IMG/VR virus record: IMGVR_UViG_3300045988_142422
Strand: one strand, 5' to 3'
From: a virus
Lineage: Duplodnaviria; Heunggongvirae; Uroviricota; Caudoviricetes
Length of the DNA stretch: 64,000 bases
In this document: positions 1-64,000 of the stretch, piece after piece
Numbering within the stretch: the first letter of the stretch is position 1
Layout of the letters: each line of letters opens with the position of its first letter
Program-made: the position numbers and the translations under genes
Notes under the pieces: generated by a model
The model's input: only the letters and a program-made list of their open reading frames with translations
The model's database searches: none
What the model was told of the DNA's origin: nothing

Positions 1-1788
1 CTTATTGCTAAGGAAAGCGAGGCTCGTGTTGAAGGCGATGCTGCAAACGCTAAACAACTGGAAGTGTTGCAGTCAACGGTAGAGGAAAGCTCCGCTGCCG
101 TTGAAGAAATGAAAAAGACGGTTGCAGAGGTCGATCGTGCCAGTGCAGAACTGACTACGAACATTGAGGCGTTAGCCAAAACAAATATTGACCTGGCTCT
201 TCGTCAAGATGAAGACCAGCACAAGCAGATGGTCAATAACGCGAAGATCGCAACAACACAGAAAACCTTTGCTGATGATATGTCTGCAATGGCCACGAAG
301 GTTGAGGAAATTCGCGTAGAAATTGGCGAAGACATTAAGGCCAGTATTCTGGAAGAGTCCACCGCTCGTGCCGATGGCGATGAAGCGTTGGCAAAGCGTG
401 TCACTCAGCTGCAATCTAAGTTTGAAGGAGATATCAGCGCGGCGATTAGTACAGAGCAGGAGGCTCGTACATCTGCCGATGAAGCTCTGACGACACAGAT
501 CACTCAGCTTGAGTCGAAAGTAAGCAACGATATCGTCGCAGCTATTAAGGAAGAGCAAGAAGCCCGAGCAACGGAAGATTCGGCTCTGGCAAGCCAGATC
601 ACCCAACTTCAGGCAAAAGTTGATGATGATATTTCTGCTGCAATACGTAGTGAGCAGGAGGCCCGAGCAAGCGGGGACTCTGCGTTAGCCAAACAAATAA
701 ACCAGCTTCAGTCAAAGGTTGACGGTGATATATCCGCTGCCATCACTCAGGAGCAGGAGGCCAGAGCAAGTGCTGACCAGGCGCTCTCACGAGAAATTAA
801 CAGCCTGCGAGCACAAACCGGAACTGATATTGCCGCAGCGGTTGCTGTAGAGACAAAAGCAAGGACTGATGCCGATAGTGCATTGTCTACCCAGATTACG
901 TCTCTTACAGCAAAAGCTAATGATCTCGAGGCGTCTCTTGCCAGAGAAACAACGGCTCGTGCAGATGGTGATACCGCTTTAACAAAAGAGGTTTCAAGTT
1001 TAAAAGCACAGACAGCGAAAGATATTAGTGCGGCCGTTGCAGTTGAAACGCAGGCTCGAACTGATGCTGACTCGGCGTTGTCGTCTCAGATCACCAAGCT
1101 GACCTCTCAATACAAAGAGGATATTAAAGCGGCTGTAGCAACCGAAACGAAAACGCGTACAGAGCAAGATGCTGCATTGGCGACTCAAATCACAAACTTA
1201 GAGTCTCAAACGGCAGCCAACATTTCCGCGGCGGTAACAACTGAAACGACAGCGAGAACGCAGGCAGATAATGCTCTGAGTGGGCGAATCGATACTCTGA
1301 AAGCAGAGGTGGATGGAAATACCGCGACAATTCAACAGCAGGCAACAGCTATTGCTGATACCAACAAAAAAGTATCAACCGCGTGGACGTTGAAAATGGA
1401 GACTTCAACGAGCGGAGGGCAGAAGTATGTTGCCGGTATTGCGCTTGGTATTGACACCACTGGGCTATCTCAGTTTTTGGTTCAGGCGGACAGGTTTGGT
1501 TTGGTCAACTCTGTTAACGGGAAGATCACAACGCCATTTGTTATCGAAAACAGTATCGCCTATATGAATGGAGCGTATATCAAGGATGGCACAATCACCA
1601 ATGCAAAAGTAGGCGATCTGCAATCTACCAATTTTGTTAGCGGTAGATCTGGATGGCGGTTCGGCAAAAATGGAACGCTTGAGATCAACGGTAATAGCGG
1701 CGGCAATGGGCGATTGGTTATAAATGGTCAGCGGATTGACGTTTATGACGATAACAACGTCCTACGAGTAAGAATTGGCCGTCTGTGA
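1..1788 (+). CDS. Tail fibre protein, 5'-truncated at window edge (repeat-rich rod plus C-terminal distal domain)
   Basis: Frame 1 is open from base 1 (track ORF 64..1788 starts at first internal Met); about ten diverged 33-residue repeats DISAAI..EQEAR..D.AL..QI.QLQ.KV; C-terminal beta-rich tail FVIENSIAYMNGAYIKDGTITNAKVGDL typical of fibre/host-specificity C-termini. Confidence 0.6.
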   Translation, partial: LIAKESEARVEGDAANAKQLEVLQSTVEESSAAVEEMKKTVAEVDRASAELTTNIEALAKTNIDLALRQDEDQHKQMVNNAKIATTQKTFADDMSAMATKVEEIRVEIGEDIKASILEESTARADGDEALAKRVTQLQSKFEGDISAAISTEQEARTSADEALTTQITQLESKVSNDIVAAIKEEQEARATEDSALASQITQLQAKVDDDISAAIRSEQEARASGDSALAKQINQLQSKVDGDISAAITQEQEARASADQALSREINSLRAQTGTDIAAAVAVETKARTDADSALSTQITSLTAKANDLEASLARETTARADGDTALTKEVSSLKAQTAKDISAAVAVETQARTDADSALSSQITKLTSQYKEDIKAAVATETKTRTEQDAALATQITNLESQTAANISAAVTTETTARTQADNALSGRIDTLKAEVDGNTATIQQQATAIADTNKKVSTAWTLKMETSTSGGQKYVAGIALGIDTTGLSQFLVQADRFGLVNSVNGKITTPFVIENSIAYMNGAYIKDGTITNAKVGDLQSTNFVSGRSGWRFGKNGTLEINGNSGGNGRLVINGQRIDVYDDNNVLRVRIGRL

Positions 1789-1819
1789 TGGTGGAAAAAA
1801 ATTTTTATATCGGTAAAAA

Positions 1820-1837
1820 TAGGTAAGTATTTACCTA
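1820..1837. promoter_or_regulatory. Palindromic motif B copy (TAGGTAAGTATTTACCTA) upstream of tail-fibre gene
   Basis: Inverted repeat TAGGTAA/TTACCTA read directly; followed by GC hairpin GGCGGGC-N7-GCCCGCC (1840-1860) and the RBS of the 1882 CDS. Confidence 0.45.
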
Positions 1838-1881
1838 ATGGCGGGCAAGGATAGCCCGCCAAATCAAGGAGCATATTCAAC

Positions 1882-4800
1882 ATGTGGTACAGGGAAGGTA
1901 CTATCACATTTACACAGGGTAGCAATACTCTGGTTGGGGCAGGGACAGCCTGGAACGTAACAGCTAATGGTGTGTTGCCGGGGATGATCGTCATTGGCCC
2001 CGACAATAAGCTGTATGAGATCAAGCGCGTAACCAGTGATACGAACATTGTTCTCTCAGAACCTTATACCGGCGAAACTCAGTCTGAAGTTCCGTGCCGA
2101 ATCATTACGACCTATGAAGGCGACTTAACACAGTTTAGCGCGCGCTTTACAGCACTAATGTCGCGTATGTCGGCTGATTCCAAGTCTATGCGCAGTTGGT
2201 TGACTGCTCTGGATGAGGTGACAATCGAGCGTGAAGACGGTACAGAAGTAACCGTTAAGCCGCTAATGCAGATCGTCAACGAGCACAACGAAAACGTTGA
2301 GTGGTATAAAAATAACACTGACGCGATTGATGCTGCTGGCGACAAAGCTCGTGAGGCGGCGGCCAGTGCTGCCGCAGCAGCAGAAAGCGCCAATACCGCT
2401 GGAGAAAAAGCCTCTCAAGCGTCTCAAAGTGTATCCGCTGCGGCATCCTCACAAAGTGCCGCAAGTGCGAGTGCAACTGCTGCGAAAAAATCTGAAACGA
2501 ATGCCGCAGCGTCACAACAATCAGCAGCCACTTCTGCATCCACCGCGACCACGAAAGCGTCAGAAGCTGCCACCTCAGCCCGGGATGCGGCGGCCTCAAA
2601 AGAGGCAGCGAAATCATCAGAAACGAACGCATCCTTGAGCGCCAGTAGCGCAGCTTCCTCGGCAACGGCGGCAGGAAATTCCGCGAAGGCGGCAAAAACG
2701 TCCGAGACGAACGCCAGGTCTTCTGAGACGGCAGCGGGACAGAGCGCCTCAGCTGCGGCAGGCTCAAAAACAGCGGCTGCGTCGTCTGCCAGTGCCGCGT
2801 CAACAAGTGCCGGGCAGGCCTCAGCCAGTGCCACCGCCGCCGGAAAATCGGCAGAAAGTGCCGCATCGTCTGCTTCAACAGCCACAACGAAGGCTGGCGA
2901 AGCCACTGAACAGGCCAGCGCAGCAGCGAGGTCTGCTTCCGCAGCGAAGACATCCGAAACGAACGCGAAAGCGTCGGAAACCAGCGCAGAATCCTCAAAA
3001 ACGGCTGCCGCATCGTCCGCCAGTTCGGCGGCGTCATCGGCATCATCTGCGTCTGCTTCAAAAGATGAGGCGACCAGACAGGCGTCAGCAGCGAAGGGCA
3101 GTGCCACGACGGCATCCACGAAAGCAACAGAGGCGGCAGGCAGTGCGACGGCAGCATCTCAGAGCAAAACTGCTGCTGAATCCGCTGCGACCCGTGCGGA
3201 AGCTGCTGCTGATCGTGCTGAAGAGATTGCCGGTGCAGTTGCGATGGAAGACGCAAGCCTTACAACTAAAGGTGTTGTGAAACTTAGCAGTGCTGTCGAC
3301 AGCACCAGTGAATCGCTGGCCGCAACGCCAAAAGCAGTTAAAGCAGCCAATGACAATGCGAATAGCAGGGTGCCATCTAACCGAAAAGTTAACGGTAAAG
3401 CACTGACTGCGGATATCACATTAACGCCGAAAGATATTGGTACTTTAAATTCAGTAACGATGTCTTTCTCTGGCGGGGCAGGGTGGTTCAAACTGGCTAC
3501 GGTTACCATGCCACAAGCGAGTTCCATCGTTTACATCGCATTGATTGGTGGCGCTGGTTACAACGTCGGCTCCCCACATCAGGCAGGTATTTCAGAACTG
3601 GTTCTACGAGCAGGCAATGGAAACCCCAAAGGGATTACAGGTGCTTTGTGGAAGCGTACAGCTGTCGGATTAACGAATTTCGCCTGGATCAACACATCCG
3701 GCGATACATATGATATTTACGTTGAGATTGGCAATTATGCGACTCGTGTAAATATCCATTGGGATTGTACTGCAAATGCGACAGTTTCTATTTATACCTC
3801 GCCAACATATTCAGCGAGTAAGCCTTCCAGCGTTACCGATGGTGTTGTTTATACGATGTATAGCTCACATCAGAAACCTACACCATCAGATATTGGAGCA
3901 CTGCCAACAACCGGAGGAACAGTTTCAGGTCCGTTGTCTGTTACAGGTGGATTAACTGGTTCATTGAATGGTAATGCAAGTACAGCCACGAAATTGCAGA
4001 CGGCAAGATCTATCGGTGGAGTTGTTTTCGACGGTTCTGCAAATATTAACCTTCCAGGTGTAAACACTACGGGTAATCAGAACACCACTGGTAATGCTGC
4101 AACTGCTACAAAACTTCAGACGGCAAGAACTATCGGCGGCGTGAGCTTTGATGGTACTGCGAATATTAATTTGCCTGGTGTAAACACGGCAGGTAATCAG
4201 AATACAACGGGCAACGCGGCTACTGCTACGAAGTTGCAAACAGCGAGAAACATCAATGGTGTTAAGTTTGATGGCTCAGGCGATATCAACATTAATACAC
4301 TGGTATCTCGTGGCCGAGTTACGGCGTTAAGTGGCTCTACTCAGGGTACTGCTGGTATTCAAATGTATGAAGCATATAGCAATAATTACCCAACATCATT
4401 CGGCAATGTTCTGCATATGAAAGGGGCGAGTGCTGCTGGTGAGGGCGAGTTGCTTATTGGCTGGAGCGGAACGGATGGTGCTCATGCACCGGTTTATGTT
4501 CGTTCACGCCGTGATACTTCGACAGCGAATTGGTCTGGTTGGGCGCAGGTCTATACCACTGCTCATAAACCCACAGCGAAAGATGTTGGGGCTGCACAGA
4601 CGTTTAGCGCGTCATACAGTACTGGGGCTGGCAACTGGACTACCGCTGAATTTATCGCATGGCTGAAGGAGCGTGGTGCTTTCGCCGTACCGTATTGGAT
4701 GATGAAAGGCTCTTGGTCATATGCCGACAATAAAATTATCACTGATACAGGTGTCGGCAATATTTGTCTTGCTGGTGCGGTTATCGAGGTTTTAGGTCAC

Positions 4801-6270
4801 GAAGGCGCAATGACCATCCGAGTTACTACGCCTACAACGACAACCGGAGGTGGTATTGCCAGTGCTCAGTTCACCTATATTAATCACGGTAGCGCGTATG
4901 CCCCTGCCTGGCGCAGAGATTACAACACGACTCTCAAACCAACTGCGGCTGATGTTGGTGCGTTGCCGAGCGGTGGCGGCACACTTTCCGGCGCACTCAC
5001 ATTATCTATGGTTGCGCCGAGTGTTCAATTACGAGGGCAAGGTACTGATACCAGGCAGTACATCATGGCTTACAGAACCGATGGTGCTACATCATGGTAT
5101 GTAGGTAAGGCTAACAACGGCTCTGATAGCGCGATGCTCTGGAACTATACGGGGGCAAACGGAGTCGAGTTGGCTGCCGATGGCAATGTGCGCATTAATG
5201 CGAAGGGTAAGCAGTTTACGTTCGCAAACAACGGCAATTTGGGGCTTGTCGCTTCGTTGGATCAAAGTTCTGTTCCACAGGGCACTTACCATCAAGTTGC
5301 TATGAACTCTGGAACCAGAGGTGCTAAATCCTATCTTCGTAAGTTCAGGGGTGGGAACGCAGATACCGTCTGGCATGAAACCGTTCAAGACGGAAATTAC
5401 CGACTTGCTACTGGTGACACTGATTCTCAGGGTGAAATGTACCTTTCGACTTCGGGTTGGGTTCGTTTCCGTGGTGAAGTTGTTTCAGAATCGGCCAATG
5501 GTTTGCGAGCCGCATTCGGTAACTTCGGTTTCTTTATCCGAAATGATGGAACGAACACTTATTTCCTTTTGACAGCTTCAGGTGACAAGTACGGTTCTTG
5601 GAATGGTTTGCGGCCTCTGACTATCAACAATGTCAGTGGCGCAGTGTCAATGAGCAACGGACTAACTGTTGCTGGTGGACTTAATGTAACGAGCGGAAAC
5701 CTGAAAATCTCGACGTCCAGCACATCGTGGATCGACATGAGAGCAGGCGTAGCCCTTTCGAACTCTTCAGCTGTTTCGACGTCATCCGCTTCGGCGATAG
5801 TCCGTCAAGAACACGCCGATCGCCATTTCATTCTTGGCGGTTTGGGTAACTCGCAGTTCGGGATTTACATGATTAACAAATCTCGAACTGCGAACGGCAC
5901 TGACGCTGCCGCTTATCTCCAGAACGACGGCACTTGGGTTTGCGCAGGCAACGGTAGTTTTAATGACGTTTACATCCGTTCCGACCGCCGTAGTAAGCGC
6001 AATATTCGCAAAATTGAGCGGGCGCTCGACAAGCTGGAGCAGATCGAAGGTGTTCTCTACGAGATTCAGGTCTGTGGCCGTTATGAGCAGTCTGGTGGCC
6101 TCATCGCTCAGGATGTCCAGAATGTTCAGCCTGAACTGGTAACGGTCGACCATAACGATCAGTCAGGAGAGCCTCGTCTGCGTCTTAACTACAACGGCGT
6201 TATCGGCATGTTGGTTGAGGCTGTCAAAGAGCTGCGCGAGGAAGTGCGCGAACTGAAGGCAAAAATGTAA
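1882..6270 (+). CDS. Long (L-shaped-type) tail fibre protein with C-terminal intramolecular chaperone (peptidase S74-like) domain
   Basis: 1462 aa; long Ala/Ser/Thr-rich low-complexity tract; repeated NLPGVNTTGNQNTTGNAATATKLQTAR units; C-terminus SDRRSKRNIRKIERALDKLEQIEGVLYEI...LRLNYNGVIGMLVEAVKEL matches the autoproteolytic chaperone module of fibre/endosialidase proteins (from memory). Confidence 0.8.
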   Translation: MWYREGTITFTQGSNTLVGAGTAWNVTANGVLPGMIVIGPDNKLYEIKRVTSDTNIVLSEPYTGETQSEVPCRIITTYEGDLTQFSARFTALMSRMSADSKSMRSWLTALDEVTIEREDGTEVTVKPLMQIVNEHNENVEWYKNNTDAIDAAGDKAREAAASAAAAAESANTAGEKASQASQSVSAAASSQSAASASATAAKKSETNAAASQQSAATSASTATTKASEAATSARDAAASKEAAKSSETNASLSASSAASSATAAGNSAKAAKTSETNARSSETAAGQSASAAAGSKTAAASSASAASTSAGQASASATAAGKSAESAASSASTATTKAGEATEQASAAARSASAAKTSETNAKASETSAESSKTAAASSASSAASSASSASASKDEATRQASAAKGSATTASTKATEAAGSATAASQSKTAAESAATRAEAAADRAEEIAGAVAMEDASLTTKGVVKLSSAVDSTSESLAATPKAVKAANDNANSRVPSNRKVNGKALTADITLTPKDIGTLNSVTMSFSGGAGWFKLATVTMPQASSIVYIALIGGAGYNVGSPHQAGISELVLRAGNGNPKGITGALWKRTAVGLTNFAWINTSGDTYDIYVEIGNYATRVNIHWDCTANATVSIYTSPTYSASKPSSVTDGVVYTMYSSHQKPTPSDIGALPTTGGTVSGPLSVTGGLTGSLNGNASTATKLQTARSIGGVVFDGSANINLPGVNTTGNQNTTGNAATATKLQTARTIGGVSFDGTANINLPGVNTAGNQNTTGNAATATKLQTARNINGVKFDGSGDININTLVSRGRVTALSGSTQGTAGIQMYEAYSNNYPTSFGNVLHMKGASAAGEGELLIGWSGTDGAHAPVYVRSRRDTSTANWSGWAQVYTTAHKPTAKDVGAAQTFSASYSTGAGNWTTAEFIAWLKERGAFAVPYWMMKGSWSYADNKIITDTGVGNICLAGAVIEVLGHEGAMTIRVTTPTTTTGGGIASAQFTYINHGSAYAPAWRRDYNTTLKPTAADVGALPSGGGTLSGALTLSMVAPSVQLRGQGTDTRQYIMAYRTDGATSWYVGKANNGSDSAMLWNYTGANGVELAADGNVRINAKGKQFTFANNGNLGLVASLDQSSVPQGTYHQVAMNSGTRGAKSYLRKFRGGNADTVWHETVQDGNYRLATGDTDSQGEMYLSTSGWVRFRGEVVSESANGLRAAFGNFGFFIRNDGTNTYFLLTASGDKYGSWNGLRPLTINNVSGAVSMSNGLTVAGGLNVTSGNLKISTSSTSWIDMRAGVALSNSSAVSTSSASAIVRQEHADRHFILGGLGNSQFGIYMINKSRTANGTDAAAYLQNDGTWVCAGNGSFNDVYIRSDRRSKRNIRKIERALDKLEQIEGVLYEIQVCGRYEQSGGLIAQDVQNVQPELVTVDHNDQSGEPRLRLNYNGVIGMLVEAVKELREEVRELKAKM

Positions 6271-6279
6271 TCAAGGTGA

Positions 6280-7119
6280 ATGGTGAGGGGACACCCTCAC
6301 CAATTCAGGATATTCACATCAAAAAGGAGATTAGATGTGCCAATTGTCGGTGTTCCCGGTTGGATTGGGTCTTCGGCTGTCAGTGTGACAGGCCAGAGAT
6401 GGATGAGTGCGGCTCGAACGGCGGTGCAACTGCCAGCGGCTGGTTCAATGTCTCAAATGGCCGGGCGATCTAAAGAAGTTCAGTACAGCATCGGTGCGAA
6501 TCATAACTACAACAAAGACACACTGATCAACTATTTAAAATCCCAGGGGGCGACGCCAGTCGTTGTTACCATTACAGGGGATCTGGTGTCGTCCAGTAGC
6601 GGCGTGCCATGTTTAGATTTCCCGAGTTCACTTACCAACTCTTATATCAGCCTTGTAATCAACGCAGGTGTGACTGTCTATGGACGCGGTGGCAATGGTG
6701 GTAGTAACGCTGCCGGTGCTGCTGGTGGTAACGCAATTAATAATGGCATCGGTACACGCTTGCGTATTACGAATAATGGTGCAATCGCTGGAGGTGGTGG
6801 CGGCGGTGGCGGCGGTAACAGGGGTAAACTAATATTTGGTGGTGGCGGTGGTCGCCCATTCGGTGCTGGTGGGTCTTCCTCTCATATGAGTTCCGGTGCA
6901 ACTGCTGGTACTATTTCCGCTCCTGGTAAAGGATCTGTTGGTGAGGGGTCTCTTAGTGCATATACAGGCGGTTCGGGTGGTAATGTCGGTGCTGCTGGAG
7001 GAAGATGTAATACTCAAGGTAACGGTACAGAATATAACGGCGGAGCAGCTGGTAAAGCTGTTACTGGTAATGCTCCAACTTGGACTAAAGTTGGGGCAAT
7101 TTACGGCGCTCATGTGTAA
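6280..7119 (+). CDS. Glycine-rich protein of unknown function (possible fibre-associated protein)
   Basis: ORF directly after fibre gene; poly-Gly tracts GGGGGGGGGNRGKLIFGGGGGRPFGAGG; alternative GTG start at 6337 preceded by AAGGAGA. Confidence 0.45.
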   Translation: MVRGHPHQFRIFTSKRRLDVPIVGVPGWIGSSAVSVTGQRWMSAARTAVQLPAAGSMSQMAGRSKEVQYSIGANHNYNKDTLINYLKSQGATPVVVTITGDLVSSSSGVPCLDFPSSLTNSYISLVINAGVTVYGRGGNGGSNAAGAAGGNAINNGIGTRLRITNNGAIAGGGGGGGGGNRGKLIFGGGGGRPFGAGGSSSHMSSGATAGTISAPGKGSVGEGSLSAYTGGSGGNVGAAGGRCNTQGNGTEYNGGAAGKAVTGNAPTWTKVGAIYGAHV

Positions 7120-7193
7120 GTACTTACCTACCAAGTGTGGGCGTTTTATGATATAAAACCGCCATCCCGATTTGACGATTCATGGAGGAAATA

Positions 7194-7517
7194 ATGTCGA
7201 ACGAGATGGCAGGCGTAACGCCAGAGCAGGTAGAGCGCATTGCCGCTATCGTTGCGCGTGAAGTTGTCGGCAAATTAGGTAAGGAGTTGCGTGAGGAAAT
7301 TGGCCAGGAGGTCAACGACCAGCTCAAAACCTACTTTGGCGATATGACGCCTTCGCAACACAGCATTCAGCACTCCAACCTGGACAAACTACTTAATCGG
7401 CTAGACGCCATCTCCAGCGGGTTCTTTGGCGGCATTATCTCAAAGATAACGTCGTTCCTGATTACCGCGCTGCTGCTGGGTCTGGCCGCTTATGGCGTGA
7501 AGAATGGACTGCAATAA
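7194..7517 (+). CDS. Small protein with C-terminal transmembrane helix (holin-like candidate)
   Basis: Second ATG at 7194 preceded by GGAGGA; C-terminal hydrophobic segment GGIISKITSFLITALLLGLAAYGV; sits at head of lysis-like cassette. Confidence 0.4.
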   Translation: MSNEMAGVTPEQVERIAAIVAREVVGKLGKELREEIGQEVNDQLKTYFGDMTPSQHSIQHSNLDKLLNRLDAISSGFFGGIISKITSFLITALLLGLAAYGVKNGLQ

Positions 7518-7530
7518 CAGGAGATCAAGG

Positions 7531-8223
7531 ATGAAAACTCCGAGAGGCATTCGTAATAACAACCCTGGCAACCTCGACAAAGGTTCGCCGTGGCAGGGGC
7601 TAATCGACAACCCTGCCGAACCGCGCTTTTGCACGTTTAAAGACCCTGTTTGGGGGATTCGTGCGCTGGCGGTGACTCTAATTACCTACCACGATAAACG
7701 TCGCGCAAAAGACGGCACAAGTATCGATACCATTCGTGAAGTTATTGAACGCTGGGCACCGCCGAATGAAAACAATACTGACGCCTACATTAATGAGGTG
7801 TCTAAAGCCGTTGGTGTAACCGCAGACATGATCATCGATCTGCATGATTACGACATCCTTCGACCTTTGGTTGAGGCAATCATTCGCCACGAGAATGGCC
7901 GAGGCCCGCTAAAAACGCTGAACACCTGGTATGCGGCAGAAGTTATTGAGGAAGGTCTGCGTCGAGCTGGCGTTGTTAAGCCGGTGAAAACCGTGAAGGC
8001 TGTTCCTGTAACTAAAGAAACCGCAGGCGCAACTGTTACAGCAGGTATTGGTCTGGCGCAGCTGGCCGATGTTATGCCGCAGGTTTCCGCTGCTATGGAT
8101 AAAGCACAAGGTCATATCTCTAGCGGGGATACAGTACGCATCATCTTCGGTATTGCCACTATTGTTGTGGCAGGATTCATTGCCTGGTCGCAGGTAAGAA
8201 AACACCAGAAAGGGATGGTCTAA
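7531..8223 (+). CDS. Membrane-anchored protein with conserved RGIRNNNPGN motif; possible cell-wall hydrolase of the lysis cassette
   Basis: ATG 7531 preceded by AGGAGA; N-terminal motif RGIRNNNPGNL...W.G; C-terminal hydrophobic helix IIFGIATIVVAGFIAW; function inferred from position only. Confidence 0.3.
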   Translation: MKTPRGIRNNNPGNLDKGSPWQGLIDNPAEPRFCTFKDPVWGIRALAVTLITYHDKRRAKDGTSIDTIREVIERWAPPNENNTDAYINEVSKAVGVTADMIIDLHDYDILRPLVEAIIRHENGRGPLKTLNTWYAAEVIEEGLRRAGVVKPVKTVKAVPVTKETAGATVTAGIGLAQLADVMPQVSAAMDKAQGHISSGDTVRIIFGIATIVVAGFIAWSQVRKHQKGMV

Positions 8224-8224
8224 T

Positions 8225-8476
8225 ATGCTAGGCAGCCTGATGACAAAGCTAAAAGTTGCTTTGATTACGCTGGCTGCCGTTCTTTTCGTTCTTGTCGGCG
8301 CTTACACGATGGGCGGGAATGCGGCGCGACGAGCAATGGAAGAGAAGGCAAAACAGGAAGACAGAAAACGACTTCAAAACACAGTGAAAGTGGTGAATGA
8401 GACGAGCAGTAAAATACGTCAGAAAGATGCTTCTGCCGTTCATCGTGAGTTGTATGATAAGTGGGTGCGTCATTAA
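8225..8476 (+). CDS. Rz-like inner-membrane spanin (i-spanin)
   Basis: N-terminal TM segment VALITLAAVLFVLVGAY followed by charged coiled-coil region; overlaps an embedded lipoprotein ORF in another frame. Confidence 0.6.
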   Translation: MLGSLMTKLKVALITLAAVLFVLVGAYTMGGNAARRAMEEKAKQEDRKRLQNTVKVVNETSSKIRQKDASAVHRELYDKWVRH

Positions 8477-8612
8477 ACCACAAACAGCCAGCGTGTTGTT
8501 CTGCGATGGGGCTGAGCCTATCTATATCAGCAATAATGATGTAATGACTGAAGAAACCGAACGCCAAATCCTTTTTCACAATACGATGGGAGAGAGGGTT
8601 TGTGGTTGGTGA
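8397..8612 (+). CDS. Rz1-like outer-membrane lipoprotein spanin (o-spanin), overlapping Rz in a different frame
   Basis: Basic n-region then hydrophobic stretch and lipobox-like ISGC (MRRAVKYVRKMLLPFIVSCMISGC); starts inside the 8225 ORF and extends past it, the classic overlapped spanin architecture. Confidence 0.6.
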   Translation: MRRAVKYVRKMLLPFIVSCMISGCVIKPQTASVLFCDGAEPIYISNNDVMTEETERQILFHNTMGERVCGW

Positions 8613-8644
8613 TGTCGAAGTTCCCCTCAAATGAGGGGAACACA

Positions 8645-9166
8645 TTATTCTTCGAACAATTTTTCGATAGATTTTGTAGGATAGAACAAAGAACGCTCGT
8701 TGTTACCAACCAGCTGGATAAAGCCTAAACTTTTATAAAACGCCTTGGCTTTGTCATTTAACGCCTCAACGAAAAGTCCATGAATGCCTACAGCAAGAGA
8801 TGCATTGTACACAACGCGCATTGCATGTGTTACAAGCATTGAGCCAAATCCTTGACCTTGAAGGGACTTGTCCAAAGCCAGCCTACCCAAAGTAACACTT
8901 GGAACATTCCGATAAGGAACCTTCTTTTGTTTGCTTCTTGAAGGTAAGGACTCCTTTTCAAAACAACTACCTGACAAAGTGTAATATCCTAACACTTTTG
9001 GCCTTTCTTCTTGAGTGCAAAGCACATAAGCACGAAGAATTTTTCCCTCATGCTGCCTTTTTAAGTGGTTGGCTAAAAAGGCGTTTAGTGACTCTTCGCC
9101 GCAATCAAAACCGTTTAGATCATAATCTTTCTCTCCAGAGAAAATCTCTATCGTTGTATTGCTCAC
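8645..9166 (-). CDS. GNAT-family acetyltransferase toxin (TacT/AtaT-like)
   Basis: 173 aa; acetyl-CoA motif LQGQGFGSML; directly downstream of a DUF1778-like antitoxin ORF on same strand. Confidence 0.7.
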   Translation of the reverse strand: MSNTTIEIFSGEKDYDLNGFDCGEESLNAFLANHLKRQHEGKILRAYVLCTQEERPKVLGYYTLSGSCFEKESLPSRSKQKKVPYRNVPSVTLGRLALDKSLQGQGFGSMLVTHAMRVVYNASLAVGIHGLFVEALNDKAKAFYKSLGFIQLVGNNERSLFYPTKSIEKLFEE

Positions 9167-9173
9167 GAGTAAA

Positions 9174-9443
9174 CTACTCCATGCTTTTCAGACGATCAGC
9201 AGCTCGTTTCAGCTTGTCGTTCGGTGCCGGAGGATTGCTTATAGCGTCCATAACCAGATTCCAGGATTCTTCATTCAGAACTAGTCTACGGTGTTGCTCT
9301 ATAACTTTCACGGCACGTTCAGATGCACTGCTAACCATAAACTGAGTAATGCTCTGGTTAGACATTGCGGCAGCTTCCTCGATGATGCTTTTATCGTCAT
9401 CGGTTAATCTCAAATCGATGCGCTGCTTTTTTAGTGCTGACAT
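9174..9443 (-). CDS. DUF1778/RHH-type antitoxin (TacA-like) partner of GNAT toxin
   Basis: About 90 aa from ATG preceded by AGGAGGA (track ORF starts further upstream); sequence MSALKKQRIDLRLTDDDKSIIEEAA...SITQFMV matches DUF1778 antitoxins from memory; 7 bp from toxin start. Confidence 0.7.
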   Translation of the reverse strand: MSALKKQRIDLRLTDDDKSIIEEAAAMSNQSITQFMVSSASERAVKVIEQHRRLVLNEESWNLVMDAISNPPAPNDKLKRAADRLKSME

Positions 9444-9713
9444 GTATTCCTCCTGATGGCCGTGATGTAGGAAGGCCATCAATCTCCTCTGTTCAAACTG
9501 AGTTTTCGACTCAAAAATTACTTTAAAAGGCTATAGCCCATTACGTGTGCATTATCAAATTGTGTACGGCATATCACCGTACTTGTAATATAGAGGTCAT
9601 TGTTACTTTTTTCAACAGACAAATACAAGCTATGATTGCCAATTGTTAATCACAACCTACCATTTAACCTTTACACCGCAGCCGTAGGCATTTAGGCTAT
9701 ATCACATATAAGA

Positions 9714-9726
9714 AAACAAGTTGTTT
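9714..9726. promoter_or_regulatory. Palindromic motif A copy (AAACAAGTTGTTT) upstream of parA
   Basis: Perfect 6+1+6 inverted repeat, 36 nt upstream of parA ATG. Confidence 0.4.
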
Positions 9727-9761
9727 CAGACGATAATTATATACGCAAAGGGAACTCTCCA

Positions 9762-10430
9762 ATGACCAAGATCTTTGTGGTTGGCGGCACAAAGGGCGGG
9801 CCTGGCAAATCCACCGTTGCCCAGCAAATTGCCGTTTGCCTGAAAGTCAAAAAGAAGAAGAAGGTTTATATTACCGATATAGATATTCAGCGCACGACAA
9901 CGAGCTGGTGTGAAGACCGTCGACAGAACGAAGACCTTGAGCTGATTCCTTTTGCATACGTTCAGGATGACATCATTAAGCACCTAAAATCGCTTCAGGG
10001 TAGAGCTGAGTTTGTAGTGGTAGATGCTGGTGGCTTCGACTCCGAAATTCAGCGACAAGCGATGCTGATGGCTGACGTTATCATTATCCCGCTGCGTCCT
10101 AAGCGTCGTGATTTGAAATCTTTACGTGACATCGATCCTATTATCGACAATGTTCGCAATGTAAACGATAAAGTGAAGGTCCGCGCGGTCATGAACCAGT
10201 GCCCGGCTTTGCCATCACAAGTGTCTCGCATTCTGGCGGCTAAAGAGATTGTTGAGACGTTTGGAATCGAGTCTGCGCCAGTCAATCTGTATAACCGCAA
10301 CGTCTATGATGATGCGGAAGAGTCTGGTCGTTCTATCTTTGAAATGACCGGTAGCGAGCGCGACAAAAAGGCGGAAGCCGAGTTTGAAGAATTTGTAGAT
10401 TATCTGTTGAGTCTGGAGGAAGAAGAATAA
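9762..10430 (+). CDS. parA: ParA-family partition ATPase
   Basis: Deviant Walker A GGTKGGPGKST near N-terminus, about 220 aa, followed by small partner gene with ATGA-type overlap. Confidence 0.8.
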   Translation: MTKIFVVGGTKGGPGKSTVAQQIAVCLKVKKKKKVYITDIDIQRTTTSWCEDRRQNEDLELIPFAYVQDDIIKHLKSLQGRAEFVVVDAGGFDSEIQRQAMLMADVIIIPLRPKRRDLKSLRDIDPIIDNVRNVNDKVKVRAVMNQCPALPSQVSRILAAKEIVETFGIESAPVNLYNRNVYDDAEESGRSIFEMTGSERDKKAEAEFEEFVDYLLSLEEEE

Positions 10431-10789
10431 TGTCCATGAAAATGGGTGACCTAGCAAAGCGCAAAGAGCCTGATGCACCGGCTAAGAACACAACTCCTTT
10501 GCGCCAACCAGTCAGACCACAGGGACGCCCGACTCGTGGCAAAGAGAAAATTAAAAGCCGCACAATGTCACTGGAGGACGAATACTTCGAACTGCTGGAG
10601 ATGATGAAGTTCATCCCTCGCTTCGAGAAGTTCACTCGTTCTGACGTGATTCGAGCTGCTATTTTCCATCTTGCGGAGAAGACACCGCAGGAAATCGAGG
10701 ACATCGTGAAACTTAACGAGGCGATCACAGCTGCCGACGTAACGATGCGTACCGATGAAATCAAACGCGAGTTGATGAAGAAGAGTTAA
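10430..10789 (+). CDS. Small partition partner protein (ParB/ParG-like centromere-binding candidate)
   Basis: 119 aa basic N-terminus, start overlaps parA stop (TAATG); position and size typical of type Ib partition adaptor; no motif verified. Confidence 0.45.
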   Translation: MSMKMGDLAKRKEPDAPAKNTTPLRQPVRPQGRPTRGKEKIKSRTMSLEDEYFELLEMMKFIPRFEKFTRSDVIRAAIFHLAEKTPQEIEDIVKLNEAITAADVTMRTDEIKRELMKKS

Positions 10790-10827
10790 GAATAAGGCGC
10801 CAGATGGCGCCTATATTTTAAAGTGGT

Positions 10828-11505
10828 TTATTTATTGCCAGACGGTAATACATAGTAGCGGATTGTAGTACCCTCCATTTCAATAACCTTGAATGCAAGG
10901 TTTTTATATTCGACTTTTGTTTTCGCATCGGAAAGAGGCACTGAAAACTCGGTCTTAGTTTCATCTAAACTTGGGTAGCTTTCGGAATAAATAAATTTAA
11001 GGTCGTCGCCACTTTTGCCATTATAAGAAATAGACTGAACAATCTTTTTCTCTACATGGCAGGGGACATTTTGTGCGAATTTTATGGATATTTCGGAGGC
11101 GTCGAACGTCGTAGTGTTGGGAGGAGATATAGTGTTTTTGACCTTGTCATACTTGACGTTATCAGTGTGGCTCACTACCTGCCCTGTAATGGCCTTCAGG
11201 CCAACAGCTTTTGAGTCTTCAAAGTTCCGGTAGACCCCACCACCAACGTGGCAGTAGTTGCCCGCTTTAATCTCAGACATCGAACCAGAAGCGTTACCAA
11301 GAGTGACCATGTCGGTTTTTAACGTGGACACAAACGTGTTATAAACGACAAGGTCACCCATTTTCGCCTTTGACTCTACGTTAGAGGAAGGCAATATTTC
11401 TTGGGTTAGGATTGGTTTTACAGTGGCATTTTGTTGTGGGTTACTTTGTTGCGCGCAACCGGCTAATAATAAAACTAAAAGTGCCGCTGACTTATTCGCC
11501 TTCAT
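10828..11505 (-). CDS. Lipoprotein of unknown function
   Basis: Signal peptide with lipobox MKANKSAALLVLLLAGC; 225 aa. Confidence 0.55.
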   Translation of the reverse strand: MKANKSAALLVLLLAGCAQQSNPQQNATVKPILTQEILPSSNVESKAKMGDLVVYNTFVSTLKTDMVTLGNASGSMSEIKAGNYCHVGGGVYRNFEDSKAVGLKAITGQVVSHTDNVKYDKVKNTISPPNTTTFDASEISIKFAQNVPCHVEKKIVQSISYNGKSGDDLKFIYSESYPSLDETKTEFSVPLSDAKTKVEYKNLAFKVIEMEGTTIRYYVLPSGNK

Positions 11506-11868
11506 TCTTAATTCCCTTTCTACGTGATTGGTACATTGTTTATTTCTGGACGTTTCTTAAGTTGTAGACGCTATTCTGTGTCTGAGTAATCTACAATAAT
11601 TTGTTACACTTAACAATGTTGCAACCGTCTGGCGTGCAGCTGTTTTGAAGTAGATCTTAAGGTTGCATACCATGAGACTAAAAACTAGGTTGGGTTGGTT
11701 TTTGACCTGCTTCCGTATATAAATACTAAGTTACTTATTATTATTTATACGGAAGCAGGTCTTTTATCTGCTGACTTCCCAGATACATTCCCTTCCGTTT
11801 CCACTTCCAAAAACTGCCACCAGTCGCTATCATCCGCTCATCGTGATAAGTAAGTAACTACCTACCAG

Positions 11869-12618
11869 GTGAGCCACATGAGCCAAATCTTTTTCGATAC
11901 CATCGACAACTACCAGTACGACTTCATGACAGAGTGGAATACCGCTGTTATGGACAAGTGGGTCGCTGAAAACATTGGTTTGTCGCGCTGTAAAGATGAG
12001 GCTGAACTCTTCGAGACGAAGTGGTTTGATTACCGCGACATGCATCCTCTGATGGCCACCTGTCTATTTACGGAGACATACAAACGTCAGTACTCAAATA
12101 TCATGCTGACGCACGGTCGCGAACACTTTGAAACAGCTCCGTTCACCACCGGGTTAAAACGCCTGCCTTATCAGGAGTTGTCGACTGCCAATAAAACGTC
12201 GCTATGGAAAGCACGCCAGTTTGCTGACCGCTATTGCTGCTCATACGACTACTTTATCTCCACCGTTCTTTCCGCAGCTGCACGACGGCTGTGGGACAAG
12301 CTGCCGCGCCCACAGCATTTATGGCAGCCAGAGCTGATTGAGATATTCGAAGAGAAATTAGCCAGACGCGCAACAACCCGTCTGGATGACTCTCTCGTTA
12401 GCTTTAAGCATATGGGAGACATGCAGTTCAACCCGATTCAGGAAAGCTATTTTGAGTGGATTCTGGAGCGTTTACGCACCATCCCCCGCAGCAAGCGCAT
12501 ACGCGCAATTTTCTCCGCTATCTGGCTAATGGAAATCGTTCCAGAGCGCCTTATTTCCGCCCACTTTCCAGAAGAACTGGAAGAAGCACGGCGGTTTATT
12601 GATCCCCTATCTAATTAA
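11869..12618 (+). CDS. Hypothetical protein (upstream of replicative helicase)
   Basis: 249 aa ORF, GTG start at 11869 or ATG at 11878; motif B copy (11845-11866) immediately upstream. Confidence 0.5.
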   Translation: MSHMSQIFFDTIDNYQYDFMTEWNTAVMDKWVAENIGLSRCKDEAELFETKWFDYRDMHPLMATCLFTETYKRQYSNIMLTHGREHFETAPFTTGLKRLPYQELSTANKTSLWKARQFADRYCCSYDYFISTVLSAAARRLWDKLPRPQHLWQPELIEIFEEKLARRATTRLDDSLVSFKHMGDMQFNPIQESYFEWILERLRTIPRSKRIRAIFSAIWLMEIVPERLISAHFPEELEEARRFIDPLSN

Positions 12619-12629
12619 CTAATACTAGA

Positions 12630-12642
12630 AAACAATTTGTTT
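12630..12642. promoter_or_regulatory. Palindromic motif A copy (AAACAATTTGTTT) upstream of helicase gene
   Basis: Perfect inverted repeat 19 nt upstream of ATG 12662. Confidence 0.4.
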
Positions 12643-12661
12643 AAAAAACAAAGGAAAGCAC

Positions 12662-14002
12662 ATGACCGAACTTTGCCATACAGGACGCGGGCTGTCCGAA
12701 GAGTTTGATGAAGATTTTCAGAACAGATTGACGGCCTATTTTTGTCGTGATCACGAGTTTCTTACTCGTGCTGGAGATCTGGTTGTACCTAGCCAATTTG
12801 CCAATGCGGCCAATGCCATATTGGTTAATATGGTTTCGGGCTATTACCGTATGTACAAGAGCGCGCCCTCTTCATCTGCAATTCTGGATATGCTTAAGCG
12901 TGCGAAACGCGATAAGACTATCCGTGAGGAACTATTCGCCGATGTTGTTGCTGCGTTTAAGCGCATCCTTGCAGAAAAATTGTCCGATACCTCGTACATG
13001 GTTGACCAGGTATCAACCTTCGCAAAAAGCGTAGCGTTTGATGATGCTCTGATTAAGGCTGCTGAACTGAAAGAGAAGGGCGACTTTCAGGGGGCGATGG
13101 CAATCATGGCCAAGGTTCAGCAGATAGGCTCGAACGAAGCAACCGGAATCTATGACTACTACACCTCAGCAAGTGAGCGACTGAAAGCGCGTGAATATGA
13201 GGCCTCAGAGGAGTATGTGCCAAACAGCATTACAACTGGACTCCCTCTGCTCGATAGGTTGCTGTACCAAAAAGGCTGGGCGAAGCGTGAAATGGTGCTC
13301 TTCATGGGGTTCGCTAAATCCGGTAAATCGACCGCAATGGGTGAGTTTTCCATAAACGCAACGCTTGCTGGCTACAATGTTCTGTATCTCTCGCTGGAGG
13401 TTCACACCACCATTTTATCCGACCGTTTTGATGCAAGATTGTCGGAGACGGAAATGTCCAAGTTGGTGGAACGGCGCGATGAAGTTCATCGTAAGTTGGC
13501 AGAGTTGGGAGCCTCTAAGGGGATTGGTAGTTTGTGGGTTGTTGAGCGTCCGTCAGGAAGTATGTCACCGGCAGATCTGGACCGTATGCTTAACAGCATG
13601 AAAGCCAACGGCATGGTGCCTGACATGGTTGTTGTCGACTACGCAGATTTGATGCGTGCCAGTTATGACCTTCGTGATGATCGCGCCAACATACGTAGTA
13701 TCTATACCGACTTACGTGCTCTTTATGACAAACACAACGTTGCTGGTATCACAGCATCGCAAACAAACCGTGAAGGTGGCGCGTCAGAAGTTGCCACAAT
13801 GATGCACGCTGCCGACAACATCGAAAAAGTACGTATTGCTGACCTGGTAATAACGATCAACAAAACAGAAGAAGAAGAAGCGAAAGGAGAGGCTCGTCTC
13901 TACTTTGCTGGTTCACGTAACCAGCAGGGAGGGATCAGCATTCGCGTTAAACAAAACCTCGAACAAATGCGCTTCATTGAGCGAATCTTAGACGTTACCT
14001 AA
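12662..14002 (+). CDS. DnaB-family replicative DNA helicase
   Basis: Walker A GFAKSGKST, Walker B VVVDYADLM, motif SQTNREG; 446 aa. Confidence 0.8.
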   Translation: MTELCHTGRGLSEEFDEDFQNRLTAYFCRDHEFLTRAGDLVVPSQFANAANAILVNMVSGYYRMYKSAPSSSAILDMLKRAKRDKTIREELFADVVAAFKRILAEKLSDTSYMVDQVSTFAKSVAFDDALIKAAELKEKGDFQGAMAIMAKVQQIGSNEATGIYDYYTSASERLKAREYEASEEYVPNSITTGLPLLDRLLYQKGWAKREMVLFMGFAKSGKSTAMGEFSINATLAGYNVLYLSLEVHTTILSDRFDARLSETEMSKLVERRDEVHRKLAELGASKGIGSLWVVERPSGSMSPADLDRMLNSMKANGMVPDMVVVDYADLMRASYDLRDDRANIRSIYTDLRALYDKHNVAGITASQTNREGGASEVATMMHAADNIEKVRIADLVITINKTEEEEAKGEARLYFAGSRNQQGGISIRVKQNLEQMRFIERILDVT

Positions 14003-14009
14003 AAAATAA

Positions 14010-14040
14010 GCGTGGAGAACGCCTCCACGCTTGATTCATT
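14010..14040 (+). terminator. Hairpin terminator candidate after helicase gene
   Basis: 8-bp stem GCGTGGAG/CTCCACGC with 5-nt loop followed by U-rich TTGATTCATT. Confidence 0.4.
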
Positions 14041-14149
14041 GGTGAAACAACTTTTCTTTTGCCAAACCACAAAAGAAAAACACATGAGCCTTTATGTTAT
14101 ATCAACATTTAGGTTGGTCACAATATTGCCTATTAAAAGTTGAATTATC

Positions 14150-15262
14150 GTGAGCGAGCTGAAAGAGCTAATTACCGAATTAGATTTTGAACAATGGTTG
14201 GACACTGAAGGTATCGTTTATCGACGTGGAGGCGTGAGTGCTCGCGGTCGTGAAGTGAATATCAAGGAGTGTCCGGTATGCGGCAGCTCCAACTGGAAGG
14301 TATATTTCAATCTGACCAGTGGCGTCGGTAAATGCTTCGCTGGTGATCATCCCGAAGAGATTCAGTTCAATAAGCTGGTCTTCCTCAAGCACTACAGCGG
14401 CAAATCACGACGACAGTTCGAGGAATATGTGCAGAACGCCCTTCTTTCCCAGGGGTGGGCACCAAAGAAAGAAGAGATAGTGCTTGCAAGCACAGTCGAG
14501 TTAGAGGGACCACTTGCACTCCCTCGTCATTACGAACTTCCTATAGATGGCCGTCTTCCAGACTATCTGGTTGAACGAAACATATCGCCTGAAATGGCAA
14601 AGTATTTTGACCTACGATACTGCGTCGAAGGTAAGCACGCCTATGTAGATCCGTATACAGATCAGGTTAAAGGACAGATATTCGATATGCGAATACTGAT
14701 ACCGGTTTACGATCTGGATGGGGTAATGAAGACATTTCAGGGACGAGACATTACCGGTACAGCAGAACGCCGCTACCTCTTTCCTATGCAGCTTCCAGCT
14801 TCAGGTAAGTTTCTCTACAACGGCCATAATGCAGTCGGCAAACAGACTGTAGTTGTCTGTGAGGGGGCGTTCGATGTTATGGGGGTTAAACGAGCTATTT
14901 TTGACGAAGAAACATTACGTGATTACGTGGAACCAATAGGAACGTTCGGGATGCATCTATCTGGTAACACCACTCAGGATGCAGAAGATCAGTTAGGCGC
15001 GTTCCTGACGCTCAAGGCGCGTGGGTTACGTAATGTGATCATGATGTGGGATAGTGAAAAGCAAGCTATACGTAATACGATGGCCGCAGCCAGGCGACTG
15101 ACCAGTATTGGTCTTAATGTCAAAGTGGCGTGTTTGGGCGAGGAAGGACTCGACCCGGGCGATGCAACGCCAGAGCAAATCATCAAAGCCTATTATCGGG
15201 CAAAACCGTATACCAAGCAGTTGGAGTTACAAAGCAAGGTTTTGGGCATTAAGGCTCTATGA
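14150..15262 (+). CDS. DNA primase (zinc-finger plus TOPRIM)
   Basis: GTG start; zinc-binding CPVCGSSNW...C; TOPRIM-like VVVCEGAFDVMG. Confidence 0.7.
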   Translation: MSELKELITELDFEQWLDTEGIVYRRGGVSARGREVNIKECPVCGSSNWKVYFNLTSGVGKCFAGDHPEEIQFNKLVFLKHYSGKSRRQFEEYVQNALLSQGWAPKKEEIVLASTVELEGPLALPRHYELPIDGRLPDYLVERNISPEMAKYFDLRYCVEGKHAYVDPYTDQVKGQIFDMRILIPVYDLDGVMKTFQGRDITGTAERRYLFPMQLPASGKFLYNGHNAVGKQTVVVCEGAFDVMGVKRAIFDEETLRDYVEPIGTFGMHLSGNTTQDAEDQLGAFLTLKARGLRNVIMMWDSEKQAIRNTMAAARRLTSIGLNVKVACLGEEGLDPGDATPEQIIKAYYRAKPYTKQLELQSKVLGIKAL

Positions 15263-15340
15263 TAACAATCACCTTTAAAATAAGTAGATGATTACTTATC
15301 TTTCTGTGAGAATACTTTCATCTGTTAGCTAGGAGTTGGT

Positions 15341-16117
15341 ATGAAAGACGAAATTCAGAAATTAGCCTGCGACATCATTGATAAAACTGGTTTAGAAATC
15401 AGCGAGAGCAATCGGCTAGACATCATTGAAAAAGCCGTAAAAACAGCAATGGATCATATCGCCACTCGTTTGGTCGAGATCCCGCTACCAGGGCTACCTT
15501 ATCTGAAAGTTGAGTTACACGTATGGGGTGAATCTTCTTGTTCACGGCGTTCTGCATTAGTTGTTTTTATTAGCAAAGAAAACCCGCTCAGTCTTAAAGT
15601 GCAGGTTGGTGCATGGATGGATGGAAAAGTGATCTACACAAATACCGTTTTTTGTCTTTCAAACGACGAAACTATTGAAGCGGCCATTCAAGAAGCAGTT
15701 CTAGCAATGCGCAGCAGCGGTTTGATGAAGAATAACTACGAAGAGTACTTGCGTTCGATAAGTGGTGAAAAGACATTATCTCTGAAAGCAGATTTCGTTA
15801 CCCCGAAAAATCTGTTGGAAGTCTTGCTTAATAAAGGGGCTAATGATGCCGTAAATGTAATCAGAGAGAGTGAGTATGCGTCTCTTTGCGACATGTGCAA
15901 AAGCCAGTTGGATCTGGTGCATATCGTTATTGATGCTGGGAAGGCATGTGATGGCGTAATGGCGGAATTTGCTTGGAAGGTGGTCAGGATTGCTAACGAA
16001 TTACCGATGATAGAGCAAGAGGCCAAATCATACGCCACCAATCATGTCACAGAGCTTCTTGTCCCCTATCGCTTAGAAAGCAATCAGCGCAAGATGGTTA
16101 GCTGGGGAAGTTGGTAA
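15341..16117 (+). CDS. Hypothetical protein
   Basis: 258 aa ORF between primase and ligase; motif B copy at 15280-15299 upstream. Confidence 0.5.
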   Translation: MKDEIQKLACDIIDKTGLEISESNRLDIIEKAVKTAMDHIATRLVEIPLPGLPYLKVELHVWGESSCSRRSALVVFISKENPLSLKVQVGAWMDGKVIYTNTVFCLSNDETIEAAIQEAVLAMRSSGLMKNNYEEYLRSISGEKTLSLKADFVTPKNLLEVLLNKGANDAVNVIRESEYASLCDMCKSQLDLVHIVIDAGKACDGVMAEFAWKVVRIANELPMIEQEAKSYATNHVTELLVPYRLESNQRKMVSWGSW

Positions 16118-16172
16118 TCTCTCCGCGCGTCGTTTTTTACGCAAATAACGATAGGTAAGTACAAGATTATTT

Positions 16173-16655
16173 ATGGCGGTAGTTGTGAAAGCTGATTTGT
16201 CAAAAATCCCTTCTATTTCAGGAAATAACGGTTATTCACTTCGTTGTGAGGAAGTAAAGATAAACGGTGAGTCGGCATATTGCAGCTATTCCGTTTGCCA
16301 GCACACCATTCTTGCCTTCAAAGAAAACCGTCTTCCTCGAACTTCTTTCCAGTCGTGCGCAACCGCTATTAAAGCAGGCAAATGCAAGGCGTTAAAAATG
16401 ATGGTTGAAGAGATTCGTAAAGGAGAATCTCTGTATTTCGAAGATATGACCGCGCTCATTAAGGAGGTTGAAGAACGGAATAAACAAGCCAGAACTATAA
16501 AACGAAAACGTGACAGTGTAACGATTAATAGCATGGTTAAGAAGAGCACCACATCACAAACAGCGATCACTGACGTGTATGCGGCGTTGCTTGAAGAAAC
16601 AACAAAAGAAACACATGAGCAAATCGATCAACATATGGAGGTAAAACAACAATGA
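16173..16655 (+). CDS. Hypothetical protein
   Basis: 160 aa ORF; stop overlaps ligase start. Confidence 0.5.
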   Translation: MAVVVKADLSKIPSISGNNGYSLRCEEVKINGESAYCSYSVCQHTILAFKENRLPRTSFQSCATAIKAGKCKALKMMVEEIRKGESLYFEDMTALIKEVEERNKQARTIKRKRDSVTINSMVKKSTTSQTAITDVYAALLEETTKETHEQIDQHMEVKQQ

Positions 16656-17974
16656 AAAAGTTGATCGCACTTAAGCATAAGCTGGACGAAATGAAAGCTA
16701 TGGGAACCAATGCAAAAAAAGAGGCATTGGCCAACATGGATGACTTCGAGCAAAGCATGGTTTCATTGATGCTCAACCCTTTCATCCGTTTTGGGGTAAA
16801 GAAATACAAAGTGGCAGAGCCGCTTAGTGAGTCCATCCCAAGTGACGAAAAAGCCATTGATGTACTGAATAAGCTGGCCTCTCGCGAGCTAACGGGGAAC
16901 GCAGCAATAGCAGCTGTTGAGTCTATCGTGGCGTCAATGTGCGCCGATGGGCAGGACGTGTTCCGTCGTTTCCTCTTAAAAGACCCGAAAGCAGGTGTTG
17001 GGATTAGCCTATGCAACAAGGTTTTTGAAAATCCCATTCCGAAATTCGAGGTGCAGCTGGCGTCACCGTATAAAGAAAAAGGCGACAAATACCCCTTCAA
17101 GCCAAATCCTAAAGCAAAATGGCCGATGATTGGCAGTCTTAAGCTCGATGGTTTGCGAGTAATTTGCGAGGTTATTGTTGACGAGGAAGAGGTTAACTTC
17201 CTTTCTCGTACTGGTAATCCAATCACGTCTCTCGATCACCTAAAGCCAGCAATGCTCGAATTAGGCAAACTTTCAGGCCACAAACACATCTTCTTCGATG
17301 GTGAAGGAACAGCAGGTTCATTTAACCAGTCCGTATCTGCATTGCGCAAAAAGAACGTGCAGGCAATTGGCGCTATTTATCATGTTTTCGACTTCTTCCT
17401 ACCGGAATGGCGAGCACAGGCTAAATCCAAAGAGTATGCAAAGACAGGTATGAAGCTGAAAGAGCGCCTGGCTATGCTGGTGGCGTTGTTCAAAAACGAT
17501 CGCAGTGAAGGCTACACACAAGACATTCACCTGCATCCGTTCTATATCATCCATAGCCACGAAGACTTCATCGAACGCTTCATGAAACGCCTGGACGATA
17601 ACGAAGAAGGGGAGATGGGCAAAGATCCGAACTCTGTTTACGAGTTTAAACGTACCCGCAGCTGGTGGAAGTTAAAAGACGAAGATTCAGAAGATGGTGA
17701 AATTATCGACTTTGAGCCGGGCGACCCGGACTCTGGTTTTGCCAATACACTTGGAAAAATTGTTATTCGTCTTGAAAACGGCGTCATCGTTCGTGCGGGC
17801 GGCATTAAGCATAAATATCTGGATGAGATCTGGAACAACAAAGAGAAGTACCGTGGTCGTATTGTCGAGGTTCATTGTCACGAGAAAACACCGGACGGCA
17901 GCTTACGCCACCCACGACTGAAATGGCCGCGTTGCTTACGCGATACAGAAGATCGAATCGGAGATAAAGAATGA
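16652..17974 (+). CDS. ATP-dependent DNA ligase
   Basis: Motif I KLDGLR (KxDG), motif III-like FFDGEG; 440 aa. Confidence 0.75.
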   Translation: MKKLIALKHKLDEMKAMGTNAKKEALANMDDFEQSMVSLMLNPFIRFGVKKYKVAEPLSESIPSDEKAIDVLNKLASRELTGNAAIAAVESIVASMCADGQDVFRRFLLKDPKAGVGISLCNKVFENPIPKFEVQLASPYKEKGDKYPFKPNPKAKWPMIGSLKLDGLRVICEVIVDEEEVNFLSRTGNPITSLDHLKPAMLELGKLSGHKHIFFDGEGTAGSFNQSVSALRKKNVQAIGAIYHVFDFFLPEWRAQAKSKEYAKTGMKLKERLAMLVALFKNDRSEGYTQDIHLHPFYIIHSHEDFIERFMKRLDDNEEGEMGKDPNSVYEFKRTRSWWKLKDEDSEDGEIIDFEPGDPDSGFANTLGKIVIRLENGVIVRAGGIKHKYLDEIWNNKEKYRGRIVEVHCHEKTPDGSLRHPRLKWPRCLRDTEDRIGDKE

Positions 17975-18150
17975 TGCTCGGCTGGATGATTGCATTTTTA
18001 GCAGTTGGTTTTTTCATAGGTATTGTGGTGATGTCCAGTTGCATCAATGACTACATTAAAAGCGGTGTTATAGAAAGACGCGGTCGTATTTATCGCATTG
18101 TAGAAATAACCAACACCCTGAAGGAGATTAAGGATGATCGTATTAAGTAA
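17971..18150 (+). CDS. Small membrane protein (59 aa), translationally coupled to ligase
   Basis: ATGATG start overlaps ligase stop; RBS GGAG; TM segment MLGWMIAFLAVGFFIGIVVM; paralogous to the 18346 ORF. Confidence 0.45.
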   Translation: MMLGWMIAFLAVGFFIGIVVMSSCINDYIKSGVIERRGRIYRIVEITNTLKEIKDDRIK

Positions 18151-18349
18151 ACGGGAGAAGGAAACGCTTCATGAAATCAGTAAGTGGCCGGAGTTCCCTG
18201 AGTACTGGAAGCCTAAAACGCGAGCTAAGTTAGAGCGTTTAGGGTTGGTTGCAAACGTTTCTGAAACGTGGTGTTCGGCCAACTACCAGTTAACTGATAA
18301 AGGGAAAGTATTGCTACAGCAATTAGTAGAATCAGGAGTGTTAAAATGA
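18134..18349 (+). CDS. Hypothetical small soluble protein
   Basis: 71 aa; start overlaps previous small ORF. Confidence 0.45.
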   Translation: MIVLSKREKETLHEISKWPEFPEYWKPKTRAKLERLGLVANVSETWCSANYQLTDKGKVLLQQLVESGVLK

Positions 18350-18498
18350 TTCCATACATCTCATTAGCTTTTATGGGTGGCTTCCTTATCGGCTTCGGCA
18401 TCTGTCGTGATTTAATTAAGCAGGAACTTAAAACCAAAACACTGTGCATCGGAAAGCGTGTGTATCGGGTAGTTCATGAAACAAAGGTGAAAAAATGA
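18346..18498 (+). CDS. Small membrane protein (50 aa), paralogue of the 17971 ORF
   Basis: ATGA overlap with previous stop, RBS AGGAG; TM then GKRVYRVVHET tail resembling GRIYRIVEIT of the 17971 ORF. Confidence 0.45.
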   Translation: MIPYISLAFMGGFLIGFGICRDLIKQELKTKTLCIGKRVYRVVHETKVKK

Positions 18499-18785
18499 GC
18501 AATTTAACTTCTTGGGAATGGTGGTTGGCCACCTATTTCTTAGCGGCCGGAGTCGCATTCGCCTTTTACGTAGGTCAGTTAGTCGTAAAACTGTTGCTGA
18601 TTAAATTTGCTAGTCATAAACGTATCGATGATGGTCTGTGGCGTCTTGGCACCCTGGTGGAAACTCGCTACGGGCAACTTAAGGAGAACGAAACCATTAC
18701 TATCCAAGCGAAACGATTCACTGCCACCATTACAAGAACACCTAGTCGTAGAGTGGCCTTGATCAAAAAAGTCACAACCGAATAA
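18495..18785 (+). CDS. Small membrane protein
   Basis: 96 aa; N-terminal TM WWLATYFLAAGVAFAFYVG; ATGA overlap with upstream ORF. Confidence 0.5.
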   Translation: MSNLTSWEWWLATYFLAAGVAFAFYVGQLVVKLLLIKFASHKRIDDGLWRLGTLVETRYGQLKENETITIQAKRFTATITRTPSRRVALIKKVTTE

Positions 18786-18794
18786 AAACATATT

Positions 18795-18816
18795 GATAAG
18801 TATTTACTTACTTATC
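18795..18816. promoter_or_regulatory. Palindromic motif B copy (GATAAGTATTTACTTACTTATC)
   Basis: 8-bp arms GATAAGTA/TACTTATC around TTTACT. Confidence 0.45.
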
Positions 18817-19175
18817 TTTTGTGTATAAGATGACTTTGTTTTCGTTGAGACGCGACTGTTTGAACTTAAATACAAGTGCAAACGAAGAAGTCTATCTGGC
18901 AGTAGCCTAATAAGCCAAACACCAGCGAGGTCAGTTTCCAGCCTCGTTACCGAAATGGGACACACTGAGCGAGTGTGATTGCAGAACGCAGGAGGGAACA
19001 TTCATGTTCCCTCCGATGAAGTAACAGAATGGGCGGTTGGTATATTTTCAACTCCATATGACTCCCGGATTCTTAGCCACTGACCGCCCATCCTGTTACG
19101 TCATTTTGTTCAATTATGTCGTTTATACTGGGTTAAAAAGCGGCGACGTAGCCCGGCTGGTATGGTTAGCCAGCA

Positions 19176-19297
19176 CACAACGTTGAGGCCATTACATTTT
19201 TATCAATTCTAAGGTTCTATTCACAGAGATACCGGCGAGCGTTGATATGTAACATGTTGGGCAAACATTCAATCGGAGTAGTGGCCTCAACGTTGTG
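19176..19297. other. Long hairpin: 16-bp perfect inverted repeat CACAACGTTGAGGCCA separated by about 90 nt
   Basis: Arms at 19176-19191 and 19282-19297 are exact reverse complements; upstream of tRNA pair. Confidence 0.6.
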
Positions 19298-19563
19298 AAG
19301 ACAGGATTGTTGTGTAGGTTTAACCACTGTTGCCATTGGTGCCTGTTTTCACAACAAATGATTCCATACATCACATTGTATAAATTACAAAGTAGGTGCT
19401 GTCCTCAGAAACATCATCTACTTAAAGAGTTTGCCTTCTACTATTGAGCGAAGTCGAAAGCGTCTGGCACTAACGAAAAGTGCAAGTAGCGGTGCGTTTC
19501 CTGGCAGAAACTAAACCGTCGCGATTGGCACTGTTGAGTAATAAATACAGGCAGTGCTGAATT

Positions 19564-19638
19564 GATGGTGTAGCTCAGCGGTAGAGCAGTTGGCTGTTAA
19601 CCAACTGGTCGGTGGTTCGAATCCACCCACCATCGCCA
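19564..19638 (+). tRNA. tRNA-Asn (anticodon GTT)
   Basis: Cloverleaf by eye: acceptor GATGGTG/CACCATC, D-arm GCTC/GAGC, anticodon loop CTGTTAA, T-loop GGTTCGAATCC, 3' GCCA. Confidence 0.85.
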
Positions 19639-19640
19639 AT

Positions 19641-19716
19641 GCCGGTTTAGCTCAGTTGGTAGAGCGCCTGCCTTGTAAGCAGGATGTCAGCGGTTCGAGT
19701 CCGTTAACCGGCACCA
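19641..19716 (+). tRNA. tRNA-Thr (anticodon TGT)
   Basis: Acceptor GCCGGTT/AACCGGC, anticodon loop CTTGTAA, T-loop TTCGAGT, 3' ACCA; 2 nt after tRNA-Asn. Confidence 0.85.
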
Positions 19717-19786
19717 ATACAACGATAAGATCATTACGGTTAATCGTCGTTCATGTGCACAATGACTGGTCGAAAGGTAGTGATCT

Positions 19787-19938
19787 TACCGTTGTGGTGG
19801 ATTCGCAGACTGATGCGATAGCTTTCTTGGATGTTAGGGAAATGCGGCCGCAAATCTTCCCTTTCGCGAGCGGTGATCGTCCGTAGTCCTAATTGGCTGC
19901 ACCGTATGCCGGAGATTCAGTACCGGCCACCACAACGG
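19787..19938. other. Long-range inverted repeat (12 bp CCGTTGTGGTGG / CCACCACAACGG) enclosing about 126 nt
   Basis: Arms 19787-19800 and 19927-19938; second arm ends 2 nt before tRNA-Ser. Confidence 0.5.
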
Positions 19939-19940
19939 CC

Positions 19941-20027
19941 GGAGAGTAGGGAGCATGGTGCTCAAGCGGTCTTGAAAACCGTCCCATTGCGCAAGCGATG
20001 ATGGTTCGATTCCATTACTCTCCGCCA
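19941..20027 (+). tRNA. tRNA-Ser (anticodon TGA), long variable arm
   Basis: Acceptor GGAGAGT/ACTCTCC, anticodon loop CTTGAAA, long variable arm, T-loop GGTTCGATTCC, 3' GCCA; D-arm atypical. Confidence 0.7.
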
Positions 20028-20029
20028 GA

Positions 20030-20107
20030 CACAGCGTTGAGCGGTTTGGCCTTTTAATCAACTCGATTAAGACTCCGCTAACATAAACCAGACCGCTCAA
20101 CGCTGTG
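20030..20107. other. Long hairpin: 16-bp perfect inverted repeat CACAGCGTTGAGCGGT with about 46-nt loop, directly after tRNA-Ser
   Basis: Arms 20030-20045 and 20092-20107; shares CACARCGTTGAG core with the 19176 hairpin. Confidence 0.6.
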
Positions 20108-20181
20108 ATAGACAATTACGGCAGACGTTCTTAACCATAGCTTGCTAACATCCTAGCAACACTTTTTTAAGCGCAAAATCC

Positions 20182-20205
20182 AAAGGGGCTTCGGCCCCTT
20201 TTTTG
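20182..20205. terminator. Bidirectional rho-independent terminator
   Basis: GGGGC-TTCG-GCCCC stem-loop flanked by A-run and T-run (AAAGGGGCTTCGGCCCCTTTTTTG). Confidence 0.8.
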
Positions 20206-21114
20206 TTAATGATTGCCTAGATATGATTTTAGTTCTTCTTTAATGATTAGTGAGTATTCTAAAATATCACTTAGTAAAAATTTTGCTCTGTTAAAATACC
20301 CACCAAAAGAACCTAAAATTTCAGATGGTCTTTCTAAGAGCATCACAATATCATCTTCTTGCACTTTAGTAATGTAACTTCTAACAGCTTTTTCTCCAAT
20401 AACTCTTTTCTTACCGTTTATTTCAGATTCATCTAAAACCTTATTTATAAATTTTTCTGTATCATTGAATCGTCCACTATTGTGTACTATTGTATGTCTT
20501 AGTAGTTCAATTAGCTTGATGTTAAAGCGATAGTTTTTGCCAATCTTGTTGTTTGTTTCTATCTCTTTGAAGCCAGGTATTTTATTTCTGAAAATTTTAG
20601 TTATTTTTTTCGATGGGTTACTTTTTGCTTTTAATAATCTGTAATAAACTTCCCTTTTCCCAATTTCATCATCTTCAACCTTACCAAAATCACTTGAGGA
20701 CCATAAATCATTTCGAACACATACAGTATAGACATATATTGCCTCAATATAGTCTTCCAGTAACTCATAGGCTTCAGTAATAACCCACTGATATTGTTTA
20801 TTTTTCAAAGTATTACACAATCTTATCTTTTCTTCTAAATCAATGGCGCTGTTACCTATCTCTAATGTTGAACCTGTATATGGGTTTGAACATAAATGGC
20901 GAGCTAACGTTGTGCCACACTTAATCTTAATAGTTTCATTAATATTAATAATAGTATCTGGATTCTGTGCATACTCCACTTCTTTAAGAAGACGTTTTAT
21001 ATTTTTCTTTGTTGTATCATTTATCTGATTTAAATAGTCAAAAAGTAAAGATATTTCTTCTCTAAATTCGTTGTATTTATTTTCAATCAAAGAATCAGAC
21101 AACTTACCAATCAT
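20206..21114 (-). CDS. AT-rich hypothetical protein with HEPN-like R-x4-H motif (candidate abortive-infection/defence protein)
   Basis: 302 aa, Lys/Asn/Ile-rich, markedly lower GC than flanks; motif LLRHTIVHNSG; isolated on minus strand between tRNA cluster and glutaredoxin. Confidence 0.3.
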   Translation of the reverse strand: MIGKLSDSLIENKYNEFREEISLLFDYLNQINDTTKKNIKRLLKEVEYAQNPDTIININETIKIKCGTTLARHLCSNPYTGSTLEIGNSAIDLEEKIRLCNTLKNKQYQWVITEAYELLEDYIEAIYVYTVCVRNDLWSSSDFGKVEDDEIGKREVYYRLLKAKSNPSKKITKIFRNKIPGFKEIETNNKIGKNYRFNIKLIELLRHTIVHNSGRFNDTEKFINKVLDESEINGKKRVIGEKAVRSYITKVQEDDIVMLLERPSEILGSFGGYFNRAKFLLSDILEYSLIIKEELKSYLGNH

Positions 21115-21287
21115 TAAAACCTCTATAAAATGTACATTTCAAGGCAATCCTTACTGTAATCTATTGTCGTAATCACTTCAATTGTTTACTAGTCAATCAA
21201 TAAGTTACTACATACTTATCAAAAAAATCTGTTTGTAGTATAGTCTGATATGTTCGAATCAATATTTATAAAGGTATTTGTTAAGTT

Positions 21288-21533
21288 ATGACGATCACTA
21301 TCTACGGACGAGATAACTGCTCATACTGCAAACGTGCGGTCGAGCTGGCGAAGCAACTAAAGGGACATGGCTACGGTGATTATGAGTACATCGACATCAC
21401 CACTGCCGGTATCGACAAGGAAAAACTAAGTGAAATTGTTGGTAAACCGGTAGAGACTATCCCCCAGGTGCTGATCGATGGCCAGCCGATTGGCGGATAC
21501 ACAGAACTGGCTGTATACGTCAGCACCCTCTGA
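21288..21533 (+). CDS. Glutaredoxin-like protein
   Basis: 81 aa; redox motif CSYC near N-terminus; size and pattern typical of Grx/NrdH. Confidence 0.7.
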   Translation: MTITIYGRDNCSYCKRAVELAKQLKGHGYGDYEYIDITTAGIDKEKLSEIVGKPVETIPQVLIDGQPIGGYTELAVYVSTL

Positions 21534-21540
21534 TTTTAAC

Positions 21541-21563
21541 GGCTCACAGGAGCCGTTTTTTAT
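21541..21563 (+). terminator. Rho-independent terminator
   Basis: CGGCTC-ACAG-GAGCCG followed by TTTTTTA. Confidence 0.7.
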
Positions 21564-21743
21564 TCCCACCAAACCACTCCTGTTTCCCTTAAAATTCAAA
21601 AAACAACGTCTAAATGATTCCATACCTACTATGTATGGAATCATTGCTGAAAATGAGTTACTTTTACTCTTGATCCTATAAGAATCTATGCCTAATATAC
21701 TGTTTACTTATACAGTGCATCGGCGTAACTCGGTGATTGTCAT

Positions 21744-22847
21744 ATGAAAAATAGCTTTGACAGAGCACGCGCTGCGGAGAACACCTCAAAAGAGGCGATA
21801 GAGTATCTCGAAAGAGCATCTCAAATGCAGGCCGTTATGATCTCCCAGGTCAGCAATGACATGAGATTCTCGGACGCATTCATGTTATTCACTCGCTTAT
21901 CTCTGCTGATAACCAGACGTCGGCCAGAGATCGCTGTTCATTGTATTTTGATACATGTTTTGCCGCACATTGCCGATGTAAAAGTAAGTGACATTAATAG
22001 GTTCATGGTGAACCAACTGGTCAACCCACTAATACTGGATGGCAAAATTGTTATGGGCCGCCGCGTTTTCTCTCTGATGAAGCAGTTCCTTAGCTGGTGC
22101 GCCTTCCAGGGGATGATAGACGTGTCACCGTTAAACGATATGTCACTTAACAAAGTTGCCGGTGGCGCAAAGCCCACACCTCGCGAGCGGAAGCTGACCG
22201 ACGCAGAGGTATGGGTGTTCTGGAATATATGGGACTACTTCAATGTGTGTGCTGGTACAAAATGGGCGGCCAGGCTATGTCTTGTATCCGCAAGACGACC
22301 TGACGAAGTACTGCGGGCTAAAAAAAGTGAGTTCAATCTTAAGCGTGGGGTTTGGAATCAAGGCAAGAGGAACAAATCTGCCCGTGAGCATTCTCTGCCT
22401 TTAAGCTCATTAATGCGCACTTGTATTGAAGAGTTGTTCGAATATGGTAAAGACAGCCAGTGGCTCGTGCCTTCGAATAAAAAAATCGGGAAAGACCTTC
22501 CTATGTCTAAAGTGGCAATAGCCCAGGCATTACGTCGTATTCTGGAACGACCAGAACTGATGGAGCTTGAGCCATTTACACCCCGAGATTTGCGCCGTAC
22601 TGCGCGTAGTTACTTCCCAGCATTAGGCATAAGCCAGGAGGTATCACGTAAAATCATGAACCACAGTCTTGAGGGGATAGATCGGGTCTACGACCGGCAC
22701 GATTATATGGACGAGATGCGAGACGCCTTAGAAAGTTTCTCGACGTACATCGCATCAATCGTAGAGCAACCGGATTTAGACGAAATTGACCACAAATTTA
22801 AGGGAGATCGTCTATCAACAGAGCTTATTCGTGTAAATTTTTCATAG
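21744..22847 (+). CDS. Tyrosine recombinase (integrase or resolvase)
   Basis: C-terminal catalytic region DLRRTARSYF...HSLEGIDRVYDRHDY with R..H..Y signature. Confidence 0.7.
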   Translation: MKNSFDRARAAENTSKEAIEYLERASQMQAVMISQVSNDMRFSDAFMLFTRLSLLITRRRPEIAVHCILIHVLPHIADVKVSDINRFMVNQLVNPLILDGKIVMGRRVFSLMKQFLSWCAFQGMIDVSPLNDMSLNKVAGGAKPTPRERKLTDAEVWVFWNIWDYFNVCAGTKWAARLCLVSARRPDEVLRAKKSEFNLKRGVWNQGKRNKSAREHSLPLSSLMRTCIEELFEYGKDSQWLVPSNKKIGKDLPMSKVAIAQALRRILERPELMELEPFTPRDLRRTARSYFPALGISQEVSRKIMNHSLEGIDRVYDRHDYMDEMRDALESFSTYIASIVEQPDLDEIDHKFKGDRLSTELIRVNFS

Positions 22848-23228
22848 AGACTTTATGGCCTCAACAACCTTTTGTGATGCGCCTTTCTCTTTACCGAATC
22901 GCTCGTTATATGCAGCAAGAACCTGTTTTTCGTCCTCGTTAAGAGGAGCAGTGCCTTCTTTGTATAAAAATGCTGCGAGTTCGGGTTGGCGTTCTTCCAG
23001 CACCATCATCATAAGACGACTTGGCTCAATGCCCAGTGCCAGCGCCAGCGGACGAACCTTATCGATAGGCAAAGGAATTTTGCCGCTTTTAATTAAAGAA
23101 AGGTTGTTGGCGTTTTTATACCCAATTGTTTTGGCTATCTGGGCCTGGCTCATAGGTGAGGATTCAATCAACCCTGCGATAAAAGCAGCGTAGCGACTTT
23201 CTATAAATTCAATCTTGTTATCAGACAT
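22842..23228 (-). CDS. HTH (XRE-family) transcriptional regulator, candidate repressor
   Basis: Helix-turn-helix MSQAQIAKTIGYKNANNLSLIKSGK; divergent from downstream plus-strand genes across a 560-bp AT-rich intergenic region. Confidence 0.6.
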   Translation of the reverse strand: MSDNKIEFIESRYAAFIAGLIESSPMSQAQIAKTIGYKNANNLSLIKSGKIPLPIDKVRPLALALGIEPSRLMMMVLEERQPELAAFLYKEGTAPLNEDEKQVLAAYNERFGKEKGASQKVVEAIKSL

Positions 23229-23479
23229 GGTTACAACCTTTGCGCGTTCAATTCTCTCTGGTAAGTGCTTACCGATATTACATCAAAGGTTAGGGTTGTA
23301 AAGCTATTATCATTTTTTTCGATAGGCACTTAAAAGACCGGTTAAAGGCCATTGCACGGAGAAAAATTAGCCCAAAATAGGTAAGAAAATCAACTTGCAT
23401 ATGATATGAATGTATTCAGTATTGATACAAATTTTAGTAGTATTCCTTACCATAGTATAAGTTAGAATGGATTGATTGA

Positions 23480-23692
23480 ATGAACACCACTATTTCCAGC
23501 CTAATCGCTCTTGAGATCGGACACGTACAGAAATTAGCTGATGAGTGTGTAGCTGACATCCTCACCGATCTACCGAATGAGCAGATTCAGGTTGGTGTGA
23601 ATGACACAACTGGCTTTATATTCGAACTTAACAACAAACGCTTCACGCTTCTCAATACCGGCTCCGGGTCTTTAGCCGTCAGAATCTGTTAA
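23480..23692 (+). CDS. Hypothetical small protein
   Basis: 70 aa ORF in divergent control region. Confidence 0.35.
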   Translation: MNTTISSLIALEIGHVQKLADECVADILTDLPNEQIQVGVNDTTGFIFELNNKRFTLLNTGSGSLAVRIC

Positions 23693-23790
23693 CCCCTCTT
23701 CTCCCTGCGCGAATGGCTTAGTTCCCTGTTCGCGCAGTGCTACATTAAACACACTAGTAAATAATTTGTTTTCATAACAAAGGATTAGCC

Positions 23791-25899
23791 ATGTCTAAAA
23801 AACGTTCCATCAAAGAGGTTCAGGACTTCCGTGACAGTGTAAAACGAGTAGTCGCTCTCCTTTCAGGTAAAAACATCCCTGTTGCAGAACGAGGGGACGA
23901 CGCTTATGTACGCTATAACGATGATGGAGAGCCAATTCTCGTAAACATCCCATCAATCCCGGATAACGCAACACCGGCATTGATGAATGCTGTGCGCGGA
24001 TTTCTCGATCATGAGGTTGCTCACATTTTGTTTACCGATATTCGTGTGTCCAACAAAATGAGAGAAAAAGGACGCGTTCCTTCCTGGTCGCTATGGAATG
24101 CCTTAGAAGACGTGTTCATCGAGCGAAAAATGGGTCAGGTCTTTAACGGAACAAGACGTAATCTGATGGCAACTCAGCGCCTTATAATCGAAAAAGTCTT
24201 TAAACCAAAGGCTTCAGAGGCTATTGCTTATTGTGGCAAAGATCAGCGCGCGCTTTTTCTAAACTTCTTTCTCTGTCCGGTTGTAAGAGCCTGGGATGGC
24301 CAAGCACCGTTCGTAGATTTCATGGATGAATATTGGCCTGTCATTGAGAAACCAATTTCATTATTAAAAGAACATGGTATCGATGTGGCCGTGCGTAACA
24401 TGTCTTGCACCGAGGATTGTGTAAAGGTGGCTGCGACCATAGCTAAGATCCTCAAAGACACTGAAAGTGAAAGCAAAGGTAAGGAGTCAGCTCCGGGAAA
24501 AACTTCCGATCCTTCAGACGCTGACCAGACGGATGCCTCTGGAGAAAACAATGAAGACAACGAAGATCATGAGACACCCTCATCGTTAGATAATCACAAA
24601 TCTATTAAATCAGAGTCACATAGTAAGCACAAACATGATAATAACGACAGTGATGATTCAGATAATCCTGAATCATCAGAAACAATATTCGATGATACAG
24701 AAAATGATAAAGCGGTATCAGATTCTGATGCTTCTGATAACGCGGCGTCAGAATCATTAACCGCTGACCACGAAAAAAGAAAAACGACAGAAGACGGCTC
24801 TTCAGACATTCCAACTCCGTCAAAAATGAGTCTGGAAGAGGCTTTAGAGGAGTTGGATAGCATGGAAGATGAAGTCGGAGGCATGACAGAAGATGCGCTA
24901 TCCGAAACGATTAAAAGCGAGTTAACAGAAAGCTCGAAAAGCGAATACAGGCCATACAATCGCTCATACGACTTCATCGGCTCGATTGATCAGGCAGAAG
25001 CCCATATCAAACGGCTTATTAAAACATTCTCCGATATTGATTTAGGTGGATATCCAATCAGCCGTTATCGCATCGTTCCTGAAGGCAACCAACTCTTCGA
25101 CAAATATATTGAAAAGCACCTTTCGTCAGGTGTTTCGTCGACGCTGGCAAAAGACCTGGAACGTGCAATAGCAAGCAGAAACAGAGTTCAGTTTATACCT
25201 GGCCAGCGTCGGGGGCGCATTCATGGTTCAAGTATCTACAGATTAACAATGAATGATGATCGCGTGTTTCGTAAAAAAGAAGAATCTAAAGCCGTTAACG
25301 CCTGTGTTCAACAAGTGATTGATTTATCGGGTTCAATGAGTGGCGAAACGATAAAACTAGCTCTTGCAAGTGCATATACCATCGCCGATGCACTTGATCG
25401 AATAAATGTTCCCAACATTATCACCGGCTTCACTACATTTGGCAGTCATATGGCAGCAGGAGAACTTAAGGCTATCAAATATGAGTTCTCTCGCTTTGAA
25501 TCTTTAATGCTACCTATCATCAAAAATTGGAATGAAAAAGCAAATTCTCGCGAAGTTCGCTCACGTATGGGGTGCGTAGGCTACACATTCCCACTTCTTA
25601 ATAACGTGGATGGTGAAAGCATAGCCAGCCTTGCATCGTTATTTTCCGGTCGCTTGGAGGACAGGAAGATCATGCTTGTTCTGAGCGATGGCGCGCCGTG
25701 GGCTGTTGGGAGAGGTTTTGACGCCCATTTGCGTTCGGTTACGAAGCAAATTGAAACGCAGACTGACATTGATTTGATGGCAATTGGCATCATGACTGAT
25801 GCACCGGAGAGATTTTACGCAAATCATGCCCTGGTAACTAGTGTTGATAGTCTTGGTTCATCTGTAGTTACTGAACTATCTCGTATCATTTTGAAGTAA
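23791..25899 (+). CDS. CobT-like vWA-domain protein with long acidic linker
   Basis: 702 aa; C-terminal MIDAS-like VIDLSGSMSG; central Asp/Glu/Ser-rich region; paired with downstream AAA+ ATPase. Confidence 0.5.
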   Translation: MSKKRSIKEVQDFRDSVKRVVALLSGKNIPVAERGDDAYVRYNDDGEPILVNIPSIPDNATPALMNAVRGFLDHEVAHILFTDIRVSNKMREKGRVPSWSLWNALEDVFIERKMGQVFNGTRRNLMATQRLIIEKVFKPKASEAIAYCGKDQRALFLNFFLCPVVRAWDGQAPFVDFMDEYWPVIEKPISLLKEHGIDVAVRNMSCTEDCVKVAATIAKILKDTESESKGKESAPGKTSDPSDADQTDASGENNEDNEDHETPSSLDNHKSIKSESHSKHKHDNNDSDDSDNPESSETIFDDTENDKAVSDSDASDNAASESLTADHEKRKTTEDGSSDIPTPSKMSLEEALEELDSMEDEVGGMTEDALSETIKSELTESSKSEYRPYNRSYDFIGSIDQAEAHIKRLIKTFSDIDLGGYPISRYRIVPEGNQLFDKYIEKHLSSGVSSTLAKDLERAIASRNRVQFIPGQRRGRIHGSSIYRLTMNDDRVFRKKEESKAVNACVQQVIDLSGSMSGETIKLALASAYTIADALDRINVPNIITGFTTFGSHMAAGELKAIKYEFSRFESLMLPIIKNWNEKANSREVRSRMGCVGYTFPLLNNVDGESIASLASLFSGRLEDRKIMLVLSDGAPWAVGRGFDAHLRSVTKQIETQTDIDLMAIGIMTDAPERFYANHALVTSVDSLGSSVVTELSRIILK

Positions 25900-25994
25900 T
25901 TAAAACAACCTTAATGATAAGTAACTACTTACCATAGTTAATGGTATATTTATATAAGAACTTGAACGCTCATTAGAGAACAAAGGAAAAGCGC

Positions 25995-27230
25995 ATGACT
26001 ACTACTGCACTGCAAAATGATAAAAATCCTTCTGATTACCTTGTTTGCAAGTGGTGCGGCAAATCATTTCACTATTTTAAGTCCCATGTAACCAATGGTA
26101 ATTGCGAGGGCATTCCTGAGTCAGTAAAAGATGCCGATCCTGACACCGTACTGAAAATGTACACAACGCAGTTTCCAGATGAACCAACGCTATCGAAAAA
26201 GGCACTTGATGCAATTCAAGCTAAACGTGCCGAGCAAAAAAGCGAAATGGCCAAATCTTCTGGCTTGACCAGTAGCCCAGGCTACACAGGCACAGTTGAG
26301 TACAAGACAGATCTGGTCGCAGCTCACGAACTGCTAAACGTAACGGTGGAAGAACTCGGAACAAAACGTGGGACGCCGCTCATGGTTAGCGTCAACGTCA
26401 ATACGCCGTATCCAGAGTTCGTTCCAGAAGTGAAGAAGGGCTACGTATATGGCGACTTCGAACTGATCAAAGATATTTTCATGATGCTTGAACTTGGCAT
26501 ACCTGGCTATTTGTGGGGTCATGCAGGAACAGGCAAATCGTCATTGCCTACACAGCTATGTGCTTTGCTCAATCGTCCGTTGATCCGTGCCCAACATACA
26601 GCATCAATGGAAGAGGCACATGTTACGGGGCAAATTCTGGCGCGTGATGGCTCTACGTATTTCGAGCCTGGCTTGCTTGCGCTCGCAATGAAGCATGGCT
26701 GGGTTTACCTCGCGGATGAATACGACTTTGCGTTTCCACAAATTCTTGGCGTGTATCAGCCAGTGCTGGAAGGTGAGGCGTTGGTCATCAAAGAGGCAAC
26801 TCCAGAATGGCGTCGCATTACTCCGCATGAACGGTTTGCTTTCATTGGCACTGGCAACACAAACGGTTCTGGTGATGAAACCGGCTTGTACCAGGGTACA
26901 AACATCCAGAACGCCGCGAACTTTTCACGTTTTGGCATCGTTTCGAATGTGAAATACATGAGCAAAGAGGCAGAGATCAACATGTTGATAAATGCCGGCA
27001 TCGTGGATGAATACGCTGAAAAGATGGTTAAGTTTGCCGGTATCGTTCGCGATGGATATGAAGAACACCTTATCAGCCAGCCAATTGGGCCTCGTGAGCT
27101 TTTGTTGTCGGCCAAGATTGGAATGATGCGAGGCGACTTTGTGACAGGTATTGAGCGTTCTTTCATTAACAAACTCCCTTCAGCTTCTGCGCAAGCGGCT
27201 CGTGAAGTTGTTCAAAAAATATTTGGTTAA
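25995..27230 (+). CDS. CobS/MoxR-like AAA+ ATPase
   Basis: Walker A GHAGTGKSSL, Walker B-like VYLADEYDFA; N-terminal Cys/His cluster CKWCGKSFHY. Confidence 0.6.
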   Translation: MTTTALQNDKNPSDYLVCKWCGKSFHYFKSHVTNGNCEGIPESVKDADPDTVLKMYTTQFPDEPTLSKKALDAIQAKRAEQKSEMAKSSGLTSSPGYTGTVEYKTDLVAAHELLNVTVEELGTKRGTPLMVSVNVNTPYPEFVPEVKKGYVYGDFELIKDIFMMLELGIPGYLWGHAGTGKSSLPTQLCALLNRPLIRAQHTASMEEAHVTGQILARDGSTYFEPGLLALAMKHGWVYLADEYDFAFPQILGVYQPVLEGEALVIKEATPEWRRITPHERFAFIGTGNTNGSGDETGLYQGTNIQNAANFSRFGIVSNVKYMSKEAEINMLINAGIVDEYAEKMVKFAGIVRDGYEEHLISQPIGPRELLLSAKIGMMRGDFVTGIERSFINKLPSASAQAAREVVQKIFG

Positions 27231-27232
27231 TC

Positions 27233-27436
27233 GTGCGTAAAGGATGTTTCGGCTCTCTTATCGCTGCTTCTGAAACTGGCAAGGCTTGTCTGGGGTGTCC
27301 AGACAAGCCCGATTGTCACCAATCAGCAAAAGAAGTTGCGATTTCGATGTATGGGAAGTTCGTAGGCTTCCCCAATGACAAAATCAAAAAAACCAGAAAG
27401 GTAAAAACACATGAAGGCACTGATGGTTCGAACTGA
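27233..27436 (+). CDS. Small Cys-rich protein (possible zinc ribbon)
   Basis: GTG start; 67 aa; CLGCPDKPDC; overlaps dnaE start region. Confidence 0.3.
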   Translation: MRKGCFGSLIAASETGKACLGCPDKPDCHQSAKEVAISMYGKFVGFPNDKIKKTRKVKTHEGTDGSN

Positions 27437-30400
27437 CTTCTCACTTGGGGAGTCGGCTCTAAAAGCAGAAAACGCGGTGAAGATTGCCAGAGAAGCTGGC
27501 TACACCGCTGTAATTTCAGCAGATAGCATGAATATTGCGAGCGTTATTCCACTACAACGTGCCGCTGGTGACGACATGGCGATTATTTGTGGTGTGAAAC
27601 TAAACATTGTTGATGATCCCACATACGAGCACCGGGCTAAACTTGCTAAAGAATCTATGAGATGTATGGAATCATTAGAGCGGGGACGTAACTACTCGTT
27701 TACCGCTCTAATTAAAAATGAGCAAGGATATCGCGACATCTGCGAACTAATGACGGCGGCCAACACACGAGAACAGTTCTACTTTGTACCGCGTCTCTCG
27801 CTCGAACAGTTGGTTTCTACATATGCCAAAGGCAACATCATCCTGCTTACTTCCGACATCGGTAGCGTGTTCCAACGCAACGATTTTGCAAAAATCATAA
27901 GCACACTGATTACAGCGGGTGGAAAAGACAACTTCTATAGTGTGGTTTATCCGCACCCTACCCCATTCTACGACCAGATTAACGTCCGGGCGATGAAAGT
28001 CGCCAGCGCATTGAAAATAGAGCCAGTGGCGTTCTATCCCGCTTATTACGAATCGATCGACGATGCAGACATTAAAGACATTGCGCACATGGTTACGAAC
28101 AACATCAAAATCGACCAGCCGCATCGTCTGCGTATCCCCCACCAGCGAGATAACGCCGTCAATGGTCGCCGCCATCTCCTTGAGGCGCTTAAAGCCTTCT
28201 CCGTTCGCATGGATGTGCCGGTAACAGCTGCAATGGCCTCAACAACGCAGGATACCATTATCGATTCCTGCACATGGCGCTGGCATGAATTGCCACCAGC
28301 ACTGCCCAAGATGGCAGACGACGAACCTGCAACGCTGATGAAACTGGCTGTTGCAGGGCTGCGTAAACGTCTTACCACAAAAGAGTTTGGATACACACCG
28401 CCTGCTTCTGAGAACAGGGTTTATGTTGAGCGGCTAAAGTACGAAATGGACACGCTGACTCGCCTGGGATTCTGTGGTTACTTCCTGATGGTGCGCGATC
28501 TGATGAATCATAGTCGTGAAACTGGCATTCCCGTTGGGCCTGGTCGTGGTTCCTCTGCCGGTTCTCTGGTGGCGTGGTGCATAGGCATAACCAACGTCGA
28601 CCCAATCCGTCACGGTCTTCTGTTTGAGCGTTTCATCAACCCTGAGCGTCTCGACTTGCCGGATGCGGACTTGGACTTCAGCCAGGCACGTCGCCATGAG
28701 GTGATCGAGTATCTGAATGAACGCTACGGCGAAGATTACGTTGCGGGTATTCCGAACTTCACCTACCTGGGCGCCGCTTCTGCGCTGCGAGACACTGCGC
28801 GTATTTACGGTGTCGACGCTGCGGATATGGCGGTATCCAAAGAGTTCAAGAATCTGGAAGACGATAGCCTGTCTCTGGAAGAGCTGCGCGAGCAACTGGC
28901 CAGCCTGGACAAATACGCCACGAAAAACCCGGAAGCGTTCAAAGCGGCGTGTAAGCTGCAAAGCCTGATGCGTGGTTTTGGTCGTCACGCTGCGGGGATG
29001 ATCGTCGCTGGCGTTCCACTGGTAGAGCGCACGCCCGTCGAGCTGCGTGGCAACGCTCGCTGTATTGCGTTCGATAAACGTTACTGCGAGGCGATGGGGC
29101 TGATTAAGCTGGACGTTCTCGGTCTGGCAACGCTCGATCTGCTGGATAGCGCGAAACGCTACATCAAAGAGAGTACCGGGGAAGACATCAATCTCGATGC
29201 TATTCCACTGGACGATCGTAAGGTTCTGGATGGGTTCGCTGCAGGGTACACGCAGGGCGTATTCCAGCTGGAGTCCGGCCCCATGCGCAAGCTGCTTAAA
29301 GATTTAGGTGGTGGAATTGAGCCAATGAGCTTTAAAACGGTCGTCGCTACAACTGCGCTCTTCCGGCCGGGGCCAATTCAATCAGGAATGTTGGATGACT
29401 ATGTTTCTGTCGCCAAAGGCTTTATGACGCCGGAATCATTACACCCCGTTCTTGATGAACTTACCGCGGAAACAAATGGCGTGATTCTCTATCAGGAACA
29501 GACGATGAACGCGACTCGATTGCTTGCCGGCTTCACAATGGCTGAAGCTGACGCTGTGCGTTCCGCAATCGGTAAGAAGAACATGGAAAAAATGAAGAGC
29601 ATGGGCGAGAAGTTCATCGTTCAGGCTCAAGCTGGCTGGATAGACGTTGAGCTGGAAGATGGCACTACACAGCGCATTCACCGTGCGGAACATTTTAAAT
29701 GCGAAGACGGAACTCTGAAAACTGTCGAAGAGGCACTTGAGCACGGCGCAAAACTACCTATAAACGCAGTACGCGTTACAGCGTCACATCCAGGGCTATC
29801 AGAGATGAAAGCGAAGGAGATCTGGACCGCATTTGAGAAAAACGGAGCCTATCAGTTCAATAAATCACACTCCGTTGCTTATTCTTTAATCAGTTATCAG
29901 TCTATGTGGCTAAAGACGCACTACCCTGCTGAGTTCTTCGCAGCTGCGCTCACCATTCTGGGCGAGGATAAGCATCAGGGGCTGGTGAAGGATGCGCTGA
30001 CCTATGGCATTCGCGTATTGCCACCAGACGTTAATGTGTCATCTAACCGAATTGAGATCCGCACACTCGAAGACGGCAGTCAGGCACTGTATGCGCCATT
30101 CTCTGCTGTGAAAGGCTGTTCTGAAAATGGTTGTCAGGCAATTATGCGTGCGCGTGAGAAAGTTGGTGGCAAATTCGAGTCAGTGGCACAATTCGATGAA
30201 GCGGTCGAGAAGCGTGCATGTAACAGTCGTGTACGCGAGTCGCTTCATAAAGTAGGGGCTTTTGCGTCAATTGAGCCAGGCAGTCTGCCAGCAACTGATC
30301 CTGAACGACTGCGCGACCAGGCTGAGCTGATGGGCAATCTCATCATTGACGCTGTTAAAGCATCACGTCCGTTCGAAATGAATCCTAAGCGTTCTGCCGA

Positions 30401-30929
30401 AATCAACGTACTCATGACACGTATGGCGGCTGAAATGGGCTTGGGTGAGGAGTTGATACGCCCGACTATTGGTATTAAACCCAAAATCATGATCATTCTG
30501 GACAATGCGAACGGCAATGACGCTCGTACCGGCTACTTCATGGAGAACGGATACGACGACTTTAAGGCAAAACTACTGACAGTTGGAGATCTGCGCATGG
30601 GCGATCTTTATGTCACGGGTGTTTGTAAGAAGGTTAAGGACAAAGAGAAAGACTATACCAAAGACGAGATAGGCCAGTTCACAGACTTTATGCGGGAAGA
30701 AATTAATCTTGTACGACCAACCTACATTTTGACGTGTGGTAGTCGTTCAACCGCACTATTTAACAATAAGAGTAAACCATCAGATCTGATTGGTCGTAAG
30801 GAGTACTTCCCAGAGCTTGATGCAACCGTCTTCTACGGATTTAACCCGAATATCCTGTACTTCCGACCGGAAGAAGGAGAGCGACTGGAGGCCATTCTGG
30901 CTGATATCGCGGAGACAATAAATAAGTAA
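27411..30929 (+). CDS. dnaE: DNA polymerase III alpha-type (DnaE family) replicative polymerase
   Basis: 1172 aa; PHP-like N-terminus; palm motif [36 protein letters not shown]...PDADLDF. Confidence 0.85.
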   Translation: [1172 protein letters not shown]

Positions 30930-30935
30930 TAAAGA

Positions 30936-30960
30936 AAACCCGCCTGTTGGCGGGTTTATA
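30936..30960. terminator. Rho-independent terminator after dnaE
   Basis: AAACCCGCC-TGTT-GGCGGGTTT then TATAAAG. Confidence 0.8.
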
Positions 30961-31232
30961 AAGAATTATGGCGCTTGTTGAGGAAGTCACTCCTCTTACG
31001 CACTTTGTTTTGCCATGCCGGCAGTTAGCTTCTGCCTTTGACTATTCATGCGGCAACCCCGCATTTCGCCACAATGGGCAATTCACTTTTATGGAATAAA
31101 CTGGCCGTTGTGTCGATTTAATTAGCATGGCCTTACCATGCTAATTTATTCAACTTGTACAATCCTACAAATCTATCCACTCAGGCTTACACCGTCTTCG
31201 TTATTGTAGAAATGAGGATCATCAGCGTTGAA

Positions 31233-31448
31233 TCAGCTTAGAGCAACGACATTTGCTGCTGCTGGGCCTTTAGCCCCATTCTCGATAGAGAATTCGACCT
31301 GCTGGCCTTCTTCCAAAGTGCGGAAATTATTACTCTGAATTGCCGAAAAATGTACAAAAACATCTTTACTGCCATCAGCAGGAGAAATAAAGCCAAAGCC
31401 TTTATCAGAGTTAAACCATTTTACTAAACCAGTCATTTTATTAGACAT
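31233..31448 (-). CDS. cspA: Cold-shock protein (CspA family)
   Basis: [38 protein letters not shown]... near-identical in pattern to enterobacterial CspA; track ORF extended upstream of true start. Confidence 0.95.
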
Positions 31449-31777
31449 AGATATTACCTTCTTAATTTTGTGAGCCACATAGTGCGGCGAGAATTTGATC
31501 TGTATAGATTGGGACTTACTTAGGCACTTAAGGAGGAGACTCACGAAGAAGGGAAATCAGAAGATAACACTGAACTGAGACTGCTTTACTAAAACTGCTT
31601 ACATAAGGTCTGTCTTGCAAACCAACGATGCTATTAACGCATACCCCTTCTTTTCATGCAACCTTTATTTTTCAAAGATAACTAATTTTTGTCACCATTG
31701 GTTTAGTAAACGTTAACGAACCAGACGATGCCAGACACCTTTACAGAGAACAGATGCCCGCCAATTGGCGGGCATCA

Positions 31778-32341
31778 TTATGCGCATTTCGCAATATCTT
31801 TGCGGCGTTTAATCAGTTTCTCCGCAATTTGCTCTATTTCGTTGAAATCTTTCGAGACGCTGTTTCGAAGCGCCAGATTCCATTTACTCAAAGTTCGGGC
31901 ATTTTGGACAATTTGATCGCCCTCTTTAAGTCGTCCGTTATTCATGAGCCATTCAGCCACATCAGCCCAATCCCAGAGAGGAGACTGGCCTTTTATGCGT
32001 TGTACAGGGCAAGGGAAGTCGCCGCTTCCGCGCTTACCGTCTTTGAGCAACGCCACTGCCTGGCGAGACAGGTCTGTCAGTTCCGCGATATCGCTTAAGC
32101 CCACAAGAGCCGAGTCGACGGATTCAACAATTGCACCGATACCGGCTGATTCAATATTGTCGACCGCAGATGCGATAGCTGCATCAAGTGATTGTGCTTC
32201 GCGGTCAAATTCTACATAGACGGAGTTTCCATATGCGCAAATTAGCGCATCGTCACAGCCGTTTTGGTACAGCGCGTCTTCCAGTCCTTCCGTCTCATAC
32301 GATACGCCTGAGAGCGTCAGAGTGAAGTTATAAAGCGCCAT
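31778..32341 (-). CDS. Two-domain protein with C-terminal AlpA-like HTH
   Basis: Start at ATG preceded by AAGGAAA; C-terminal IAELTDLSRQAVALLKDGKRG...FPCPVQRI...WDWADVAEWL resembles AlpA/excisionase-type HTH; N-terminal domain unassigned. Confidence 0.5.
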   Translation of the reverse strand: MALYNFTLTLSGVSYETEGLEDALYQNGCDDALICAYGNSVYVEFDREAQSLDAAIASAVDNIESAGIGAIVESVDSALVGLSDIAELTDLSRQAVALLKDGKRGSGDFPCPVQRIKGQSPLWDWADVAEWLMNNGRLKEGDQIVQNARTLSKWNLALRNSVSKDFNEIEQIAEKLIKRRKDIAKCA

Positions 32342-32401
32342 AGTTTTCCTTTGAAGATAGTTGGACAGTTTCTGCAAAAGGCGGCTAATGCCGCCTTGAA
32401 A

Positions 32402-32626
32402 TCATTTACAACGATCAACCATTCGTTTGATCTGTTTGGCATGGTTTTCGGGATTACCCGGAGTCGACCATACGCTCATTTGGTGAGTTTTGTGTTCACC
32501 TTCTGGATTACCGCATCGCAGTCTGCAAAAACAATGTGCAGCACCACCAGCTGCTACCCAGATCCAGCCTTTACTTAATGCATAGTCAATGGCTGCTTGA
32601 ATATGCTTATTCGGATGTTGCTTCAT
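32402..32626 (-). CDS. Small Cys/His-containing protein (74 aa), possible toxin-like partner
   Basis: Immediately upstream of the AlpA-HTH gene on same strand; weak HicA-like pattern GW...H.F...P...K.I.K; unverified. Confidence 0.35.
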   Translation of the reverse strand: MKQHPNKHIQAAIDYALSKGWIWVAAGGAAHCFCRLRCGNPEGEHKTHQMSVWSTPGNPENHAKQIKRMVDRCK

Positions 32627-32880
32627 TCGCCTCCGATAATAGTATTCTATTCACAGTGTTGACATCTGTCAACGGCGACTGAATTTCATCCGTTCATGCC
32701 ACCCCCCCATCCATCTCATGTATGTGACCTAAAGATGGTCAGCACAGCTTACCAAAATAAGACAACTAATTATCTTCGGTGATCTCAATATTTTCCCCTG
32801 AACAAAGTTGACATGACGCCATAAACCCGTTCTCTGTTTGATATAATTGATACAGATTTTATAAGTAGGAACCTATTAGA

Positions 32881-33312
32881 GTGAACACTGATATTTTTTC
32901 TAAAATCATGGCCGATCTGGAGTTCGACCGCGACAACCTTGAGGAAGTATGGCGTAAACAGCCACGGCTTTTAATGGAGTATGGGTCAAAACTAGCGCAG
33001 GCAGATCGAGATGTCGCAGAGGCAAAACTTAACCTTGAAGCTGTTGAAGCAAAGCTATACGACACAGAGCGTAAGAACTTGAGTATGAACGGCATTAAGT
33101 TCAACGAGTCTGTACTGGACGCTAAGGTTAAAACAAACCCACAGTATCTGTCTAAACGGCAGAAGTTGGATGAAGCACGGCACATCGCAGACATATACAA
33201 ACATGCTGTCGCCGCCTTTTCGCATCGCCGAGACATGATCGTTCAGGCGTCAAAGATGGCCATCGTTGAATTAGAGCGATTAGGCTCTGAACGCTTTATT
33301 ACTCCCCGTTGA
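32881..33312 (+). CDS. Hypothetical protein (candidate recombination mediator by position)
   Basis: 143 aa coiled-coil-rich ORF (GTG start) immediately upstream of gp32-like SSB; no motif verified. Confidence 0.4.
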   Translation: MNTDIFSKIMADLEFDRDNLEEVWRKQPRLLMEYGSKLAQADRDVAEAKLNLEAVEAKLYDTERKNLSMNGIKFNESVLDAKVKTNPQYLSKRQKLDEARHIADIYKHAVAAFSHRRDMIVQASKMAIVELERLGSERFITPR

Positions 33313-33317
33313 TTTTT

Positions 33318-33346
33318 GATAGATAATAAGTAAGTACTGATCTATC
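33318..33346. promoter_or_regulatory. Palindromic motif B copy (GATAGAT...ATCTATC)
   Basis: 7-bp arms flanking AATAAGTAAGTACTG, 84 nt upstream of SSB gene. Confidence 0.4.
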
Positions 33347-33429
33347 ATTTAACAGCTCGAAAGAGCCACGAATGAACGAAAGCCCAACGCGCATAGCGCC
33401 ATCGGCCAAATCACAACAAGGAGAAACAC

Positions 33430-34458
33430 ATGTCTAAGACATTACTTGATTTGCTTAACAAAACTCGTGAAGACATTGCCGCCAAACGTGGCAACAACGT
33501 TGATCTGACTCGCTTAAAAGACGGCGTCAACTATATCCGCATCTTCCCGAATAAAGACGACCCAAACGGTAAGTTCTTCCAGACTTTCGGTATGCACTAC
33601 GTTAAGTATCAGAACGAGGAAGGTAAAGAAGCAACCAACGCTTATATTTGTGAGCAACATACTCACGGTCGCGCTTGTCAGCTATGCGAAATGGTTATGG
33701 AAGGTCGCGCTCGTCACAAGGGTAACAAAGCAATGGAAGAACGCATCGGTCAAATGCGTGCCACTCCTCGCTACCTGGTCAACGGCATTCTTTCTGCTCG
33801 TGAGGATTTCGCAGATGCTGAGAAATGCCAGTTAATCGAGCTGCCGTCTACTGTATTCGATGATATCTGCAAAGCAATCACCGAAGACATCGCTGATGAT
33901 ATCGGCAATCCACTGAGCAAAGAGGAAGGCTACGCATTCCTGATTAAACGTACTGGCTCTGGTCGCGATACCAAATATGACGTCTCGCCTAAGCGTAAAG
34001 TCTACAAAGGCGATATCGAAGATAAATTCTGGAACACCCAGCATGATCTGATCGCATACGCAAATCAGGCTGATGAAACTCGTCTTCTGTCGACAGTTCG
34101 CACTATGGGTCGTCTGATTGGCATCGCTGCACCAACTGCCGCAGCATCTGCACCAGCAATTTCCTCAACCGCGAAAACATCGGCTGCGGCACTACCTGGA
34201 TTTGGCTCTGTCACTGGTCATACGGAGGGTGCGACTGCTGTAGCAACCGCTCACACCCCAGCTTCTGAACCAACCAGTCTGGTTGATGAAGAAATCCTCC
34301 GTGCCGTTGAAACTGAATTTAAACCAGAAGCAAGTTCCGCTGCCGTTGCCGTATCAGTCAAAGAGTCTGAAGCAGTCGCAGCGACATCTGTAGCAGCCGC
34401 ATCTGCGACGGAAGATGAAGGTCTGGATGACCTACTGAGAGAGCTGGACTCTCTGTAA
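33430..34458 (+). CDS. Single-stranded DNA-binding protein, T4 gp32-like
   Basis: Zinc-binding pattern CEQHTHGRACQLC; N-terminal IRIFPNKDD; acidic C-terminal tail DEGLDDLLRELDSL. Confidence 0.7.
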   Translation: MSKTLLDLLNKTREDIAAKRGNNVDLTRLKDGVNYIRIFPNKDDPNGKFFQTFGMHYVKYQNEEGKEATNAYICEQHTHGRACQLCEMVMEGRARHKGNKAMEERIGQMRATPRYLVNGILSAREDFADAEKCQLIELPSTVFDDICKAITEDIADDIGNPLSKEEGYAFLIKRTGSGRDTKYDVSPKRKVYKGDIEDKFWNTQHDLIAYANQADETRLLSTVRTMGRLIGIAAPTAAASAPAISSTAKTSAAALPGFGSVTGHTEGATAVATAHTPASEPTSLVDEEILRAVETEFKPEASSAAVAVSVKESEAVAATSVAAASATEDEGLDDLLRELDSL

Positions 34459-34474
34459 TCCCATTACGTGACCA

Positions 34475-34504
34475 GTAAGGCGTCTACGGACGCCTTACTT
34501 TTTG
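34475..34504 (+). terminator. Rho-independent terminator after SSB gene
   Basis: GTAAGGCGTC-TACG-GACGCCTTAC then TTTTT; lies inside the track ORF 34468..35463, arguing for a later start. Confidence 0.75.
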
Positions 34505-34518
34505 GAAGGAATGTACCG

Positions 34519-35463
34519 GTGAATTATCTCTTCGTAGATGGCAATAGCCTGGGTTATTACCACCAACAATCTGACAAATTGCACAACGGCGAAATGGAAG
34601 TACAGGCTGCTTTCGGCTTTGTTAAGAACGTCCGTCGTTATGCCTCCATCCTCCATGCCCGACCTATGATTCTTTGGGATGGATTTAGTGACAAGCGTCG
34701 CGACTTTTACCCGGACTACAAAGCAAATCGCGACGACGATCCTGATATGAAAAAGATGAAGGAAGGCTTTGCTATCCAGAAGCCATACATCCTCAAAATG
34801 ATGACCGCGCTTGGAGTTACCCAACTCATTGCAAAAGATGCAGAAGCGGATGATCTGGCCGGGCTGCTGGTATCCCGCATGGCACCGCAGCCAACCGTTG
34901 AACACATCTATCTGTTAACAGGCGATAGCGACTGGCTTCAGTTAGTTCGTGAAAACGTAAGCTGGGTAAGCCTGCGTGAAGACGCCAAAAACAAGCAGGT
35001 TAATTTTGAGCAATTTGCGGAGCTGACAGGATTCGCCACGCCTCGCGCATTTTTGGAAGCAAAAGCATTACAAGGCGATAACTCGGACAACATTAGCGGT
35101 GTTGGTGGCATTGGTGCTGGCGGTGCGAAAGAGCTGCTGCATGAATGGGGAAGTGTCGCAACGATGGTACGCGGCATCAACGACGGCTCAATCGTGGTTA
35201 ATAAAGGGCGTCATAAGACCGCCTTCAACAAACTAGCGAAGAATGCCTTCAACGAGAAAACAGGCTGTCGAATGCTCGAAGCGTTCAAGAGAAACATCAC
35301 GCTAATGAACCTGATTGAGACGAAGTTTCCGCCTACCGAAATCGAAACAATCAAAGGCAATCGTGACGTGAAAGCATTCGAGCAACTGTGCTACGAGCTG
35401 AATTTCCGTTCGTTCCTTGAAGACCTTGAAGTGTTTGTTCTTCCATTCGAAAGGTATTGCTAA
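34519..35463 (+). CDS. 5'-3' exonuclease / flap endonuclease (T4 RNase H-like)
   Basis: GTG start after GGAAGG; N-terminus VNYLFVDGNSLGYY typical of 5' nuclease family. Confidence 0.7.
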   Translation: MNYLFVDGNSLGYYHQQSDKLHNGEMEVQAAFGFVKNVRRYASILHARPMILWDGFSDKRRDFYPDYKANRDDDPDMKKMKEGFAIQKPYILKMMTALGVTQLIAKDAEADDLAGLLVSRMAPQPTVEHIYLLTGDSDWLQLVRENVSWVSLREDAKNKQVNFEQFAELTGFATPRAFLEAKALQGDNSDNISGVGGIGAGGAKELLHEWGSVATMVRGINDGSIVVNKGRHKTAFNKLAKNAFNEKTGCRMLEAFKRNITLMNLIETKFPPTEIETIKGNRDVKAFEQLCYELNFRSFLEDLEVFVLPFERYC

Positions 35464-35729
35464 TGCTTAAATCGATTATCAATGGCGCTACAACCACCCC
35501 TGCCCAACTGGCAAAAGAGATTGTCTTTTATCACGGTGAGTACGCTGTCATCGCACTGCCGTCAATTCTAGGCGCTGCCGGAATGAAAGCGACAGATCGC
35601 GAGTTTGGATTAGTCAGCGAGCAGGTCGTAAAAATCCTCGCTCGTGTATCCAGACTCCTTAACCACGATGCGATTGTATTCGATGAATCCGCCGCTTTAA
35701 AACGAATCAACGAAACAAAAGGAGCCTGA
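35457..35729 (+). CDS. Hypothetical small protein
   Basis: 90 aa ORF overlapping upstream stop. Confidence 0.4.
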   Translation: MLMLKSIINGATTTPAQLAKEIVFYHGEYAVIALPSILGAAGMKATDREFGLVSEQVVKILARVSRLLNHDAIVFDESAALKRINETKGA

Positions 35730-35731
35730 TC

Positions 35732-36805
35732 ATGGCAAAAGGAAAATCCGCACTGGCACTTGCTCTGAAAAAGAAAATCGGTAGCAACGACGAAATTCAG
35801 AAAGTAACTCATTGGATTGATACAGGCTTTCCACCGTTAAACAAAGCTATTTCTGGTCGTTACGATGGCGGCTTCCCATGTGGTCGTATCGTCGAAGTAT
35901 TCGGTCCTCCAAGTGCAGGGAAAACGTTCCTTGCAACAGCAGCGATGATCTCCGCTCAAAAACAAGATGGTCTGGCGGTATTCCTCGATCATGAAAACAG
36001 TTTTGACGTTGGCCTGGCTGTCGCCAATGGCCTGAACGCAGATGAGGATGACGGTCAGTGGGTATACAAGCAGCCAGATACCTTCGAAGACTCTGTAGAG
36101 TTGATCGGCACAATACTTAAATTGGTTCGTGATGAAGAGCTTATCCCCGAATCAGCACCTATCTGTATCGTGGCTGACTCTCTTGCGTCTATGGTTCCGA
36201 ACTCCAAAGCCGAGAAGTTCGAAAAGATGGCTGAAGGCACTGCCAAAGACAAAGATCAGCTAAACATGAACGACAATACGGCACTGGCTCGTGCGACGAG
36301 TGCGAACTTCCCTACTCTGGCTTTGTGGGCACGCAAATACAACGCCTGCATCATCTTCTTGAATCAGGTTCGCACAAAAATCGGTGTAATGTTTGGCGAC
36401 CCTACTACGTCGCCAGGTGGAGATTCACCGAAGTTCTACGCTTCTGTACGTATCCGTCTTGGTGCATCGGTGATGAAGGATGGTAAAGAGAAGATCGGCC
36501 AGGACGTAGGCGCAGAATGCATCAAAAACAAAGTTGCACCACCGTATGGCAAATGCACCTGGAAATTCTACTTCGATCCTACTCGTGGCCTCGACGTTAT
36601 CGAATCGCTCGTCGAGTACATGCTGGAAGAAGGATACCTGCCAAAGAACGCCAGCGGGCGAGTTGAAATTGGTGACAAGAAATACACCAAATCGCAGATC
36701 GTTGAGATGTATCGGGAGAAGCCACTGGCTGAAATCATTGCGGCTTTACAGGCAATCGACGACCGAAGAGCAAAAGACAACCCCACCGAGTCAGTAGAAG
36801 AGTAA
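35732..36805 (+). CDS. RecA/UvsX-like recombinase
   Basis: Walker A FGPPSAGKTFLA, 357 aa. Confidence 0.75.
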   Translation: MAKGKSALALALKKKIGSNDEIQKVTHWIDTGFPPLNKAISGRYDGGFPCGRIVEVFGPPSAGKTFLATAAMISAQKQDGLAVFLDHENSFDVGLAVANGLNADEDDGQWVYKQPDTFEDSVELIGTILKLVRDEELIPESAPICIVADSLASMVPNSKAEKFEKMAEGTAKDKDQLNMNDNTALARATSANFPTLALWARKYNACIIFLNQVRTKIGVMFGDPTTSPGGDSPKFYASVRIRLGASVMKDGKEKIGQDVGAECIKNKVAPPYGKCTWKFYFDPTRGLDVIESLVEYMLEEGYLPKNASGRVEIGDKKYTKSQIVEMYREKPLAEIIAALQAIDDRRAKDNPTESVEE

Positions 36806-36810
36806 ACACA

Positions 36811-36836
36811 AGGCGTCCACAGGACGCCTTTTTTAT
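36811..36836 (+). terminator. Rho-independent terminator
   Basis: AGGCGTCC-ACA-GGACGCCT then TTTTTTATC. Confidence 0.8.
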
Positions 36837-36897
36837 CTCTTGAAAGTATATAAGTACTTACTTATTATTTTCACATAACAACCACATAGGAAAACAC

Positions 36898-37098
36898 ATG
36901 ATCAAAATCTATCTATTGGCAGTAGCCACAGGCCTTTCAGTGGCTCTCATCTACGGTTTACTGGTTCCGTCGCTGATTTCTACCAAGAGTGATTTAGCCG
37001 TCATGTTTGGAGTTATCGTTGGTTTTGGTGCTCCTGTAATCGGTCTTATTGCTGGTCGTAAGTTTATCAACTCATTAATCAAAGCAAAGGGGAAATAA
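36898..37098 (+). CDS. Small two-helix membrane protein
   Basis: 66 aa, almost entirely hydrophobic; ATG after AGGAAAACAC; 3 nt before SPFH gene. Confidence 0.5.
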   Translation: MIKIYLLAVATGLSVALIYGLLVPSLISTKSDLAVMFGVIVGFGAPVIGLIAGRKFINSLIKAKGK

Positions 37099-37101
37099 GT
37101 A

Positions 37102-37932
37102 ATGAAGAAAGGTTTACTTGCAGTTGCTCAGGCGGCTATTTGCACAATGGGTCTTACTGGCTGCGATCGCGTGGAGCCTGGATACGTTGGCATCAAAGTA
37201 AACAAATTAGGTGAAGACAAAGGGATTGGTGAAGTGGTTGGCGTTGGTCGCCAATGGACAGGTCTTAACACCGAACTTTACGTATTCCCGACCTTCAAAC
37301 AAATGAAGACCTACGACGAGCCGTTCACATTCCAGATGAGTGACGGTACTGCTATTGGTCACAAAATTGGCGTTGCGTATCTGGTTAATCGTGACAAGGT
37401 AACGACGGTGTTCCAGACCTATCGCAAAGGCGTAGACGATATCACCGAATCAGATCTGCGTCAGAAAATTGCCGACTCTCTAAACCGTTTGGCCAGCCGT
37501 ATGACCACTGACTCATTTATCGACGGTGGTAAGGCACAATTGCTGGACAACGCACTGAAAGATATTCAGAAAGAGATGTCTCCGGTTGGTATTGAGGTAC
37601 TGAGCCTGTCATGGGTTGGAAAGCCTGATTACCCAAAAACTGTCATTGAATCTATTAACGCCAAAGTAACGGCTAACCAGCGTACTCTGCAACGTCAGCA
37701 GGAAGTTGAACAACGTAAAGCTGAGGCGAATATGCTACGTGAACAGGCTAATGGTGAAGCTGATGCTATCCGTGCTCGTGCGCAAGCAGAAGCAGACGCC
37801 ATTCGTCTGCGCGGTGAAGCTCTGCGTCAAAACCCGAACGTTATGGAACTGGAAGCCATCAATAAATGGAATGGCCAGTTACCGCAGTACATGACTCAAG
37901 GGGCTAACACTCCTTTCATTACAGTGAAATAA
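37102..37932 (+). CDS. SPFH/band-7 (stomatin/prohibitin-like) lipoprotein
   Basis: Lipobox LTGC; band-7-like core with C-terminal Ala/Arg/Glu coiled coil. Confidence 0.6.
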   Translation: MKKGLLAVAQAAICTMGLTGCDRVEPGYVGIKVNKLGEDKGIGEVVGVGRQWTGLNTELYVFPTFKQMKTYDEPFTFQMSDGTAIGHKIGVAYLVNRDKVTTVFQTYRKGVDDITESDLRQKIADSLNRLASRMTTDSFIDGGKAQLLDNALKDIQKEMSPVGIEVLSLSWVGKPDYPKTVIESINAKVTANQRTLQRQQEVEQRKAEANMLREQANGEADAIRARAQAEADAIRLRGEALRQNPNVMELEAINKWNGQLPQYMTQGANTPFITVK

Positions 37933-37948
37933 CTCCCCTAAAAAGTTC

Positions 37949-37974
37949 AGGCGTCCAGTTGGACGCCTTTTTTA
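37949..37974 (+). terminator. Rho-independent terminator (same stem as 36811 copy)
   Basis: AGGCGTCC-AGTT-GGACGCCT then TTTTTTATC. Confidence 0.8.
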
Positions 37975-37994
37975 TCGCAATTATCTTATTAAGA

Positions 37995-38007
37995 AAACAA
38001 TTTGTTT
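37995..38007. promoter_or_regulatory. Palindromic motif A copy (AAACAATTTGTTT)
   Basis: 16 nt upstream of ATG 38024. Confidence 0.4.
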
Positions 38008-38023
38008 AAAAGGATAAGAAAAC

Positions 38024-38449
38024 ATGACAGCTATTAAGAAACTCTACGATGCCGCAAACGTGGCTCTGGATGTTATTGATGATGAAGCAGCAAAAGGCTT
38101 TCCTGAACCTGATTGGGCGCATCAGCTACGAAACGCTATCGCAGAAATGACCCCACCAGATCCAACCCCCGAGGAGACAGACTGGCAGCGATTCATCCGT
38201 ATGTACGCTCAGGAAATAGGTCCAACGCCAACGGCAGAGCAGGCAATGCTGCTGAAATACTTCAAAGAGGCGGGAGAGGATTTACCAATTGATGACTCAG
38301 CATATTGGTTCCACTGCGCATGGCGTAAGTATGACGTGATATTCACACAAGGCATGGGAAGCAAAGATATGGTTGTGTGGCATCTACTCCATATAGACAC
38401 AGCCGTTGACAGAGTTATTGAACAGTTTTTCCCTAAACAAGAAGATTGA
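38024..38449 (+). CDS. Hypothetical protein
   Basis: 141 aa ORF with canonical upstream context. Confidence 0.5.
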   Translation: MTAIKKLYDAANVALDVIDDEAAKGFPEPDWAHQLRNAIAEMTPPDPTPEETDWQRFIRMYAQEIGPTPTAEQAMLLKYFKEAGEDLPIDDSAYWFHCAWRKYDVIFTQGMGSKDMVVWHLLHIDTAVDRVIEQFFPKQED

Positions 38450-38504
38450 TCGCCTATTCATAACTAACAAAATAAGTAAACACTAACCACAAAAGGAAAA
38501 ACAC

Positions 38505-38780
38505 ATGAGAGTTTTAGTTCGAATCGTTACCAGCACTGTCTATGACGTGTTTCCGCTTTTTATGGTCAAAGCCGATGGCCTTAACGACGAAGAAACTGAC
38601 GCGCTGATCCAGCGTATTCTCGTTGAATATACAGGTCATGACGCTGATTCAGTGATGGTTGATGATGATGGTGTTTGTTGGCATAACGGCAACTGTTGGT
38701 ACGTAGAAGAGACTCAACAAATCAGTGATGAAGATGCCGAACATCTTGAGCGTATTTTAAGCATCAGCACTTTTGAGTGA
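38505..38780 (+). CDS. Hypothetical acidic small protein
   Basis: 91 aa; ATG after AAAGGAAAAACAC. Confidence 0.5.
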   Translation: MRVLVRIVTSTVYDVFPLFMVKADGLNDEETDALIQRILVEYTGHDADSVMVDDDGVCWHNGNCWYVEETQQISDEDAEHLERILSISTFE

Positions 38781-38820
38781 GTTTACAGTAAAATTTATAT
38801 AAGTTAGTATCTACCTATCA

Positions 38821-38999
38821 TGAAGATTTTTATTGAATACTTGTTACTCATCGTTTCAATAGCTTTTGTCATCGACTGCATTTTCACTGGTGTCATTCGT
38901 AAAGTCTTTTCCCCGGTGCACGACGTAGTCATAAACGCTTTGGCTATCGTGCTCGTATTTAATTCAGCATTTGATGTAATCAAAGAGGTGGCAGCATGA
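38821..38999 (+). CDS. Small membrane protein (58 aa)
   Basis: Not in ORF track (under 60 aa); hydrophobic; stop overlaps start of 38996 ORF (ATGA). Confidence 0.3.
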
Positions 39000-39331
39000 A
39001 GGCCATCCCATTCGCGCTGTTGTTCCTTTCTTCGATCGTTGTGGCCGACACCACTGTTTATCAGTGTGAAATGTCTGTAGCCGACGTTAAGAATGGCGCT
39101 CTTACCGACGTCATAAAAGCACCATATGGAGCGATGGTCGTAGACAGCGGCGACCAGTTCTATGTTGTGCGTGACGATCGAGTGTTGTCATCCCCATATC
39201 TCACAAATCGTAATGGCAAACTGACCGGAGTAGGAGAAGACCACTTCACATACAACAAATACCAGGGCTTTTATGGCATTCACGCTTCTACAAAAAGCTA
39301 CCTTTTCGATGACTGCAAGGAGATTGGATAA
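38996..39331 (+). CDS. Secreted/periplasmic small protein
   Basis: Signal-peptide-like N-terminus MKAIPFALLFLSSIVVA. Confidence 0.45.
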   Translation: MKAIPFALLFLSSIVVADTTVYQCEMSVADVKNGALTDVIKAPYGAMVVDSGDQFYVVRDDRVLSSPYLTNRNGKLTGVGEDHFTYNKYQGFYGIHASTKSYLFDDCKEIG

Positions 39332-39543
39332 TGGCGGTGACACTGGCAGGTCTGGAAATCGAGAAAACAAGCGGATACTGGCGTTCCAAAGGATTCAAAA
39401 AAGCCAGCATACAAGATCGGCTAGAGCGTGAAGATGGATACATCATCCACCAGCGCAAGGAGTGGAGAATGGTTGATCCTGAGACTGGTAAGCTCGCAAC
39501 GAAGGCTCAGACACTCTGGGGTTTATTGAAGAAAATTCACTGA
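39331..39543 (+). CDS. Hypothetical small basic protein
   Basis: 70 aa, start overlaps upstream stop. Confidence 0.4.
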   Translation: MAVTLAGLEIEKTSGYWRSKGFKKASIQDRLEREDGYIIHQRKEWRMVDPETGKLATKAQTLWGLLKKIH

Positions 39544-39552
39544 TAACACCAA

Positions 39553-40030
39553 CCACTGCGGTGAGTAGTCTGCTCACCGCATTCGTATCCAGCTCATTAT
39601 CCACTGTAGTCAGTAACAAAACCTTCCTACATATCTGCTAACCACTGTAGCGAGTAGACAGCCTTTCATTCGCATCAAACAACCACTATGGTGAGTATTG
39701 GAGTGAGATGTCCAGCGGGTATCCACTATGGTGAGTAAGCCTTTGCTGTTTTCAGTGGATATCCACTCGCCACAGTGGATACGCTCAAAGATGAGGGCGA
39801 CAACAACCACTATAGACAGTAAATTTTCCAAGATACCCAGTGACCACTAACCTCGCAGCCCTTGTTTCATCAGTGTTAGTGATCACTAACATTTAATTCG
39901 GTATTTGCATTCTACTGCCTACAGTGGTTATCAACAGATAACGATACTCACTATAGTGGATAGCGAATTACAGATATAAGTAAGGCTCACTACAGTGGAT
40001 AGTGAGCCTTACTACTAACTACAGTGGTTG
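39553..40030. repeat. Iteron array downstream of repA (copy-control locus candidate)
   Basis: At least 9 copies of about 16-22 bp units with core CCACTRYRG / CYRYAGTGG in both orientations. Confidence 0.8.
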
Positions 40031-40032
40031 GG

Positions 40033-41088
40033 CTATTTGCGAGTCTTTGCCTTGCGCAACTCTTCGAGAAGCGCCAGTTCTTCTTTACTCAACATGACCA
40101 TTTTGCCTTCTTTTTCGTCAGGCACAACGTCGATAATGTCATCTTGATTCTCATCTGGGAGGCTATATTCCGTCTCATCATTATCGATTTTTGTTGATAT
40201 TTGTGCCTGGCGTAACTTTGGCCGCCTATAGTGGATGACGAAGTAGACCGAGTTTCCGCGCTTAACTTCCGTGTAATCGAGATATCCTATCTCTCGCAGC
40301 TGTTCCATAGCCTTTCTTACCGTCGCATTCTGAGTAATAGTGCGACTTGTCAGATTAAGTCTGGCGCGTAAACGGGCTAGTGATATTGGTGCCGGATCAG
40401 GCGGCAAACTTTCAATAAAAGTATAAAGCGCCTGAGCGGATTCTTTTCTTGAGAGTTCGTTTATAGCCCGGAGTTGCAGAAGAACCTTTTTGTCGAACTG
40501 GTAGAGTTCGAAAATCTTGGGATCTGCTTTCAGTTCGACCGTATCGTGCTTGACACTATATTTTGCCGTTTGCACAAGATGCGTTACGTAAAACTCATCA
40601 GAGCCTTTGCTACGGAACGAGATGGTATTTGTGGCAATACGGCTTAGCGAACTGTCCAGGCGTTTGCGTAACTTCGCTGATGACCTGGCGGTCGGAATGC
40701 CACACAGCCTTACAAACTCAACGAACGGCAACGTGACAGTATCGCCAACGACCTTGTGTTTGGCAAACGCGTGGATTATTCCCACCCACGTTTTAAAGTC
40801 GTTATCCATATCAAGCCGAAGGCCAGAGATCCTTATGTCTTCGTACCCTTCGGCTTTTGCCAGAGACAGCTGTTTGAGTTCAGCAGAGGCATCCATAGAG
40901 ACCATTTGCCCCTTTCTTCCTCTGGATGTCGATTTCAGCGTCGGAACGAAGAGGCCCAGACGCATCAAAGCAACAGGCTGAACAGTGTTATTAGTGTTAG
41001 GAACCAACGTAACAACTTCGCCTGTCTTTTTATCTGTTTCTGAAAATGCTTCAACGATCGCTATGTTTTTATTGCCGTTTTCGCTCAT
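40033..41088 (-). CDS. repA: Iteron-binding replication initiator RepA (Rep_3 / RepFIB-P1-like)
   Basis: 351 aa minus-strand ORF flanked on both sides by iterons; family assignment by context and general resemblance, not searched. Confidence 0.7.
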
Positions 41089-41130
41089 TCCAAATGTCTC
41101 TTGTTATTCGACGGCTTTGGTGGCCTTTGC

Positions 41131-41256
41131 TGATTACAGTGGATAGTAGCACTCATCACAGCGGTTATCCTACCGTCTATAGTGGTTTTTCTCCTCTCTA
41201 TAGTGGTTGCTTTGCTCCCTATAGTGGATTATTCGCTCTCTATAGTGGATATCGAT
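41131..41256. repeat. Iteron array immediately upstream of repA
   Basis: Six tandem units about 21 bp: TACAGTGGATAG, CACAGCGGTTAT, CTATAGTGGTTT, CTATAGTGGTTG, CTATAGTGGATT, CTATAGTGGATA. Confidence 0.8.
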
Positions 41257-41298
41257 CATGTCTGAAGGCAGATGGCACAACGGTTTGAGGTGGGCGGG

Positions 41299-41513
41299 GA
41301 TCTTATTGGGTCTTTATGGGTCTCTTTGGTTCTCTTTGTGATCTGAATTACTGGATCGGGCCTGTGGATAAAAATCAGAGGATTTCAAGAACAGGTAACT
41401 CTACTCTTCTGTGGATATTTAAGGACATAAGAATCATGACTAAGAGTAGAGTTTAAAATATATCTATGTATATCAGTATGTTAATGAAGAATTAAGTCAT
41501 TAAGTTATCCATA
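41299..41513. promoter_or_regulatory. Origin-like region: DnaA-box matches, AT-rich tract, GATC sites
   Basis: TGTGGATAA at 41363-41371 (perfect DnaA box complement), TGTGGATAT at 41410-41418, TTATCCATA at 41505-41513; GATC at 41299, 41340, 41354; AT-rich 41440-41500. Confidence 0.6.
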
Positions 41514-41525
41514 AAAGACAATGTG

Positions 41526-41636
41526 CTCTACTCTCTACAGTGGATATATACAGCTCTCCAGAGTGGTTGTTTTACTCTTCATAGCGGTTATTCAGCTCTC
41601 TACAGAGGTTTCTTTGCTCTCCATAGTGGATGGCAA
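41526..41636. repeat. Second upstream iteron array
   Basis: Five units about 22 bp with cores CTACAGTGGATA, CCAGAGTGGTTG, CATAGCGGTTAT, CTACAGAGGTTT, CCATAGTGGATG. Confidence 0.75.
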
Positions 41637-41672
41637 CACCCTTTCAGACCAGTAACCGCAACGGCTAGAGGC

Positions 41673-41730
41673 GATCGGGGATCTCTTTGGATCTTCTATT
41701 TGATCTTACTTGGGATCTCTTATTTGGATC
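41673..41730. promoter_or_regulatory. Cluster of six GATC sites in 58 bp (Dam/SeqA-type control candidate)
   Basis: GATC at 41673, 41680, 41690, 41702, 41714, 41727 within GGATCT-type short repeats. Confidence 0.55.
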
Positions 41731-41831
41731 TATCCAGTGGATAACTGGGATAAGTAAAACAGGCAAATGCAGATTAAGGTATGCCTAATGAGTTATCGTA
41801 GCATCGGCTAACAATCACAGAAAAATGACAT

Positions 41832-42476
41832 ATGGATCTAAAACGCACGCGCTGGGTTCGTCGTCTTGAAGACTGCTCCTACACTATCGAATCAAATTCC
41901 AACCTGAATAAGCAGAAGTTGCTTTGTGACATCTGCGGTATAGCGGCGAAGTGCCCGATCTACGAAACCAGAATTAAACTTGATAAGGCTGGTGTGAATT
42001 TTCATTTAAACAGTTGCATCAGGTACGTTCCATTACTCGCATTTCGTAAACCGATCATCGGATTGGATGCTCCCTACTTCAACACACTCCGTTCAGGTGT
42101 GACGTGGCGAGATCGTTTATCACCAGACAAGCTGATTTGCCTCGTATCCGCAGACACAGGGAAAATCATCCGTTTTGGGAAAGTAGACAAGGTTTACTCA
42201 GGCCCAGTAGACGAAATGTTGCGGAAACACAGCCGGTTTAATCATCTCTGTATGGGTGGTGAGAAAATCGAGAAAGTAGAAGAAGTGATCCGCAAATCCT
42301 ACGGACACTTTCTGACCAAAGATAGCCTGCTCACCGCAATCTACATCAGACATGTAAAACGTGAGTTCGACCTCGAATACCACAGCGAAGAAGAGCTTAA
42401 CCTTGTTGACCCACGTCCAAAAGCTGGCGTCATAAGCATAAACGCAGCGCGTAAAAAGCCCACTGACGCGCTGTAA
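41832..42476 (+). CDS. Hypothetical protein
   Basis: 214 aa ORF next to origin region; several Cys near N-terminus. Confidence 0.45.
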   Translation: MDLKRTRWVRRLEDCSYTIESNSNLNKQKLLCDICGIAAKCPIYETRIKLDKAGVNFHLNSCIRYVPLLAFRKPIIGLDAPYFNTLRSGVTWRDRLSPDKLICLVSADTGKIIRFGKVDKVYSGPVDEMLRKHSRFNHLCMGGEKIEKVEEVIRKSYGHFLTKDSLLTAIYIRHVKREFDLEYHSEEELNLVDPRPKAGVISINAARKKPTDAL

Positions 42477-42730
42477 CCCTCCAGATCGTATATTGGCGTA
42501 GATAGAATCTACGCCCCCTCAAAATAGCTCTCATAGCGTTCTACAGTGATCCTGTCTTATTTTTAGTCATACAGACAAGCAAAGTTGCGCCACGATAAAT
42601 AGGTATATACTTACTTATAAATTTTGTATATTAAGGCGCTCGTTTCATTCCTAACATACCGTTATGCATAGTTGTTTACCTCCTCATTGCTCTTAGAATT
42701 TGTATCAAAATAACCACAAAGGAAAAATAC

Positions 42731-43816
42731 ATGACTTTGCCATACGGCGTCATTTCTGACTGCCACTACCACAAATGGGATGCGTTCTCCACGACGAACG
42801 CTGAGGGGCTTAACTCCAGACTTGAAATACAGTTGGAAGCAACGAAAGAAGCAGCCATCGCCATGAAGAAGGCCGGTTGTAAGTACATGTTGGTTGCCGG
42901 TGATACATTTCACGTCCGAGGAACTGTGTCCCCTTCTGTTTTGCATTACGTAACTGAAACGTACAAGTGGATTATCAACGAGCTTGATCTGACAGTAGTA
43001 ATGCTGGCCGGTAATCACGATCTTGAAACCAACGATTCAGTATATAGCGCCAACGCAGCAGCATCGCTGAGTTCTATCGGCGTGGTAATCGTATGTGGCA
43101 AACGCCCACACTCAATAAAAATTGGTGATGTGACTGTCCACCTGATTAGCTGGCGTAACAATCATGCGGAGCTTATCAGCGATCTGAAAGCATTACGTAA
43201 GAGCGTAGAAGGTGATAATCATGACGTTGTTATCCATACATCCATTAACAAAGCCATTCCAACAATGCCTGACGTCGGTATCGATGCGCAGGAGTTAAAG
43301 GATATCGGCTTTCGTCTCGTGCTTAGTGGGCATTACCACAACCACAAAGAGGTCATTCCTGGAGTTATCAGTGTCGGCGCACTGACCCATCAAAATTGGG
43401 GAGATGTTGGATCTCTGGCTGGCTACATGATCGTAAACCCGGACGGCAGTTTCAGTCACTACGAAACCAGTGCGCCTAAATTCATTAACCTGGAAGATGA
43501 TGTTGCTGATGACCAAATTCGCGGCAACTACGTGCGTTTCCGCGCCGTAATTGAGAACGATGAAGAAGGCATTAAGTACCAGAACATCCTCAAAACAATG
43601 GGTGCAAAAGGTGTCGTGTGCAACTTCATCCGTAAGTCATCAATGATGGAAGGTACAGCCAGCACAACTGAAACCAGCAAAATCAATAGCCTGGGAGAGT
43701 CGGTATCTGCTTATTGCAAGATTGTCCACGATACTGACGGCGGATTTGATCTGAGCAAATTGGATATTTTGTGTCAGGAAATCCTCACCGAAGCGGAGAG
43801 TTCGGAGGCTGTGTGA
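42731..43816 (+). CDS. SbcD/Mre11-like nuclease (T4 gp47-like)
   Basis: Phosphoesterase motifs DCHYH, GDTFH, GNHD, GHYH. Confidence 0.75.
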   Translation: MTLPYGVISDCHYHKWDAFSTTNAEGLNSRLEIQLEATKEAAIAMKKAGCKYMLVAGDTFHVRGTVSPSVLHYVTETYKWIINELDLTVVMLAGNHDLETNDSVYSANAAASLSSIGVVIVCGKRPHSIKIGDVTVHLISWRNNHAELISDLKALRKSVEGDNHDVVIHTSINKAIPTMPDVGIDAQELKDIGFRLVLSGHYHNHKEVIPGVISVGALTHQNWGDVGSLAGYMIVNPDGSFSHYETSAPKFINLEDDVADDQIRGNYVRFRAVIENDEEGIKYQNILKTMGAKGVVCNFIRKSSMMEGTASTTETSKINSLGESVSAYCKIVHDTDGGFDLSKLDILCQEILTEAESSEAV

Positions 43817-44045
43817 AGCAAAGTCGTTATGGGAGCTTTCGAGACTTTGCCATCACGATGAAAAGACTTGAACGAGGCCAGACGGTGATGTTTCACAAGC
43901 CCTACCCGCCACAAGGAAATCCCGTAGCGTTTTATCTTGGAAGGTTAACAAGAAAAGGCGTATTGAGGCGCAGATCCTTCCCGGCGCATACGGAGTTCAG
44001 ATTGAAAGAAGGCCAAAAACTAACACACGGTATCAGAGGTGTTAT

Positions 44046-45962
44046 ATGAAGTTTTTAAAACTCCAGGTTGAGAATTTTATGGCTATCGCCAGCGCGGAGG
44101 TCGAGTTAGATCAGCGTGGTTTAGTGCTTATTCAGGGTGTTAATAGTGATGATAGTTCCGCATCAAGTAATGGCTCTGGAAAGTCAACTCTAATGAATAG
44201 CCTGATGTGGTGTCTTTATGGCGAAACAGCTCATGGTGTGAAGGGTGACGATGTGTTGTCTACCGACCATGAAAAGAACTGTCGTGTTGCAGTAACCATC
44301 GAGGATGAAGGCAAGAGATACGCAATCATTCGTCACCGTAAACACAAAGAGTTCAAAAATCGTCTTATCGTTCGTGGTGAAGATGGCGATATGACGAAAG
44401 GCAAAGATGCGCTGACGCAGGAGTTCGTTGAGCGTCTGATCGGTGCATCTAAAGAGGTTTTCATGGCTTCCATCTATGCGAGCCAAGAAGCTATGCCAGA
44501 TTTACCTGGAATGTCCGACAAAAACCTCAAAACCATCGTAGAAGAAGCCGCTGGCGTTGACAGACTGACTCGCGCCTACGCTATTGCTCGTGAGCGAGCT
44601 AATGCAGCTGCCGCACGTATGGATGTGGTTAAAACCAAATTGGAGTCGACAATCTCGACCATTGAGGCAACACAGTCAGAAATTGAGTCAGCGAAAGCCT
44701 CCTCTGAATCATGGGAGCAAGAGCGTTCTAAACGTTATGACGATGCCCTGGCTGGGCTGGCCAGTGCCGAAGTTGAGTTAACGGAAGTTGAACTTGAGAT
44801 CCGCACTCTTCCCGAACAGATCCGTGATACCGAGAAGGCAATCGAAAGTGAGCGCAAAAAGTTAGCCTCAAAAGAAGAACATGACGCCAAGTTGCTCAAA
44901 GTTCGTGGTGCGATAACTGATATTCGGGCAAGCATCAAAGCTACAGAAAATAGTCAGGCTGATGCAATGAACCGCGCGCGTAATTTTAAGACCAAAGCAG
45001 AAGAGGTTGGTACTAAAGTGGGATCACCATGCCCTACTTGTGGCAAAGCCTACTGCGAAGAAGATCTATCAACGGTGAAGGAGAATTTCATTGAACAAGC
45101 ACGTCAGGAAATTGGTCAGGCGAAGACACTTGCAGAGGCAATGGCTAAACACAAAACGAATCTTGAGAAAGCGTTAAGCATTGAGTCTGCCCTTGTTAAA
45201 ACGACACCTGATGTAACGGCTATCATTGCCCGGATTGAAGAGCTTACGAAACAACTCTCATCTTTGCGTCATCGTGAGAAGGAGGTTGTTGCTATTGAGT
45301 CTCTTGTGACTCGTGCTCGTACTGAGGTCGATCGTATATCAAAAGAGATTAATCCGTTTATTGCTCTTATCGCCAGACACGAAGATAACTTGGTATCCAG
45401 TAAGTCTACCTTCAAGTCCTTAAAAGATGAGTTGAAGGCTATTCAGGAACAAACGTTGCTATTGGAAAAAGCTCGTCAGGTCTACTCTCCTGCCGGGGTG
45501 CGTTCTCATATTTTGACGTCTGTTACGCCTTTCCTGAATACACGCACTGCCGAGTATCTCAATACGTTGTCTGACGGGAATATTACTGCTGAGTGGTCGA
45601 CGATGGATGTCACTAAAAAAGGTGAGTATCGCGACAAATTCAACATTAGTGTGCAGAAGAAAGGTTCAAGTAAGTCGTTCCAGACCCTCTCTGGTGGTGA
45701 GAAGCGGAAGGTTCGCATTGCGTGTTCTTTGGCATTGCAGGATCTGGTTAGTAACCGGGCGAGTAAAAACATCGATTTGTTTATCGGCGACGAAATTGAC
45801 GATGCACTCGATACAGCCGGTCTTGAACGCCTCATGGGTATTCTGGAGTCCAAAGCTCGCGAGCGAGGTACTGTGCTGATTATCTCCCATAAAGAGATGA
45901 AGTCATGGTTCCGGGAAACTATTACGCTGGAAGTTAAAGAGGGGCGCAGCTATGTCGTTTAA
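44046..45962 (+). CDS. SbcC/Rad50-like ATPase (T4 gp46-like)
   Basis: Walker A GSGKSTL, long coiled coil, zinc hook CPTCGKAYC, signature LSGGEKRK, Walker B DLFIGDEID. Confidence 0.8.
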   Translation: MKFLKLQVENFMAIASAEVELDQRGLVLIQGVNSDDSSASSNGSGKSTLMNSLMWCLYGETAHGVKGDDVLSTDHEKNCRVAVTIEDEGKRYAIIRHRKHKEFKNRLIVRGEDGDMTKGKDALTQEFVERLIGASKEVFMASIYASQEAMPDLPGMSDKNLKTIVEEAAGVDRLTRAYAIARERANAAAARMDVVKTKLESTISTIEATQSEIESAKASSESWEQERSKRYDDALAGLASAEVELTEVELEIRTLPEQIRDTEKAIESERKKLASKEEHDAKLLKVRGAITDIRASIKATENSQADAMNRARNFKTKAEEVGTKVGSPCPTCGKAYCEEDLSTVKENFIEQARQEIGQAKTLAEAMAKHKTNLEKALSIESALVKTTPDVTAIIARIEELTKQLSSLRHREKEVVAIESLVTRARTEVDRISKEINPFIALIARHEDNLVSSKSTFKSLKDELKAIQEQTLLLEKARQVYSPAGVRSHILTSVTPFLNTRTAEYLNTLSDGNITAEWSTMDVTKKGEYRDKFNISVQKKGSSKSFQTLSGGEKRKVRIACSLALQDLVSNRASKNIDLFIGDEIDDALDTAGLERLMGILESKARERGTVLIISHKEMKSWFRETITLEVKEGRSYVV

Positions 45963-46695
45963 ATTAAGCCGCTCGCAGTTTTTGCAGGCATTTGCAGTGA
46001 TGCAGTCGATAAAACTGATCAATGGGCATACTTCCAATGGTGCGGCTCCACGTATTCTGTGGGGCAGCAACAATATTGACGGAGTACAATTCGCCGCGTT
46101 GCTTGGTCTAATATCCGAGACGCCATTGATGCAAAGTTTGAAATCACTACCACCTGGATGTATTGCGCCGATCCTGATTAATCCTTTTGTTGAGGGGGGA
46201 TATCTTCCCAACGTCGGGCCTGGGTTTATTGCATCCCATGAAACTGAAGATCTTAACATTAATAGCGAAGGGTTCTTTGGGGGAATGGGTGCGCATCACT
46301 GTATGGCTTTCACGAACCTTATTCGACTTGCCAATAAGCGGGTGGATAGTTTGGCATCGCCAGGTGATGCTTTTACTGGTTTCCTTATCCAAAGGAGGGA
46401 TAAAAAGTACAGTGCGGACAAACTACAGTTTGTTGGTAAGTATGGAGAAATGGTAGAAATCGAACTTCAGCTCCCTCATGTTTTAGCAAACGATAGTGCA
46501 GACAGTCGGAGGCTATTGGGCATCATGCGTCATTTCATAGCAAGTGGTGTTAAACATGCCGCAGATAAACGTGTCACGCAGGAAAATGAGTATTCAGACT
46601 TTGCAAACTATCCCCAACCAACGTTGCAAACGGCAATAGTAGCCAATTCGTTGGAGGCGAGATTATTGGAAAACCCTATATGGGGAACATGGTAA
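45952..46695 (+). CDS. Hypothetical protein
   Basis: 247 aa, start overlaps upstream stop. Confidence 0.45.
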   Translation: MSFKLSRSQFLQAFAVMQSIKLINGHTSNGAAPRILWGSNNIDGVQFAALLGLISETPLMQSLKSLPPGCIAPILINPFVEGGYLPNVGPGFIASHETEDLNINSEGFFGGMGAHHCMAFTNLIRLANKRVDSLASPGDAFTGFLIQRRDKKYSADKLQFVGKYGEMVEIELQLPHVLANDSADSRRLLGIMRHFIASGVKHAADKRVTQENEYSDFANYPQPTLQTAIVANSLEARLLENPIWGTW

Positions 46696-46704
46696 GGAGA
46701 CTAT

Positions 46705-47274
46705 ATGAGTAAAAAAATCAGCGTAGTTGGTGTTGATCCCTCAATGAGCAACTTTGGGCTTGCTGTGGGCACTTTAGACCTTGAGACGGACGAACTTGAG
46801 ATTCACGGCCTTACTCTTGTTGAGACTAAAGCGGGGAGTAACAAAAAGACCGTTCGTGTGAACAGTGACGATCTGCGCCGCGCCAGTGAAATATGGCGTG
46901 TTGCGAAGCCAATCATTGATAAGGCAAATATGGTTTTTTGTGAGCTACCGGTTGGGAGCCAAAACTCTCGTTCGCAGACGTCTTACGGTATTTGTATCGG
47001 TGTACTTGCGTGTGTGGATAAGCCATTGATCCAGGTTACTCCAAACGAAATCAAGCATTTTGTCGGCAATAAACTTACTACATCGAAAGAAGAGATTATC
47101 CAGTGGGCTACGAAAAAACACCCTAAAGCACCGTGGCTGCGTCGTAAGCAATCTGGACAGGATGTTCTCGTGAACAAAAACGAACATTTGGCTGATGCGG
47201 TGGCTGCCATCCATACCGGTATGCAAACAGATCAGTTCCGCCAGGTGCGCGATGTTCTTAAGTCTCTCATTTGA
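46705..47274 (+). CDS. RuvC-like Holliday junction resolvase
   Basis: N-terminal VVGVDPSMSNFGLAVG and C-terminal LADAVAAIHTG resemble RuvC motifs. Confidence 0.55.
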   Translation: MSKKISVVGVDPSMSNFGLAVGTLDLETDELEIHGLTLVETKAGSNKKTVRVNSDDLRRASEIWRVAKPIIDKANMVFCELPVGSQNSRSQTSYGICIGVLACVDKPLIQVTPNEIKHFVGNKLTTSKEEIIQWATKKHPKAPWLRRKQSGQDVLVNKNEHLADAVAAIHTGMQTDQFRQVRDVLKSLI

Positions 47275-47308
47275 TTTCATTGATAGGTAAGTGCTTATCT
47301 ATTAACAT

Positions 47309-47338
47309 GGGCCACTATATTTAGTGGCCCTCTTTATT
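47309..47338 (+). terminator. Rho-independent terminator
   Basis: GGGCCACTA-TATT-TAGTGGCCC then TCTTTATTTG. Confidence 0.7.
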
Positions 47339-47347
47339 TGGTGATAC

Positions 47348-49663
47348 ATGATAAGCATCGTAAAACGTAACGGCCAAACAGAGCCGTTATCCGAAGAAAA
47401 ATACAACCGCGTCGTAATGTATGGCGTAGAAGGCATTCGTGGTGTAAGCGCATCCGCTGTAGCAATGGGAGCTGCGGCCAGCATTTTTGATGGGATTACC
47501 ACCAGCCAGTTGCATGAGGCTTTGGTTAAATCTGCCGCTGATTTGATCTCACCAGAAGCACCAAATTACTCACAGGTGGCTGCCCGCCTGAACATTTTTA
47601 AAATCCGCAAAGATGCCTTCGGTCGTTACGACTATCCGAACTTCTACCAACACATTGTCAAGAACGTTAACAAGGGCGTTTATGACAAGGATTTGCTGAC
47701 ACATTATTCGTTTGAAGAGATCGAAGAACTCGGCAATTACATTAAGCCGAAACGTGACGATCTTTTTGGCTATGCAGCTACGGTGCAGTTGCAAAGCAAA
47801 TACCTCGTTCAAAACCGTGTTACTGGTGAGATTCATGAGGGGCCGCAACATATCTATATGCTGGTAGGCATGTGTCTGTTCCAGAATTGGGAAGACGACT
47901 GCGCTGGCAAAACACGTATGGAGATGGTCAAAGGTTTCTATGACGTTACAAGTACGTTCAAACTGTCTCTGCCCACACCAATCATGGCCGGCGTCCGTAC
48001 TCCAACCCGTCAGTTCTCCAGTTGTGTGCTGATTGAGTCTGGCGATAGTCTGAAAGGGATTAGTGCAGCTTCAGCCGCAATTATCGACTACGTTTCACGT
48101 CGTGCTGGAATTGGTATTGGTTTTGGCCGTATCCGTGCGCTGGGCAGCGAGATCCGCAATGGTGAAGCCACCCATACTGGAGTTATTCCATTCCTGAAGC
48201 ATTTCCAGACGGCTGTTAAATCTTGTTCGCAAGGTGGTGTTCGTGGTGGCGCAGCAACAGCGTTTTACCCGATCTGGCATCTTGAAGTTGAAAGTCTGCT
48301 GGTGGTGAAAAATAACCGTGGTATTGATGAAAACCGCGTTCGCCATCTTGATTACGGCGTCATGAGTAACCGTCTAATGTACCGTCGACTCGTCAGAAGC
48401 GAGAACATCACTCTGTTCAGCCCGCATGATGTGCCTGATATGTACGAAGCCTTCTTCACAGACCAGGAGCTGTTTGAAAAGCTGTACCATAAATACGAAG
48501 CCGATGATTCAATTCGCAAGAAGTCAGTACCTGCCATTGAGCTGTTCTCATCTCTGATGCAGGAACGAGCGTCCACGGGCCGAATTTATATTGCGAACGT
48601 CGATCATATTAACGAGCATGGCGCTTTCATTCCTGCTCTTGCACCTGTTCGCCAGTCAAACCTGTGCATGGAGATCACTCTACCCACTCGTCCACTGGCA
48701 TTTACCGACGACCCGAACGGTGAGATCGCGCTATGCACTTTATCCGCTTTTAACCTCGGAGCCATCCGTTCACTGGAGTCTCTTAAAGAGGTGGCGTTCT
48801 ATGCCGTTGCTGCACTGGATTCGTTACTGGATTATCAAGACTATCCGATGGAGGCAGCCGAAGTGCCTGCCAAAGCTCGTCGTAGCTTGGGAATTGGTGT
48901 AACCAACTTTGCTTATTACCTGGCAAAGAATGGCGTTCGTTATTCTGATACCGCTGGCAATAAACTGGTGCATGAAACGTTCGAAGCTATCCAGTATTAC
49001 CTTCTTGATGCCAGCTGCCGACTTGCTGAAGCAAAAGGTGAGTGTGACTGGTTTGAGCAGACCAAGTACGCAATTGGTCAGTTGCCGATCGACCATTACC
49101 GTTCTTCATTAGACGAAAGTGGCGAAACCAACTTTGAGTTAAAGATGCCGTGGGAAGAACTGCGTGAACGTATTGCAAAATACGGCCTTCGCAACTCCAC
49201 ACTGACGGCACAAATGCCATGCGAGACTTCCAGCCAGATCACTAATTCCACCAACGGCATCGAACCGCCTCGTGGCCCGGTGTCGGTGAAATCTTCTAAG
49301 GACGGCATCGTTAAGATGGTCGTGCCTGAGTTTGAAAAACTGAAGGAACAGTATGAATACCTGTGGGATATGCCGGACAACCGCGGCTATCTGACAAAGG
49401 TGGCGATCATCCAGAAGTTCTTTGACCAGGCTATTTCAGCCAATACCAACTATGACCCTTCTCGCTTTGAAGGCGATAAAGTCCCAATGATGACGCTACT
49501 GTCAGATTTGCTTCTCGCCTACAAGATGGGAGTTAAAACGCTTTACTACCACAACACCAGAGATGGGGCAGGAAAGCGTGATGACGACGAACCGCAGAAT
49601 CCACTGACGCAAGCTGTAGCCGTCGAGCCAGAAGATGAGTGCGACGGAGCCTGCAAAATCTGA
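47348..49663 (+). CDS. nrdA: Ribonucleotide reductase class Ia alpha subunit
   Basis: 771 aa; ATP-cone N-terminus; active-site NLCMEITLP; C-terminal CDGACKI like E. coli NrdA. Confidence 0.9.
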   Translation: MISIVKRNGQTEPLSEEKYNRVVMYGVEGIRGVSASAVAMGAAASIFDGITTSQLHEALVKSAADLISPEAPNYSQVAARLNIFKIRKDAFGRYDYPNFYQHIVKNVNKGVYDKDLLTHYSFEEIEELGNYIKPKRDDLFGYAATVQLQSKYLVQNRVTGEIHEGPQHIYMLVGMCLFQNWEDDCAGKTRMEMVKGFYDVTSTFKLSLPTPIMAGVRTPTRQFSSCVLIESGDSLKGISAASAAIIDYVSRRAGIGIGFGRIRALGSEIRNGEATHTGVIPFLKHFQTAVKSCSQGGVRGGAATAFYPIWHLEVESLLVVKNNRGIDENRVRHLDYGVMSNRLMYRRLVRSENITLFSPHDVPDMYEAFFTDQELFEKLYHKYEADDSIRKKSVPAIELFSSLMQERASTGRIYIANVDHINEHGAFIPALAPVRQSNLCMEITLPTRPLAFTDDPNGEIALCTLSAFNLGAIRSLESLKEVAFYAVAALDSLLDYQDYPMEAAEVPAKARRSLGIGVTNFAYYLAKNGVRYSDTAGNKLVHETFEAIQYYLLDASCRLAEAKGECDWFEQTKYAIGQLPIDHYRSSLDESGETNFELKMPWEELRERIAKYGLRNSTLTAQMPCETSSQITNSTNGIEPPRGPVSVKSSKDGIVKMVVPEFEKLKEQYEYLWDMPDNRGYLTKVAIIQKFFDQAISANTNYDPSRFEGDKVPMMTLLSDLLLAYKMGVKTLYYHNTRDGAGKRDDDEPQNPLTQAVAVEPEDECDGACKI

Positions 49664-49726
49664 CATATGGTGGGGTATAACCCCACCTTCTCTTTGATTT
49701 GTAAGCCTTGTTTAAACAAATAAGAT

Positions 49727-49738
49727 AACAACTTGTTT
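49727..49738. promoter_or_regulatory. Palindromic motif A copy (AACAACTTGTTT) upstream of nrdB; second copy TTGTTTAAACAA at 49708-49719
   Basis: Two overlapping-family palindromes 30-60 nt upstream of ATG 49769. Confidence 0.4.
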
Positions 49739-49768
49739 AAACACATCAAAAAGCAAAAGGAAAAACAC

Positions 49769-50911
49769 ATGTCATATTCAACGTTCCGTTTGGGTGCTAA
49801 TGATGCAACCAAAGAGCCTATGTTCCTCGGACAATCTGTCAACGTGGCACGTTACGATCAGCAAAAATACCGTGATTTTGAAAAGTTGATTGAACGTCAA
49901 TTGTCTTTCTTCTGGCGGCCGGAAGAAGTTGATATTTCGAGCGATCGTATCGACTTCAACACGAAGCTGCGGGACCACGAACGTCACATTTTTCTGAGCA
50001 ATCTCCGTTATCAAACGTTACTCGATTCAGTTCAGGGACGTAGCCCAAATGCAACGCTGCTGCCTCTTATCTCTATTCCTGAACTGGAAACGTGGGTTGA
50101 AACATGGTCTTTCTCTGAGACTATCCATAGCCGCAGCTACACCCACATTATTCGTGGCATGGTGGACGATCCGAGCATTGTTTTTGACGGTATTGTTACG
50201 GATGAAGAAATCATCAACCGAGCGATCAGTATCTCTGCTGAATATGACAGGCTTTATGGGATGACCTGCGAGCGCCAGTCGTTAGGTGAGAAGGAGTTTG
50301 AACGTCTGTACGTAAATGAATATGGCTGGGAGCCATACCCTTTGCACCGTCAGCTTTTCCGCACGTTGGTGTCCATTAATGCGCTTGAGGCGATCCGTTT
50401 CTATGTAAGTTTTGCATGTACGTTTGCCTTTGGCGAACGGAAGTTGCTTGAGGGTAACACCAAAATTATGCGCTTTATTGCCCGTGATGAAGCTCTGCAT
50501 TGCGAAGGAACTGAACGCATGATCCGCTTCATGCGTACCGGTCGCGAAGGTTTATTGTGGAAAGAGATTGCTGCTGATGAAGAAAACGTCATTTACGACA
50601 CCATGAAATCAGTCGCCGAACAAGAAATGAACTGGGCAGACTATCTCTTCAAAGACGGTTCGATGATTGGTTTAAACGCGGATATTCTCAAAACCTATGT
50701 AAAATACCGCACCAATCTGGCTATGAATCGTCTTGGCCTGAAGGCTTTATTTCCAGAGGTTACCACCGATCCGCTGGTCTGGATGAACAAGTGGTTGTTA
50801 ACCGACACACTGCAAATTGCACCACAAGAGGCAGAGCAAAGCACATATCTGGTAGGTCAGATCGATTCTACCGTGGATAAGGCTTCTCTAAGCCAGTTTG
50901 CTGACCTGTAA
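49769..50911 (+). CDS. nrdB: Ribonucleotide reductase class Ia beta subunit
   Basis: Start at MSYSTF after AAAGGAAAAACAC; very close match in pattern to E. coli NrdB from memory; C-terminal SQFADL. Confidence 0.9.
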
Positions 50912-50988
50912 ACCGATACAAAGCATTATGTGGCCTGGCAACGCTGGGCCACAATGGATCACAAGAATTAAGAAGGAACAAAACTAGC

Positions 50989-51858
50989 ATGAACTTTACC
51001 AAACTGACTGACCACCTGAAACTTGCCACCGATCGACTCATTGGATTTAAGCCAGAACCATATGAGTTGCATGAAGGTCATGGTGTAGCTACTGAAAGTA
51101 TTTACAAGATGGTCGATCAGTTTCATGAACTCTTCCAGCATCCGAGACGCGTTATGCCGACACCAGAGCTGCTTCGTCTCCGTGCAAGCCTGATTCATGA
51201 AGAAGCTGTAGTGGAAGGTATTCCAGCCGCAATGAATGGGGATATTGAGCAACTGCTGGATGCAATGGCCGACTTTTTATACGTTGGTGTTGGTACGATG
51301 GTCGCCATCAAAGGTGGTATTTCTACCGGCATGACCTATTACACGCAGGAACAGAGCATTGATCGCTTTATGCAGACAATTTTTGTGCCCGGTAACACTG
51401 TTTTCGATGATATGGCAATGCCATTTCAGGAAGCTCGTGAGGCGTCATGTATGCTCGAAGAGCTGGCAGATAAACTTGAGAACAAGACTGTTAAGGATTC
51501 TGAGCTGATTCAGGAACTGCGCCGTGTCATGAACAAAATCTATGTGGCGTGCATGATGACCTATCGACTGGCTGATTTCCTCGGTATCAATGTCGTCGAG
51601 CTGGTTGGCGAAATTCATCGGTCTAACATGACAAAATTATGGCCTGCTGATGTAGAGGAACGTCGCCAGGCTGTGGCCAACTGCAAATACGACTCTTCAG
51701 ACCTGGGATTTCGCCATGCTGATGGCACCGATAAGATGATCGGTTTTCGAATTTCCGATGGAAAGATTCTGAAGTCTCCAACCTATAGTGATGTCGATTT
51801 ATCCTCCTTTGTTGAGCAAGCTAAAGCCTCAGCAATGTACGGAATGATTAAAAAATAA
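50989..51858 (+). CDS. Hypothetical protein, possibly all-alpha NTP pyrophosphohydrolase (MazG-like)
   Basis: 289 aa; acidic pattern EEAVVE...DIEQLLDAMADF reminiscent of MazG E..E...E..D motif; weak. Confidence 0.3.
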   Translation: MNFTKLTDHLKLATDRLIGFKPEPYELHEGHGVATESIYKMVDQFHELFQHPRRVMPTPELLRLRASLIHEEAVVEGIPAAMNGDIEQLLDAMADFLYVGVGTMVAIKGGISTGMTYYTQEQSIDRFMQTIFVPGNTVFDDMAMPFQEAREASCMLEELADKLENKTVKDSELIQELRRVMNKIYVACMMTYRLADFLGINVVELVGEIHRSNMTKLWPADVEERRQAVANCKYDSSDLGFRHADGTDKMIGFRISDGKILKSPTYSDVDLSSFVEQAKASAMYGMIKK

Positions 51859-51926
51859 TTGTAGGTAGTTATCTATCTGTGTATATTGCGTTGGCGCGTT
51901 AAATTTCTGAAACAACTATTCGTTTT

Positions 51927-51952
51927 TGGTGGCCTATGGCCACCATTTTTTT
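51927..51952 (+). terminator. Rho-independent terminator
   Basis: TGGTGGCC-TAT-GGCCACCA then TTTTTTTATC. Confidence 0.8.
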
Positions 51953-52029
51953 ATCTATCTGGCCTTGTTCCCTCAATAAATGTAAACTCACTTAATGAAT
52001 AAGTGGTTACTTATCTTTGTGAGGTTTTT

Positions 52030-53133
52030 GTGTCACTCCTTTTGAATCGTGAGCATACGAACGGTCAGGTAACAAACGCATCGTATGCAAAAGTTATTGA
52101 GACGGTGCTTAAAAGCGGCGTGCAGGCTGATGATCGCACAGGCACTGGTACTTTAAGCACCTGCTACGTTCCCTCTTACTACATGCTTACTGGTGGGACT
52201 GTGCCGCTTATTTCTGGAAAGGCGGTAAATCTTAAGCCACTGCTTGTCGAACTTGAGTGGTATCTGAAAGGCACGGGCAACATCCAATTTCTCAAGGATA
52301 ACGGCGTTAAGATTTGGGATGCATGGGCCGATGAGAATGGCGATTTGGGGCCGGTTTACGGTAAGCAGTGGCGTCGATGGGAAGATACCCGCATCGTGAG
52401 CCATAGTGAATATCTGAGCAAGATCGATACTTTCCGTGAACGCGGGTACAAAGTCGAGGGATACCTGGGTATCAGTGAAGATCGCGTAGTGCTGTCCCGT
52501 GAAATCGATCAGCTACAGCGTATTGTCGATACACTGCGCACGAACCCTACCGATCGTCGCATCATGCTTAACGCATGGAACGTAGGCGAGCTTGAGGATA
52601 TGAAACTGCCACCTTGCCACTTTGTCTTCTCTTTGTGGAGTCGTGAGCTGGATTTTGAAACCCGTTTAACGATGGCAACTGACATTGGTCTTCAACACAG
52701 TCGCCTCGGTTACGAGTCTATCTACACCAAGATGCTATACGATCTGGAGATGGACGGCAGTGTTACTGAAGCTGAACTGGATGAACTTGGAATCCCCAAA
52801 CGCATCCTCAACTCCTGCCTCGTACAGCGTAGCGTAGACACTTTTGTTGGTATGCCATTCAATATTGCTGGCTATGGCATTCTCACTCATTTTCTCGCGA
52901 AGATTACGGGTCACATGGCCGGTGCATTTGTGCATTTTGGCTTTGACGTGCATTTGTACAACAACCACATGGAAGGTGTGTGTGAGCTAATGAAACGACA
53001 AGCTCCAGAGCATTCAGATCCGGTCGTTATTTTCCCTCATGAATGGTCAGAGTTGGATGATTTCAAATGGGACGAGGTTTTAATTCTTGGCTATGACCCT
53101 CTACCGTGGATCAAGGTTCCAGTGGCGGTGTGA
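52030..53133 (+). CDS. thyA: Thymidylate synthase (ThyA family, with insertions)
   Basis: DRTGTGT, IWDAWADENGDLGPVYGKQWR, catalytic LPPCH, GMPFNIA, HLYNNH; start set at GTG 52030 because motif B overlaps the 52003 GTG. Confidence 0.85.
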   Translation: MSLLLNREHTNGQVTNASYAKVIETVLKSGVQADDRTGTGTLSTCYVPSYYMLTGGTVPLISGKAVNLKPLLVELEWYLKGTGNIQFLKDNGVKIWDAWADENGDLGPVYGKQWRRWEDTRIVSHSEYLSKIDTFRERGYKVEGYLGISEDRVVLSREIDQLQRIVDTLRTNPTDRRIMLNAWNVGELEDMKLPPCHFVFSLWSRELDFETRLTMATDIGLQHSRLGYESIYTKMLYDLEMDGSVTEAELDELGIPKRILNSCLVQRSVDTFVGMPFNIAGYGILTHFLAKITGHMAGAFVHFGFDVHLYNNHMEGVCELMKRQAPEHSDPVVIFPHEWSELDDFKWDEVLILGYDPLPWIKVPVAV

Positions 53134-53134
53134 T

Positions 53135-53548
53135 ATGGCAAGAGGTATGTATGTCTTATGCGAAATTGAAGGTGTGCTGGCAAATACCAGTCATCGTAAA
53201 TCTGTATCTGACGCGGATGCAGGCCAGCTCATTGCCGGTGATGAACTCATTTTCCCCACCAGCCGTATGTTGCGTGGTTTTGCTCGCTCAGGGGCTGAAG
53301 TGGTGCTTATCAGTAGCCGCTCTGAAACTCTTGAAGCGCCCACTAAACGATGGCTGAAAGATTTTGGTGTTGATTACGACTGGCTTCATCTCGTACCGAA
53401 TAGCACTAGTTATGAGAAGCATATTAAGCGCACATTAGCGGAGCATAAAGGCGATCTGCTTATCGCTGCGCTGGTGCACGATCCTCGACTCCGTGCCGCT
53501 TTAGCTGACTCTCATCATAGACCGGTCATCTATGAGGTGAGCAAATGA
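53135..53548 (+). CDS. Hypothetical protein (possible HAD-like phosphatase)
   Basis: ATG at 53135 directly after thyA stop; N-terminal MYVLCEIEGVLAN loosely resembles HAD motif I. Confidence 0.3.
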   Translation: MARGMYVLCEIEGVLANTSHRKSVSDADAGQLIAGDELIFPTSRMLRGFARSGAEVVLISSRSETLEAPTKRWLKDFGVDYDWLHLVPNSTSYEKHIKRTLAEHKGDLLIAALVHDPRLRAALADSHHRPVIYEVSK

Positions 53549-54021
53549 AGATGATAGCTGCTGTTGGCCGTAACTATGAGATCGGCATAGCGAACGAACT
53601 GCCCTGGCGTTGTCCTACCGATCTGAAGCTATTTAAGAGACTCACCAAAAACGCCACTGTCGTTATGGGGCGTAAAACGATGGAAAGTCTCAAACGCCCT
53701 CTTCCAGAGCGTCATAACCTCGTTTTGACGCGCTCTCATGGCTTTGTACCAAATGGATTCTACCCTGCTGGTGTGGATGATGTGTTGCGATTACCAGAGC
53801 CTGTGTGGGTGATTGGCGGGGAACAAATTTACTCGCTATTCATGCCGCATGTTGAAGAGATTTGGCTCTCCCACATCGGCGTTGATGTGCCAAACGCCGA
53901 TGCATTCTTCCCGGCAAGCATGATGCGTAATTTAGGCTTTGTGCCTGTTGAAACAGCTTATACCCAACGAGCCAGCGAGGAAGAGCCTGGCTTTTCGCAG
54001 ATCGTATACAGAAGGTCGTAA
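53545..54021 (+). CDS. Dihydrofolate reductase
   Basis: MIAAVGRNYEIGIANELPW...VVMGRKT...NLVLTRS matches DHFR signature. Confidence 0.85.
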   Translation: MKMIAAVGRNYEIGIANELPWRCPTDLKLFKRLTKNATVVMGRKTMESLKRPLPERHNLVLTRSHGFVPNGFYPAGVDDVLRLPEPVWVIGGEQIYSLFMPHVEEIWLSHIGVDVPNADAFFPASMMRNLGFVPVETAYTQRASEEEPGFSQIVYRRS

Positions 54022-54665
54022 TGGATTACCGGATTGGGATCACTGGTGCTCAGGGCAGTGGGAAAACAACCCTGGCTAAATATATCGACAAACATTACGG
54101 AATCCCTTACGTGGATGCTGGTGTCGGAAGTTTGATGAGCCGCCTCGGTGTTCGAGTAGGTGATTCTATGCCTCTATATGAGCGGCTTCAGATTCAAATG
54201 GAAATAGCAAAGCATATAGAGCTACTTACGCGTGGTGTTGAAGGCTTTGTTATCGATCGCACACCTGCTGATGTTATGGCCTACACGTTGGATTTGGTCG
54301 GCCATACAAATGAAGATCGGTGTATTGAGTTAGCCCTCGATATCGAAAAGTTTTGCCACAAAACTGCTATTTCAAACTTTAACGCCATTGCTGGCCTACG
54401 CCCGGGGGTCGCTCTCTCAGAGCGAGATTACTTGCGGTCACAACGAGCATCATTAGACCGTCTGTATGTCGCTCGTATTGATGCGTTGATGTGCGGGGAA
54501 CTGACAAAAATTCACCTGCATCCGCAAAGGGGAGATCTGCAAACCTTCGTCGTTTCCAACCGGTATCGCACAGTTGAAGCAAGAGCCAGATCAGTGATGA
54601 GAATGCTAGATAACGCTGTAGAAAAGATAGAAAACCGGTTCTGTGGCCGAGTGACCGTTCATTAG
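54021..54665 (+). CDS. P-loop nucleotide kinase (dNMP/thymidylate kinase-like)
   Basis: Walker A GITGAQGSGKTTLA; 214 aa; embedded in nucleotide-metabolism block. Confidence 0.55.
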   Translation: MDYRIGITGAQGSGKTTLAKYIDKHYGIPYVDAGVGSLMSRLGVRVGDSMPLYERLQIQMEIAKHIELLTRGVEGFVIDRTPADVMAYTLDLVGHTNEDRCIELALDIEKFCHKTAISNFNAIAGLRPGVALSERDYLRSQRASLDRLYVARIDALMCGELTKIHLHPQRGDLQTFVVSNRYRTVEARARSVMRMLDNAVEKIENRFCGRVTVH

Positions 54666-54726
54666 AAATTGTTCGCCTCTTCGACATTGCGACAATAAAA
54701 CTCTCAAAATGGGTTAAGGATAAAAA

Positions 54727-55146
54727 ATGTTTAGTGAAATGTTGCTTGAAGATGAACTGGATCGGAAAACAACAGAGGCTTTGATTCGTGTAGCGGACGA
54801 ACATTCCCGGTCGCTTATGAGCGATCGAGAGGCTCGTCTGGCTATTCGTGCCATATTCGAAACTGCGCAGGGGCTTGTTGGTACACAAGTGGGTGAAGCC
54901 ATTAACATCGCCATGTCTCAGTTCAGTGAAGGCAGTAAAAAGCCTCTGTTTCCTATGCATTTGATGCTGGCTGGTGGCACGGTGCTTTATATCTCTGTTT
55001 GTCTGGATAGCAACCAAATCAATATTCTCAACACTGTGTCAGGTAAGTGGAAAGATCCGATTGTCTGTGAAACCAGTGAAGAAACTTTGAAAAAAGCGGC
55101 TCAATTTGTACGTAGCGCACTACTTAAGGGCGCTAAGAAGTTGTAA
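54727..55146 (+). CDS. Hypothetical protein
   Basis: 139 aa ORF. Confidence 0.45.
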   Translation: MFSEMLLEDELDRKTTEALIRVADEHSRSLMSDREARLAIRAIFETAQGLVGTQVGEAINIAMSQFSEGSKKPLFPMHLMLAGGTVLYISVCLDSNQINILNTVSGKWKDPIVCETSEETLKKAAQFVRSALLKGAKKL

Positions 55147-55155
55147 GGAGTAGTA

Positions 55156-55950
55156 ATGGGACAACCGGTAGACATAACAGGTAAACGTTTTGGAAAGTTG
55201 GTTGCACTTAAATATTCCGGTATTTCAAACAAACAAGGGCGACTTTGGGATTGCATCTGCGATTGCGGCAACACCTGCCTGGTTAGTTACGGGAAGCTAA
55301 ATCACGGGGCGACAATATCGTGTGGCTGTGTCTACAACGCACATCGCCGTAGCGTAAAGCCTCATGGTATGAGTAAAACGCCAATTTATCGTATATGGCT
55401 GGGTATGCGGGAACGATGTGAAAAACCAACCCATCACGCCTATAAGTGGTATGGCGGCCGAGGTATCAAAGTCTGCGAGCGGTGGCAAATATTTGAAAAC
55501 TTTTATGCTGACATGGGAGAGCGACCAGAGGGGATGTCTCTTGATCGCAAAGATGTGAATGGTGACTACGAACCTGAAAATTGCAGATGGGCGACTTTTG
55601 AAGAACAGGCCAATAACACGCGTTCAAACTTAATTTTGGAGCATAAGGGGGAAAAGCTGACTCTCTCACAATGGGCTAAAAGAGCCGGGATTCAGACATC
55701 AACTCTTCACTATCGAATCAAGAAAGGGTGGCCATTAGATCGCGCGCTTAACGCCAGCGTCGACACGTATGCCAACCGAGATAGTAAGCGTCTGATCGAG
55801 TGTCGCGGCAGAACTCAGCGAATTACCGAATGGGCTAGAGAGATTGGCTTGACTGCGACCATTATCTCGCAGCGAATCTTGAGGGGGTGGGATGTTGAAG
55901 CTGCCATCTTCACACCGTCCAAACGACCAGTAAAAGGAGATAAAAAGTGA
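55156..55950 (+). CDS. HNH-type homing endonuclease candidate
   Basis: Cys cluster CICDCGNTC...CGC; motif YRIWLGMRERC...YKWYGGRGIKVCERW...NCRWATFEEQANNTRSN recalled from phage HNH endonucleases. Confidence 0.5.
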   Translation: MGQPVDITGKRFGKLVALKYSGISNKQGRLWDCICDCGNTCLVSYGKLNHGATISCGCVYNAHRRSVKPHGMSKTPIYRIWLGMRERCEKPTHHAYKWYGGRGIKVCERWQIFENFYADMGERPEGMSLDRKDVNGDYEPENCRWATFEEQANNTRSNLILEHKGEKLTLSQWAKRAGIQTSTLHYRIKKGWPLDRALNASVDTYANRDSKRLIECRGRTQRITEWAREIGLTATIISQRILRGWDVEAAIFTPSKRPVKGDKK

Positions 55951-56495
55951 TTGCTACAGGGGTGGACATCGAATCAACAGGTCTTGATTTCCTCTCAGGC
56001 CATAAAATCATTGAAATCGCAATGGTGAAGTACGAAATTGAGACACAGACAATGGTTGATAGTTTTGTAATGCGGTTCAACCCGCGTCGCAGTATCGATC
56101 CGAAAGCGCAAGCGGTACACGGCATCAGTCTTGAAGATTTAGCCGCCGAGCCGTTACTAGCCGATCACGCTTCATCTGTCGCTTCGTATCTCTCTTCTTC
56201 CGATATTTGGATAGCCCACAACGGCGAAGCGTTCGATATTCCGTTTATTAGGCATGAGCTGAAAAGTTACGGTTTTTCGCTTCCAGACATCCCATTGATT
56301 GACACTCTATTTTCCCTGTGGGCCACAGAAGACGGTAAACGTCCCCGCCTTGAAGAGTTGGCCTTCTCTCTTGGCTTTATATACGATCATGCCAAAGCAC
56401 ATAGTGCCTTATATGACACAAACTTAATGATGCAATGCTTCTTTAAGGCACGTAATAAGTACGGATTTTTTAAATTACCCTCTGAAATTGTGTAA
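55947..56495 (+). CDS. DnaQ-like 3'-5' exonuclease (DEDDh)
   Basis: GTG start after AAGGAG; Exo I DIESTGL, Exo II HNGEAFDIPFI, Exo III HSALYD. Confidence 0.75.
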   Translation: MIATGVDIESTGLDFLSGHKIIEIAMVKYEIETQTMVDSFVMRFNPRRSIDPKAQAVHGISLEDLAAEPLLADHASSVASYLSSSDIWIAHNGEAFDIPFIRHELKSYGFSLPDIPLIDTLFSLWATEDGKRPRLEELAFSLGFIYDHAKAHSALYDTNLMMQCFFKARNKYGFFKLPSEIV

Positions 56496-56501
56496 AACAA
56501 A

Positions 56502-56536
56502 AGCCTACTTTAAAAAGTTTAAAGTAGGCTTTCTTT
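56502..56536 (+). terminator. Rho-independent terminator
   Basis: AGCCTACTTT-N9-AAAGTAGGCT then TTCTTTT. Confidence 0.7.
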
Positions 56537-56653
56537 TAAAGAACAGTCGCCTTTCAATCATTTCCTGCCTGTATTTAATACTTTTCCGCCTGATAGGTTT
56601 AGTCAAAATGCAGCCATCGAAACGCAAATGTAACCAAACAGAAGGAGACTTAC

Positions 56654-57463
56654 ATGAGTTCGGTTGAAAATGTAATGACAAATGATGATCTGGACGAGCT
56701 GACAGCCATGTTGCAATCACTTGATGAACCAGTAAAAAAAGCTGCACAGGTTGAAAATACTGATGATATTGACGATCTGCTGCTCGGCCTAGATGCTGGC
56801 GTAGCCATGAGTTCTGATGATGTTGCCGAAGAACTGTTCAATGAAGAAAAAGCAGGTGATTTCAGCTCTGCTTTAAATGAGTTGGAGTTAGCGCATGAGC
56901 CTATAAACGTAATTAACGCTGAAAGTGTTGAAGCTGCCGAAAACGAGCCAGAACAATTGGGATTGATTGAGGTTGAAGAGTGTGTTGATGTTAATGATGA
57001 ATTAAAAGTTCAACAGTCAAATGATAGCAACACAAATAAAAAAGCGCGTACTGCAAGAGGTTCTCGTTTTACTTTAAGTGATAAAGATGATTCGTTTTTC
57101 AATAAAGCGGGCTTAGAAAAAGATATTTTCTTAGACGCTTACGATAACGCGCCTGTCAAAGCAAAGGATAAGATATTAAACCTTCTTAATTGGTTTAGCG
57201 GAGGTCCAGATATTAGTGTTTACACGGTAATTTCCATGAGACACCTTCTCACAGAAAAGAAGGCTACAAGTAATAGTATTAAGATTGCTTTAATGAGCAA
57301 TCCAGAAAAACCGTATCCGCTTAACACTGCGTCAACTCAGGCTGGGCAAATGATGGCTGTATTTCCAGCGACAGGAATTGCCGTTAGAGACGGTGGAAAT
57401 CTAACATTGAACGAAGAATCACCGATCGTTAAGAAGTTTGTCGCGGAGTACACTATTGGATGA
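56654..57463 (+). CDS. Highly acidic protein of unknown function (DNA-mimic-like composition)
   Basis: 269 aa; N-terminal half dominated by Asp/Glu (DDLDELTAMLQSLDEP...DDIDDLLLGLD). Confidence 0.5.
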   Translation: MSSVENVMTNDDLDELTAMLQSLDEPVKKAAQVENTDDIDDLLLGLDAGVAMSSDDVAEELFNEEKAGDFSSALNELELAHEPINVINAESVEAAENEPEQLGLIEVEECVDVNDELKVQQSNDSNTNKKARTARGSRFTLSDKDDSFFNKAGLEKDIFLDAYDNAPVKAKDKILNLLNWFSGGPDISVYTVISMRHLLTEKKATSNSIKIALMSNPEKPYPLNTASTQAGQMMAVFPATGIAVRDGGNLTLNEESPIVKKFVAEYTIG

Positions 57464-57614
57464 CGTTCCCCTACTGAAAATAAAGCCCATAGAGAGCTTT
57501 ATAGTACTGGGTAAGCCAATCACATACCCAGCACCACAAAAACGCGCCAGAGAGCTTCTCGTTTGCATTTCTGGCGCGTTTTATTTGATTGCCAGACATA
57601 AAATCAAACGCAAA

Positions 57615-57636
57615 AATAGGTATTTACTTACCTATC
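57615..57636. promoter_or_regulatory. Palindromic motif B copy (AATAGGTATTTACTTACCTATC)
   Basis: Arms ATAGGTA/TACCTAT; ends 10 nt before ATG of methyltransferase gene. Confidence 0.45.
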
Positions 57637-57646
57637 GAGAAAGAAG

Positions 57647-58240
57647 ATGATTGCAGCCGAAAAAATCAAACAGCGAAAGCGCGACAACTCTCTTCGTGAC
57701 CTCTGGAGAACACCTGACTGGCTGTTTTCTGCCATTCAACGTTATCTTGGAGTGACATTTGATGTTGACGTTGCCTGCAACAAGGACAATGCAAAGCTGC
57801 CTAATTTCATAGGCGTTGAGCGTGATGCTTTGAAATCTGAATGGGGACAGCCAGGTACAATTGCCTTCCTCAATCCACCCTACTCCAAAATCTCCCCCTG
57901 GATTGATGCGGCTATACGTGAGCAGGCTCGCGGAGTTACAACAGTGATGCTAATTCCTCAATCCCTAGATACAAAGTGGTATGAGCGTGCAACAGAGTGT
58001 GCGAATGAGACGATTATTCTGTCTGGTGGCCGCGTAGCGTTTGTCGAGCCTGACGTAAATCTGGGTCAGGTAGAAGTAAACATCAACCCAGGTGGCAGTA
58101 TGCTCGTTGTTTTTCGAGGATTCTGTCAGGACGCTGGGCACTCTATAAGCAAGATCCCTTTGGACGTCATGAAAAGTCTGGGAGGGTATGATCCTGCGAA
58201 TGTGATCAGGAAAAAAAGACCATCAAAGAAGGCTGCTTAG
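57647..58240 (+). CDS. DNA N6-adenine methyltransferase (phage Dam-type)
   Basis: WRTPDWLF N-terminal motif and catalytic NPPYS. Confidence 0.7.
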   Translation: MIAAEKIKQRKRDNSLRDLWRTPDWLFSAIQRYLGVTFDVDVACNKDNAKLPNFIGVERDALKSEWGQPGTIAFLNPPYSKISPWIDAAIREQARGVTTVMLIPQSLDTKWYERATECANETIILSGGRVAFVEPDVNLGQVEVNINPGGSMLVVFRGFCQDAGHSISKIPLDVMKSLGGYDPANVIRKKRPSKKAA

Positions 58241-58425
58241 TTTGTTCTGGCGTCTGTAATTAGCCTGCTTCTGTATATATAAATAACTACATATTAATTA
58301 TTAATATACGGAAGCAGGCTGTTTTGTATCAGAGACTCCAGACCTGAACATCACTACAGAATCCACTAGAACCCCTTCCCAGACGCTTTAAAATCGATTT
58401 TATGAACCACTTTAAGGAAACCAAC

Positions 58426-58656
58426 ATGTCATACCCGACTAATGTCGTTGCGCTCGTAGAGAGCGATTTTCTGGCCCAGGCTCGTGAAATGATGAAAGAT
58501 CGTGAGCAGGCTTTCAACTTGTACGAATGGGCAATTAAGTGCTTGCATCTTGGCGAGCATCGCGAACTTGTTGAACAGCTTTTAGGTGAGTTGATCAATG
58601 AGGTGTTTGCCTTGAATGTTCAACTACATGGTAGAGAAAATAATCAATCACAATGA
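58426..58656 (+). CDS. Hypothetical small protein
   Basis: ATG after AAGGAAACC; 76 aa. Confidence 0.45.
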   Translation: MSYPTNVVALVESDFLAQAREMMKDREQAFNLYEWAIKCLHLGEHRELVEQLLGELINEVFALNVQLHGRENNQSQ

Positions 58657-59238
58657 TAGATAAGTACAAACTATTCATAAAGTGAATTGTAAGTGCTAAG
58701 ATCTGATAGTTTCCAGTCGTAGACTGGAGACTCGACCTGATGGGTGGGGGTAAGCGTCACTGGCGTCAGGTTTAAAAAAGCTCACTACCAGCGTAGAACT
58801 GGTGCCGTTTAGGTGTCGGGGAAGGGGGAACCAAAGTGAGCAGAGACAAGGGTCACTTTATGATTGTCGAGTCTGGGGGGTTTCGAGAGGTTGAATCCAG
58901 TACTCCCCTTCATAAAGTGTGGGAAGATCTCGGTTCTGGGGTGCTGTCATCCATAACTTCCCAAGTCTAAGCTGGCAGTAGACTTAGACCATAACTTTTC
59001 AGGTTATGAAACGACCAGGTTGGTGAGAGATTTTTATACTCACCTCCCTGGGAGAGTATTACCTGAAAAGACAACCTCTCACTTCGTTCGAGGTGAACTT
59101 CACTCACTTCGTTCGTTCAGTTCAGGTTTATAAAAACCTGTTCTGGGAAGTAATTTGTTTATTTTAATAATTATTAACACGCACGCGTGTGCGCACGCGC
59201 GAGGAAAAATCGGCGCGGCGCTTGATTCAGGAGTTTAT
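58657..59238. other. ORF-free, G-tract-rich structured region with alternating purine-pyrimidine tract (candidate ncRNA, pac or origin element)
   Basis: No ORF of 60 aa or more on either strand in 58657-59154; GGGGG runs near 58742, 58817, 58873, 58938; 13-bp direct repeat CTCACTTCGTTCG at 59078 and 59103; (CG/CA)n tract 59177-59201. Confidence 0.4.
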
Positions 59239-59829
59239 ATGACGACGAAGACACCAGCCCGATCGCAAGCAAAAACTCGCAAAAAAGCCAAAAACAAAAA
59301 TTCCCCCCGCACCAATCCCACAACGCCTGTCGTAGAGTTCAATCCCCAGCTTAAAACCGTGAAAATCTTTAGTGATGGCTCTTGCCTTAAAAATCCGGGT
59401 GGCCCGGGCGGTTACGGTATCGTTCTCCAGTATCGTGGTGAGGAACGCGAGTTCTCAGATGGTTTTCATAGCACCACCAATAACCGCATGGAGATGATGG
59501 GGGCACTTATCGGGCTGGAGCGTTTGAAATATCCATGCAACGTTATTTTGCACTCTGATAGCCAGTATCTGAAAAACGGCATGACACAGTGGATGAAATG
59601 GTGGAAACGCAATGGATGGATGACTTCTGACAAAAAACCGGTAAAGAATGTTGATCTGTGGAAGCGTCTGGATGAGGCCGCAAGTCGACATAATGTTCGC
59701 TGGAAGTGGGTTAAAGGTCACGCCGGGCATCGTGAAAATGAAATATGTGATCGACTCGCGAAGATCGCAGCTTTTTCAGCAGCAGATATGCCTCACAAGA
59801 AAGATATTGGTTTTGTTTATAACAAATAG
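59239..59829 (+). CDS. rnhA: Ribonuclease HI
   Basis: ATG after AGGAG; basic N-terminal linker then [18 protein letters not shown]...HSDSQYL...[17 protein letters not shown]. Confidence 0.85.
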
Positions 59830-59977
59830 TAAGTAAGTGTTTACCTATCATTTTAAATCATGTATCTTATCGGCGTCAGGATGACAATGTGTCGGTAAGA
59901 CACAGTTCCAGGATGGAACGAGAAAGGCGGCTGGCAATCGCCAGCCGCAACTCTTTCTGACACTGGATGGAGTCCAC

Positions 59978-60472
59978 ATGGCACGTCAAACCTATTTCAC
60001 TTCTGTAACTAAACGTCCTCGTTCTTTACGTCAAATTTTGGCCGAATTATTTAGCGGTCGTGTTATGTCACGCCTTGATGAACTAGAGACTACCGTTCGG
60101 TTGCTGAATGAACGTTTAGATAATCAAGCGTCAGTTGTTGCGAACGTGGGGGCGATTGTTGCCTCTGGTTCTTCACGCGAAGCGAAAAATGCACGGCCTT
60201 TAGTGAAGGAGAAAAACAACAAGGACAGTTCGAATGGAAAATTTTCAAAGAAAGAGGCTGAAACCAATGGCCTACGTTCTCATTATAGTTTCACTGGCGA
60301 CGGTAGCCGTTCCAGCCGGTCAGAGCCTTTTGATGCCGGATTCATCCACCACCACACCTTCGTCGACGACAATTACCACCACTCCAGTGGAGCGTCCTGT
60401 CACTCTGGATGGGATGGCGGTGGATGCGATACCTCAAGTTCATCCAGTTACTCAGGATCATGCTGTGACTAA
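59978..60472 (+). CDS. Hypothetical protein with Cys/His-rich C-terminus
   Basis: 164 aa; overlapped in another frame by 60234..60485 ORF encoding a Thr/Pro-rich hydrophobic-N-terminus peptide; true frame unresolved. Confidence 0.35.
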   Translation: MARQTYFTSVTKRPRSLRQILAELFSGRVMSRLDELETTVRLLNERLDNQASVVANVGAIVASGSSREAKNARPLVKEKNNKDSSNGKFSKKEAETNGLRSHYSFTGDGSRSSRSEPFDAGFIHHHTFVDDNYHHSSGASCHSGWDGGGCDTSSSSSYSGSCCD

Positions 60473-60481
60473 GGCGGTTGT

Positions 60482-60670
60482 ATGAACTGGTTTTCAAATC
60501 ACTTTGGAAAAATTTGGCTGGCAATTCTTGCCCTCATGGCCGCCGGTTGGGTATCGAACATTATAAAACTTGTTTGCTCTGGCGATCTCCAGTTTCAGGC
60601 TGGCATGACCTTGGCTCGTGTAGTTGGGATTTTTATTTTTCCAGTCGGTTCGGTACTTGGTTATTTCTGA
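60482..60670 (+). CDS. Small membrane protein
   Basis: 62 aa, two hydrophobic segments. Confidence 0.4.
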   Translation: MNWFSNHFGKIWLAILALMAAGWVSNIIKLVCSGDLQFQAGMTLARVVGIFIFPVGSVLGYF

Positions 60671-60726
60671 CGGTTGTTAGTGCATATGCATTGACCGTCT
60701 TTGCGTAAGCAATTTATTTAACTAGA

Positions 60727-60739
60727 AAACAACTTGTTT
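60727..60739. promoter_or_regulatory. Palindromic motif A copy (AAACAACTTGTTT)
   Basis: 24 nt upstream of ATG 60764. Confidence 0.4.
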
Positions 60740-60763
60740 TGACAAATAACAAAAGGAAAACAC

Positions 60764-61189
60764 ATGTTAGGTTTCTTCAAAAAGAAAACTCGTAAAGCAG
60801 TTATCGAAGTCAAAAAAATGGAGAACCGTGATGCGGTTGAGGCCACCGTGTGGGGCGCGTACATGATCTCCTATGCCGACGGCACATGTGACGCAAAAGA
60901 AATTGCCATTCTTGAGAAGACAATTGCAGCTCTGCCTGCGTTTTCTCCGTTTGCTGGTGAAATTGCCCAAATGAGCGCCAATATCCGTGCTCGTTACGAA
61001 GCGTCCCCTCGTTCTGCTAATGCACAGGCTATTCGTGAGCTGTCTGATATTGCGGGTACTCCAGAGGCGGTCGATGTTCTGTGTCTGTGCCTTGATATTG
61101 CCGATCAGGACGGCATTGGTGAACAAGAAGAGCAGGCACTGAAAAAGATCGCCCAGGCGCTTCAGTTGTCACTGGATGCTTATCTCTAA
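60764..61189 (+). CDS. TerB-like domain protein (tentative)
   Basis: 141 aa; pattern AYMISYADGTCDAKEIAILEKTI and second acidic repeat resemble TerB-type domains; unverified. Confidence 0.3.
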   Translation: MLGFFKKKTRKAVIEVKKMENRDAVEATVWGAYMISYADGTCDAKEIAILEKTIAALPAFSPFAGEIAQMSANIRARYEASPRSANAQAIRELSDIAGTPEAVDVLCLCLDIADQDGIGEQEEQALKKIAQALQLSLDAYL

Positions 61190-61347
61190 TGCTTGAGAGA
61201 TTCCGGCTTGTGACCGTCATTGCTCTTCTGGTGATGGCGGTGTTGGTGGATTTTACGGGAAAGATGATGTCTGTCATTTCTGATGGCGTCCTCATTGGTC
61301 TGGCGATCTACTTCGCTTATCCGCTAGTCCGTAAAGCAACGTGTTAA
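61189..61347 (+). CDS. Small membrane protein (52 aa), translationally coupled
   Basis: ATG overlaps upstream TAA (TAATG); hydrophobic VTVIALLVMAVLV and LIGLAIYFAY; below ORF-track size cutoff. Confidence 0.35.
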   Translation: MLERFRLVTVIALLVMAVLVDFTGKMMSVISDGVLIGLAIYFAYPLVRKATC

Positions 61348-61455
61348 TGACAAGGGCCATTTGGCCCTTGTGTTTCGTTGACCGAAATAGAGAGTTTGCA
61401 CCTTTACGTTTAGCTTGCTCCCCTTTTATGCCACATCACAATAAAGCCAATAAGA

Positions 61456-61468
61456 AAACAACTTGTTT
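61456..61468. promoter_or_regulatory. Palindromic motif A copy (AAACAACTTGTTT)
   Basis: 18 nt upstream of ATG 61487. Confidence 0.4.
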
Positions 61469-61486
61469 AAGCATTAGGAAAAACAC

Positions 61487-62056
61487 ATGTGCAAGAAATG
61501 CAAAGCGATAGCTGATGAACAAAACGCCTTATTCGAAGAAATGGATGCTAATGAACTGGTCAAAATGTTAGCCATTCTTCGAGGAATAGAAGACGTTTCC
61601 ATATTTGAGAGAGTGGTTACAGCACTTAATTTTGAGTCCACCTTTGAAGAGCCAACTCAGGTTGTAGCTTTAGCACATCATTTCGGTGTTCATTATCTTG
61701 CTGAAAAAGAGCGCGCTGATAAGTTGCAGGCGACTTTGGATATGGTGAGCGAGATTCAACGAACTGATGACACTAACAAGAGTGAGGCGATTATTGCCAG
61801 CAAAGATCGTGAAATTGCTGGGCTTAAATCCTCTCTAACGATGTTGATGTCTGCGTTCAATCTTATGTCTTCTCAGGCGGGTTATAAAATGCCATCACTA
61901 AACAGCGATGATCCGATGGCCGTTCGTCAGCTTTTGGGAGCAATGGCCGACCAACTCGACGACACAAAGAGTCGCCTTGAAGACATGATGCGTGAGTTAA
62001 GCCATCGACATAACCTCGCAACACAACCACACAAAGTCTTTCAAAGCTCTAATTGA
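61487..62056 (+). CDS. Hypothetical protein
   Basis: 189 aa ORF with canonical upstream context. Confidence 0.5.
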   Translation: MCKKCKAIADEQNALFEEMDANELVKMLAILRGIEDVSIFERVVTALNFESTFEEPTQVVALAHHFGVHYLAEKERADKLQATLDMVSEIQRTDDTNKSEAIIASKDREIAGLKSSLTMLMSAFNLMSSQAGYKMPSLNSDDPMAVRQLLGAMADQLDDTKSRLEDMMRELSHRHNLATQPHKVFQSSN

Positions 62057-62110
62057 TCTGATATGGCCGCATGATCGGCCATATCGTGTTGATAAAAACA
62101 AGGATGAAAA

Positions 62111-62392
62111 ATGGCATACGGTACAGGGATTTACAACAATAAAGGAATTAACGTTACTGGCTTCCTTACACCTATTTTTTTTCTTGATCGATTTACGGCG
62201 TCATCAGGCTCTAAGACGTACTCTAATCCGCCACCGGGTAAATCACTTCATGCCGTGTGGTCATTGATGCCTCTTAACAACGACAACTACATCAATTTAC
62301 CTGTTCCAAAAGTTACTATTAATGGAAATACGGTTAGTTGGTCAAATTTATATACGGGGCTTGGTTCTTACATATATACATACTGGGGATAA
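62111..62392 (+). CDS. Hypothetical protein (AT-rich block)
   Basis: 93 aa; lower GC than surroundings. Confidence 0.4.
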   Translation: MAYGTGIYNNKGINVTGFLTPIFFLDRFTASSGSKTYSNPPPGKSLHAVWSLMPLNNDNYINLPVPKVTINGNTVSWSNLYTGLGSYIYTYWG

Positions 62393-62395
62393 TTA

Positions 62396-63009
62396 TGTTC
62401 GGGATGTCAATTACTCAATCAGATGGAAGTTTGTGGATGAGTCCTGAATTTACTCCGCAAAATCTGATTAATAAAGGGACAATGTCTGCATCTAAAGGTT
62501 CTGTTTTTAAAACATCAATCCCATCAAACAAATCATGCTTTTTCTTCATAAAAAGCAGTAATAAGGCGAACATGATGTTTATTCATGAACATAGTAACGG
62601 ATACAATGCTCTCAGATTGCATCAGGTAAATGGTAGCCCCGGAACAATAACAGTTTATGCTTTTTCTGATATGGTGTTACCACATTCTGGCTATGGCATT
62701 GCCATGTATAACAGCGCAGGCGCAATGGTGTATCACGGTGAGATGATGCCACTTGATGCGAAACTTATCACTATTTCGGACCCTCAATTTACCATAGATG
62801 TGGGGTATCCGTGTGCGGTAATGCCTGCTATGGTTGGGGTTTATAACTATAGACGAACCGATTACGACAGACCTGTCTATGTAACTATGACCGGTGCAAC
62901 TGGAAACCAAGTATATAACGGTCAATGGTATTCCGGTAATGTCACATGGGATATTAAGAAGATTTATACAAACAAAATCCTGGTTATAAATACCTCAAAG
63001 TATGATTAG
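62396..63009 (+). CDS. Hypothetical beta-rich protein (AT-rich block)
   Basis: ATG at 62396 three nt after upstream stop; Tyr/Asn/Gly-rich. Confidence 0.4.
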
Positions 63010-63112
63010 CAAATACCTTTATTTAAAGGATTGCCTGTTAATTTCTATTTAGCACCTTTTCATTTTTGAAATAATTGCACCATTAAACAAATCTTTTCTT
63101 AATGGTGCAATT

Positions 63113-63589
63113 ATGAATACAGCTCTTTCCATCATCGACGATGCCAACTCAAACACTGCTATCGATTATCGTCAGGAAATGAACGTCATCCACGAAATTG
63201 TGGCCGAGTGCGAGAAAGAGATCGCCTTCATGTATCAGGTTCACGACTTCGTTTATGGAGACGAACGCCACAACATGATTAATCGCCTGCTGCGACTAAA
63301 CCATCGACCAGATGAAGATCGCTCACGTTTAAATCGAGGTTGGTTGGATAAAGTCGATCTGGAATGGGTGAAACAGAATATTTGGGCCGAGTACTGGAGG
63401 AAGGTCACGGACATGACTAACGTTCTGCTGATTATGCCAGATTCCCGTCGCGACGAGTGGCGTGAGCAGTTTATCGAGGGCAAGCAGGAAACGATCAAGA
63501 CTGACAGAACTGGCTGTCAGATGAAGGTTAAAGAGTTCGTTGGTGTACCTGAGTTCAAAGTGGATACAGACATCCCTACGATGGCTTGA
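63113..63589 (+). CDS. Hypothetical protein
   Basis: 158 aa ORF. Confidence 0.45.
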   Translation: MNTALSIIDDANSNTAIDYRQEMNVIHEIVAECEKEIAFMYQVHDFVYGDERHNMINRLLRLNHRPDEDRSRLNRGWLDKVDLEWVKQNIWAEYWRKVTDMTNVLLIMPDSRRDEWREQFIEGKQETIKTDRTGCQMKVKEFVGVPEFKVDTDIPTMA

Positions 63590-63647
63590 TCTGACAGCTA
63601 TCTGCAATTTGCACAGATATCTGCCAGATCTGGTTCAGATTAATACA

Positions 63648-64000
63648 CTATATCTGCCCACCTACTCCTTTGAACTTTTCAATAAACGTGACGATTTTCT
63701 GGAAAACGGTCTGTTTTTTCGTTTTATATTGCGGGTTTAACGGACTAAGTTTTGGTAATGTCTCGTTTAATTCTGTGCCATTTTCGGTGGCGTATTCGCG
63801 TTTTAAAGACGTGCGAATATAGCGTTTCGCCGCCTCTTCATTGAGATTTTCTTCTTTAATCAACGCTTCTGCTTCACGTAGCTGTTCGTGTTGAGCAAAG
63901 GTAAAGAACGCGTCAATGATGCTGGCTTTGTCTGGTAAATCATCCAGGTTCGTTTGCTGAATAAAATCGACCACCAGGCCCTCTTTCGCCCGGTTCCCCA
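63648..64000 (-). CDS. C-terminal part of a larger protein running off the window end (possibly type I restriction R-subunit C-terminal domain)
   Basis: Minus-strand frame stays open to base 64000; helical Glu/Lys-rich C-terminus ...[31 protein letters not shown]; family assignment from memory only. Confidence 0.3.

Follow-up and report, generated by a model that had tools for sequence, protein, structure and literature searches.

A family of 20-bp intergenic palindromes in an SSU5-like phage-plasmid and a self-encoded Xre-type protein as its candidate reader

A single palindromic motif between the genes

The window, that is the whole stretch of 64,000 nucleotides analysed here, shares about 98% identity with Escherichia phage Cyrano, which belongs to the SSU5-like phage-plasmids. 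Its genes range from tail and holin genes to helicase, primase, RecA-like, nrdA and thyX genes, and include a gene for a small helix-turn-helix (HTH) protein placed tail-to-tail with, and overlapping, an integrase gene. Between the genes lie copies of a 20-bp palindrome, ATARGTAAGTACTTACYTAT, with the pattern ATARGTA-N6-TACYTAT. These palindromes are a real family of one motif, with about 17-20 intergenic copies in the window (about one per 4 kb) and about 27 in the whole genome. The fifteen copies listed in the first-pass annotation are all present where it placed them; sites 23257..23276 and 38799..38818 were absent from its list, as were the weaker sites at 11719, 58279 and 58656. The sites and the HTH gene are as follows.

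1819..1838: palindrome ATAGGTAAGTATTTACCTAA, in the gap that separates the tail host-specificity gene from the tail fibre gene (start 1882); a GC hairpin comes after it; orthologues at Cyrano 22448 and SSU5 21937
7112..7131: palindrome ATGTGTAAGTACTTACCTAC, whose 12-bp core GTAAGTACTTAC is perfect; it precedes the holin gene (7182), and a conserved TGATATAAAA stands 17 nt past the site
11846..11865: palindrome ATAAGTAAGTAACTACCTAC; 12 nt further on, the ATG at 11878 opens the gene preceding the DnaB-like helicase gene
15280..15299: exact-pattern palindrome ATAAGTAGATGATTACTTAT, in the gap after the primase gene; 6 nt past the site begins an extended -10-like TGTGAGAAT
16151..16170: half-degenerate copy ATAGGTAAGTACAAGATTAT, separated by 2 nt from the ATG at 16173
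18796..18815: exact-pattern palindrome ATAAGTATTTACTTACTTAT, upstream of the tRNA-Asn/Thr/Ser cluster (19564-20027), with TATAAGAT 8 nt downstream
21200..21219: palindrome ATAAGTTACTACATACTTAT, in the divergent region between 20206-21114 (minus strand) and 21288 (plus strand), overlapping the -35 of a promoter-like TTATCA-17-TATAGT
22842..23228, minus strand: gene for a 128-aa Xre-family HTH protein, the candidate binder, with recognition region GYKNANNLSLIKSG
23257..23276: core-only site TCTGGTAAGTGCTTACCGAT, in the HTH gene promoter
25917..25936: palindrome ATAAGTAACTACTTACCATA, between CobT-like and CobS-like genes, with TATATT 8 nt downstream
33326..33345: palindrome ATAAGTAAGTACTGATCTAT, between a UvsY-like gene and a gp32-like SSB gene
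36846..36865: palindrome GTATATAAGTACTTACTTAT, perfect over its 16-bp part ATAAGTACTTACTTAT; it follows the RecA-like gene and lies 32 nt upstream of the ATG at 36898
38799..38818: strong palindrome ATAAGTTAGTATCTACCTAT, 1 nt before the ATG at 38820; orthologues at SSU5 58074 and pJN2-26 104805
42599..42618: exact-pattern palindrome ATAGGTATATACTTACTTAT, between an ASCH-domain gene and an SbcD-like gene, with TATATT 8 nt downstream
47283..47302: palindrome ATAGGTAAGTGCTTATCTAT, between a RuvC-like gene and nrdA, followed by a conserved terminator-like hairpin
51995..52014: palindrome ATGAATAAGTGGTTACTTAT, 15 nt before the thyX GTG at 52030 (start inferred from the Cyrano gene length)
57616..57635: exact-pattern palindrome ATAGGTATTTACTTACCTAT, 11 nt upstream of the adenine methyltransferase gene and directly preceded by a promoter-like TTGCCA-17-AAAAAT (read by eye)
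58656..58675: weaker copy ATAGATAAGTACAAACTATT of uncertain membership, conserved at Cyrano 78477 and SSU5 78709
59829..59848: palindrome GTAAGTAAGTGTTTACCTAT, after an RNase H-like gene

The full consensus, ATAAGTAAGTACTTACTTAT, has a TA step every 4 bp, and each half-site consists of a pair of xTxAGT hexamers that overlap with an offset of 4 bp. Conservation is strongest in the outer ATA/TAT, A1, T2 and A3 being kept in 85-100% of sites and G9 in 48-79%; at the first base of the outer hexamer A dominates over G, and the central 6 bp vary from site to site. The perfect 12-bp core GTAAGTACTTAC occurs at 7112 and 23261 in the window and at five sites in pJN2-26. At the variable positions 4/17 of the half-sites, 83 sites gave 33 A-T, 18 A.C, 17 G-C and 15 G.T combinations (Fisher p=0.12). 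This independent variation indicates that the half-sites would be read by a protein, and speaks against RNA base pairing. The first-pass annotation had supposed variable spacers and several site classes, a view replaced here by one fixed 20-bp geometry: a spacer of 6 is the only enriched length, and the 'short' copies have either one degenerate outer half or a 4-bp register ambiguity. The apparent matches with spacers of 2 and 10 echo the 4-bp internal periodicity.

Allowing up to 2 mismatches, the window holds 16 matches, against 0.60 expected from dinucleotide shuffles (largest shuffle count 3) and 0.15 under an intergenic-composition null. All 16 are intergenic and none falls in the 58 kb of coding sequence, intergenic DNA amounting to 10.1% of the window. 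With a weight matrix (PWM) and a deliberately generous set of open reading frames, 17 of 22 matches were intergenic (p=3e-14). The intergenic placement proposed earlier is thereby confirmed, and the frequency in coding DNA does not equal that between genes. Most sites end 1-84 nt before the next start codon; the full range is 1-130 nt.

A -10-like hexamer stands at a fixed distance of about 8 nt past sites 15280, 18796, 25917 and 42599, where it is conserved in relatives, and also past Cyrano site 84620. These fixed-spacing sites have no -35 match, and their dyad centre falls near -30. Recognisable promoter geometry belongs to a subset (15280, 18796, 21200, 23257, 25917, 42599 and 57616); many sites have no recognisable promoter, including those in Cyrano structural-gene gaps and those 1-15 nt before start codons.

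Conservation of the sites among relatives

The site family spans the whole genome, with about 25-29 sites in each of Cyrano, SSU5, Klebsiella pJN2-26 and the distant pC714_2, at orthologous intergenic positions despite diverged flanks. Beyond the window, the palindromes extend into the structural and lysis genes. In an Acinetobacter phage-plasmid, about 30 sites share this architecture and stand at orthologous positions, with the altered motif ATCAGTCAGTACTGACTGAT. One site separates the helicase gene from the parB-like operon at Cyrano 105107, pJN2-26 34779, pC714_2 37296 and Acinetobacter 31167. The gene order of the genome is conserved.

In nickie, a virulent and syntenic phage, both the palindrome family and the HTH/integrase module are absent, and the ParB-like, ABC-ATPase and terminase-associated DNA-binding genes are kept.

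The HTH protein encoded at 22842-23228

The HTH protein matches PHROG 8 ('transcriptional regulator', E=1e-11) and Pfam HTH_19 (E=8e-4, under the curated cut-off). Its AF2 model (pLDDT 77) shows the Xre five-helix fold with extra C-terminal helices. A PDB sequence search with the protein returned nothing and Foldseek with the model gave no match at E<=0.001; the nearest solved neighbours, weak matches with a best E of about 9e-3, include C-proteins, HigA, P22 c2 and 434 repressor. The Xre regulators C.Esp1396I, C.AhdI, C.BclI, HigA, P22 c2 and 434 repressor share the five-helix fold with the model at a Foldseek E of about 1e-2 and 13-25% sequence identity, the C-terminal helices being additional in the HTH protein. 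These regulators bind palindromic operators as dimers, and C-proteins bind as two adjacent dimers; none of them is known to control a genome-wide set of sites.

On the minus strand, the gene is preceded by a promoter-like sequence with -35 TTTACA (23302-23297) and -10 TAATAT (23280-23275). Site 23257..23276 lies immediately downstream of this -10, and we infer that it is an autoregulatory operator of the gene. Indeed, a core palindrome is present within 150 bp upstream of the HTH start in all 79 of 79 related IMG/VR loci, over protein identities of 56-100%. In pJN2-26 the core lies upstream of the HTH gene (90499), and in pC714_2 and the Acinetobacter element several sites lie upstream of the gene.

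The HTH gene was found in 865 plasmids, its taxon counts being equal to those of the family's SSB gene; essentially all plasmid-state relatives carry it. The lytic isolate SSU5 alone is without the integrase and HTH module, and its junction was found in 0 of 822 plasmids. The protein is therefore dispensable for lytic growth, which favours a repressor over an activator. Furthermore, the Acinetobacter homologue (48% identity) has KRPNV in the recognition region where the enteric protein has KNANN, and the motif has changed as well.

Candidate binders and possible effects

On comparative grounds, we consider it moderately probable that the palindromes are operators of the phage-plasmid's own repressor, most likely the Xre-type HTH protein. 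In the plasmid-prophage state this protein would bind the 20-bp dyad as a dimer, or perhaps as a pair of dimers, since each half-site is made of two overlapping hexamers offset by 4 bp, and would occupy the window sites together with the remainder of the genome-wide set. Several sites would cover -40 to -21 of sigma70-type promoters that have a good -10 and no -35, while others would closely follow a promoter or immediately precede a ribosome-binding site, so that occupancy could block initiation or elongation and silence replication, nucleotide-metabolism, recombination, lysis and structural units. At the core site over the HTH transcript start, binding would result in negative autoregulation. 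A dimeric regulator acting at scattered, C1-like lysogeny operators had already been proposed in the first-pass annotation; this is the best-supported reading on comparative evidence, although promoter geometry is seen at a subset of sites only. The HTH protein it named is likewise the best candidate on such grounds (79 of 79 promoter cores, co-distribution, SSU5, nickie and Acinetobacter).

P1 is a plasmid prophage silenced by C1 at many operators over about 100 kb. The arrangement proposed here would resemble it in having one repressor and many dispersed operators before replication, DNA-metabolism and other lytic functions. However, the P1 operators are asymmetric 17-mers, in contrast to the 20-bp dyads found here; the candidate repressor belongs to the small Xre-type HTH proteins and is not C1-type, with no sequence relationship seen; and here structural and lysis genes too have sites between them. 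We found no description of a P1-style silencing network for the SSU5-like phage-plasmid family.

Several observations count against the HTH protein as binder. In SSU5 the HTH gene is gone and yet the complete set of high-scoring sites persists, which fits this assignment only after a recent deletion or with a second factor that also uses the sites. The many sites with no recognisable promoter and the Pfam match under the curated cut-off also weigh against it. Recognition helix and motif changed together in one event only, and not in a clear-cut way: a Photorhabdus relative keeps the motif ATAAGTAA although it has Lys at the position of the enteric Asn and the Acinetobacter Arg. Moreover, the sequence class of the motif is otherwise used by TetR-family proteins including SlmA, and an HTH homologue stood beside such palindromes in 0 of 120 loci from many phyla.

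That the binder is instead another protein of the element, such as the neighbouring tyrosine recombinase, a small winged-helix protein (18134-18349 or the homologue of Cyrano CYRAN_123) or the ParB_N proteins, we judge unlikely. The 7-bp arms and 6-bp spacer resemble a recombinase core site, and the integrase is co-distributed with the HTH gene, being present with the palindromes and absent from SSU5 and nickie; yet recombination among about 27 dispersed sites would scramble the genome, whose gene order is conserved instead, and the differing central 6 bp would block strand exchange. CYRAN_123 is unusually conserved (78% identity in pC714_2), whereas no homologue of the 18134-18349 winged-helix protein or of a Cra-like protein was detected in the Acinetobacter element. 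ParB_N proteins could form a global regulator with a centromere set, as in KorB of RK2 and the N15 SopB centromeres, where scattered palindromic sites join global silencing with maintenance and the binders are of the ParB family. The scattering of palindromic sites over a plasmid or phage-plasmid is common to these systems and ours, a site lies next to the parB-like operon in all lineages, and SSU5, with its sites, also keeps the ParB-like gene. Nevertheless, the ParB_N genes, like the ABC-ATPase and terminase-associated DNA-binding genes, persist in nickie without palindromes, and Pfam finds in the ParB-like proteins the ParB_N domain only, with no recognised HTH.

A host protein could also be the reader. 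The sites might be binding sequences (SBS) for the nucleoid-occlusion factor SlmA, recruited by the element to shield a low-copy plasmid from the septum, to block host division via replicating phage DNA, or as a repressor titrated by copy number, and this we find quite unlikely. The first-pass annotation did not consider the SlmA/TetR-type character of the motif. The likeness to the SBS/TetR-type operator class RTAAGTRAGYRCTYACTTAY consists in a 20-bp dyad with a pyrimidine-purine step every 4 bp, and the consensus ATAAGTAAGTACTTACTTAT is identical to the SBS consensus GTAAGTGAGCGCTCACTTAC at 14 of 20 positions (PMC4423959). SlmA binds as a dimer of dimers (PMC4423959), which suits the overlapping-hexamer layout here. 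In vitro it tolerates any purine at position 3 and any pyrimidine at position 6 (PMC3020112); the inner differences from SBS fall at these tolerant positions, so the core GTAAGTACTTAC would be an allowed high-affinity SlmA site. The 12-bp SBS core GTRAGY-RCTYAC is matched with 0-1 mismatches in 7 window sites and 14 of 24 pJN2-26 sites, and the perfect cores in both genomes agree with this. A PWM built from phage-plasmid sites only gives chromosomal SBS17 12.6 bits and SBScons 13.2 bits (chance about 5e-6 per random 20-mer). Of 120 loci from many phyla with this 20-mer class, 75 have a TetR/SlmA-like gene beside it. E. coli K-12 carries slmA, and SlmA with SBS on multicopy plasmids blocks division while an SBS in a promoter represses it (PMC3573117).

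In keeping with recruitment from the host, the element encodes no SlmA/TetR homologue: SlmA and six TetR queries gave no match at E<=0.1 in four enteric phage-plasmid genomes and the window, except for a 35-bit match to a non-HTH part of one TetR query inside an annotated exonuclease gene, and the TetR recognition-helix pattern was not found in these sequences. The absence of a TetR-like gene from the element is also a difference from other loci of this operator class. However, Acinetobacter has no SlmA orthologue (PMC7481262, PMC13060281), and its phage-plasmid nevertheless has the site family at orthologous positions, so SlmA cannot be the family-wide binder; these sites carry C at hexamer position 3, where E. 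coli SlmA is reported to take any purine. Nor are the SlmA-critical bases (hexamer positions 1, 2, 4 and 5) the best conserved: the outer A1-T2-A3 exceeds G9, which is the critical SBS position 5, the first base of the outer hexamer is mostly A and not G, and the phage-plasmid PWM gives SBS12 a score of -3 bits. Nearly all sites are intergenic, against 2 of 24 E. coli SBS (PMC5519180), and they occur about once per 4 kb, against about one per 100-200 kb (24-52 sites) on the chromosome. Finally, autoregulation explains the sites at the HTH gene's promoter better than SlmA does. SlmA cross-talk in enterobacteria is possible.

A role of the palindrome as activator site, or within a special middle or late promoter, analogous to the T4 MotA box (near -30) or the P1 Lpa site, is very unlikely. 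The -10-like hexamers about 8 nt past four window sites and Cyrano 84620, with no -35 and a dyad centre near -30, would suit such a role, but most sites lack a -10 at this spacing, several end 1-15 nt before a start codon so that transcription from such a promoter would begin within the gene, nickie does without the site although its gene modules are the same, and, if the HTH protein is the binder, SSU5 grows lytically without it.

An RNA hairpin serving as processing site, weak terminator or translational operator (e.g. for the FljA-like protein of the element) is highly improbable: all sites lie in sense transcripts between genes, many near ribosome-binding sites and several before a T-rich run, and Cyrano encodes an FljA-family protein (PF03614, E=1e-80), but the arms keep their sequence rather than their pairing (18 A.C mismatches in 83 sites at pair 4/17, with no significant covariation), the stems are of 7 A/T-rich pairs, no homologue of the FljA-like gene was detected in the Acinetobacter element, and the HTH-promoter site lies in a divergent, minus-strand context.

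Distribution and placement of the palindrome family

The 64-kb window comes from an SSU5-like phage-plasmid, as shown by its identity of 97-98% to Escherichia phage Cyrano, known as pLF82 in E. coli LF82, and of about 80% to Salmonella phage SSU5. It begins with the tail tip genes, after which come those for lysis, partition and replication, an integrase/HTH module, and the genes for DNA polymerase, recombination, plasmid RepA and nucleotide metabolism. Ciprofloxacin induces Cyrano, a low-copy plasmid prophage, 39-fold (bioRxiv 10.1101/2022.10.28.514194). SSU5-like phage-plasmids, which include pHCM2, pMT1, pLF82/Cyrano and relatives from Klebsiella and Enterobacter, are present in hundreds of clinical isolates; the SSB gene of the family occurs in 976 plasmid records and the HTH gene in 865.

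All fifteen palindromes listed in the first-pass annotation were found at their positions. The full 20-bp consensus is ATAAGTAAGTACTTACTTAT, following the pattern ATARGTA-N6-TACYTAT and containing five TA steps 4 bp apart. At the 6-bp spacer there are four exact copies, seven with one mismatch and five with two, and none at most other spacings. The same annotation had allowed for several site classes with differing spacers, a view that does not hold: only the spacer of 6 is enriched, and spacers of 2 and 10 echo the internal 4-bp periodicity. These 16 matches compare with 0.60 expected from dinucleotide shuffles of the window. Moreover, the bias towards intergenic DNA noted at first reading proved complete, with 16 of 16 matches intergenic and none in 58 kb of coding sequence; intergenic DNA makes up about 10% of the window, and its composition predicts 0.15 matches. 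A position-weight matrix (PWM) adds a few weak copies, a strong site at 38799 and one at 23257 that has only the core.

The family extends over related genomes: the whole Cyrano genome has about 29 sites, SSU5 about 26 and Klebsiella phage pJN2-26 28, and a further 25 occur in pC714_2, a distant Klebsiella plasmid with an SSB of only 42% identity. The sites fall at orthologous junctions, where they form conserved islands within diverged intergenic DNA, and in Cyrano they include the gaps after the large terminase and major capsid genes, the gap ahead of the holin and others between tail genes. Hardly any site lies in the variable accessory region of Cyrano (85-105 kb). In IMG/VR, the 39 exact matches to the 20-mer all lie in SSU5-like contigs, and the virulent pseudomonad phage nickie, which has the same gene order, has no palindrome family at all.

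The placement of the sites relative to promoter-like elements is mixed. At four of them a -10-like hexamer starts about 8 nt past the dyad without a matching -35, so that the dyad spans roughly -40 to -21; relatives keep this layout.

-10-like hexamers past four dyads (site, hexamer)
15280: GAGAAT
18796: TATAAG/TAAGAT
25917: TATATT
42599: TATATT

The dyad at 21200 overlaps a -35, the one at 57616 comes after a promoter-like TTGCCA-17-AAAAAT spotted by eye, and the one at 23257 comes after the -10 of the promoter-like site of the HTH gene. Other sites end 1-15 nt ahead of a start codon, or are found in gaps between structural genes where no promoter is visible. Such mixed placement is better explained by operators, for which many positions are workable, than by activator sites, whose geometry has to be fixed.

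A candidate repressor in the integrase/HTH module

On balance, the best explanation of the palindromes is that they are operators of a candidate repressor encoded by the HTH gene, a reading we hold to be somewhat more probable than all others together.

22842-23228, minus strand: Xre-type HTH protein, 128 aa; weak Pfam HTH_19 match under the curated cut-off; PHROG 8 'transcriptional regulator', E=1e-11

The AF2 model of the protein has a pLDDT of 77, and its nearest folds are C-proteins, HigA, P22 c2 and the 434 repressor, with no Foldseek match at E<=0.001. A core site is present at the HTH promoter both in the window and in pJN2-26. In 79 of the 79 IMG/VR loci that encode a homologue (56-100% identity), the 150 bp upstream of the HTH gene contain the core RRTAAGnnCTTACC. 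The taxon counts of the HTH and SSB genes are alike (Klebsiella 348/347, Escherichia 230/224, Enterobacter 92/92, Yersinia 63/63, Salmonella 49/49). The integrase and HTH module is missing only from SSU5, a lytic isolate whose tRNA-cobT junction was found in 0 of 822 related plasmids. The HTH gene is therefore dispensable for lytic growth, as expected of a repressor but not of an activator, and the loss explains why SSU5 lacks a candidate lysogeny module. The virulent nickie likewise has neither module nor palindromes, a joint absence that ties the two together.

The Acinetobacter phage-plasmid NZ_CP149832.1 carries about 30 scattered sites at orthologous junctions, such as the helicase-parB gap and the one ahead of sbcD, with the motif changed to ATCAGTCAGTACTGACTGAT (34 matches against 3.7 expected). 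Three or four variant palindromes cluster at 82512-83474, upstream of the HTH regulator gene and between it and the next genes, in what looks like an immunity region. The HTH proteins of the Acinetobacter and enteric elements are 48% identical, and their recognition regions read KRPNVLSM and KNANNLSL, respectively. The Asn-to-Arg change alongside the A:T-to-C:G change in the motif is suggestive of covariation between helix and motif, as a single event. A Photorhabdus relative has Lys at this position yet keeps the enteric motif; Photorhabdus and Serratia fragments share the motif, with slightly different helices. A scan of IMG/VR for further covariation events gave close relatives only, and a Thauera match turned out to be an unrelated conjugative plasmid.

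In the plasmid state, the HTH repressor would sit on the dyads, and its occupancy would stop promoters or the passage of transcripts at about 27 junctions, keeping the lytic programme off; it would also limit its own synthesis. Each half-site can be read as two overlapping xTxAGT hexamers at a 4-bp offset, and the two are altered jointly in the Acinetobacter version (positions 3 and 7). Such an arrangement hints at four reading heads, that is, two dimers per site. SlmA, the TetR-type nucleoid-occlusion inhibitor of host division, and some C-proteins also bind one site as two dimers. For induction, one possibility is convergent transcription driven by the SOS response, because the integrase gene (21744-22847) converges on the HTH gene and runs into its 3' end. 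A LexA-box-like sequence, TACTGTTTACTTATACAGT (21698-21716), overlaps the -10 of a promoter-like TTGATC-17-TAATAT of the integrase gene, within 21670-21716, and is a possible SOS input to the lysis-lysogeny switch. A Serratia relative has a LexA-like box upstream of its own integrase gene (locus L257, 11551), and Cyrano has one ahead of its S24-peptidase gene (89277).

Networks of scattered operators under one repressor are already known as a kind, the model being P1 C1, and the first-pass annotation had proposed a dimeric regulator of lysogeny on that pattern. In the literature searched, we found no description of an operator, regulon or lysogeny mechanism for the SSU5 family, nor an earlier account of this motif or candidate repressor. 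Our work defines a 20-bp operator, names a candidate repressor and maps about 27 junctions proposed as controlled; together, these results make the lysis-lysogeny switch of the SSU5 family directly testable.

Resemblance to the SlmA-binding site

The palindrome consensus is identical at 14 of 20 positions to the SlmA-binding (SBS) consensus, GTAAGTGAGCGCTCACTTAC (PMC4423959). SlmA tolerates any purine at position 3 and any pyrimidine at position 6 of its hexamer (PMC3020112), and the inner differences between the two consensus sequences fall at these positions; GTAAGTACTTAC is therefore an allowed SlmA core. Furthermore, a PWM built from the phage-plasmid sites alone gives chromosomal SBS17 12.6 bits and SBScons 13.2 bits, scores reached by about 5e-6 of random 20-mers; SBS12 scores -3 bits. 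From this likeness, the tolerance of SlmA and the PWM scores, SlmA is predicted to bind, probably, at least the perfect-core sites. Multicopy plasmids that carry SlmA-SBS complexes block division, and a promoter with an SBS placed inside it is repressed (PMC3573117).

As the main binder of the palindromes, host SlmA was nevertheless demoted, since the Acinetobacter element has the site family in a host whose genus lacks a SlmA orthologue (PMC7481262, PMC13060281). Hexamer position 3, at which E. coli SlmA is reported to take any purine, is also a pyrimidine in the Acinetobacter motif. In the enteric sites the outer A1-T2-A3 are kept at 85-100%, whereas the SlmA-critical G9 is kept at 48-79%, and the palindromes are almost all intergenic, in contrast to 2 of 24 chromosomal SBSs (PMC5519180). 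The site at the HTH promoter, finally, reads naturally as autoregulation.

SlmA could still act as a second layer in enterobacteria, where the operators would double as SlmA sites, with about 27 dyads per plasmid copy either shared between the repressor and SlmA or contested by them; we regard this dual use as rather unlikely. The repressor, when present, would mask the SlmA-like sites, and induction would yield hundreds of replicating genomes with thousands of exposed SBS-like sites, by which SlmA could be activated or titrated and division blocked. Alternatively, SlmA might help to silence the low-copy plasmid or couple it to septation. Both positions at which the Acinetobacter half-site differs, 3 and 7, correspond to hexamer position 3 (a pyrimidine) in a host without SlmA, as would be expected if SlmA had shaped the enteric motif. 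The likeness suggests a possible, testable link between plasmid prophage and host cell division, and the relevance of the system rests on this link and on the clinical spread of the SSU5-like family.

A pattern scan of 185,579 genomes for RTAAGTRAGYRCTYACTTAY gave at least 120 loci in many phyla, the matches listed falling before the enterobacterial chromosomes. Among the matches listed, 75 of 120 have a TetR/SlmA-like gene within 600 bp, with the dyad often between TTGACA and the -10, and the HTH regions of these TetR-like proteins resemble that of SlmA. RTAAGTRAGYRCTYACTTAY is thus a widespread operator type beside TetR-family genes that encode a SlmA-like recognition helix, with examples in Acidobacteriota, Bacillota, Actinomycetota and Pseudomonadota, and from this occurrence in several phyla the SlmA site looks inherited from an old TetR subfamily. 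Searches of the element itself for a hidden TetR-like protein, by tblastn or recognition-helix pattern, gave nothing convincing.

Other candidate readers and neighbouring elements

ParB/KorB-like or terminase-associated proteins are weakened as binders by nickie, in which the ParB-like, ABC-ATPase and terminase-associated DNA-binding genes persist without the integrase/HTH module or the palindromes. The gene after parA (10430-10789), annotated as RelE/ParE in Cyrano, has no Pfam match and belongs to PHROG 5111, function unassigned; from its sequence it looks more like a small ribbon-helix-helix centromere-binding partner of type Ib ParA.

Action as an RNA hairpin, or translational control of the FljA type, was rejected for want of pairing covariation. 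At positions 4/17, the sole freely variable pair, 93 distinct sites include 33 A-T, 18 A.C, 17 G-C and 15 G.T, and covariation is not significant; what is conserved in the arms is the sequence and not the pairing. This pattern is what independent reading of half-sites by a protein would predict, and it argues against a hairpin. A further reason for rejecting FljA-type control is the fljA-like gene, which has no site and no detectable homologue in the Acinetobacter element. In Cyrano this gene (100780-101301, outside the window) encodes a full-length 'repressor of phase-1 flagellin' (FljA) family protein (PF03614, E=1e-80) from a promoter without a palindrome, and may serve in lysogenic conversion by an effect on host flagellin.

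Three further elements lie close to palindromes or weak copies of the motif. An extended -10-like box, TGATATAAAA (7147-7157), 17 nt past the palindrome upstream of the holin, is kept in SSU5, pJN2-26 and pC714_2; the lysis operon may have its promoter here. A terminator-like hairpin, GGGCCACTatatttAGTGGCCC, followed by a T-run (47309-47338), stands between a palindrome and the nrdA start and is kept in four of four enteric genomes. A long inverted repeat, CCTGCTTCCGTAT...ATACGGAAGCAGG, with an AT-rich loop of about 35 nt, occurs at about 11700-11760 and about 58262-58320, with weak motif copies inside the loops (11719, 58279); it is kept in SSU5 (33473, 78319) and pJN2-26 (74858, 15285), and looks like an element separate from the palindrome family.

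Follow-up and report, generated by a model that had tools for sequence, protein, structure and literature searches.

What a phage gains from a pair of small genes, predicted to encode an acetyltransferase toxin and its antitoxin and set between lysis and partition functions, is the question raised by this locus. The window, that is, the whole 64,000-nt stretch of DNA analysed here, matches Escherichia phage Cyrano (OV696614.1) at 100% identity; in E. coli LF82, this phage corresponds to the plasmid pLF82 (NC_011917.1). It is a phage-plasmid of the SSU5-like kind that is maintained at ~5.5 copies per cell, forms virions and can be induced by genotoxic stress (PMC9928086), in agreement with a preliminary description of this DNA, in which the carrier was taken to be a phage-plasmid. 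The same description had placed two minus-strand genes with a 7-bp gap at 8645-9443, between the lysis cassette and parA, and the open reading frame listing and the sequence itself bear out this arrangement, with Rz1 extending to 8612 and parA starting from 9762. The two genes form a bicistronic operon, in which the antitoxin gene comes first and is followed by the toxin gene:

7182..8612, plus strand: lysis cassette with holin, endolysin, Rz and Rz1, on one side of the pair
8645..9166, minus strand: toxin gene, GTG 9166 to TAA 8645, 173 aa, GNAT protein assigned to the AtaT/KacT clade
9173..9167: intergenic spacer of 7 nt, from antitoxin to toxin
9174..9443, minus strand: antitoxin gene, ATG 9443 to TAG 9174, 89 aa, ribbon-helix-helix (RHH) protein of the DUF1778/TacA family
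9762..10430, plus strand: parA, divergent from the pair, with a small overlapping gene alongside

The identification of the locus is already known, since it is annotated in ENA OV696614 and published in PMC9928086. The ENA record names the products 'KacT acetyltransferase-type toxin' and 'putative antitoxin', RefSeq uses 'GNAT family N-acetyltransferase' and 'DUF1778 domain-containing protein', and PGAP calls one allele ataT (LC807807). Both genes have been listed among the Cyrano morons, with 'KacT-CYRAN27' named as a toxin-antitoxin pair (Misson et al. 2023, PMC9928086). In the same study, transcription of the two genes in LB cultures of the lysogen was 35- and 60-fold over the local prophage background, and further toxin-antitoxin genes such as HicAB were annotated on Cyrano (PMC9928086).

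The toxin gene product had been described as a 173-aa GNAT protein with the motif LQGQGFGSML, and this motif corresponds to toxin residues 102-111. A profile search, which had been proposed beforehand as a check on the DUF1778 and GNAT folds, found both families in Pfam. The toxin lies above the gathering scores of four GNAT families, PF13508 (E 5.2e-08), PF00583 (E 8.3e-08), PF13673, and PF08445, and it also belongs to the acetyltransferase family phrog_1758 (E 2.3e-52). Among PDB sequences, it matches AtaT over residues 1-172 (6GTS, E 1.4e-79; 6AJM is likewise AtaT) and KacT of K. pneumoniae (5ZGN, E 3.9e-75, and likewise 5XUN). The full-length ungapped alignment with AtaT contains 120 identities in 172 residues (~70%). 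In the NCBIfam search, the two proteins reach only sub-threshold, generic GNAT and RHH models (RimI, MshD, and similar ones for the toxin), and no AtaT- or AtaR-specific model was matched.

The residues on which AtaT activity depends are largely retained. The acetyl-CoA pyrophosphate-binding motif Q/R-x-x-G-x-G/A is present in the toxin as Q103-G-Q-G-F-G108, and both G108 and Y144 of AtaT are identical in the ungapped alignment. Y144 of AtaT, equivalent to Y145 of KacT, is the catalytic residue, and mutation of G108 blocks acetyl-CoA binding (PMC7595197). Mutagenesis has also defined the toxicity residues of AtaT that contact the tRNA acceptor stem, namely F30, H34, R37, R40, R71, S76-K82, Y85, and R95 (PMC7595197). 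Ten of the 13 tRNA-contact residues compared with AtaT are identical in the toxin (F30, H34, R37, S76, S78, K79, K81, K82, Y85, and R95), two are changed conservatively (R71K and K77R), and one undergoes a charge reversal (R40E). Together with W107F, these three changes are the only substitutions among the compared residues. On the basis of the match to AtaT and KacT and the retention of the residues defined by AtaT mutagenesis, the toxin is placed in 'clade A' among the GNAT toxins. The substrates acetylated by the tested members of this clade, AtaT, KacT, and AcaT, are Gly-tRNA together with several hydrophobic aminoacyl-tRNAs (PMC9177977), and the substrates of AtaT itself were measured in two studies (PMC7595197 and PMC9177977). 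Given the substitutions R40E, R71K, K77R, and W107F, the target preference of the Cyrano toxin may deviate in detail from that of AtaT.

The upstream gene had been thought to encode an RHH-like protein of about 90 residues. Its 89-aa product matches PF08681 (TacA1) over residues 8-86 with an E value of 5.7e-26, and the matching PDB chains carry the depositors' name DUF1778. The closest PDB sequences are KacA (E 6.6e-42) and AtaR (E 1.3e-40), to which the ungapped identities are 80% and 76%, respectively. In KacA, R8, D10, and R12 are the DNA-reading residues, and operator binding is abolished by R8A and R12A and weakened by D10A; neutralisation of the toxin involves M65, I68, and Q70 (PMC6698736). 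All three DNA-reading residues are identical in the N-terminal RHH region of the Cyrano antitoxin, and its C-terminal toxin-wrapping region has M65 and I68 as in KacA (two of the three neutralisation residues), with N at position 70 as in AtaR. The start codon deserves a comment. The ENA record gives an antitoxin of 101 aa from ATG 9479, which is probably over-extended. The start of the 89-aa form at ATG 9443 appears better supported because it is aligned with residue 1 of both KacA and AtaR, and ATG 9479 is doubtful because a 1-nt insertion in pXH988_2, a 90-92% variant, shifts this codon out of frame. The RefSeq antitoxin gene in pXH988_2 is 270 bp long.

By analogy with these relatives, a mechanism can be proposed. 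The toxin dimer would transfer an acetyl group from acetyl-CoA to the alpha-amino group on charged tRNAs, the expected clade A targets being Gly-tRNA, several hydrophobic aminoacyl-tRNAs, and the initiator Met-tRNA, and the acetylated tRNAs would be unusable by the ribosome, so that translation would stop. The C-terminal half of the antitoxin would wrap around and block the toxin, while its N-terminal RHH dimers would sit on a palindrome, GTACGG-N7-CCGTAC, at the transcription start, and the toxin2:antitoxin4 complex would repress the operon. Toxicity, tRNA targets, and biological role are what we infer here.

A protein of the GNAT superfamily could also be an ordinary small-molecule or protein acetyltransferase that happens to be encoded next to an RHH regulator and is no toxin at all. 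The functions of GNAT domains are very diverse, the weak, sub-threshold NCBIfam matches point to enzymes such as RimI and MshD, and protein-lysine acetylation has been reported for AtaT itself (PMC7957018). This reading is nevertheless very improbable in view of the 70% identity to AtaT over the full length, with every toxicity residue except R40 kept or conservatively changed, the presence of a cognate DUF1778 antitoxin with a toxin-binding C-terminus, and an operon layout and operator that match those of ataRT. The TacAT/KacAT/AtaRT architecture named in the preliminary description is therefore upheld by the profile matches, by 70-80% identity to the crystallised AtaRT and KacAT proteins, and by the conservation of functional residues and operator. 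Collectively, we are highly confident that the Cyrano operon is an intact toxin-antitoxin system of type II, from the AtaRT/KacAT clade, and that its mechanism is the one suggested by close homology; this confidence does not extend to the biological role.

The regions on both sides of the two genes contain candidate signals for autonomous expression and regulation:

9587..9615, minus strand: sigma-70-like promoter, with the -35 hexamer TTGAAA at 9615..9610, a 17-nt spacer, and the -10 hexamer TATATT at 9592..9587
9564..9582: putative operator, the palindrome GTACGG-N7-CCGTAC, 4 nt past the -10 hexamer
9444..9563, minus strand: 5' leader of ~120 nt, with the Shine-Dalgarno sequence AGGAGG 6 nt upstream of the ATG and, at 9454..9481, a hairpin of 8 bp
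8620..8641: GC-rich hairpin, GTTCCCCTCAAATGAGGGGAAC, resembling a terminator and situated where the Rz1 and toxin genes converge

The promoter agrees with the consensus at 10 of 12 positions and is the best match in the region. Both of its hexamers are kept in pXH988_2, and the -35 hexamer TTGAAA is also found in pF41_1, a plasmid whose pair has 68.6% nucleotide identity to that of Cyrano, despite differing surrounding bases. The putative operator, which reads in full GTACGG-TGATATG-CCGTAC (9582..9564), has no second copy in the 64-kb window, and even with one mismatch allowed, 0.02 matches are expected by chance. The same arms are found upstream of the chromosomal ataR of O157:H7, the pF41_1 pair, and the pXH988_2 allele, and the 7-nt centre varies. 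The upstream regions are otherwise unalignable, and the BLAST matches to ataRT begin at the start codon. In kacAT, the transcription start site lies within a palindromic operator, to which a T2A4 heterohexamer binds with conditional cooperativity (PMC6698736). In agreement with the kacAT operator, the antitoxin or the toxin-antitoxin complex is predicted to bind the palindrome at 9564..9582.

In the leader, the palindrome scan located the hairpin at 9454..9481 immediately 5' of the Shine-Dalgarno sequence, and it is kept in pXH988_2. A regulatory RNA in the ~120-nt leader was considered and rejected: the stability of the leader is like that of shuffled sequence (z -0.37), and pXH988_2, the sole variant available, shows no compensatory change. 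The leader of pF41_1 has a different, longer hairpin in the same place. At the other end of the operon, the terminator scan gave the hairpin at 8620..8641 a 9-bp stem, in which 6 of the pairs are GC; its conservation is 100% both in pXH988_2 and in pTIC, a plasmid on which nothing was found in the literature. From its composition and position, this hairpin may act as a terminator.

Comparison with related elements shows where the pair is inserted. In alignments with SSU5, PhiR41_1, and the Klebsiella phage pJN2-26, similarity ends after the Rz1 stop codon (8612) and resumes at ~9654. Nothing is common to these elements between the two positions, and the pair has its own promoter, operator, and terminator candidates; the intervening segment is therefore regarded as a self-contained cargo cassette:

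8613..9653: cargo cassette of 1041 bp with the toxin-antitoxin pair, flanked by the Rz1 stop codon on one side and by conserved sequence upstream of parA on the other

The description of this segment as self-contained cargo in a variable slot is new here. In SSU5 and PhiR41_1, the slot holds a two-gene module of unknown function, and in pJN2-26 a single unrelated gene (gene 0081). The slot pairs of SSU5 and PhiR41_1 have 31-36% amino-acid identity to each other, compared with 84-97% nucleotide identity in the flanks.

The cassette was found in 145 PLSDB plasmids, mostly of 105-125 kb and non-mobilizable, which come from Escherichia (140), Shigella (3), Enterobacter (1), and an uncultured source (1). 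When the query included the flanks, 600 PLSDB plasmids were matched, among them 256 from Klebsiella and 232 from Escherichia; 140 of the latter have the cassette, whereas none of the 256 Klebsiella plasmids in PLSDB does, though they match the flanks. Only three of 50,697 phage records contain it, most such elements being deposited as plasmids. The cassette is present in 152 of 5,426 complete E. coli genomes, and its hosts include E. coli of soil, livestock, birds, and wastewater. Any match at all was obtained in 1,917 of the 5,426 genomes, mostly to the chromosomal ataRT at ~66% identity, and the places of these matches are chromosomal in 1626 cases and on plasmids in 402. A rough estimate from such summary counts suggests that a chromosomal copy and a plasmid copy coexist in ~110 genomes, a number close to the ~120 expected under independence.

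Sequence divergence within the cassette is informative as well. Relative to pXH988_2, identity is 99.9% and 97% in the flanks, 92.3% in the toxin gene, 94.8% in the antitoxin gene, and 80% in the promoter-leader region, a pattern that is read as mosaic exchange. The codon changes between the two alleles are mostly synonymous (synonymous to non-synonymous, 26:10 for the toxin and 12:2 for the antitoxin), and both proteins are therefore maintained by purifying selection.

With respect to biological role, the addiction of the host to the plasmid prophage is considered the most likely function of the pair, with about an even chance of being correct. In this scheme, cells that lose the plasmid prophage, which is kept at ~5 copies, would cease growth. 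Post-segregational killing and phage exclusion had both been put forward in the preliminary description, each as a possibility. Addiction is rated highest because of the adjacency to parA, the low copy number of the plasmid prophage, the precedent of phd-doc, and the lack of ataRT at its canonical site in LF82. The cassette adjoins the parA partition operon, in divergent orientation, on this low-copy element, and an examination of the canonical livJ-panM site of the LF82 chromosome found no ataRT, which could otherwise neutralise the toxin. In SSU5-type phage-plasmids, toxin-antitoxin systems form part of the shell genome, and in P1-type ones phd-doc is among the persistent genes (PMC7969092). 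The literature on AtaRT and KacAT, the chromosomal relatives, contained no example of replicon stabilisation by either pair. Any stabilising effect may be redundant with that of HicAB and other systems on Cyrano, and spontaneous loss should already be rare at ~5.5 copies with a partition system.

The variability of the slot, and the fast-diverging cargo that relatives carry there, which is typical of conflict genes, would also fit a pair whose main role is abortive infection or exclusion. Infection by a phage or a competing phage-plasmid would shut off host transcription or deplete the labile antitoxin, thereby freeing the toxin and halting translation, and the cycle of the invader would be left incomplete. 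The lysogen expresses both genes (PMC9928086), and phage defence by tRNA-targeting toxins is known from other families (PMC11559606, PMC12409363). However, the PADLOC-DB v2 models match neither protein, nor their neighbours, at E values up to 0.01, a result compatible with a defence role, and full-text literature searches returned no report of defence by any GNAT/DUF1778 pair and no study in which a GNAT toxin-antitoxin pair was tested in a phage-plasmid or against phage. No sequence feature separates exclusion from addiction, and we regard exclusion as the main role as rather unlikely. It appears still less likely that the pair serves conflict instead of plain addiction in the specific sense that aminoacyl-tRNA acetylation is triggered by the arrival of a phage or of a competing SSU5-like phage-plasmid. 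Comparably doubtful is a role as a host-benefit moron, whereby stochastic or stress-triggered release of the toxin would generate non-growing, antibiotic-tolerant persisters and aid the survival of LF82, an adherent-invasive strain, in macrophages. Salmonella TacT reportedly promotes persister formation in macrophages. Both Cyrano genes show autonomous expression in the lysogen and have been classed as morons (PMC9928086), the kacAT paper connects toxin-antitoxin pairs with multidrug tolerance (PMC6698736), and the persistence of LF82 in macrophages is the subject of PMC12931692. The latter work also describes four other macrophage-colonising adherent-invasive strains that have no Cyrano-like plasmid (PMC12931692), and the range of cassette hosts, from soil to wastewater, shows no pathogen specificity, both of which argue against this role.

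The identification of the pair is correct but ordinary, in that the family, its chemistry, structures, and regulation are already well characterised and the Cyrano genes are already published. Three modest points are of note. Cyrano in LF82 offers a tractable system for asking whether a GNAT/DUF1778 pair stabilises a plasmid prophage. Among the SSU5-like phage-plasmids of Escherichia the cassette is common, and it is absent from their Klebsiella relatives, and the Rz1-parA slot emerges as an exchangeable cargo site, the other occupants of which are uncharacterised. Should the conflict reading prove true, the pair would be the first of the GNAT/DUF1778 type shown in phage exclusion, the Rz1-parA slot would be a defence-gene hotspot, and the SSU5_031/032-type pair and gene 0081 of pJN2-26 would be candidate new systems.

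Among known systems, the closest is AtaR-AtaT of E. coli O157:H7 (PDB codes: 6GTS, 6AJM, and 6GTP-6GTR), in which the antitoxin gene likewise comes first, with a spacer of 6 nt compared to 7 nt in Cyrano. The toxins are 70% and the antitoxins 76% identical, G108, Y144, and most acceptor-stem residues are common to both toxins, and both operons are preceded by the palindrome GTACGG-N7-CCGTAC. In contrast, ataRT is chromosomal, between livJ and panM, whereas the Cyrano pair resides on a phage-plasmid; the operator lies ~27 nt from the start codon in ataRT and ~120 nt in Cyrano; the Cyrano toxin has the four substitutions R40E, R71K, K77R, and W107F; and nucleotide identity is ~66%. KacA-KacT of Klebsiella pneumoniae (5ZGN and 5XUN) is similarly close, with an antitoxin that is 80% identical and shares R8, D10, R12, M65, and I68, and with a toxin (E 3.9e-75) that lent its name to the Cyrano protein in the deposited record. 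It was characterised from K. pneumoniae and not from a phage-plasmid (PMC6698736), and the Cyrano cassette occurs in no Klebsiella plasmid of PLSDB. TacA-TacT of Salmonella and ItaR-ItaT of E. coli are more distant relatives with the same two-domain architecture and aminoacyl-tRNA acetylation, and the targets of other clades are preferentially Ile/Leu-tRNA for ItaT (clade B) and Gly-tRNA only for TacT3 and AtaT2 (clade D) (PMC9177977). TacAT and ItaRT differ from the Cyrano pair in belonging to other clades and in their much lower identity. The weaker PDB matches (E 1e-21 to 1e-11), which carry generic acetyltransferase labels, may include TacAT/ItaRT-like pairs. The remaining comparison, with phd-doc of P1, is one of functional analogy only, as both are type II pairs on a plasmid prophage. 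Doc is a Fic-domain kinase and Phd a YefM-type antitoxin, so the protein families are unrelated to those of Cyrano; phd-doc causes post-segregational killing, and addiction, which has been demonstrated in P1, is what the Cyrano pair is proposed to exert.

Judged by sequence comparison, the interval between Rz1 and parA (window 8613-9653) is an exchangeable cargo slot of SSU5-like phage-plasmids, which is occupied in three relatives of Cyrano as follows.

Content of the Rz1-parA slot in the relatives' sequences
SSU5 (L002), 3797-4953: SSU5_031/032, two genes encoding 140 and 233 aa
PhiR41_1 (L005), 2270-3445: two genes encoding 132 and 258 aa, homologous to the SSU5 module
pJN2-26 (L006), 2734-3291: one acidic protein of 185 aa, unrelated to the SSU5/PhiR41_1 module

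The proteins of the two-gene modules of SSU5 and PhiR41_1 share just 36% and 31% identity, whereas the DNA of the slot flanks is 84-97% identical. Pfam and PADLOC searches with this module gave no match. The fast-diverging cargos of the slot may represent toxin-antitoxin or defence genes that are yet to be characterised.

Another content of the slot is found in pTIC (MF554642.1), a 113-kb SSU5-like plasmid, in which aac(6')-Ib-cr, together with 85 bp of upstream sequence, takes the place of the toxin gene and of the antitoxin gene's C-terminal two thirds. The altered segment (2536-3224 of the pTIC sequence, L007) corresponds to window 8648-9336. The shared stop codon marks the exact start of the replacement, the orientation is unchanged, and the replacing and replaced segments are equal in length (689 bp). 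Still present in pTIC are the promoter, operator and leader of the toxin-antitoxin pair, as well as antitoxin codons 1-35 (MSALKK...SITQF-IE*). This replacement may be either natural or engineered; a literature search for plasmid pTIC found no paper.

On the parA side of the slot, the 108 bp upstream of parA (window 9654-9761) are almost invariant among Cyrano, SSU5, PhiR41_1 and pJN2-26, although the flanking genes are only 79-97% identical. Small palindromes lie within this region, such as AAACAACTTGTTT at 9714-9726, and either the promoter and operator of parA or a centromere-like site probably lies here. Two features follow behind parA.

10430-10789, plus strand: CYRAN_29, 119 aa
10828-11505, minus strand: single long open reading frame of window 10786-11589, 225 aa, matching phrog_1353

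CYRAN_29 is labelled 'RelE/ParE putative toxin' in ENA and PMC9928086. Pfam, PADLOC and PDB sequence searches with the protein returned no match, and its sole match is phrog_5111, a family of unknown function. The start of CYRAN_29 and the stop of parA overlap (ATGA), and the gene is also kept behind parA in pJN2-26 and PhiR41_1. The protein seems less likely to be a toxin than a partition partner of the ParB/ParG type. The neighbouring CYRAN_30 is placed by ENA on the plus strand at window 10786-11589. This strand looks wrong. The product of the minus-strand frame has a lipoprotein-like N-terminus, MKANKSAALLVLLLAGC, and the corresponding place in PhiR41_1 likewise holds a minus-strand gene.

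Elsewhere in the window, a plus-strand open reading frame (6280-7119) for a glycine-rich protein of 279 aa with long GGxGG runs lies just upstream of the holin. The Cyrano annotation assigns this region to the final part of a P1 S-like tail-fibre gene of 4 kb.

Within the toxin-antitoxin cassette, one further feature was found directly 5' of the antitoxin Shine-Dalgarno sequence.

9454-9481, minus strand: hairpin TGATGGCC-N12-GGCCATCA

The distantly related pair of pF41_1 has a different, far longer and near-perfect hairpin at the equivalent position (about 2461-2506 of its sequence, L004). The hairpins of the Cyrano and pF41_1 pairs may represent a common means of controlling translation or mRNA stability.

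Follow-up and report, generated by a model that had tools for sequence, protein, structure and literature searches.

A promoter-locked, oriented motif in SSU5/pHCM2-type phage-plasmids and its probable role as a repressor operator

Main finding

The motif AGA-AAACAA-N-TTGTTT is probably a double-stranded-DNA operator of an element-encoded repressor, shared by about twenty transcription units of SSU5/pHCM2-type phage-plasmids. The window, that is, the whole stretch of 64,000 nucleotides that was analysed, is an E. coli element of this type and holds only a third of the regulon. The operator reading is supported by the enrichment of the motif, its position, orientation and spacing, its conservation throughout the family, the lack of RNA-stem covariation, and low lysogen RNA. 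We infer the repressor function, the start positions and the binder. No description of the motif was found in the literature open to search.

Occurrence and make-up of the motif

With up to one mismatch allowed, AAACAANTTGTTT occurs at seven sites in the window against 0.35 expected, a number reached in none of 100 shuffles (Table 1). Five of the sites are perfect, the exceptions being AAATAATTTGTTT at 23759 and TAACAACTTGTTT at 49726. All seven are intergenic and precede a start codon on the + strand, a placement that is available at 3.3% of window positions (P about 4e-11). A reading made from the sequence alone had proposed this palindrome family, and the counts bear it out: copies do not occur at similar density at random positions. 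Its seven positions hold, except that the CobT-like copy lies at 23759-23771, not 23760-23772, and the nrdB copy at 49726-49738. A further copy that it listed, at 49708-49719, is not the motif but a pair of everted half-sites with zero spacer, conserved only in part in Cyrano and SSU5. The distance to the start codon, given there as 16-36 nt, agrees with the 16-35 nt measured, but it is a range (11-42 nt in the family) and not fixed. A separate family, motif B (ATAAGTAAGTA...TACTTAT), does exist before other genes, as that reading had it.

AGA stands directly 5' of the palindrome at six of the seven sites and AGT at the seventh, and the leaders behind the copies have a AAAGGAAAAACACATG context in common. 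The palindromic core described earlier is retained, but the functional unit is the oriented 16-mer AGA-AAACAA-N-TTGTTT, not a symmetric palindrome, and some copies, which form a second class, are found upstream of promoters in inverted orientation. Sites with two mismatches are near chance in the window (13 found, 6.8 expected); three of them, at 14045, 60707 and 63085, are placed like decayed copies. Because this class as a whole is near chance, the 14045 site is only tentatively called a weak copy.

Table 1. Copies of the motif in the window, related sites and the parA operon. Distances run from the end of the palindrome to the start codon.
Feature	Position	Strand	Core start	Next start codon	Remarks
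Copy 1, AGA+AAACAAGTTGTTT	9711-9726	+	9714	parA ATG 9762, 35 nt	3'-terminal part of a conserved parA control block (~65 nt); block kept, flanks diverge (conservation footprint); copy retained in distant relatives L030, L028, L291
parA	9762-10430	+			first gene behind copy 1; Pfam MipZ, AAA_31, CbiA, ParA
ParA partner, 119 aa	10430-10789	+			candidate palindrome binder
Copy 2, AGA+AAACAATTTGTTT	12627-12642	+	12630	DnaB-like helicase ATG 12662, 19 nt	most of the 43-nt intergenic gap; SSU5 ortholog AAACAAATTATTT; L291 has AAACAAGTTGTTT before its helicase gene
Possible weak copy, AAACAACTTTTCT	14045-14057	+	14045	probable primase ATG 14084, 26 nt	2 mismatches; ATG in frame with listed GTG 14150
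Copy 3, AGT+AAATAATTTGTTT	23756-23771	+	23759	CobT-like ATG 23791, 19 nt	TGcTACATT (extended -10-like, 23738-23746) upstream, spacer 12 nt; SSU5 ortholog perfect, with TGaTAAATT at equal spacing
Copy 4, AGA+AAACAATTTGTTT	37992-38007	+	37995	DUF7238 protein ATG 38024, 16 nt	terminator 37949-37968 plus T-run, 24 nt upstream
Everted half-sites, TTGTTT/AAACAA	49708-49719				spacer-less; not the 6-N-6 motif
Copy 5, AGA+TAACAACTTGTTT	49723-49738	+	49726	nrdB ATG 49769, 30 nt	terminator-like hairpin 49669-49687 upstream
Degenerate copy, AAGCAATTTATTT	60707-60719		60707		20 bp upstream of copy 6
Copy 6, AGA+AAACAACTTGTTT	60724-60739	+	60727	TerB-domain protein ATG 60764, 24 nt	
Copy 7, AGA+AAACAACTTGTTT	61453-61468	+	61456	ATG 61487, 18 nt	CACAAT/CAATAA 13 nt upstream, CCCCTTTT box farther upstream; terminator-like hairpin 61350-61371 upstream; module paralogous to early-promoter modules outside the window
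Decayed copy, AAACAAATCTTTT	63085-63097	+	63085	ATG 63113	ortholog of a perfect SSU5 copy (82468)

Position relative to promoters

The -10 score profile has a single peak, at a 13-nt spacer from the motif. Family-wide, 87 leader copies have a recognisable -10, and in 78 of these the palindrome begins 13 nt downstream of it, the -10 being of the extended TGnGATAAT type. With start sites taken from the -10 consensus only, leader copies would lie at about +8 to +20, and of the two options in the sequence-only reading the favoured one is an operator that lies at the transcription start or overlaps it. For the inverted upstream copies, the gap between their end and the -10 is 19 nt in 37 of 39 cases, which would place them at about -44 to -32, centred near -38; inspection found no good divergent promoter at them. 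Neighbouring copies, counted as non-redundant pairs, are spaced 51 bp (n=46) or 25 bp (n=20) apart. The arm facing the -10, next to the AGA, is nearly invariant in both classes despite their opposite strands, and the distal arm is loose. This asymmetry is not predicted by a simple symmetric dimer and is a point against the operator reading. Leader copies are strictly co-oriented with the gene, with a modal palindrome-to-ATG distance of 12-13 nt in the family.

Three of the window copies come after the terminator of the preceding gene, and the promoter must therefore abut the motif. None of the seven window copies was assigned a canonical -35/-10 promoter by a consensus scanner; at copy 5, TAAGAT overlapping palindrome position 1 could, by inspection, be a -10 (TTGTAA-N16-TAAGAT). 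About 46% of leader copies have no strict -10 match, so that for some copies the only constant neighbour is the SD/ATG, which is compatible with a role at the RNA level too.

Distribution in related elements

The motif is common, unchanged, to elements of E. coli, Salmonella, Klebsiella, Enterobacter, Nissabacter and Yersinia (pMT1), at about 20 copies per genome (about 18-20 in each of the whole genomes of Cyrano and SSU5). Among 50 related IMG/VR loci of up to about 20 kb, 48 carry 2-12 copies; the remaining two, which have none, are short at 4.1 and 6.6 kb. The core stays the same where proteins have drifted to 48-57% identity, as it does in pMT1 and the L291/L292 group. Early, middle, late and parA units are served alike. 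The 27-kb late operon, headed by terS, is preceded by two copies 25 bp apart and then a terminator hairpin, and no sigma-70-like -10 was found upstream of these two copies. Many copies outside the window sit in clearly paralogous promoter modules of ~90 bp.

The parA operon and expression in the lysogen

The parA product is a short ParA/MipZ-type Walker ATPase of 222 aa without an N-terminal DNA-binding domain. The 119-aa partner encoded behind it stays next to parA across relatives, and its own operon begins with the motif. It combines a basic disordered tail with a conserved block, IKSRTMSLEDE...FTRSDVIRAAI, which reads like a ribbon-helix-helix (RHH) and is invariant from 100% down to 48% identity, the putative DNA-reading strand included. 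In an AF2 model the N-terminal residues 1-47 are disordered and helices come after them, and the architecture fits the type Ib centromere-binding proteins (PMC5016525). The homolog in phage Cyrano is annotated RelE/ParE. We regard the partner, tentatively, as the leading candidate for the binder; it may act like a centromere-binding repressor of the ParG/omega type. Two observations count against the operator reading with this protein as binder: pMT1 keeps the motif without the partner gene, and three remote lineages have ParA and partner without a 6-N-6 motif before parA.

In RNA-seq of an LF82 lysogen (PMC9928086, S1 table), motif-led genes read 5-25 against a median of 9.8, and are thus at background despite near-consensus extended -10 elements, a comparison that discriminates weakly because most phage genes are silent in the lysogen anyway. 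Against the same median, parA reads 50 and its partner 89, and the two ParB_N proteins of the SSU5-type element, encoded outside the window, are silent at 5 and 9.5; the FljA-family gene is expressed, at log2 of about 7-8 in several conditions (PMC9928086).

A repressor model and its alternatives

We propose that an element-encoded protein, most simply a symmetric dimer, would bind the 13-bp core, with tighter contacts on the AGA side, always facing the -10 hexamer. It would occupy about +8 to +20 at leader copies, or overlap +1 at some window genes. Some promoters also carry an inverted copy 51 bp from the first, at about -44 to -32; this is roughly five helical turns, and both copies would therefore be on one face of the helix. 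The bound protein would block open-complex formation or promoter escape at promoters that would otherwise be constitutive, having an extended -10 and lacking a good -35. In this way the replication, nucleotide-metabolism, early and late (terS) units would be kept silent in the plasmid-prophage state, with parA merely damped.

It is rather unlikely that the motif acts instead as AGA-AAACAA-N-UUGUUU at the mRNA 5' end, just before the Shine-Dalgarno, bound by the element's FljA-family protein. As with Salmonella FljA and the fliC mRNA, ribosomes would then be kept from loading and the mRNA would become less stable; the inverted upstream copies would be a side effect of the duplication of promoter cassettes. 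All SSU5-type elements examined have a gene for a full-length protein of this family (Pfam PF03614, E = 1e-80), modelled as a tandem Sm/Hfq fold; the gene is present even in elements from non-flagellated Klebsiella, and this speaks for a function in the element itself. Proteins of the family regulate fliC mRNA post-transcriptionally (PMC2652032), and lysogen expression of the gene, the co-orientation and ATG distance of leader copies, and the fact that the conserved arm is the 5' arm all favour this role. However, a palindrome is meaningless for single-stranded recognition, and nothing is gained by reading it as a stem: no compensated variants of the arms were found among about 120 variant sites, paired cells make up 79.5% (80.2% in shuffles), the covariation score falls short of the mean of the shuffles, and the hairpin has a dG of only -0.7 kcal/mol. 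An Rfam search gave no match at the motif sites, and random windows match the motif at least as well as fliC leaders do. The other option in the sequence-only reading, an element recognised on the leader, finds no backing as an RNA stem and is kept as a rival in the form of a protein-bound single-stranded site. Against it stand the upstream copies, on the other strand at a fixed -38 with equal arm asymmetry toward the -10, and a distant relative (L019) with upstream copies only; background lysogen RNA behind near-consensus promoters also points to transcriptional silencing.

A dispersed centromere appears quite unlikely. The copies would be partition sites of a type Ib ParA system, dispersed around the replicon like those of phage-plasmid N15; the 119-aa partner would bind them, and promoter effects would be secondary. 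This overlaps the operator reading if the partner also represses. The centromeres of N15 are dispersed inverted repeats, and omega and KorB are global repressors acting from sites of this kind. Consistent with this, parA and its small overlapping partner gene form an operon headed by the motif, the motif before parA is retained in distant relatives though the flanks are unalignable, and the disordered basic tail and helical C-terminal part of the partner resemble type Ib centromere-binding proteins (PMC5016525). However, type Ib sites are typically repeat arrays beside parA, where here there is a single copy, and pure partition sites would need neither a lock 13 or 19 nt from -10 hexamers nor co-orientation. 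pMT1 retains copies yet uses P1-type ParAB, without this parA operon, and the RHH fold of the partner is putative. We consider it very improbable that the motif is an activator site or phage-specific promoter element, through which a lytic-growth factor of the element (one candidate being the 88-aa protein whose gene lies shortly before the terS pair) would switch on or time the units. The terS arrangement, the absence of canonical promoter calls at window copies and the centring of upstream copies near -38, where activators can act, agree with it, but most copies lie downstream of a near-consensus extended -10, which should need no activator, +8 to +20 is a repressor position, and a timing-class signal would hardly be common to early, middle, late and parA units. 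That the motif has no dedicated function, and merely reflects leaders that are A-rich and unstructured or a promoter-RBS cassette duplicated again and again, is disfavoured and scarcely credible: the paralogous modules and the common leader context would fit, but the surroundings of the window copies (parA, helicase, CobT-like, nrdB) are not homologous, the core is retained where flanks have diverged beyond alignment, and the excess of sites and the rigid spacing and orientation speak against it.

Comparison with known systems

FljA and the fliC leader of Salmonella flagellar phase variation resemble the present system in that every element has a family member and leader copies occupy the 5' UTR immediately ahead of the SD, the place expected for a translational repressor; unlike it, fliC leaders have no significant motif match, inverted upstream copies fall outside any leader, and the covariation test does not support RNA structure at the motif. 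The C1 operators of P1, also a phage-plasmid, repeat one short site at many places in the genome. Each overlaps the promoter or start of a lytic, replication or accessory unit, and one protein silences the set in the plasmid-prophage state. P1 operators are asymmetric 17-mers (ATTGCTCTAATAAATTT type) without sequence similarity to the motif, which has instead a 6-N-6 palindromic core and forms mirrored pairs with an extended -10 between them; a C1-like repressor was not identified. The likeness would be one of regulatory logic only, with no membership implied. The OB operators of KorB in the IncP plasmid RK2 have the same 13-bp, 6-N-6 palindrome geometry, and about a dozen copies act beside or far from promoters, linking partition to global repression. 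KorB is, however, a ParB-family HTH protein with the site TTTAGCSGCTAAA, and the ParB_N proteins of the SSU5-type element are those silent in the lysogen.

As with omega of pSM19035 and ParG of TP228, the short ParA has behind it a small partner whose basic tail is flexible (PMC5016525). Also shared are the presumed site of the partner ahead of the operon and short repeats that work in both orientations. Unlike in those systems, one copy and not an array stands before parA, the RHH fold is putative, and the motif is unrelated in sequence to omega heptads or ParG boxes, with about 20 copies locked to -10 hexamers. There is precedent for one centromere-binding protein of the omega or ParG type controlling several promoters, and in N15 for centromere repeats scattered among phage promoters.

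Copies in the window

The palindrome AAACAA-N-TTGTTT (13 bp), searched as AAACAANTTGTTT with at most one mismatch, has seven sites in the window against 0.35 expected, and none of 100 shuffles reached seven. All seven are intergenic, with the end of the palindrome 16-35 nt from the start codon of a + strand gene, which bears out the placement proposed in the sequence-only reading; positions of this kind make up 3.3% of the window, giving P of about 4e-11 for all seven sites. Given this enrichment and placement, the possibility that copies occur at similar density at random positions is not borne out. A further copy claimed at 49708-49719 had to be dropped: the spacer-less 12-mer has no match in the window, so this stretch is an everted arrangement (TTGTTT/AAACAA). 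The 5' flank of the palindrome is AGA at six sites and AGT at the seventh. A position-weight scan of the window found no intermediate class between the seven sites and background, and the class with two mismatches is near chance (13 vs 6.8 expected), sites 14045, 60707 and 63085 in it being placed like decayed copies.

Upstream of three of the copies there are intrinsic terminators of the preceding genes, and a new promoter has to lie within the gap of 24-85 nt after them. The motif must therefore be at or just after the transcription start at these three copies. A simple consensus scanner found no canonical -35/-10 promoter at any of the seven window copies. The CobT-like copy has TGcTACATT 12 nt upstream, and the copy at 61456 is paralogous to the early-promoter modules described below. 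At the nrdB copy, inspection suggests that TAAGAT arises from the A-to-T change in position 1 and is preceded by TTGTAA at a distance of 16 nt. The probable start of the primase gene is ATG 14084, in frame and in the AAAGAAAAACACATG context of the family; the ORF list has GTG 14150 instead, as does, by alignment, the annotation of Cyrano.

Coordinates of motif sites and other features (window positions unless stated), and normalised counts in the LF82/Cyrano lysogen (PMC9928086) for genes behind the motif
Feature	Position	Strand	Lysogen count
Motif sites, at most one mismatch	9714, 12630, 23759, 37995, 49726, 60727, 61456	+ (genes downstream)	
Intrinsic terminators upstream of three copies	37949-37968; 49669-49687; 61350-61371		
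GCCTT(T/A)T box	about 61410-61420; Cyrano 93-99 kb, SSU5 82-95 kb (outside window)		
Late-operon leader	Cyrano 57-134, SSU5 56-133 (outside window)		
parA	9762-10430		50
119-aa ORF behind parA	10430-10789; Cyrano 29975-30334; SSU5 31162-31518	+	89
FljA-family gene	Cyrano 100780-101301 (outside window)		
HTH "putative repressor"	22842-23228		
ATAAGTAAGTA(..)TACTTAT family	11846, 33326	+	
ATAAGTAAGTA(..)TACTTAT family	18805, 36855, 42608	-	
14-mer ATGTATGGAATCAT	21631 (inverted partner about 21603), 27662	+	
14-mer ATGTATGGAATCAT	18346, 19358	-	
Integrase gene	21744		
Two tRNA genes	19564-19713		
Low-GC island	20001-22000		
ORF in low-GC island	20206-21114	-	
cspA thermoregulator	31208-31626	-	
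Iteron-like repeats TACAGTGGATA, ATCCACTATAG	39598-41540		
RepA gene	40033-41088	-	
Helicase			21
CobT-like			7.8
nrdB			12.9
CYRAN_58			5.7
TciA-like			7.0
CYRAN_87			7.1
Early genes			6.7-25
terS			7.1

Spread through the family

Megablast places the window in an E. coli phage-plasmid of the SSU5/pHCM2 group, with 97% identity to Escherichia phage CMS-2020a and phage Cyrano, 81% to Salmonella phage SSU5 and about 78% to Klebsiella relatives. It matches 1389 plasmid records, pMT1 of Yersinia pestis among them. The window holds tail, lysis, parA, replication, recombination, RepA and nucleotide-metabolism genes, and in the annotated Cyrano and SSU5 genomes nearly all genes run rightward. Each of these two genomes has about 18-20 copies of the motif, many of them outside the window in a region where the small early genes have a promoter apiece.

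Among 50 IMG/VR relative loci, 48 carry 2-12 copies each, the two loci without a copy being short. The core is unchanged where the proteins are at 48-57% identity (Enterobacter wuhouensis, Nissabacter and an E. coli chromosomal copy), and also in pMT1 and in a more remote group of ~110 kb (L291/L292). The motif before parA is retained even where its flanks become unalignable. These sequence comparisons show a genuine cis-element, far from random in its occurrence and deeply conserved. It appears to be undescribed in the searchable literature, though of a familiar kind; text searches there for the motif and its half-sites found nothing relevant, some key papers lying outside that scope, and a search of two reviews (PMC11652158, PMC7969092) found no repressor or operator of the SSU5 group.

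Promoter anatomy

Alignment of all copies reveals a promoter module that consists of GCCTT(T/A)T, 9 nt, an extended -10 (TGnGATAAT), 13 nt ending in cAAGA, the palindrome, a Shine-Dalgarno (SD) sequence and ATG. When a -10 weight matrix was applied at every offset, there was a sharp peak at the 13-nt spacer (mean -0.3 vs about -6 elsewhere). The pooled non-redundant set comprises 161 copies of class A and 47 of class B. Those of class A lie in the leader, co-oriented with the gene and flanked 5' by AGA; those of class B are inverted, lie upstream of the -10 and are flanked 3' by TCT. Of the 87 class A copies that have a strict -10 match, 78 begin 13 nt past it; 37 of 39 class B copies end 19 nt before the -10. 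Assuming that transcription starts ~7 nt past the -10, class A would occupy about +8 to +20 and class B about -44 to -32. The distance between neighbouring copies is 51 bp in 46 non-redundant pairs and 25 bp in 20. In L019, a relative not BLAST-alignable to SSU5, there are class B copies only, plus a downstream half-site.

The arm adjoining AGA, on the -10 side in every case, hardly varies in either class, and the distal arm is looser. The mismatch frequency in class A is 0-0.05 in the proximal arm vs up to 0.23 in the distal; in class B, five proximal positions have a frequency of 0 and the sixth one of 0.19, vs 0.15-0.36 at three distal positions. Because of this asymmetry, the unit as read from the alignment is an oriented 16-mer including AGA, mirrored around the promoter core, and not the plain palindrome of the sequence-only reading, whose palindromic core is nevertheless confirmed.

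In the early promoters, exactly 9 nt separate the GCCTT(T/A)T box (about -28 to -22) from the extended -10 that follows, a placement like that of the T4 MotA box. At the head of the late operon, terS is preceded by two motif copies 25 bp apart, followed by a GC hairpin with a U-run (GAGCGC..GCGCTC TGTGTGTTTT) and then, directly, the terS SD. This layout suggests antitermination control of the late genes. Just upstream is the end of a conserved 88-aa ORF.

DNA operator or RNA element

We consider that the motif is probably, though far from certainly, an operator on the DNA: bound by a protein of the element, it would keep the rightward transcription units silent in the plasmid-prophage state. 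In transcriptomes of the LF82/Cyrano lysogen (PMC9928086; median normalised count 9.8), motif-led genes other than parA have counts of 5-25, and the genes that are expressed lie on the opposite strand, without the motif. That promoters should be silent there although their extended -10 is close to consensus argues for transcriptional repression; this is only supportive, because nearly all lytic genes are silent too and the discrimination is poor.

The copies were also analysed for signs of RNA structure. About 120 non-redundant copies carry one or two mismatches; they include one G-U pair and no compensated pair. Pair counting over 35 distinct copies gives 79.5% paired cells vs 80.2% in shuffles, with a covariation score under the shuffled mean. 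The predicted hairpin has a dG of -0.7 kcal/mol, and Rfam has no match at the motif sites. An RNA hairpin or an N4-type hairpin promoter (5-bp stem, 3-nt loop) was rejected on these grounds and on the ordinary extended -10s, and a selected RNA stem is not supported. Palindromy would be meaningless for recognition of a single strand, and class B copies exist, so recognition of duplex DNA is favoured.

The main rival, which we regard as unlikely, is that the motif works at the RNA level, as an FljA-type operator in mRNA leaders. The FljA family acts post-transcriptionally on fliC mRNA (PMC2652032), and the element itself encodes a member (PF03614, E = 1e-80), modelled as a tandem Sm/Hfq fold and present in all relatives, those of Klebsiella included; this makes the rival a serious one. 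The unchanged motif accompanies FljA-like proteins at 48-57% identity, and pMT1 retains both. However, 76 distinct flagellin leaders match the motif at 5-9 of 12 positions at best, a level that random windows reach too. Placement in a leader applies to class A alone, and an RNA-level operator leaves the class B copies and the palindromy unexplained. A likeness to fliC leaders was considered and rejected: those of Citrobacter amalonaticus have CAAGTTGT directly before the SD, but their match to the full motif is no better than in random windows. The Salmonella fliC leader is presumably of the same type, and that of E. coli K-12 is only loosely similar to the motif. More specifically, and in our view quite improbably, the leader copies could be RNA operators for the tandem-Sm (Hfq-like) FljA-family protein, with FljA, the repressor of flagellar phase variation in Salmonella, a domesticated copy of this phage-plasmid regulator. 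If so, about twenty lytic and replication genes would be held off post-transcriptionally, and the upstream DNA-level copies would be a second layer or remnants of duplicated cassettes.

Candidate binding proteins

If the motif is a DNA operator, one candidate binder is encoded behind parA. The parA product is a short Walker-type ATPase with ParA, MipZ and CbiA matches. The stop codon of parA lies within the start of a 119-aa ORF, which is found beside parA down to 48% identity and in remoter lineages. The protein it encodes combines a basic disordered tail with an invariant block (IKSRTMS.EDE...FTRSDVIRAAI) that matches the ribbon-helix-helix signature by eye, a layout that fits type Ib centromere-binding proteins as described in PMC5016525. 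Its operon begins with the motif. In Cyrano it carries the annotation "RelE/ParE putative toxin", and the SSU5 call (SSU5_034) falls 23 codons short. Where the gene lies, and the disordered basic tail and conserved block of its product, point to a partition adaptor rather than a toxin. In pMT1 the motif is present without the partner gene, and three remote lineages have ParA and the partner with no 6-N-6 site before parA. On whether motif and partner vary together, the remote lineages thus give a mixed picture.

Two ParB_N proteins, candidates by analogy with KorB, are encoded outside the window and are silent in the lysogen. The HTH "putative repressor" (weak HTH_19 match) was rejected as binder: it is part of an integrase module that is absent from SSU5, yet SSU5 has the motif. 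PHROGs and Pfam searches gave no functions for the small conserved ORFs. As to host factors, the core resembles an IHF consensus (WATCAANNNNTTR) at 7/9 specified positions, and is presumably unlike the sites for CRP, FNR, Fur, LexA, PurR, Cra and NrdR.

Binding by the ParA partner would couple segregation and prophage silencing through one protein at about 20 dispersed sites, while binding by the FljA-like Sm protein would mean that immunity works post-transcriptionally and would show where FljA comes from. With either binder, the site could be used to de-repress or cure SSU5-type elements, which are widespread in clinical Enterobacterales and carry resistance genes. Promoters of practically every rightward unit (parA, replication, nucleotide metabolism, the early genes and the late operon) are marked by the motif, which predicts their start sites and can serve as bait for a master regulator by DNA pull-down, DAP-seq or one-hybrid.

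Other repeats and features

A second dispersed motif family, ATAAGTAAGTA(..)TACTTAT, is probably the "motif B" of the sequence-only reading. It precedes other genes (the 11869 ORF, the gp32-like SSB, the 36898 ORF and SbcD), in agreement with the separate gene set proposed there. This family is also conserved, as the related TAAGTATGTAAGTGTATACATAGG precedes three genes in the remote relative L291. The 14-mer ATGTATGGAATCAT occurs 4-5 times, with an inverted pair just before the integrase gene. Iteron-like repeats on either side of the RepA gene are presumably those of the plasmid origin and of incompatibility. The element also has a cold-shock-protein gene with its regulatory 5' UTR, a cspA thermoregulator that matches the Rfam family at full length (185.7 bits). 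Two tRNA genes lie close to a low-GC island (GC 0.36) that holds a minus-strand ORF; CYRAN_43, matched to this ORF by coordinate offset alone, has by far the top expression of all genes of the element in the lysogen (7084 vs median 9.8).

Comparison with known systems

Structured cis-RNAs keep their stem by compensatory changes, which the motif does not. As in an FljA-type system, the family protein is encoded by the element, but the site does not resemble the fliC leader and only its class A copies lie in a leader. The short ParA with a small partner gene is that of a type Ib partition system, but in place of a repeat array adjoining parA there is a single copy before it, the others being dispersed. 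By sequence, the motif is not a member of the P1 C1 operators, of the global operator sets of the partition-linked repressors omega, ParG and KorB, or of the N15 dispersed centromeres, and a protein feature that defines one of these families was not confirmed, but it is like all of these in logic, and it shares with the P1 C1 type the presence of many copies at fixed promoter positions (the 13-nt and 19-nt locks and the 51-bp pairs).

Follow-up and report, generated by a model that had tools for sequence, protein, structure and literature searches.

A conserved chain of four small genes behind the ligase of an SSU5-like phage-plasmid encodes three predicted membrane proteins and a predicted winged-helix protein

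The window, that is, the whole stretch of 64,000 nucleotides that was analyzed, is an SSU5-like phage-plasmid with 98.7% identity to Escherichia phage Cyrano. To this group belong Y. pestis pMT1 and plasmids of the S. Typhi pHCM2 type. Its phage-plasmids are often found in clinical E. coli, Klebsiella, Salmonella, and Enterobacter and carry resistance genes; to our knowledge, there is hardly any work on how they grow lytically and replicate. Genes for a helicase, a primase, and a DNA ligase, the last also annotated as such at its counterparts in the Cyrano and SSU5 records, are followed on the same strand and without gaps by four small ORFs, designated here O1 to O4. The features of the region are as follows (SD, Shine-Dalgarno; TM, transmembrane; PHROG matches are full-length profile matches).

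16652..17974, + strand: ATP-dependent DNA ligase, directly upstream of the chain (Pfam PF01068, DNA_ligase_A_M, E 5.8e-13)
17960-63, + strand: SD-like site of O1, GGAG
17971..18150, + strand: O1, 59 aa, predicted N-terminal TM helix and basic tail (phrog_4381, E 1.1e-39)
18122-26, + strand: SD-like site of O2, AGGAG
18134..18349, + strand: O2, 71 aa, soluble, predicted minimal winged helix (phrog_4054, E 1.7e-45)
18334-38, + strand: SD-like site of O3, AGGAG
18346..18498, + strand: O3, 50 aa, predicted N-terminal TM helix and strongly basic tail (phrog_6302, E 1.4e-36)
18484-89, + strand: SD-like site of O4, AAGGTG
18495..18785, + strand: O4, 96 aa, predicted N-terminal TM helix, long helix, beta-hairpin, and disordered basic tail (phrog_4507, E 1.8e-58)
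18803..18831, + strand: promoter-like element TTTACT-N17-TAAGAT directly 3' of O4, read from the sequence and conserved over 9 aligned loci

An earlier note on this DNA had described four coupled small ORFs behind the ligase, each start overlapping the preceding stop by ATGA or ATGATG and each with its own SD site. The four ORFs were found where the note had placed them, and SD-like sites lie 5-7 nt upstream of all four starts and are also kept in relatives. The overlaps agreed with the description at three junctions: ATGATG at ligase/O1, where the ligase TGA overlaps the O1 ATG in a 4-nt ATGA overlap, and ATGA at both O2/O3 and O3/O4. The O1/O2 junction departs from it; here, the O2 ATG precedes the O1 TAA by 14 nt, giving a 17-nt overlap in a different frame. 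The four genes form the conserved, tightly coupled 3' tail of a replication block composed of the helicase, the primase, two unknown genes, and the ligase. The chain ends, and the next unit begins, at the TTTACT-N17-TAAGAT element. This element was absent from the output of a consensus promoter scan, in which promoter-like sites were fewer than in shuffles, and a terminator scan gave no clear terminator 3' of O4.

We compared the four ORFs with those of related elements. Across 13-15 diverse loci, the four reading frames are preserved; dN/dS is about 0.07-0.2, with dS at saturation. The ratio was 0.08-0.16 for O1, ~0.13-0.29 for O3 in 13 of 14 comparisons (0.50 against locus L007), and 0.07-0.10 for O4. 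Among 74 independent IMG/VR loci, 53 had all four genes intact; in the 60 loci where all four were found, the O1/O2 overlap was -17 in every case (60/60), the next was -4 or -1 in 57, and the last was -4 in 58. Frame conservation, which the earlier note had set as a check, was thus upheld along with the overlaps. Judged from these sequence comparisons, O1 to O4 are genuine conserved protein-coding genes.

One stretch of O3 is under a further constraint.

18346..18360, + strand: 15-nt motif ATGATTCCATACATC in O3 codons 1-5, invariant even at synonymous sites

The motif occurs in five copies in the window (0.14 expected), and in O3 no synonymous change was seen at any locus (P ~2e-4 against the four-gene background). 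Orthologous copies are present in Klebsiella and Enterobacter relatives. At 21614-21644, the motif is arranged as an inverted pair (12-7-12) next to the integrase and repressor genes; conserved single copies precede the tRNA cluster and lie within dnaE. The constraint that the first 15 nt of O3 show at the DNA or RNA level would fit the idea that one or more of the ORFs do not encode a functional protein and owe their conservation to overlapping DNA or RNA signals, such as this motif, or to recent common descent. However, beyond the 15-mer, synonymous variation was found at 88% of invariant-residue codons, pN was far under pS for all four ORFs across lineages with saturated dS, and indels in the four-gene region of relatives were mostly in-frame or removed a whole gene, which makes a non-protein origin of the conservation extremely improbable. 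In a further reading, the four genes would constitute an unrecognised membrane module of enterobacterial phage-plasmids, with lytic replication organised by it at the inner membrane and with its expression gated by the dispersed 15-bp sequence as a putative protein-binding site. This combination is improbable; if true, SSU5-like elements would possess a network of operators like that of P1 C1, or one of recombinase half-sites.

The proteins themselves are not new to the databases. The four PHROG families have no function attached and are confined to SSU5-like elements, and O1 to O4 are orthologous, in the same order and with 59-79% identity, to SSU5_045-048 and to pMT1 YPN_RS24475/21315/24045/21310. 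They are therefore the same proteins as already catalogued "hypothetical" SSU5-like families, a correct but fairly ordinary finding. The earlier note had expected standard annotation to miss two of these ORFs, which holds only in part. All four are listed for SSU5 and in many RefSeq records, and each has its PHROG family, but O1 is not annotated in Cyrano, and O3 or O1 is missing from several plasmid gene tables; the PLSDB tables without these genes are themselves incomplete. By tblastn, 532, 637, 682, and 653 PLSDB plasmid records matched O1, O2, O3, and O4, respectively, and 764 records matched the region at the DNA level. The main yield is to confirm these small ORFs as real genes that are annotated unevenly, which is useful to annotation and not surprising. 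They are among the most conserved function-unknown genes beside the replication machinery of SSU5-like elements.

Searches for relatives outside this group gave the following results. No significant match was obtained for any of the four proteins in Pfam, NCBIfam, or PADLOC, or in PDB sequence searches with O1/O3, O2, and O4. k-mer homologue searches with O4, with O1 and O3, and with O2 returned SSU5-like elements only and no informative distant relative. An exhaustive HMMER search with an O4 profile found 17 representative clusters in 1.84 billion proteins, again only in SSU5-like elements. Nothing supports the label "C-type natriuretic protein" that O4 orthologues bear, as no natriuretic-peptide Pfam match was obtained. 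A literature search on the locus tags and on exclusion or small membrane proteins of SSU5-like elements found nothing.

The four genes differ in how well they are retained. O3 is the most retained and O1 the most often lost. At two distant loci (L019 and L021), the order is helicase-primase-...-ligase-O3'-O4', with an O3-like gene of 55 aa between the ligase and the O4 homologue. Since these distant relatives have just the ligase, the O3-like gene, and O4, O3-O4 looks like the older, most retained pair and the sole part of the chain found there, and O1-O2, placed between the ligase and O3, seems to be a lineage-specific insertion of later date. Homologues of O4 are also present in elements from which the ligase has been lost (L012 and L023-25), so the function of O4 is not tied to the ligase. 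Relatives show natural deletions, one in-frame stop, and one fusion in the four-gene region, and the element can persist when any one of the four genes is lost. O1 is precisely deleted in 13 of the 74 IMG/VR loci and in the group of locus L003. An imperfect 17-nt direct repeat is found at the two ends of the gene.

17960..17976, + strand: left copy, GGAGATAAAGAATGATG, covering the SD site and start of O1
18123..18139, + strand: right copy, GGAGATTAAGGATGATC, covering the SD site and start of O2, within the 3' end of O1

The copies are 163 bp apart, and a 163-bp deletion removes O1. In the deletion of the E. coli pAMPD01 type, the two copies are fused into GGAGATAAAGAATGATC, and a ligase/O2 ATGA overlap results. 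Three independent deletions take out the O1 TM helix or the entire gene.

We next describe the architecture of the membrane proteins, the topology of which was assigned from hydropathy and charge counts alone. O1, O3, and O4 each have one strong hydrophobic segment (KD17 1.9-2.6), a C-terminal net charge of +3, +7, and +7, respectively, and an N-flank of 3-19 residues that is uncharged or acidic. In O1, the TM helix spans about residues 3-22 with a GxxxG motif (KD17 hydropathy 2.59), and near the helix its charges are only weakly biased (+1 over the first 15 residues). By the positive-inside rule, the three proteins would be oriented N-out/C-in, with their conserved C-terminal domains facing the cytoplasm and 3-19 residues outside the membrane. 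The AF2 model of O4 was of low confidence (pLDDT 64; H6-61, E67-71, E76-80). O4 has 41 invariant columns, mainly in the predicted cytoplasmic part. This part is conserved residue by residue, a pattern that a specific protein partner would explain no less well than generic DNA binding.

The 59-aa and 50-aa products, O1 and O3, had been taken for duplicates sharing a TM helix and a basic tail. Both elements were recovered in both proteins, and the duplication itself is probable on sequence grounds: an hhalign comparison gave 88% probability (E 2.8e-6, 48 gapless columns), both proteins contain invariant G13/G17 in the TM helix and the motif R-x-Y-R-[IV]-[IV]-x-x-T, and shuffle tests on the tails alone gave p = 0.02 for O1 against O3 and p = 0.0003 for O1 against the O3-like single protein of distant relatives. 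O4, the tail of which reads KRFTATITRT, was rejected as a third paralogue (hhalign against O1/O3, 0.2-4.8% probability; shuffle p 0.7-1.0). Its place as a third TM-anchored protein had been overlooked in the earlier note, as had the predicted winged helix of O2.

O2 is modeled as a soluble protein with a minimal winged-helix fold, a helix-turn-helix with a beta-hairpin wing. It was compared with stand-alone viral winged-helix proteins (e.g., STIV F93, TubR); unlike MarR-type winged-helix domains, it is just 71 aa long and has no MarR dimerisation helices. Against curated winged-helix families, no Pfam or NCBIfam match was above the cut-off, PDB profile matches had E values of 0.4-0.7, and a match to PADLOC Csa3 (E 0.0015) was only partial. 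Given the predicted fold with its invariant basic helix PKTRAKLE, the membrane anchors encoded on both sides in overlapping reading frames, and the start of the 15-bp motif exactly at the O2 end/O3 start, O2 might be a small winged-helix transcription factor that is held at the membrane or released by the flanking membrane proteins, or that has these as its regulated targets, in a module that helps to time the lytic program. However, a winged-helix fold by itself is no proof of DNA binding, and O2 is missing from distant lineages in which O3-O4 and the 15-bp motif are retained, so that O2 cannot be the essential binder of the motif. We regard a membrane-sequestered regulator as improbable.

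Expression data are available for Cyrano lysogens, and O1, which is unannotated in Cyrano, is left out of the values. In the lysogen or plasmid state, O2 to O4 and the ligase had log2(FPKM+5) values of 2.3-3.0, the same as capsid genes, and CYRAN_37-39 were at 0-3 FPKM in LB lysogen cultures and are not in the moron list (PMC9928086, S1 Table). O2 to O4 are thus essentially silent in the plasmid-prophage state, at the level of the ligase.

This silence bears on the proposal of exclusion or membrane-targeted host takeover made in the earlier note. Small non-essential inner-membrane proteins made early in infection are known to act in superinfection exclusion, as T4 Imm and Sp do, Sp through its periplasmic domain. 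By analogy, the products of the chain could be inserted early into the membrane during the lytic phase and block the entry of competitor DNA or disable a host membrane protein. They are small, membrane-anchored, non-essential, and variably present, the operon is of an early phage type, and repeated loss of O1 is expected of an arms-race accessory gene. However, they have no homology to Imm or Sp, and searches of PHROGs, Pfam, NCBIfam, and PADLOC showed no similarity to any exclusion (T4 Imm/Sp, Sie, and Cor/Llp types), defense, or lysis family. Their predicted periplasmic exposure is just 3-19 residues and their conserved parts are predicted to be cytoplasmic, whereas Sp works through a periplasmic domain. 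The genes are also silent in the very state in which a temperate element would most need exclusion. Silence in lysogeny and cytoplasmic C-terminal parts argue against exclusion of the prophage type, and exclusion or takeover during the lytic phase is unlikely, though less so than the regulator described above.

Small size and a TM helix with a charged tail also recall small toxins and holins, and the products could permeabilise or depolarise the membrane late in infection as holin/antiholin-like or Hok-like toxins or lysis-timing factors. O4 has a weak, TM-only match to the holin family phrog_2359 (E 0.027, 27 TM residues), and three independent deletions of O1 or its TM helix would fit a costly peptide. 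The position of the lysis genes is at odds with this.

7182-8612: lysis cassette, ~10 kb upstream of the chain, with a TM-bearing holin candidate (7182-7517), endolysin, and Rz/Rz1

The cassette belongs to a different module. By position and by coupling, the four genes go with the replication genes; purifying selection covers the cytoplasmic tails and not the helix alone, and no antisense RNA or antitoxin partner was seen. A toxin or lysis-timing role is improbable, and a holin role was rejected on context, as the four genes lie outside the lysis cassette. The weak match of O4 was the only one to a holin-family profile.

The most likely reading is that O1 to O4 form an accessory module of the lytic phase that is dispensable and acts on the cytoplasmic side of the inner membrane. 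As a whole, this explanation, a conserved membrane and winged-helix gene tail of the replication block with a role in the lytic phase, has a probability of roughly 0.35; its descriptive part is very likely. The genes would be transcribed along with the replication genes, translated by coupling, and kept off in the plasmid-prophage state. O1, O3, and O4 would then insert N-out/C-in into the inner membrane with their conserved domains toward the cytoplasm, where, in the mechanism that we favor, the basic tails together with the winged-helix O2 might anchor replicating phage DNA or replication proteins to the membrane or organise them there. The model for this last step is p16.7 of Bacillus phage phi29, a membrane-anchored organiser of phage DNA replication with 130 aa and a defined dimeric DNA-binding domain. 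The membrane proteins resemble p16.7 in being small, in lying beside early or replication genes, and in being dispensable, and they would share with it an N-terminal TM anchor and a cytoplasmic C-terminal part if the predicted N-out/C-in topology is correct; they are encoded contiguous and overlapping with the ligase and share its expression level in lysogens, that is, they go with the replication genes. They are not similar to it in sequence or fold (PDB sequence searches with O1/O3 and O4 gave no match) and differ from it in length (50-96 aa), and the host of p16.7 is Gram-positive. The family and homologue searches gave no homology linking O1 to O4 to replication, DNA binding, or membrane tethering. 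Tethering as the specific mechanism, an argument by analogy, is doubtful. Whether the module anchors replication, excludes competitors, or poisons the host, its role would help explain the switch between plasmid and phage.

Outside the four-gene chain, a conserved structured RNA follows.

18838..19300, + strand: structured RNA with a tmRNA-like tag frame at 18878-18910 (ANEEVYLAVA*)

A canonical tmRNA was considered for this RNA and is unsupported. Rfam gave only sub-threshold tmRNA matches of 14-17 bits, ARAGORN returned nothing at default settings and mostly junk with -ps70/80, a scan for a T-arm and acceptor stem found none, and blastn gave no match to chromosomal ssrA. The RNA is more conserved than the coding genes and shows compensatory changes.

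Across window positions 16600-19200, the DNA shares 98.7% identity with Escherichia phage Cyrano, which in E. coli LF82 is the phage-plasmid pLF82, and 79% with Salmonella phage SSU5. A DNA-level search with 951 bases around the four small genes studied here (O1-O4) matched 764 PLSDB plasmids, nearly all ~100-115 kb and non-mobilisable, from Escherichia, Klebsiella, Enterobacter, Salmonella, Yersinia (pMT1), Citrobacter, and Cronobacter. These matches indicate that the window is an SSU5-like phage-plasmid. All four ORFs were found exactly where the earlier note had placed them, behind the ligase gene, upstream of which lie, on the same strand, helicase, primase, and two genes of unknown function:

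16652-17974, + strand, ATP-dependent DNA ligase, immediately preceding O1
17971-18150, + strand, O1, 59 aa
18134-18349, + strand, O2, 71 aa
18346-18498, + strand, O3, 50 aa
18495-18785, + strand, O4, 96 aa

GGAG, AGGAG, or AAGGTG precedes each of the four starts by 5-7 nt, in agreement with the claim of a Shine-Dalgarno (SD) sequence for every gene. The claimed start/stop overlaps were confirmed as ATGA-type 4-nt overlaps at the ligase/O1, O2/O3, and O3/O4 junctions but not at O1/O2, where the O2 start lies 14 nt ahead of the O1 TAA in a different frame (17-nt overlap). This junction is the sole error in that description.

Frames not conserved in relatives, named in the earlier note as the observation that would count against the chain, were looked for in orthologues extracted from 16 diverse relatives. 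All four frames are kept, with amino-acid identities of 58-79%. Synonymous sites are saturated between the window and the relatives (pS 0.5-0.9), and dN/dS against the window was 0.08-0.16 for O1, 0.13-0.29 for O3 (0.50 in a single comparison), and 0.07-0.10 for O4; for O2, pN was 0.20-0.30 versus a pS of 0.74-0.91. The overlap geometry and SD-like sequences are also conserved. In an independent IMG/VR set of 77 loci, 74 of them classifiable, ligase and O1-O4 were intact in 53 and O1 alone was absent in 13. Among the 60 loci in which all four genes were found, the O1/O2 overlap was -17 in all 60, O2/O3 was -4 or -1 in 57, and O3/O4 was -4 in 58. Taken together, the conserved frames, saturated synonymous sites, and conserved overlaps and SD sequences indicate that O1-O4 are real genes. 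Their products have existing entries as hypothetical proteins within an element family that is well known.

All four products gave full-length matches to PHROGs (phage protein families) of unknown function and no match in Pfam, NCBIfam, PADLOC, or PDB sequences, and every homologue found in k-mer searches was located on SSU5-like contigs. The database label "C-type natriuretic protein" for O4, spread over hundreds of orthologue records (e.g., SSU5_048 and P0001), is without domain support and was rejected. O1, O3, and O4 each carry a single strongly hydrophobic N-terminal segment (KD17 hydropathy values of 2.59, 1.88, and 2.15), preceded by 3-19 uncharged or acidic residues and followed by a C-terminal part of net charge +3, +7, and +7, respectively. 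By the positive-inside rule, they are predicted N-out/C-in anchors with cytoplasmic tails. The O4 model (pLDDT 64, low confidence) comprises a helix (6-61), a beta-hairpin (67-80), and a disordered basic tail, and the invariant O4 residues lie mostly in the predicted cytoplasmic part. O1-O4 form a conserved, coupled tail of the replication block, with three predicted mini membrane anchors and a modelled winged-helix protein (O2), and probably function on the cytoplasmic side of the inner membrane. There, much as phi29 p16.7 does, they might tether or organise replication proteins or DNA that is being replicated; this is the mechanism we prefer, although we give it a probability of only about one in four. 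A module centred on O2 that sequesters a regulator appears quite improbable.

The lysis cassette spans 7182-8612, elsewhere than O1-O4:

7182-7517, holin candidate of 111 aa with a C-terminal transmembrane helix, not annotated as holin in Cyrano
7504-8223, endolysin, its start overlapped by the holin candidate and its own end a hydrophobic helix
after the endolysin, Rz/Rz1

A role of O1-O4 as small toxins or lysis-timing factors is likewise doubtful.

CYRAN_37-39, the Cyrano counterparts of O2-O4, are not among the 13 Cyrano genes listed as expressed in lysogens by RNA-seq of LF82 (PMC9928086); O1 has no annotation in Cyrano, and the values cover O2-O4 (PMC9928086). In LB overnight, log2(FPKM+5) was 2.3-3.0 for O2-O4, i.e., 0-3 FPKM (S1 Table, PMC9928086), the same level as ligase, terminase, and capsid genes, and the repressor reached ~96 FPKM; in the remaining conditions O2-O4 reached only 27-73 FPKM (PMC9928086). 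O2-O4 behave like lytic genes, suggesting that O1-O4 are expressed in the lytic phase. Because of this expression pattern and the predicted topology, prophage-type exclusion is disfavoured. Exclusion or host takeover in the lytic phase, functions of the kind raised in the earlier note, is possible though rather unlikely.

The proposed duplication of O1 and O3 was backed by several comparisons. BLASTP aligned them at 31% identity over 45 residues (pairwise E 3e-5), and profile-profile comparison gave a probability of 88% (E 2.8e-6) over 48 gapless columns. The merged alignment has no internal gaps; G13 and G17 (the helix GxxxG), R39, Y41, R42, T47, and K51 are invariant, and K30 and V44 nearly so. 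Tail-only shuffle tests of O1 gave p = 0.02 against O3 and p = 0.0003 against the lone O3-like protein found in distant relatives. O1 and O3 are therefore, on sequence comparison, probable diverged duplicates. No relationship of O4 to them was detectable by profile-profile comparison or shuffle tests.

Exhaustive searching by HMMER with the O4 profile yielded no more than 17 representative clusters, and three distant homologues (~30% identity) were placed on contigs. Two of these loci (L019 and L021) have the order helicase-primase-...-ligase, a single 55-aa gene (MHNMIPYILLG...GRRVYKVVEV) that is clearly O3-like, and the O4 homologue; O1 and O2 are absent between ligase and O4 homologue. O3-O4 thus look like an old pair and O1-O2 like an insert restricted to the SSU5 clade, O1 sitting at the ancestral ligase junction and O3 retaining the junction with O4. 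An imperfect 17-nt direct repeat brackets O1:

17960-17976, left copy, GGAGATAAAGAATGATG, SD/start region of O1
18123-18139, right copy, GGAGATTAAGGATGATC, SD/start region of O2

E. coli pAMPD01-type plasmids lack exactly the 163 bp between the copies, so that one hybrid repeat remains and ligase and O2 overlap by ATGA. Recombination between the copies would explain this precise deletion, which many E. coli plasmids share with the 13 of 74 IMG/VR loci. Among other relatives, L010 and L014 have lost the O1 helix in frame, L005 has O2 fused to O3 through a G-run, L009 carries a stop within O4, L013 and L014 have a replaced O3 3' end and O4, and L012 lacks ligase-O1-O2; tblastn matched 532, 637, 682, and 653 PLSDB records for O1 to O4, respectively. 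The selection, natural variants, and uneven presence suggest that each gene is under selection where present yet individually dispensable.

The chain itself is less unusual than two adjacent non-coding features. The first is a structured RNA directly 3' of O4:

18803-18831, promoter-like element ahead of the RNA
~18838-19300, structured RNA
18878-18910, start-less tag frame, ANEEVYLAVA then two stops

Conservation here exceeds that of the coding genes, hairpins carry compensatory changes, and RNAalifold on eight loci gave 118 pairs, with unbroken covariation at 26. The tag frame (ANEDTYLAVA in SSU5, ANDNQYLAVA in other relatives) resembles the enterobacterial SsrA tag, ANDENYALAA. A canonical tmRNA was rejected: a T-arm/acceptor scan of the region found no tRNA-like domain, Rfam tmRNA models scored a sub-threshold 14-17 bits, and ARAGORN called a tmRNA at relaxed thresholds only. 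No record examined has an annotation for this region, including the 259 E. coli genomes carrying it. A CRISPR spacer of E. coli NZ_LR778147.1 matches window 19164-19196 at 100% over 33 nt. An unannotated stretch of the E. coli A28 chromosome (NZ_CP028747.1, 1586864-1586973) shares 74% identity with window 18868-18980 (the tag frame and next hairpin) and possibly represents a related, prophage-borne RNA.

The second feature is a 15-mer, ATGATTCCATACATC, the first 15 nt (five codons) of O3, present in five copies in the window versus 0.14 expected:

18346-18360, O3 start
19358-19372, + strand, before the tRNA cluster
21614/21630 (21614-21644), inverted pair forming a perfect 12-7-12 site ~100 bp upstream of the integrase gene (~100-130 bp ahead of the integrase and repressor genes)
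27661-27675, - strand, antisense inside dnaE

The copy at the O3 start is identical in every locus compared, although synonymous variation is seen at 88% of the other codons for invariant residues (P ~2e-4 for the constancy). Klebsiella and Enterobacter relatives have copies at orthologous places (sites in L026 and L027) and a perfect 12-7-12 inverted site with variable spacer before the integrase. The copy excess, synonymous-site invariance, and orthologous copies point to a putative protein-binding site. It may serve as a recombinase core site together with half-sites, or as an operator for the neighbouring repressor, dispersed in the manner of P1 C1 operators.

The region between 15-mer copies is a variable accessory-gene hotspot. 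Window 19716-21533 differs from Cyrano (L001 6118-7028), with ~220 additional bases between tRNA-Thr and tRNA-Ser and a 302-aa ORF (- strand, 20206-21114) replacing CYRAN_41. In Y. pestis pMT1 (L004 1701-2552), homology stops just after the structured RNA, near the second 15-mer copy of other elements, and caf1R of the F1 capsule locus comes next; the caf island therefore appears to have been inserted at this hotspot. In Klebsiella relatives, the hotspot holds AbiGi, PhoH, a YafO toxin, and a colicin immunity gene.
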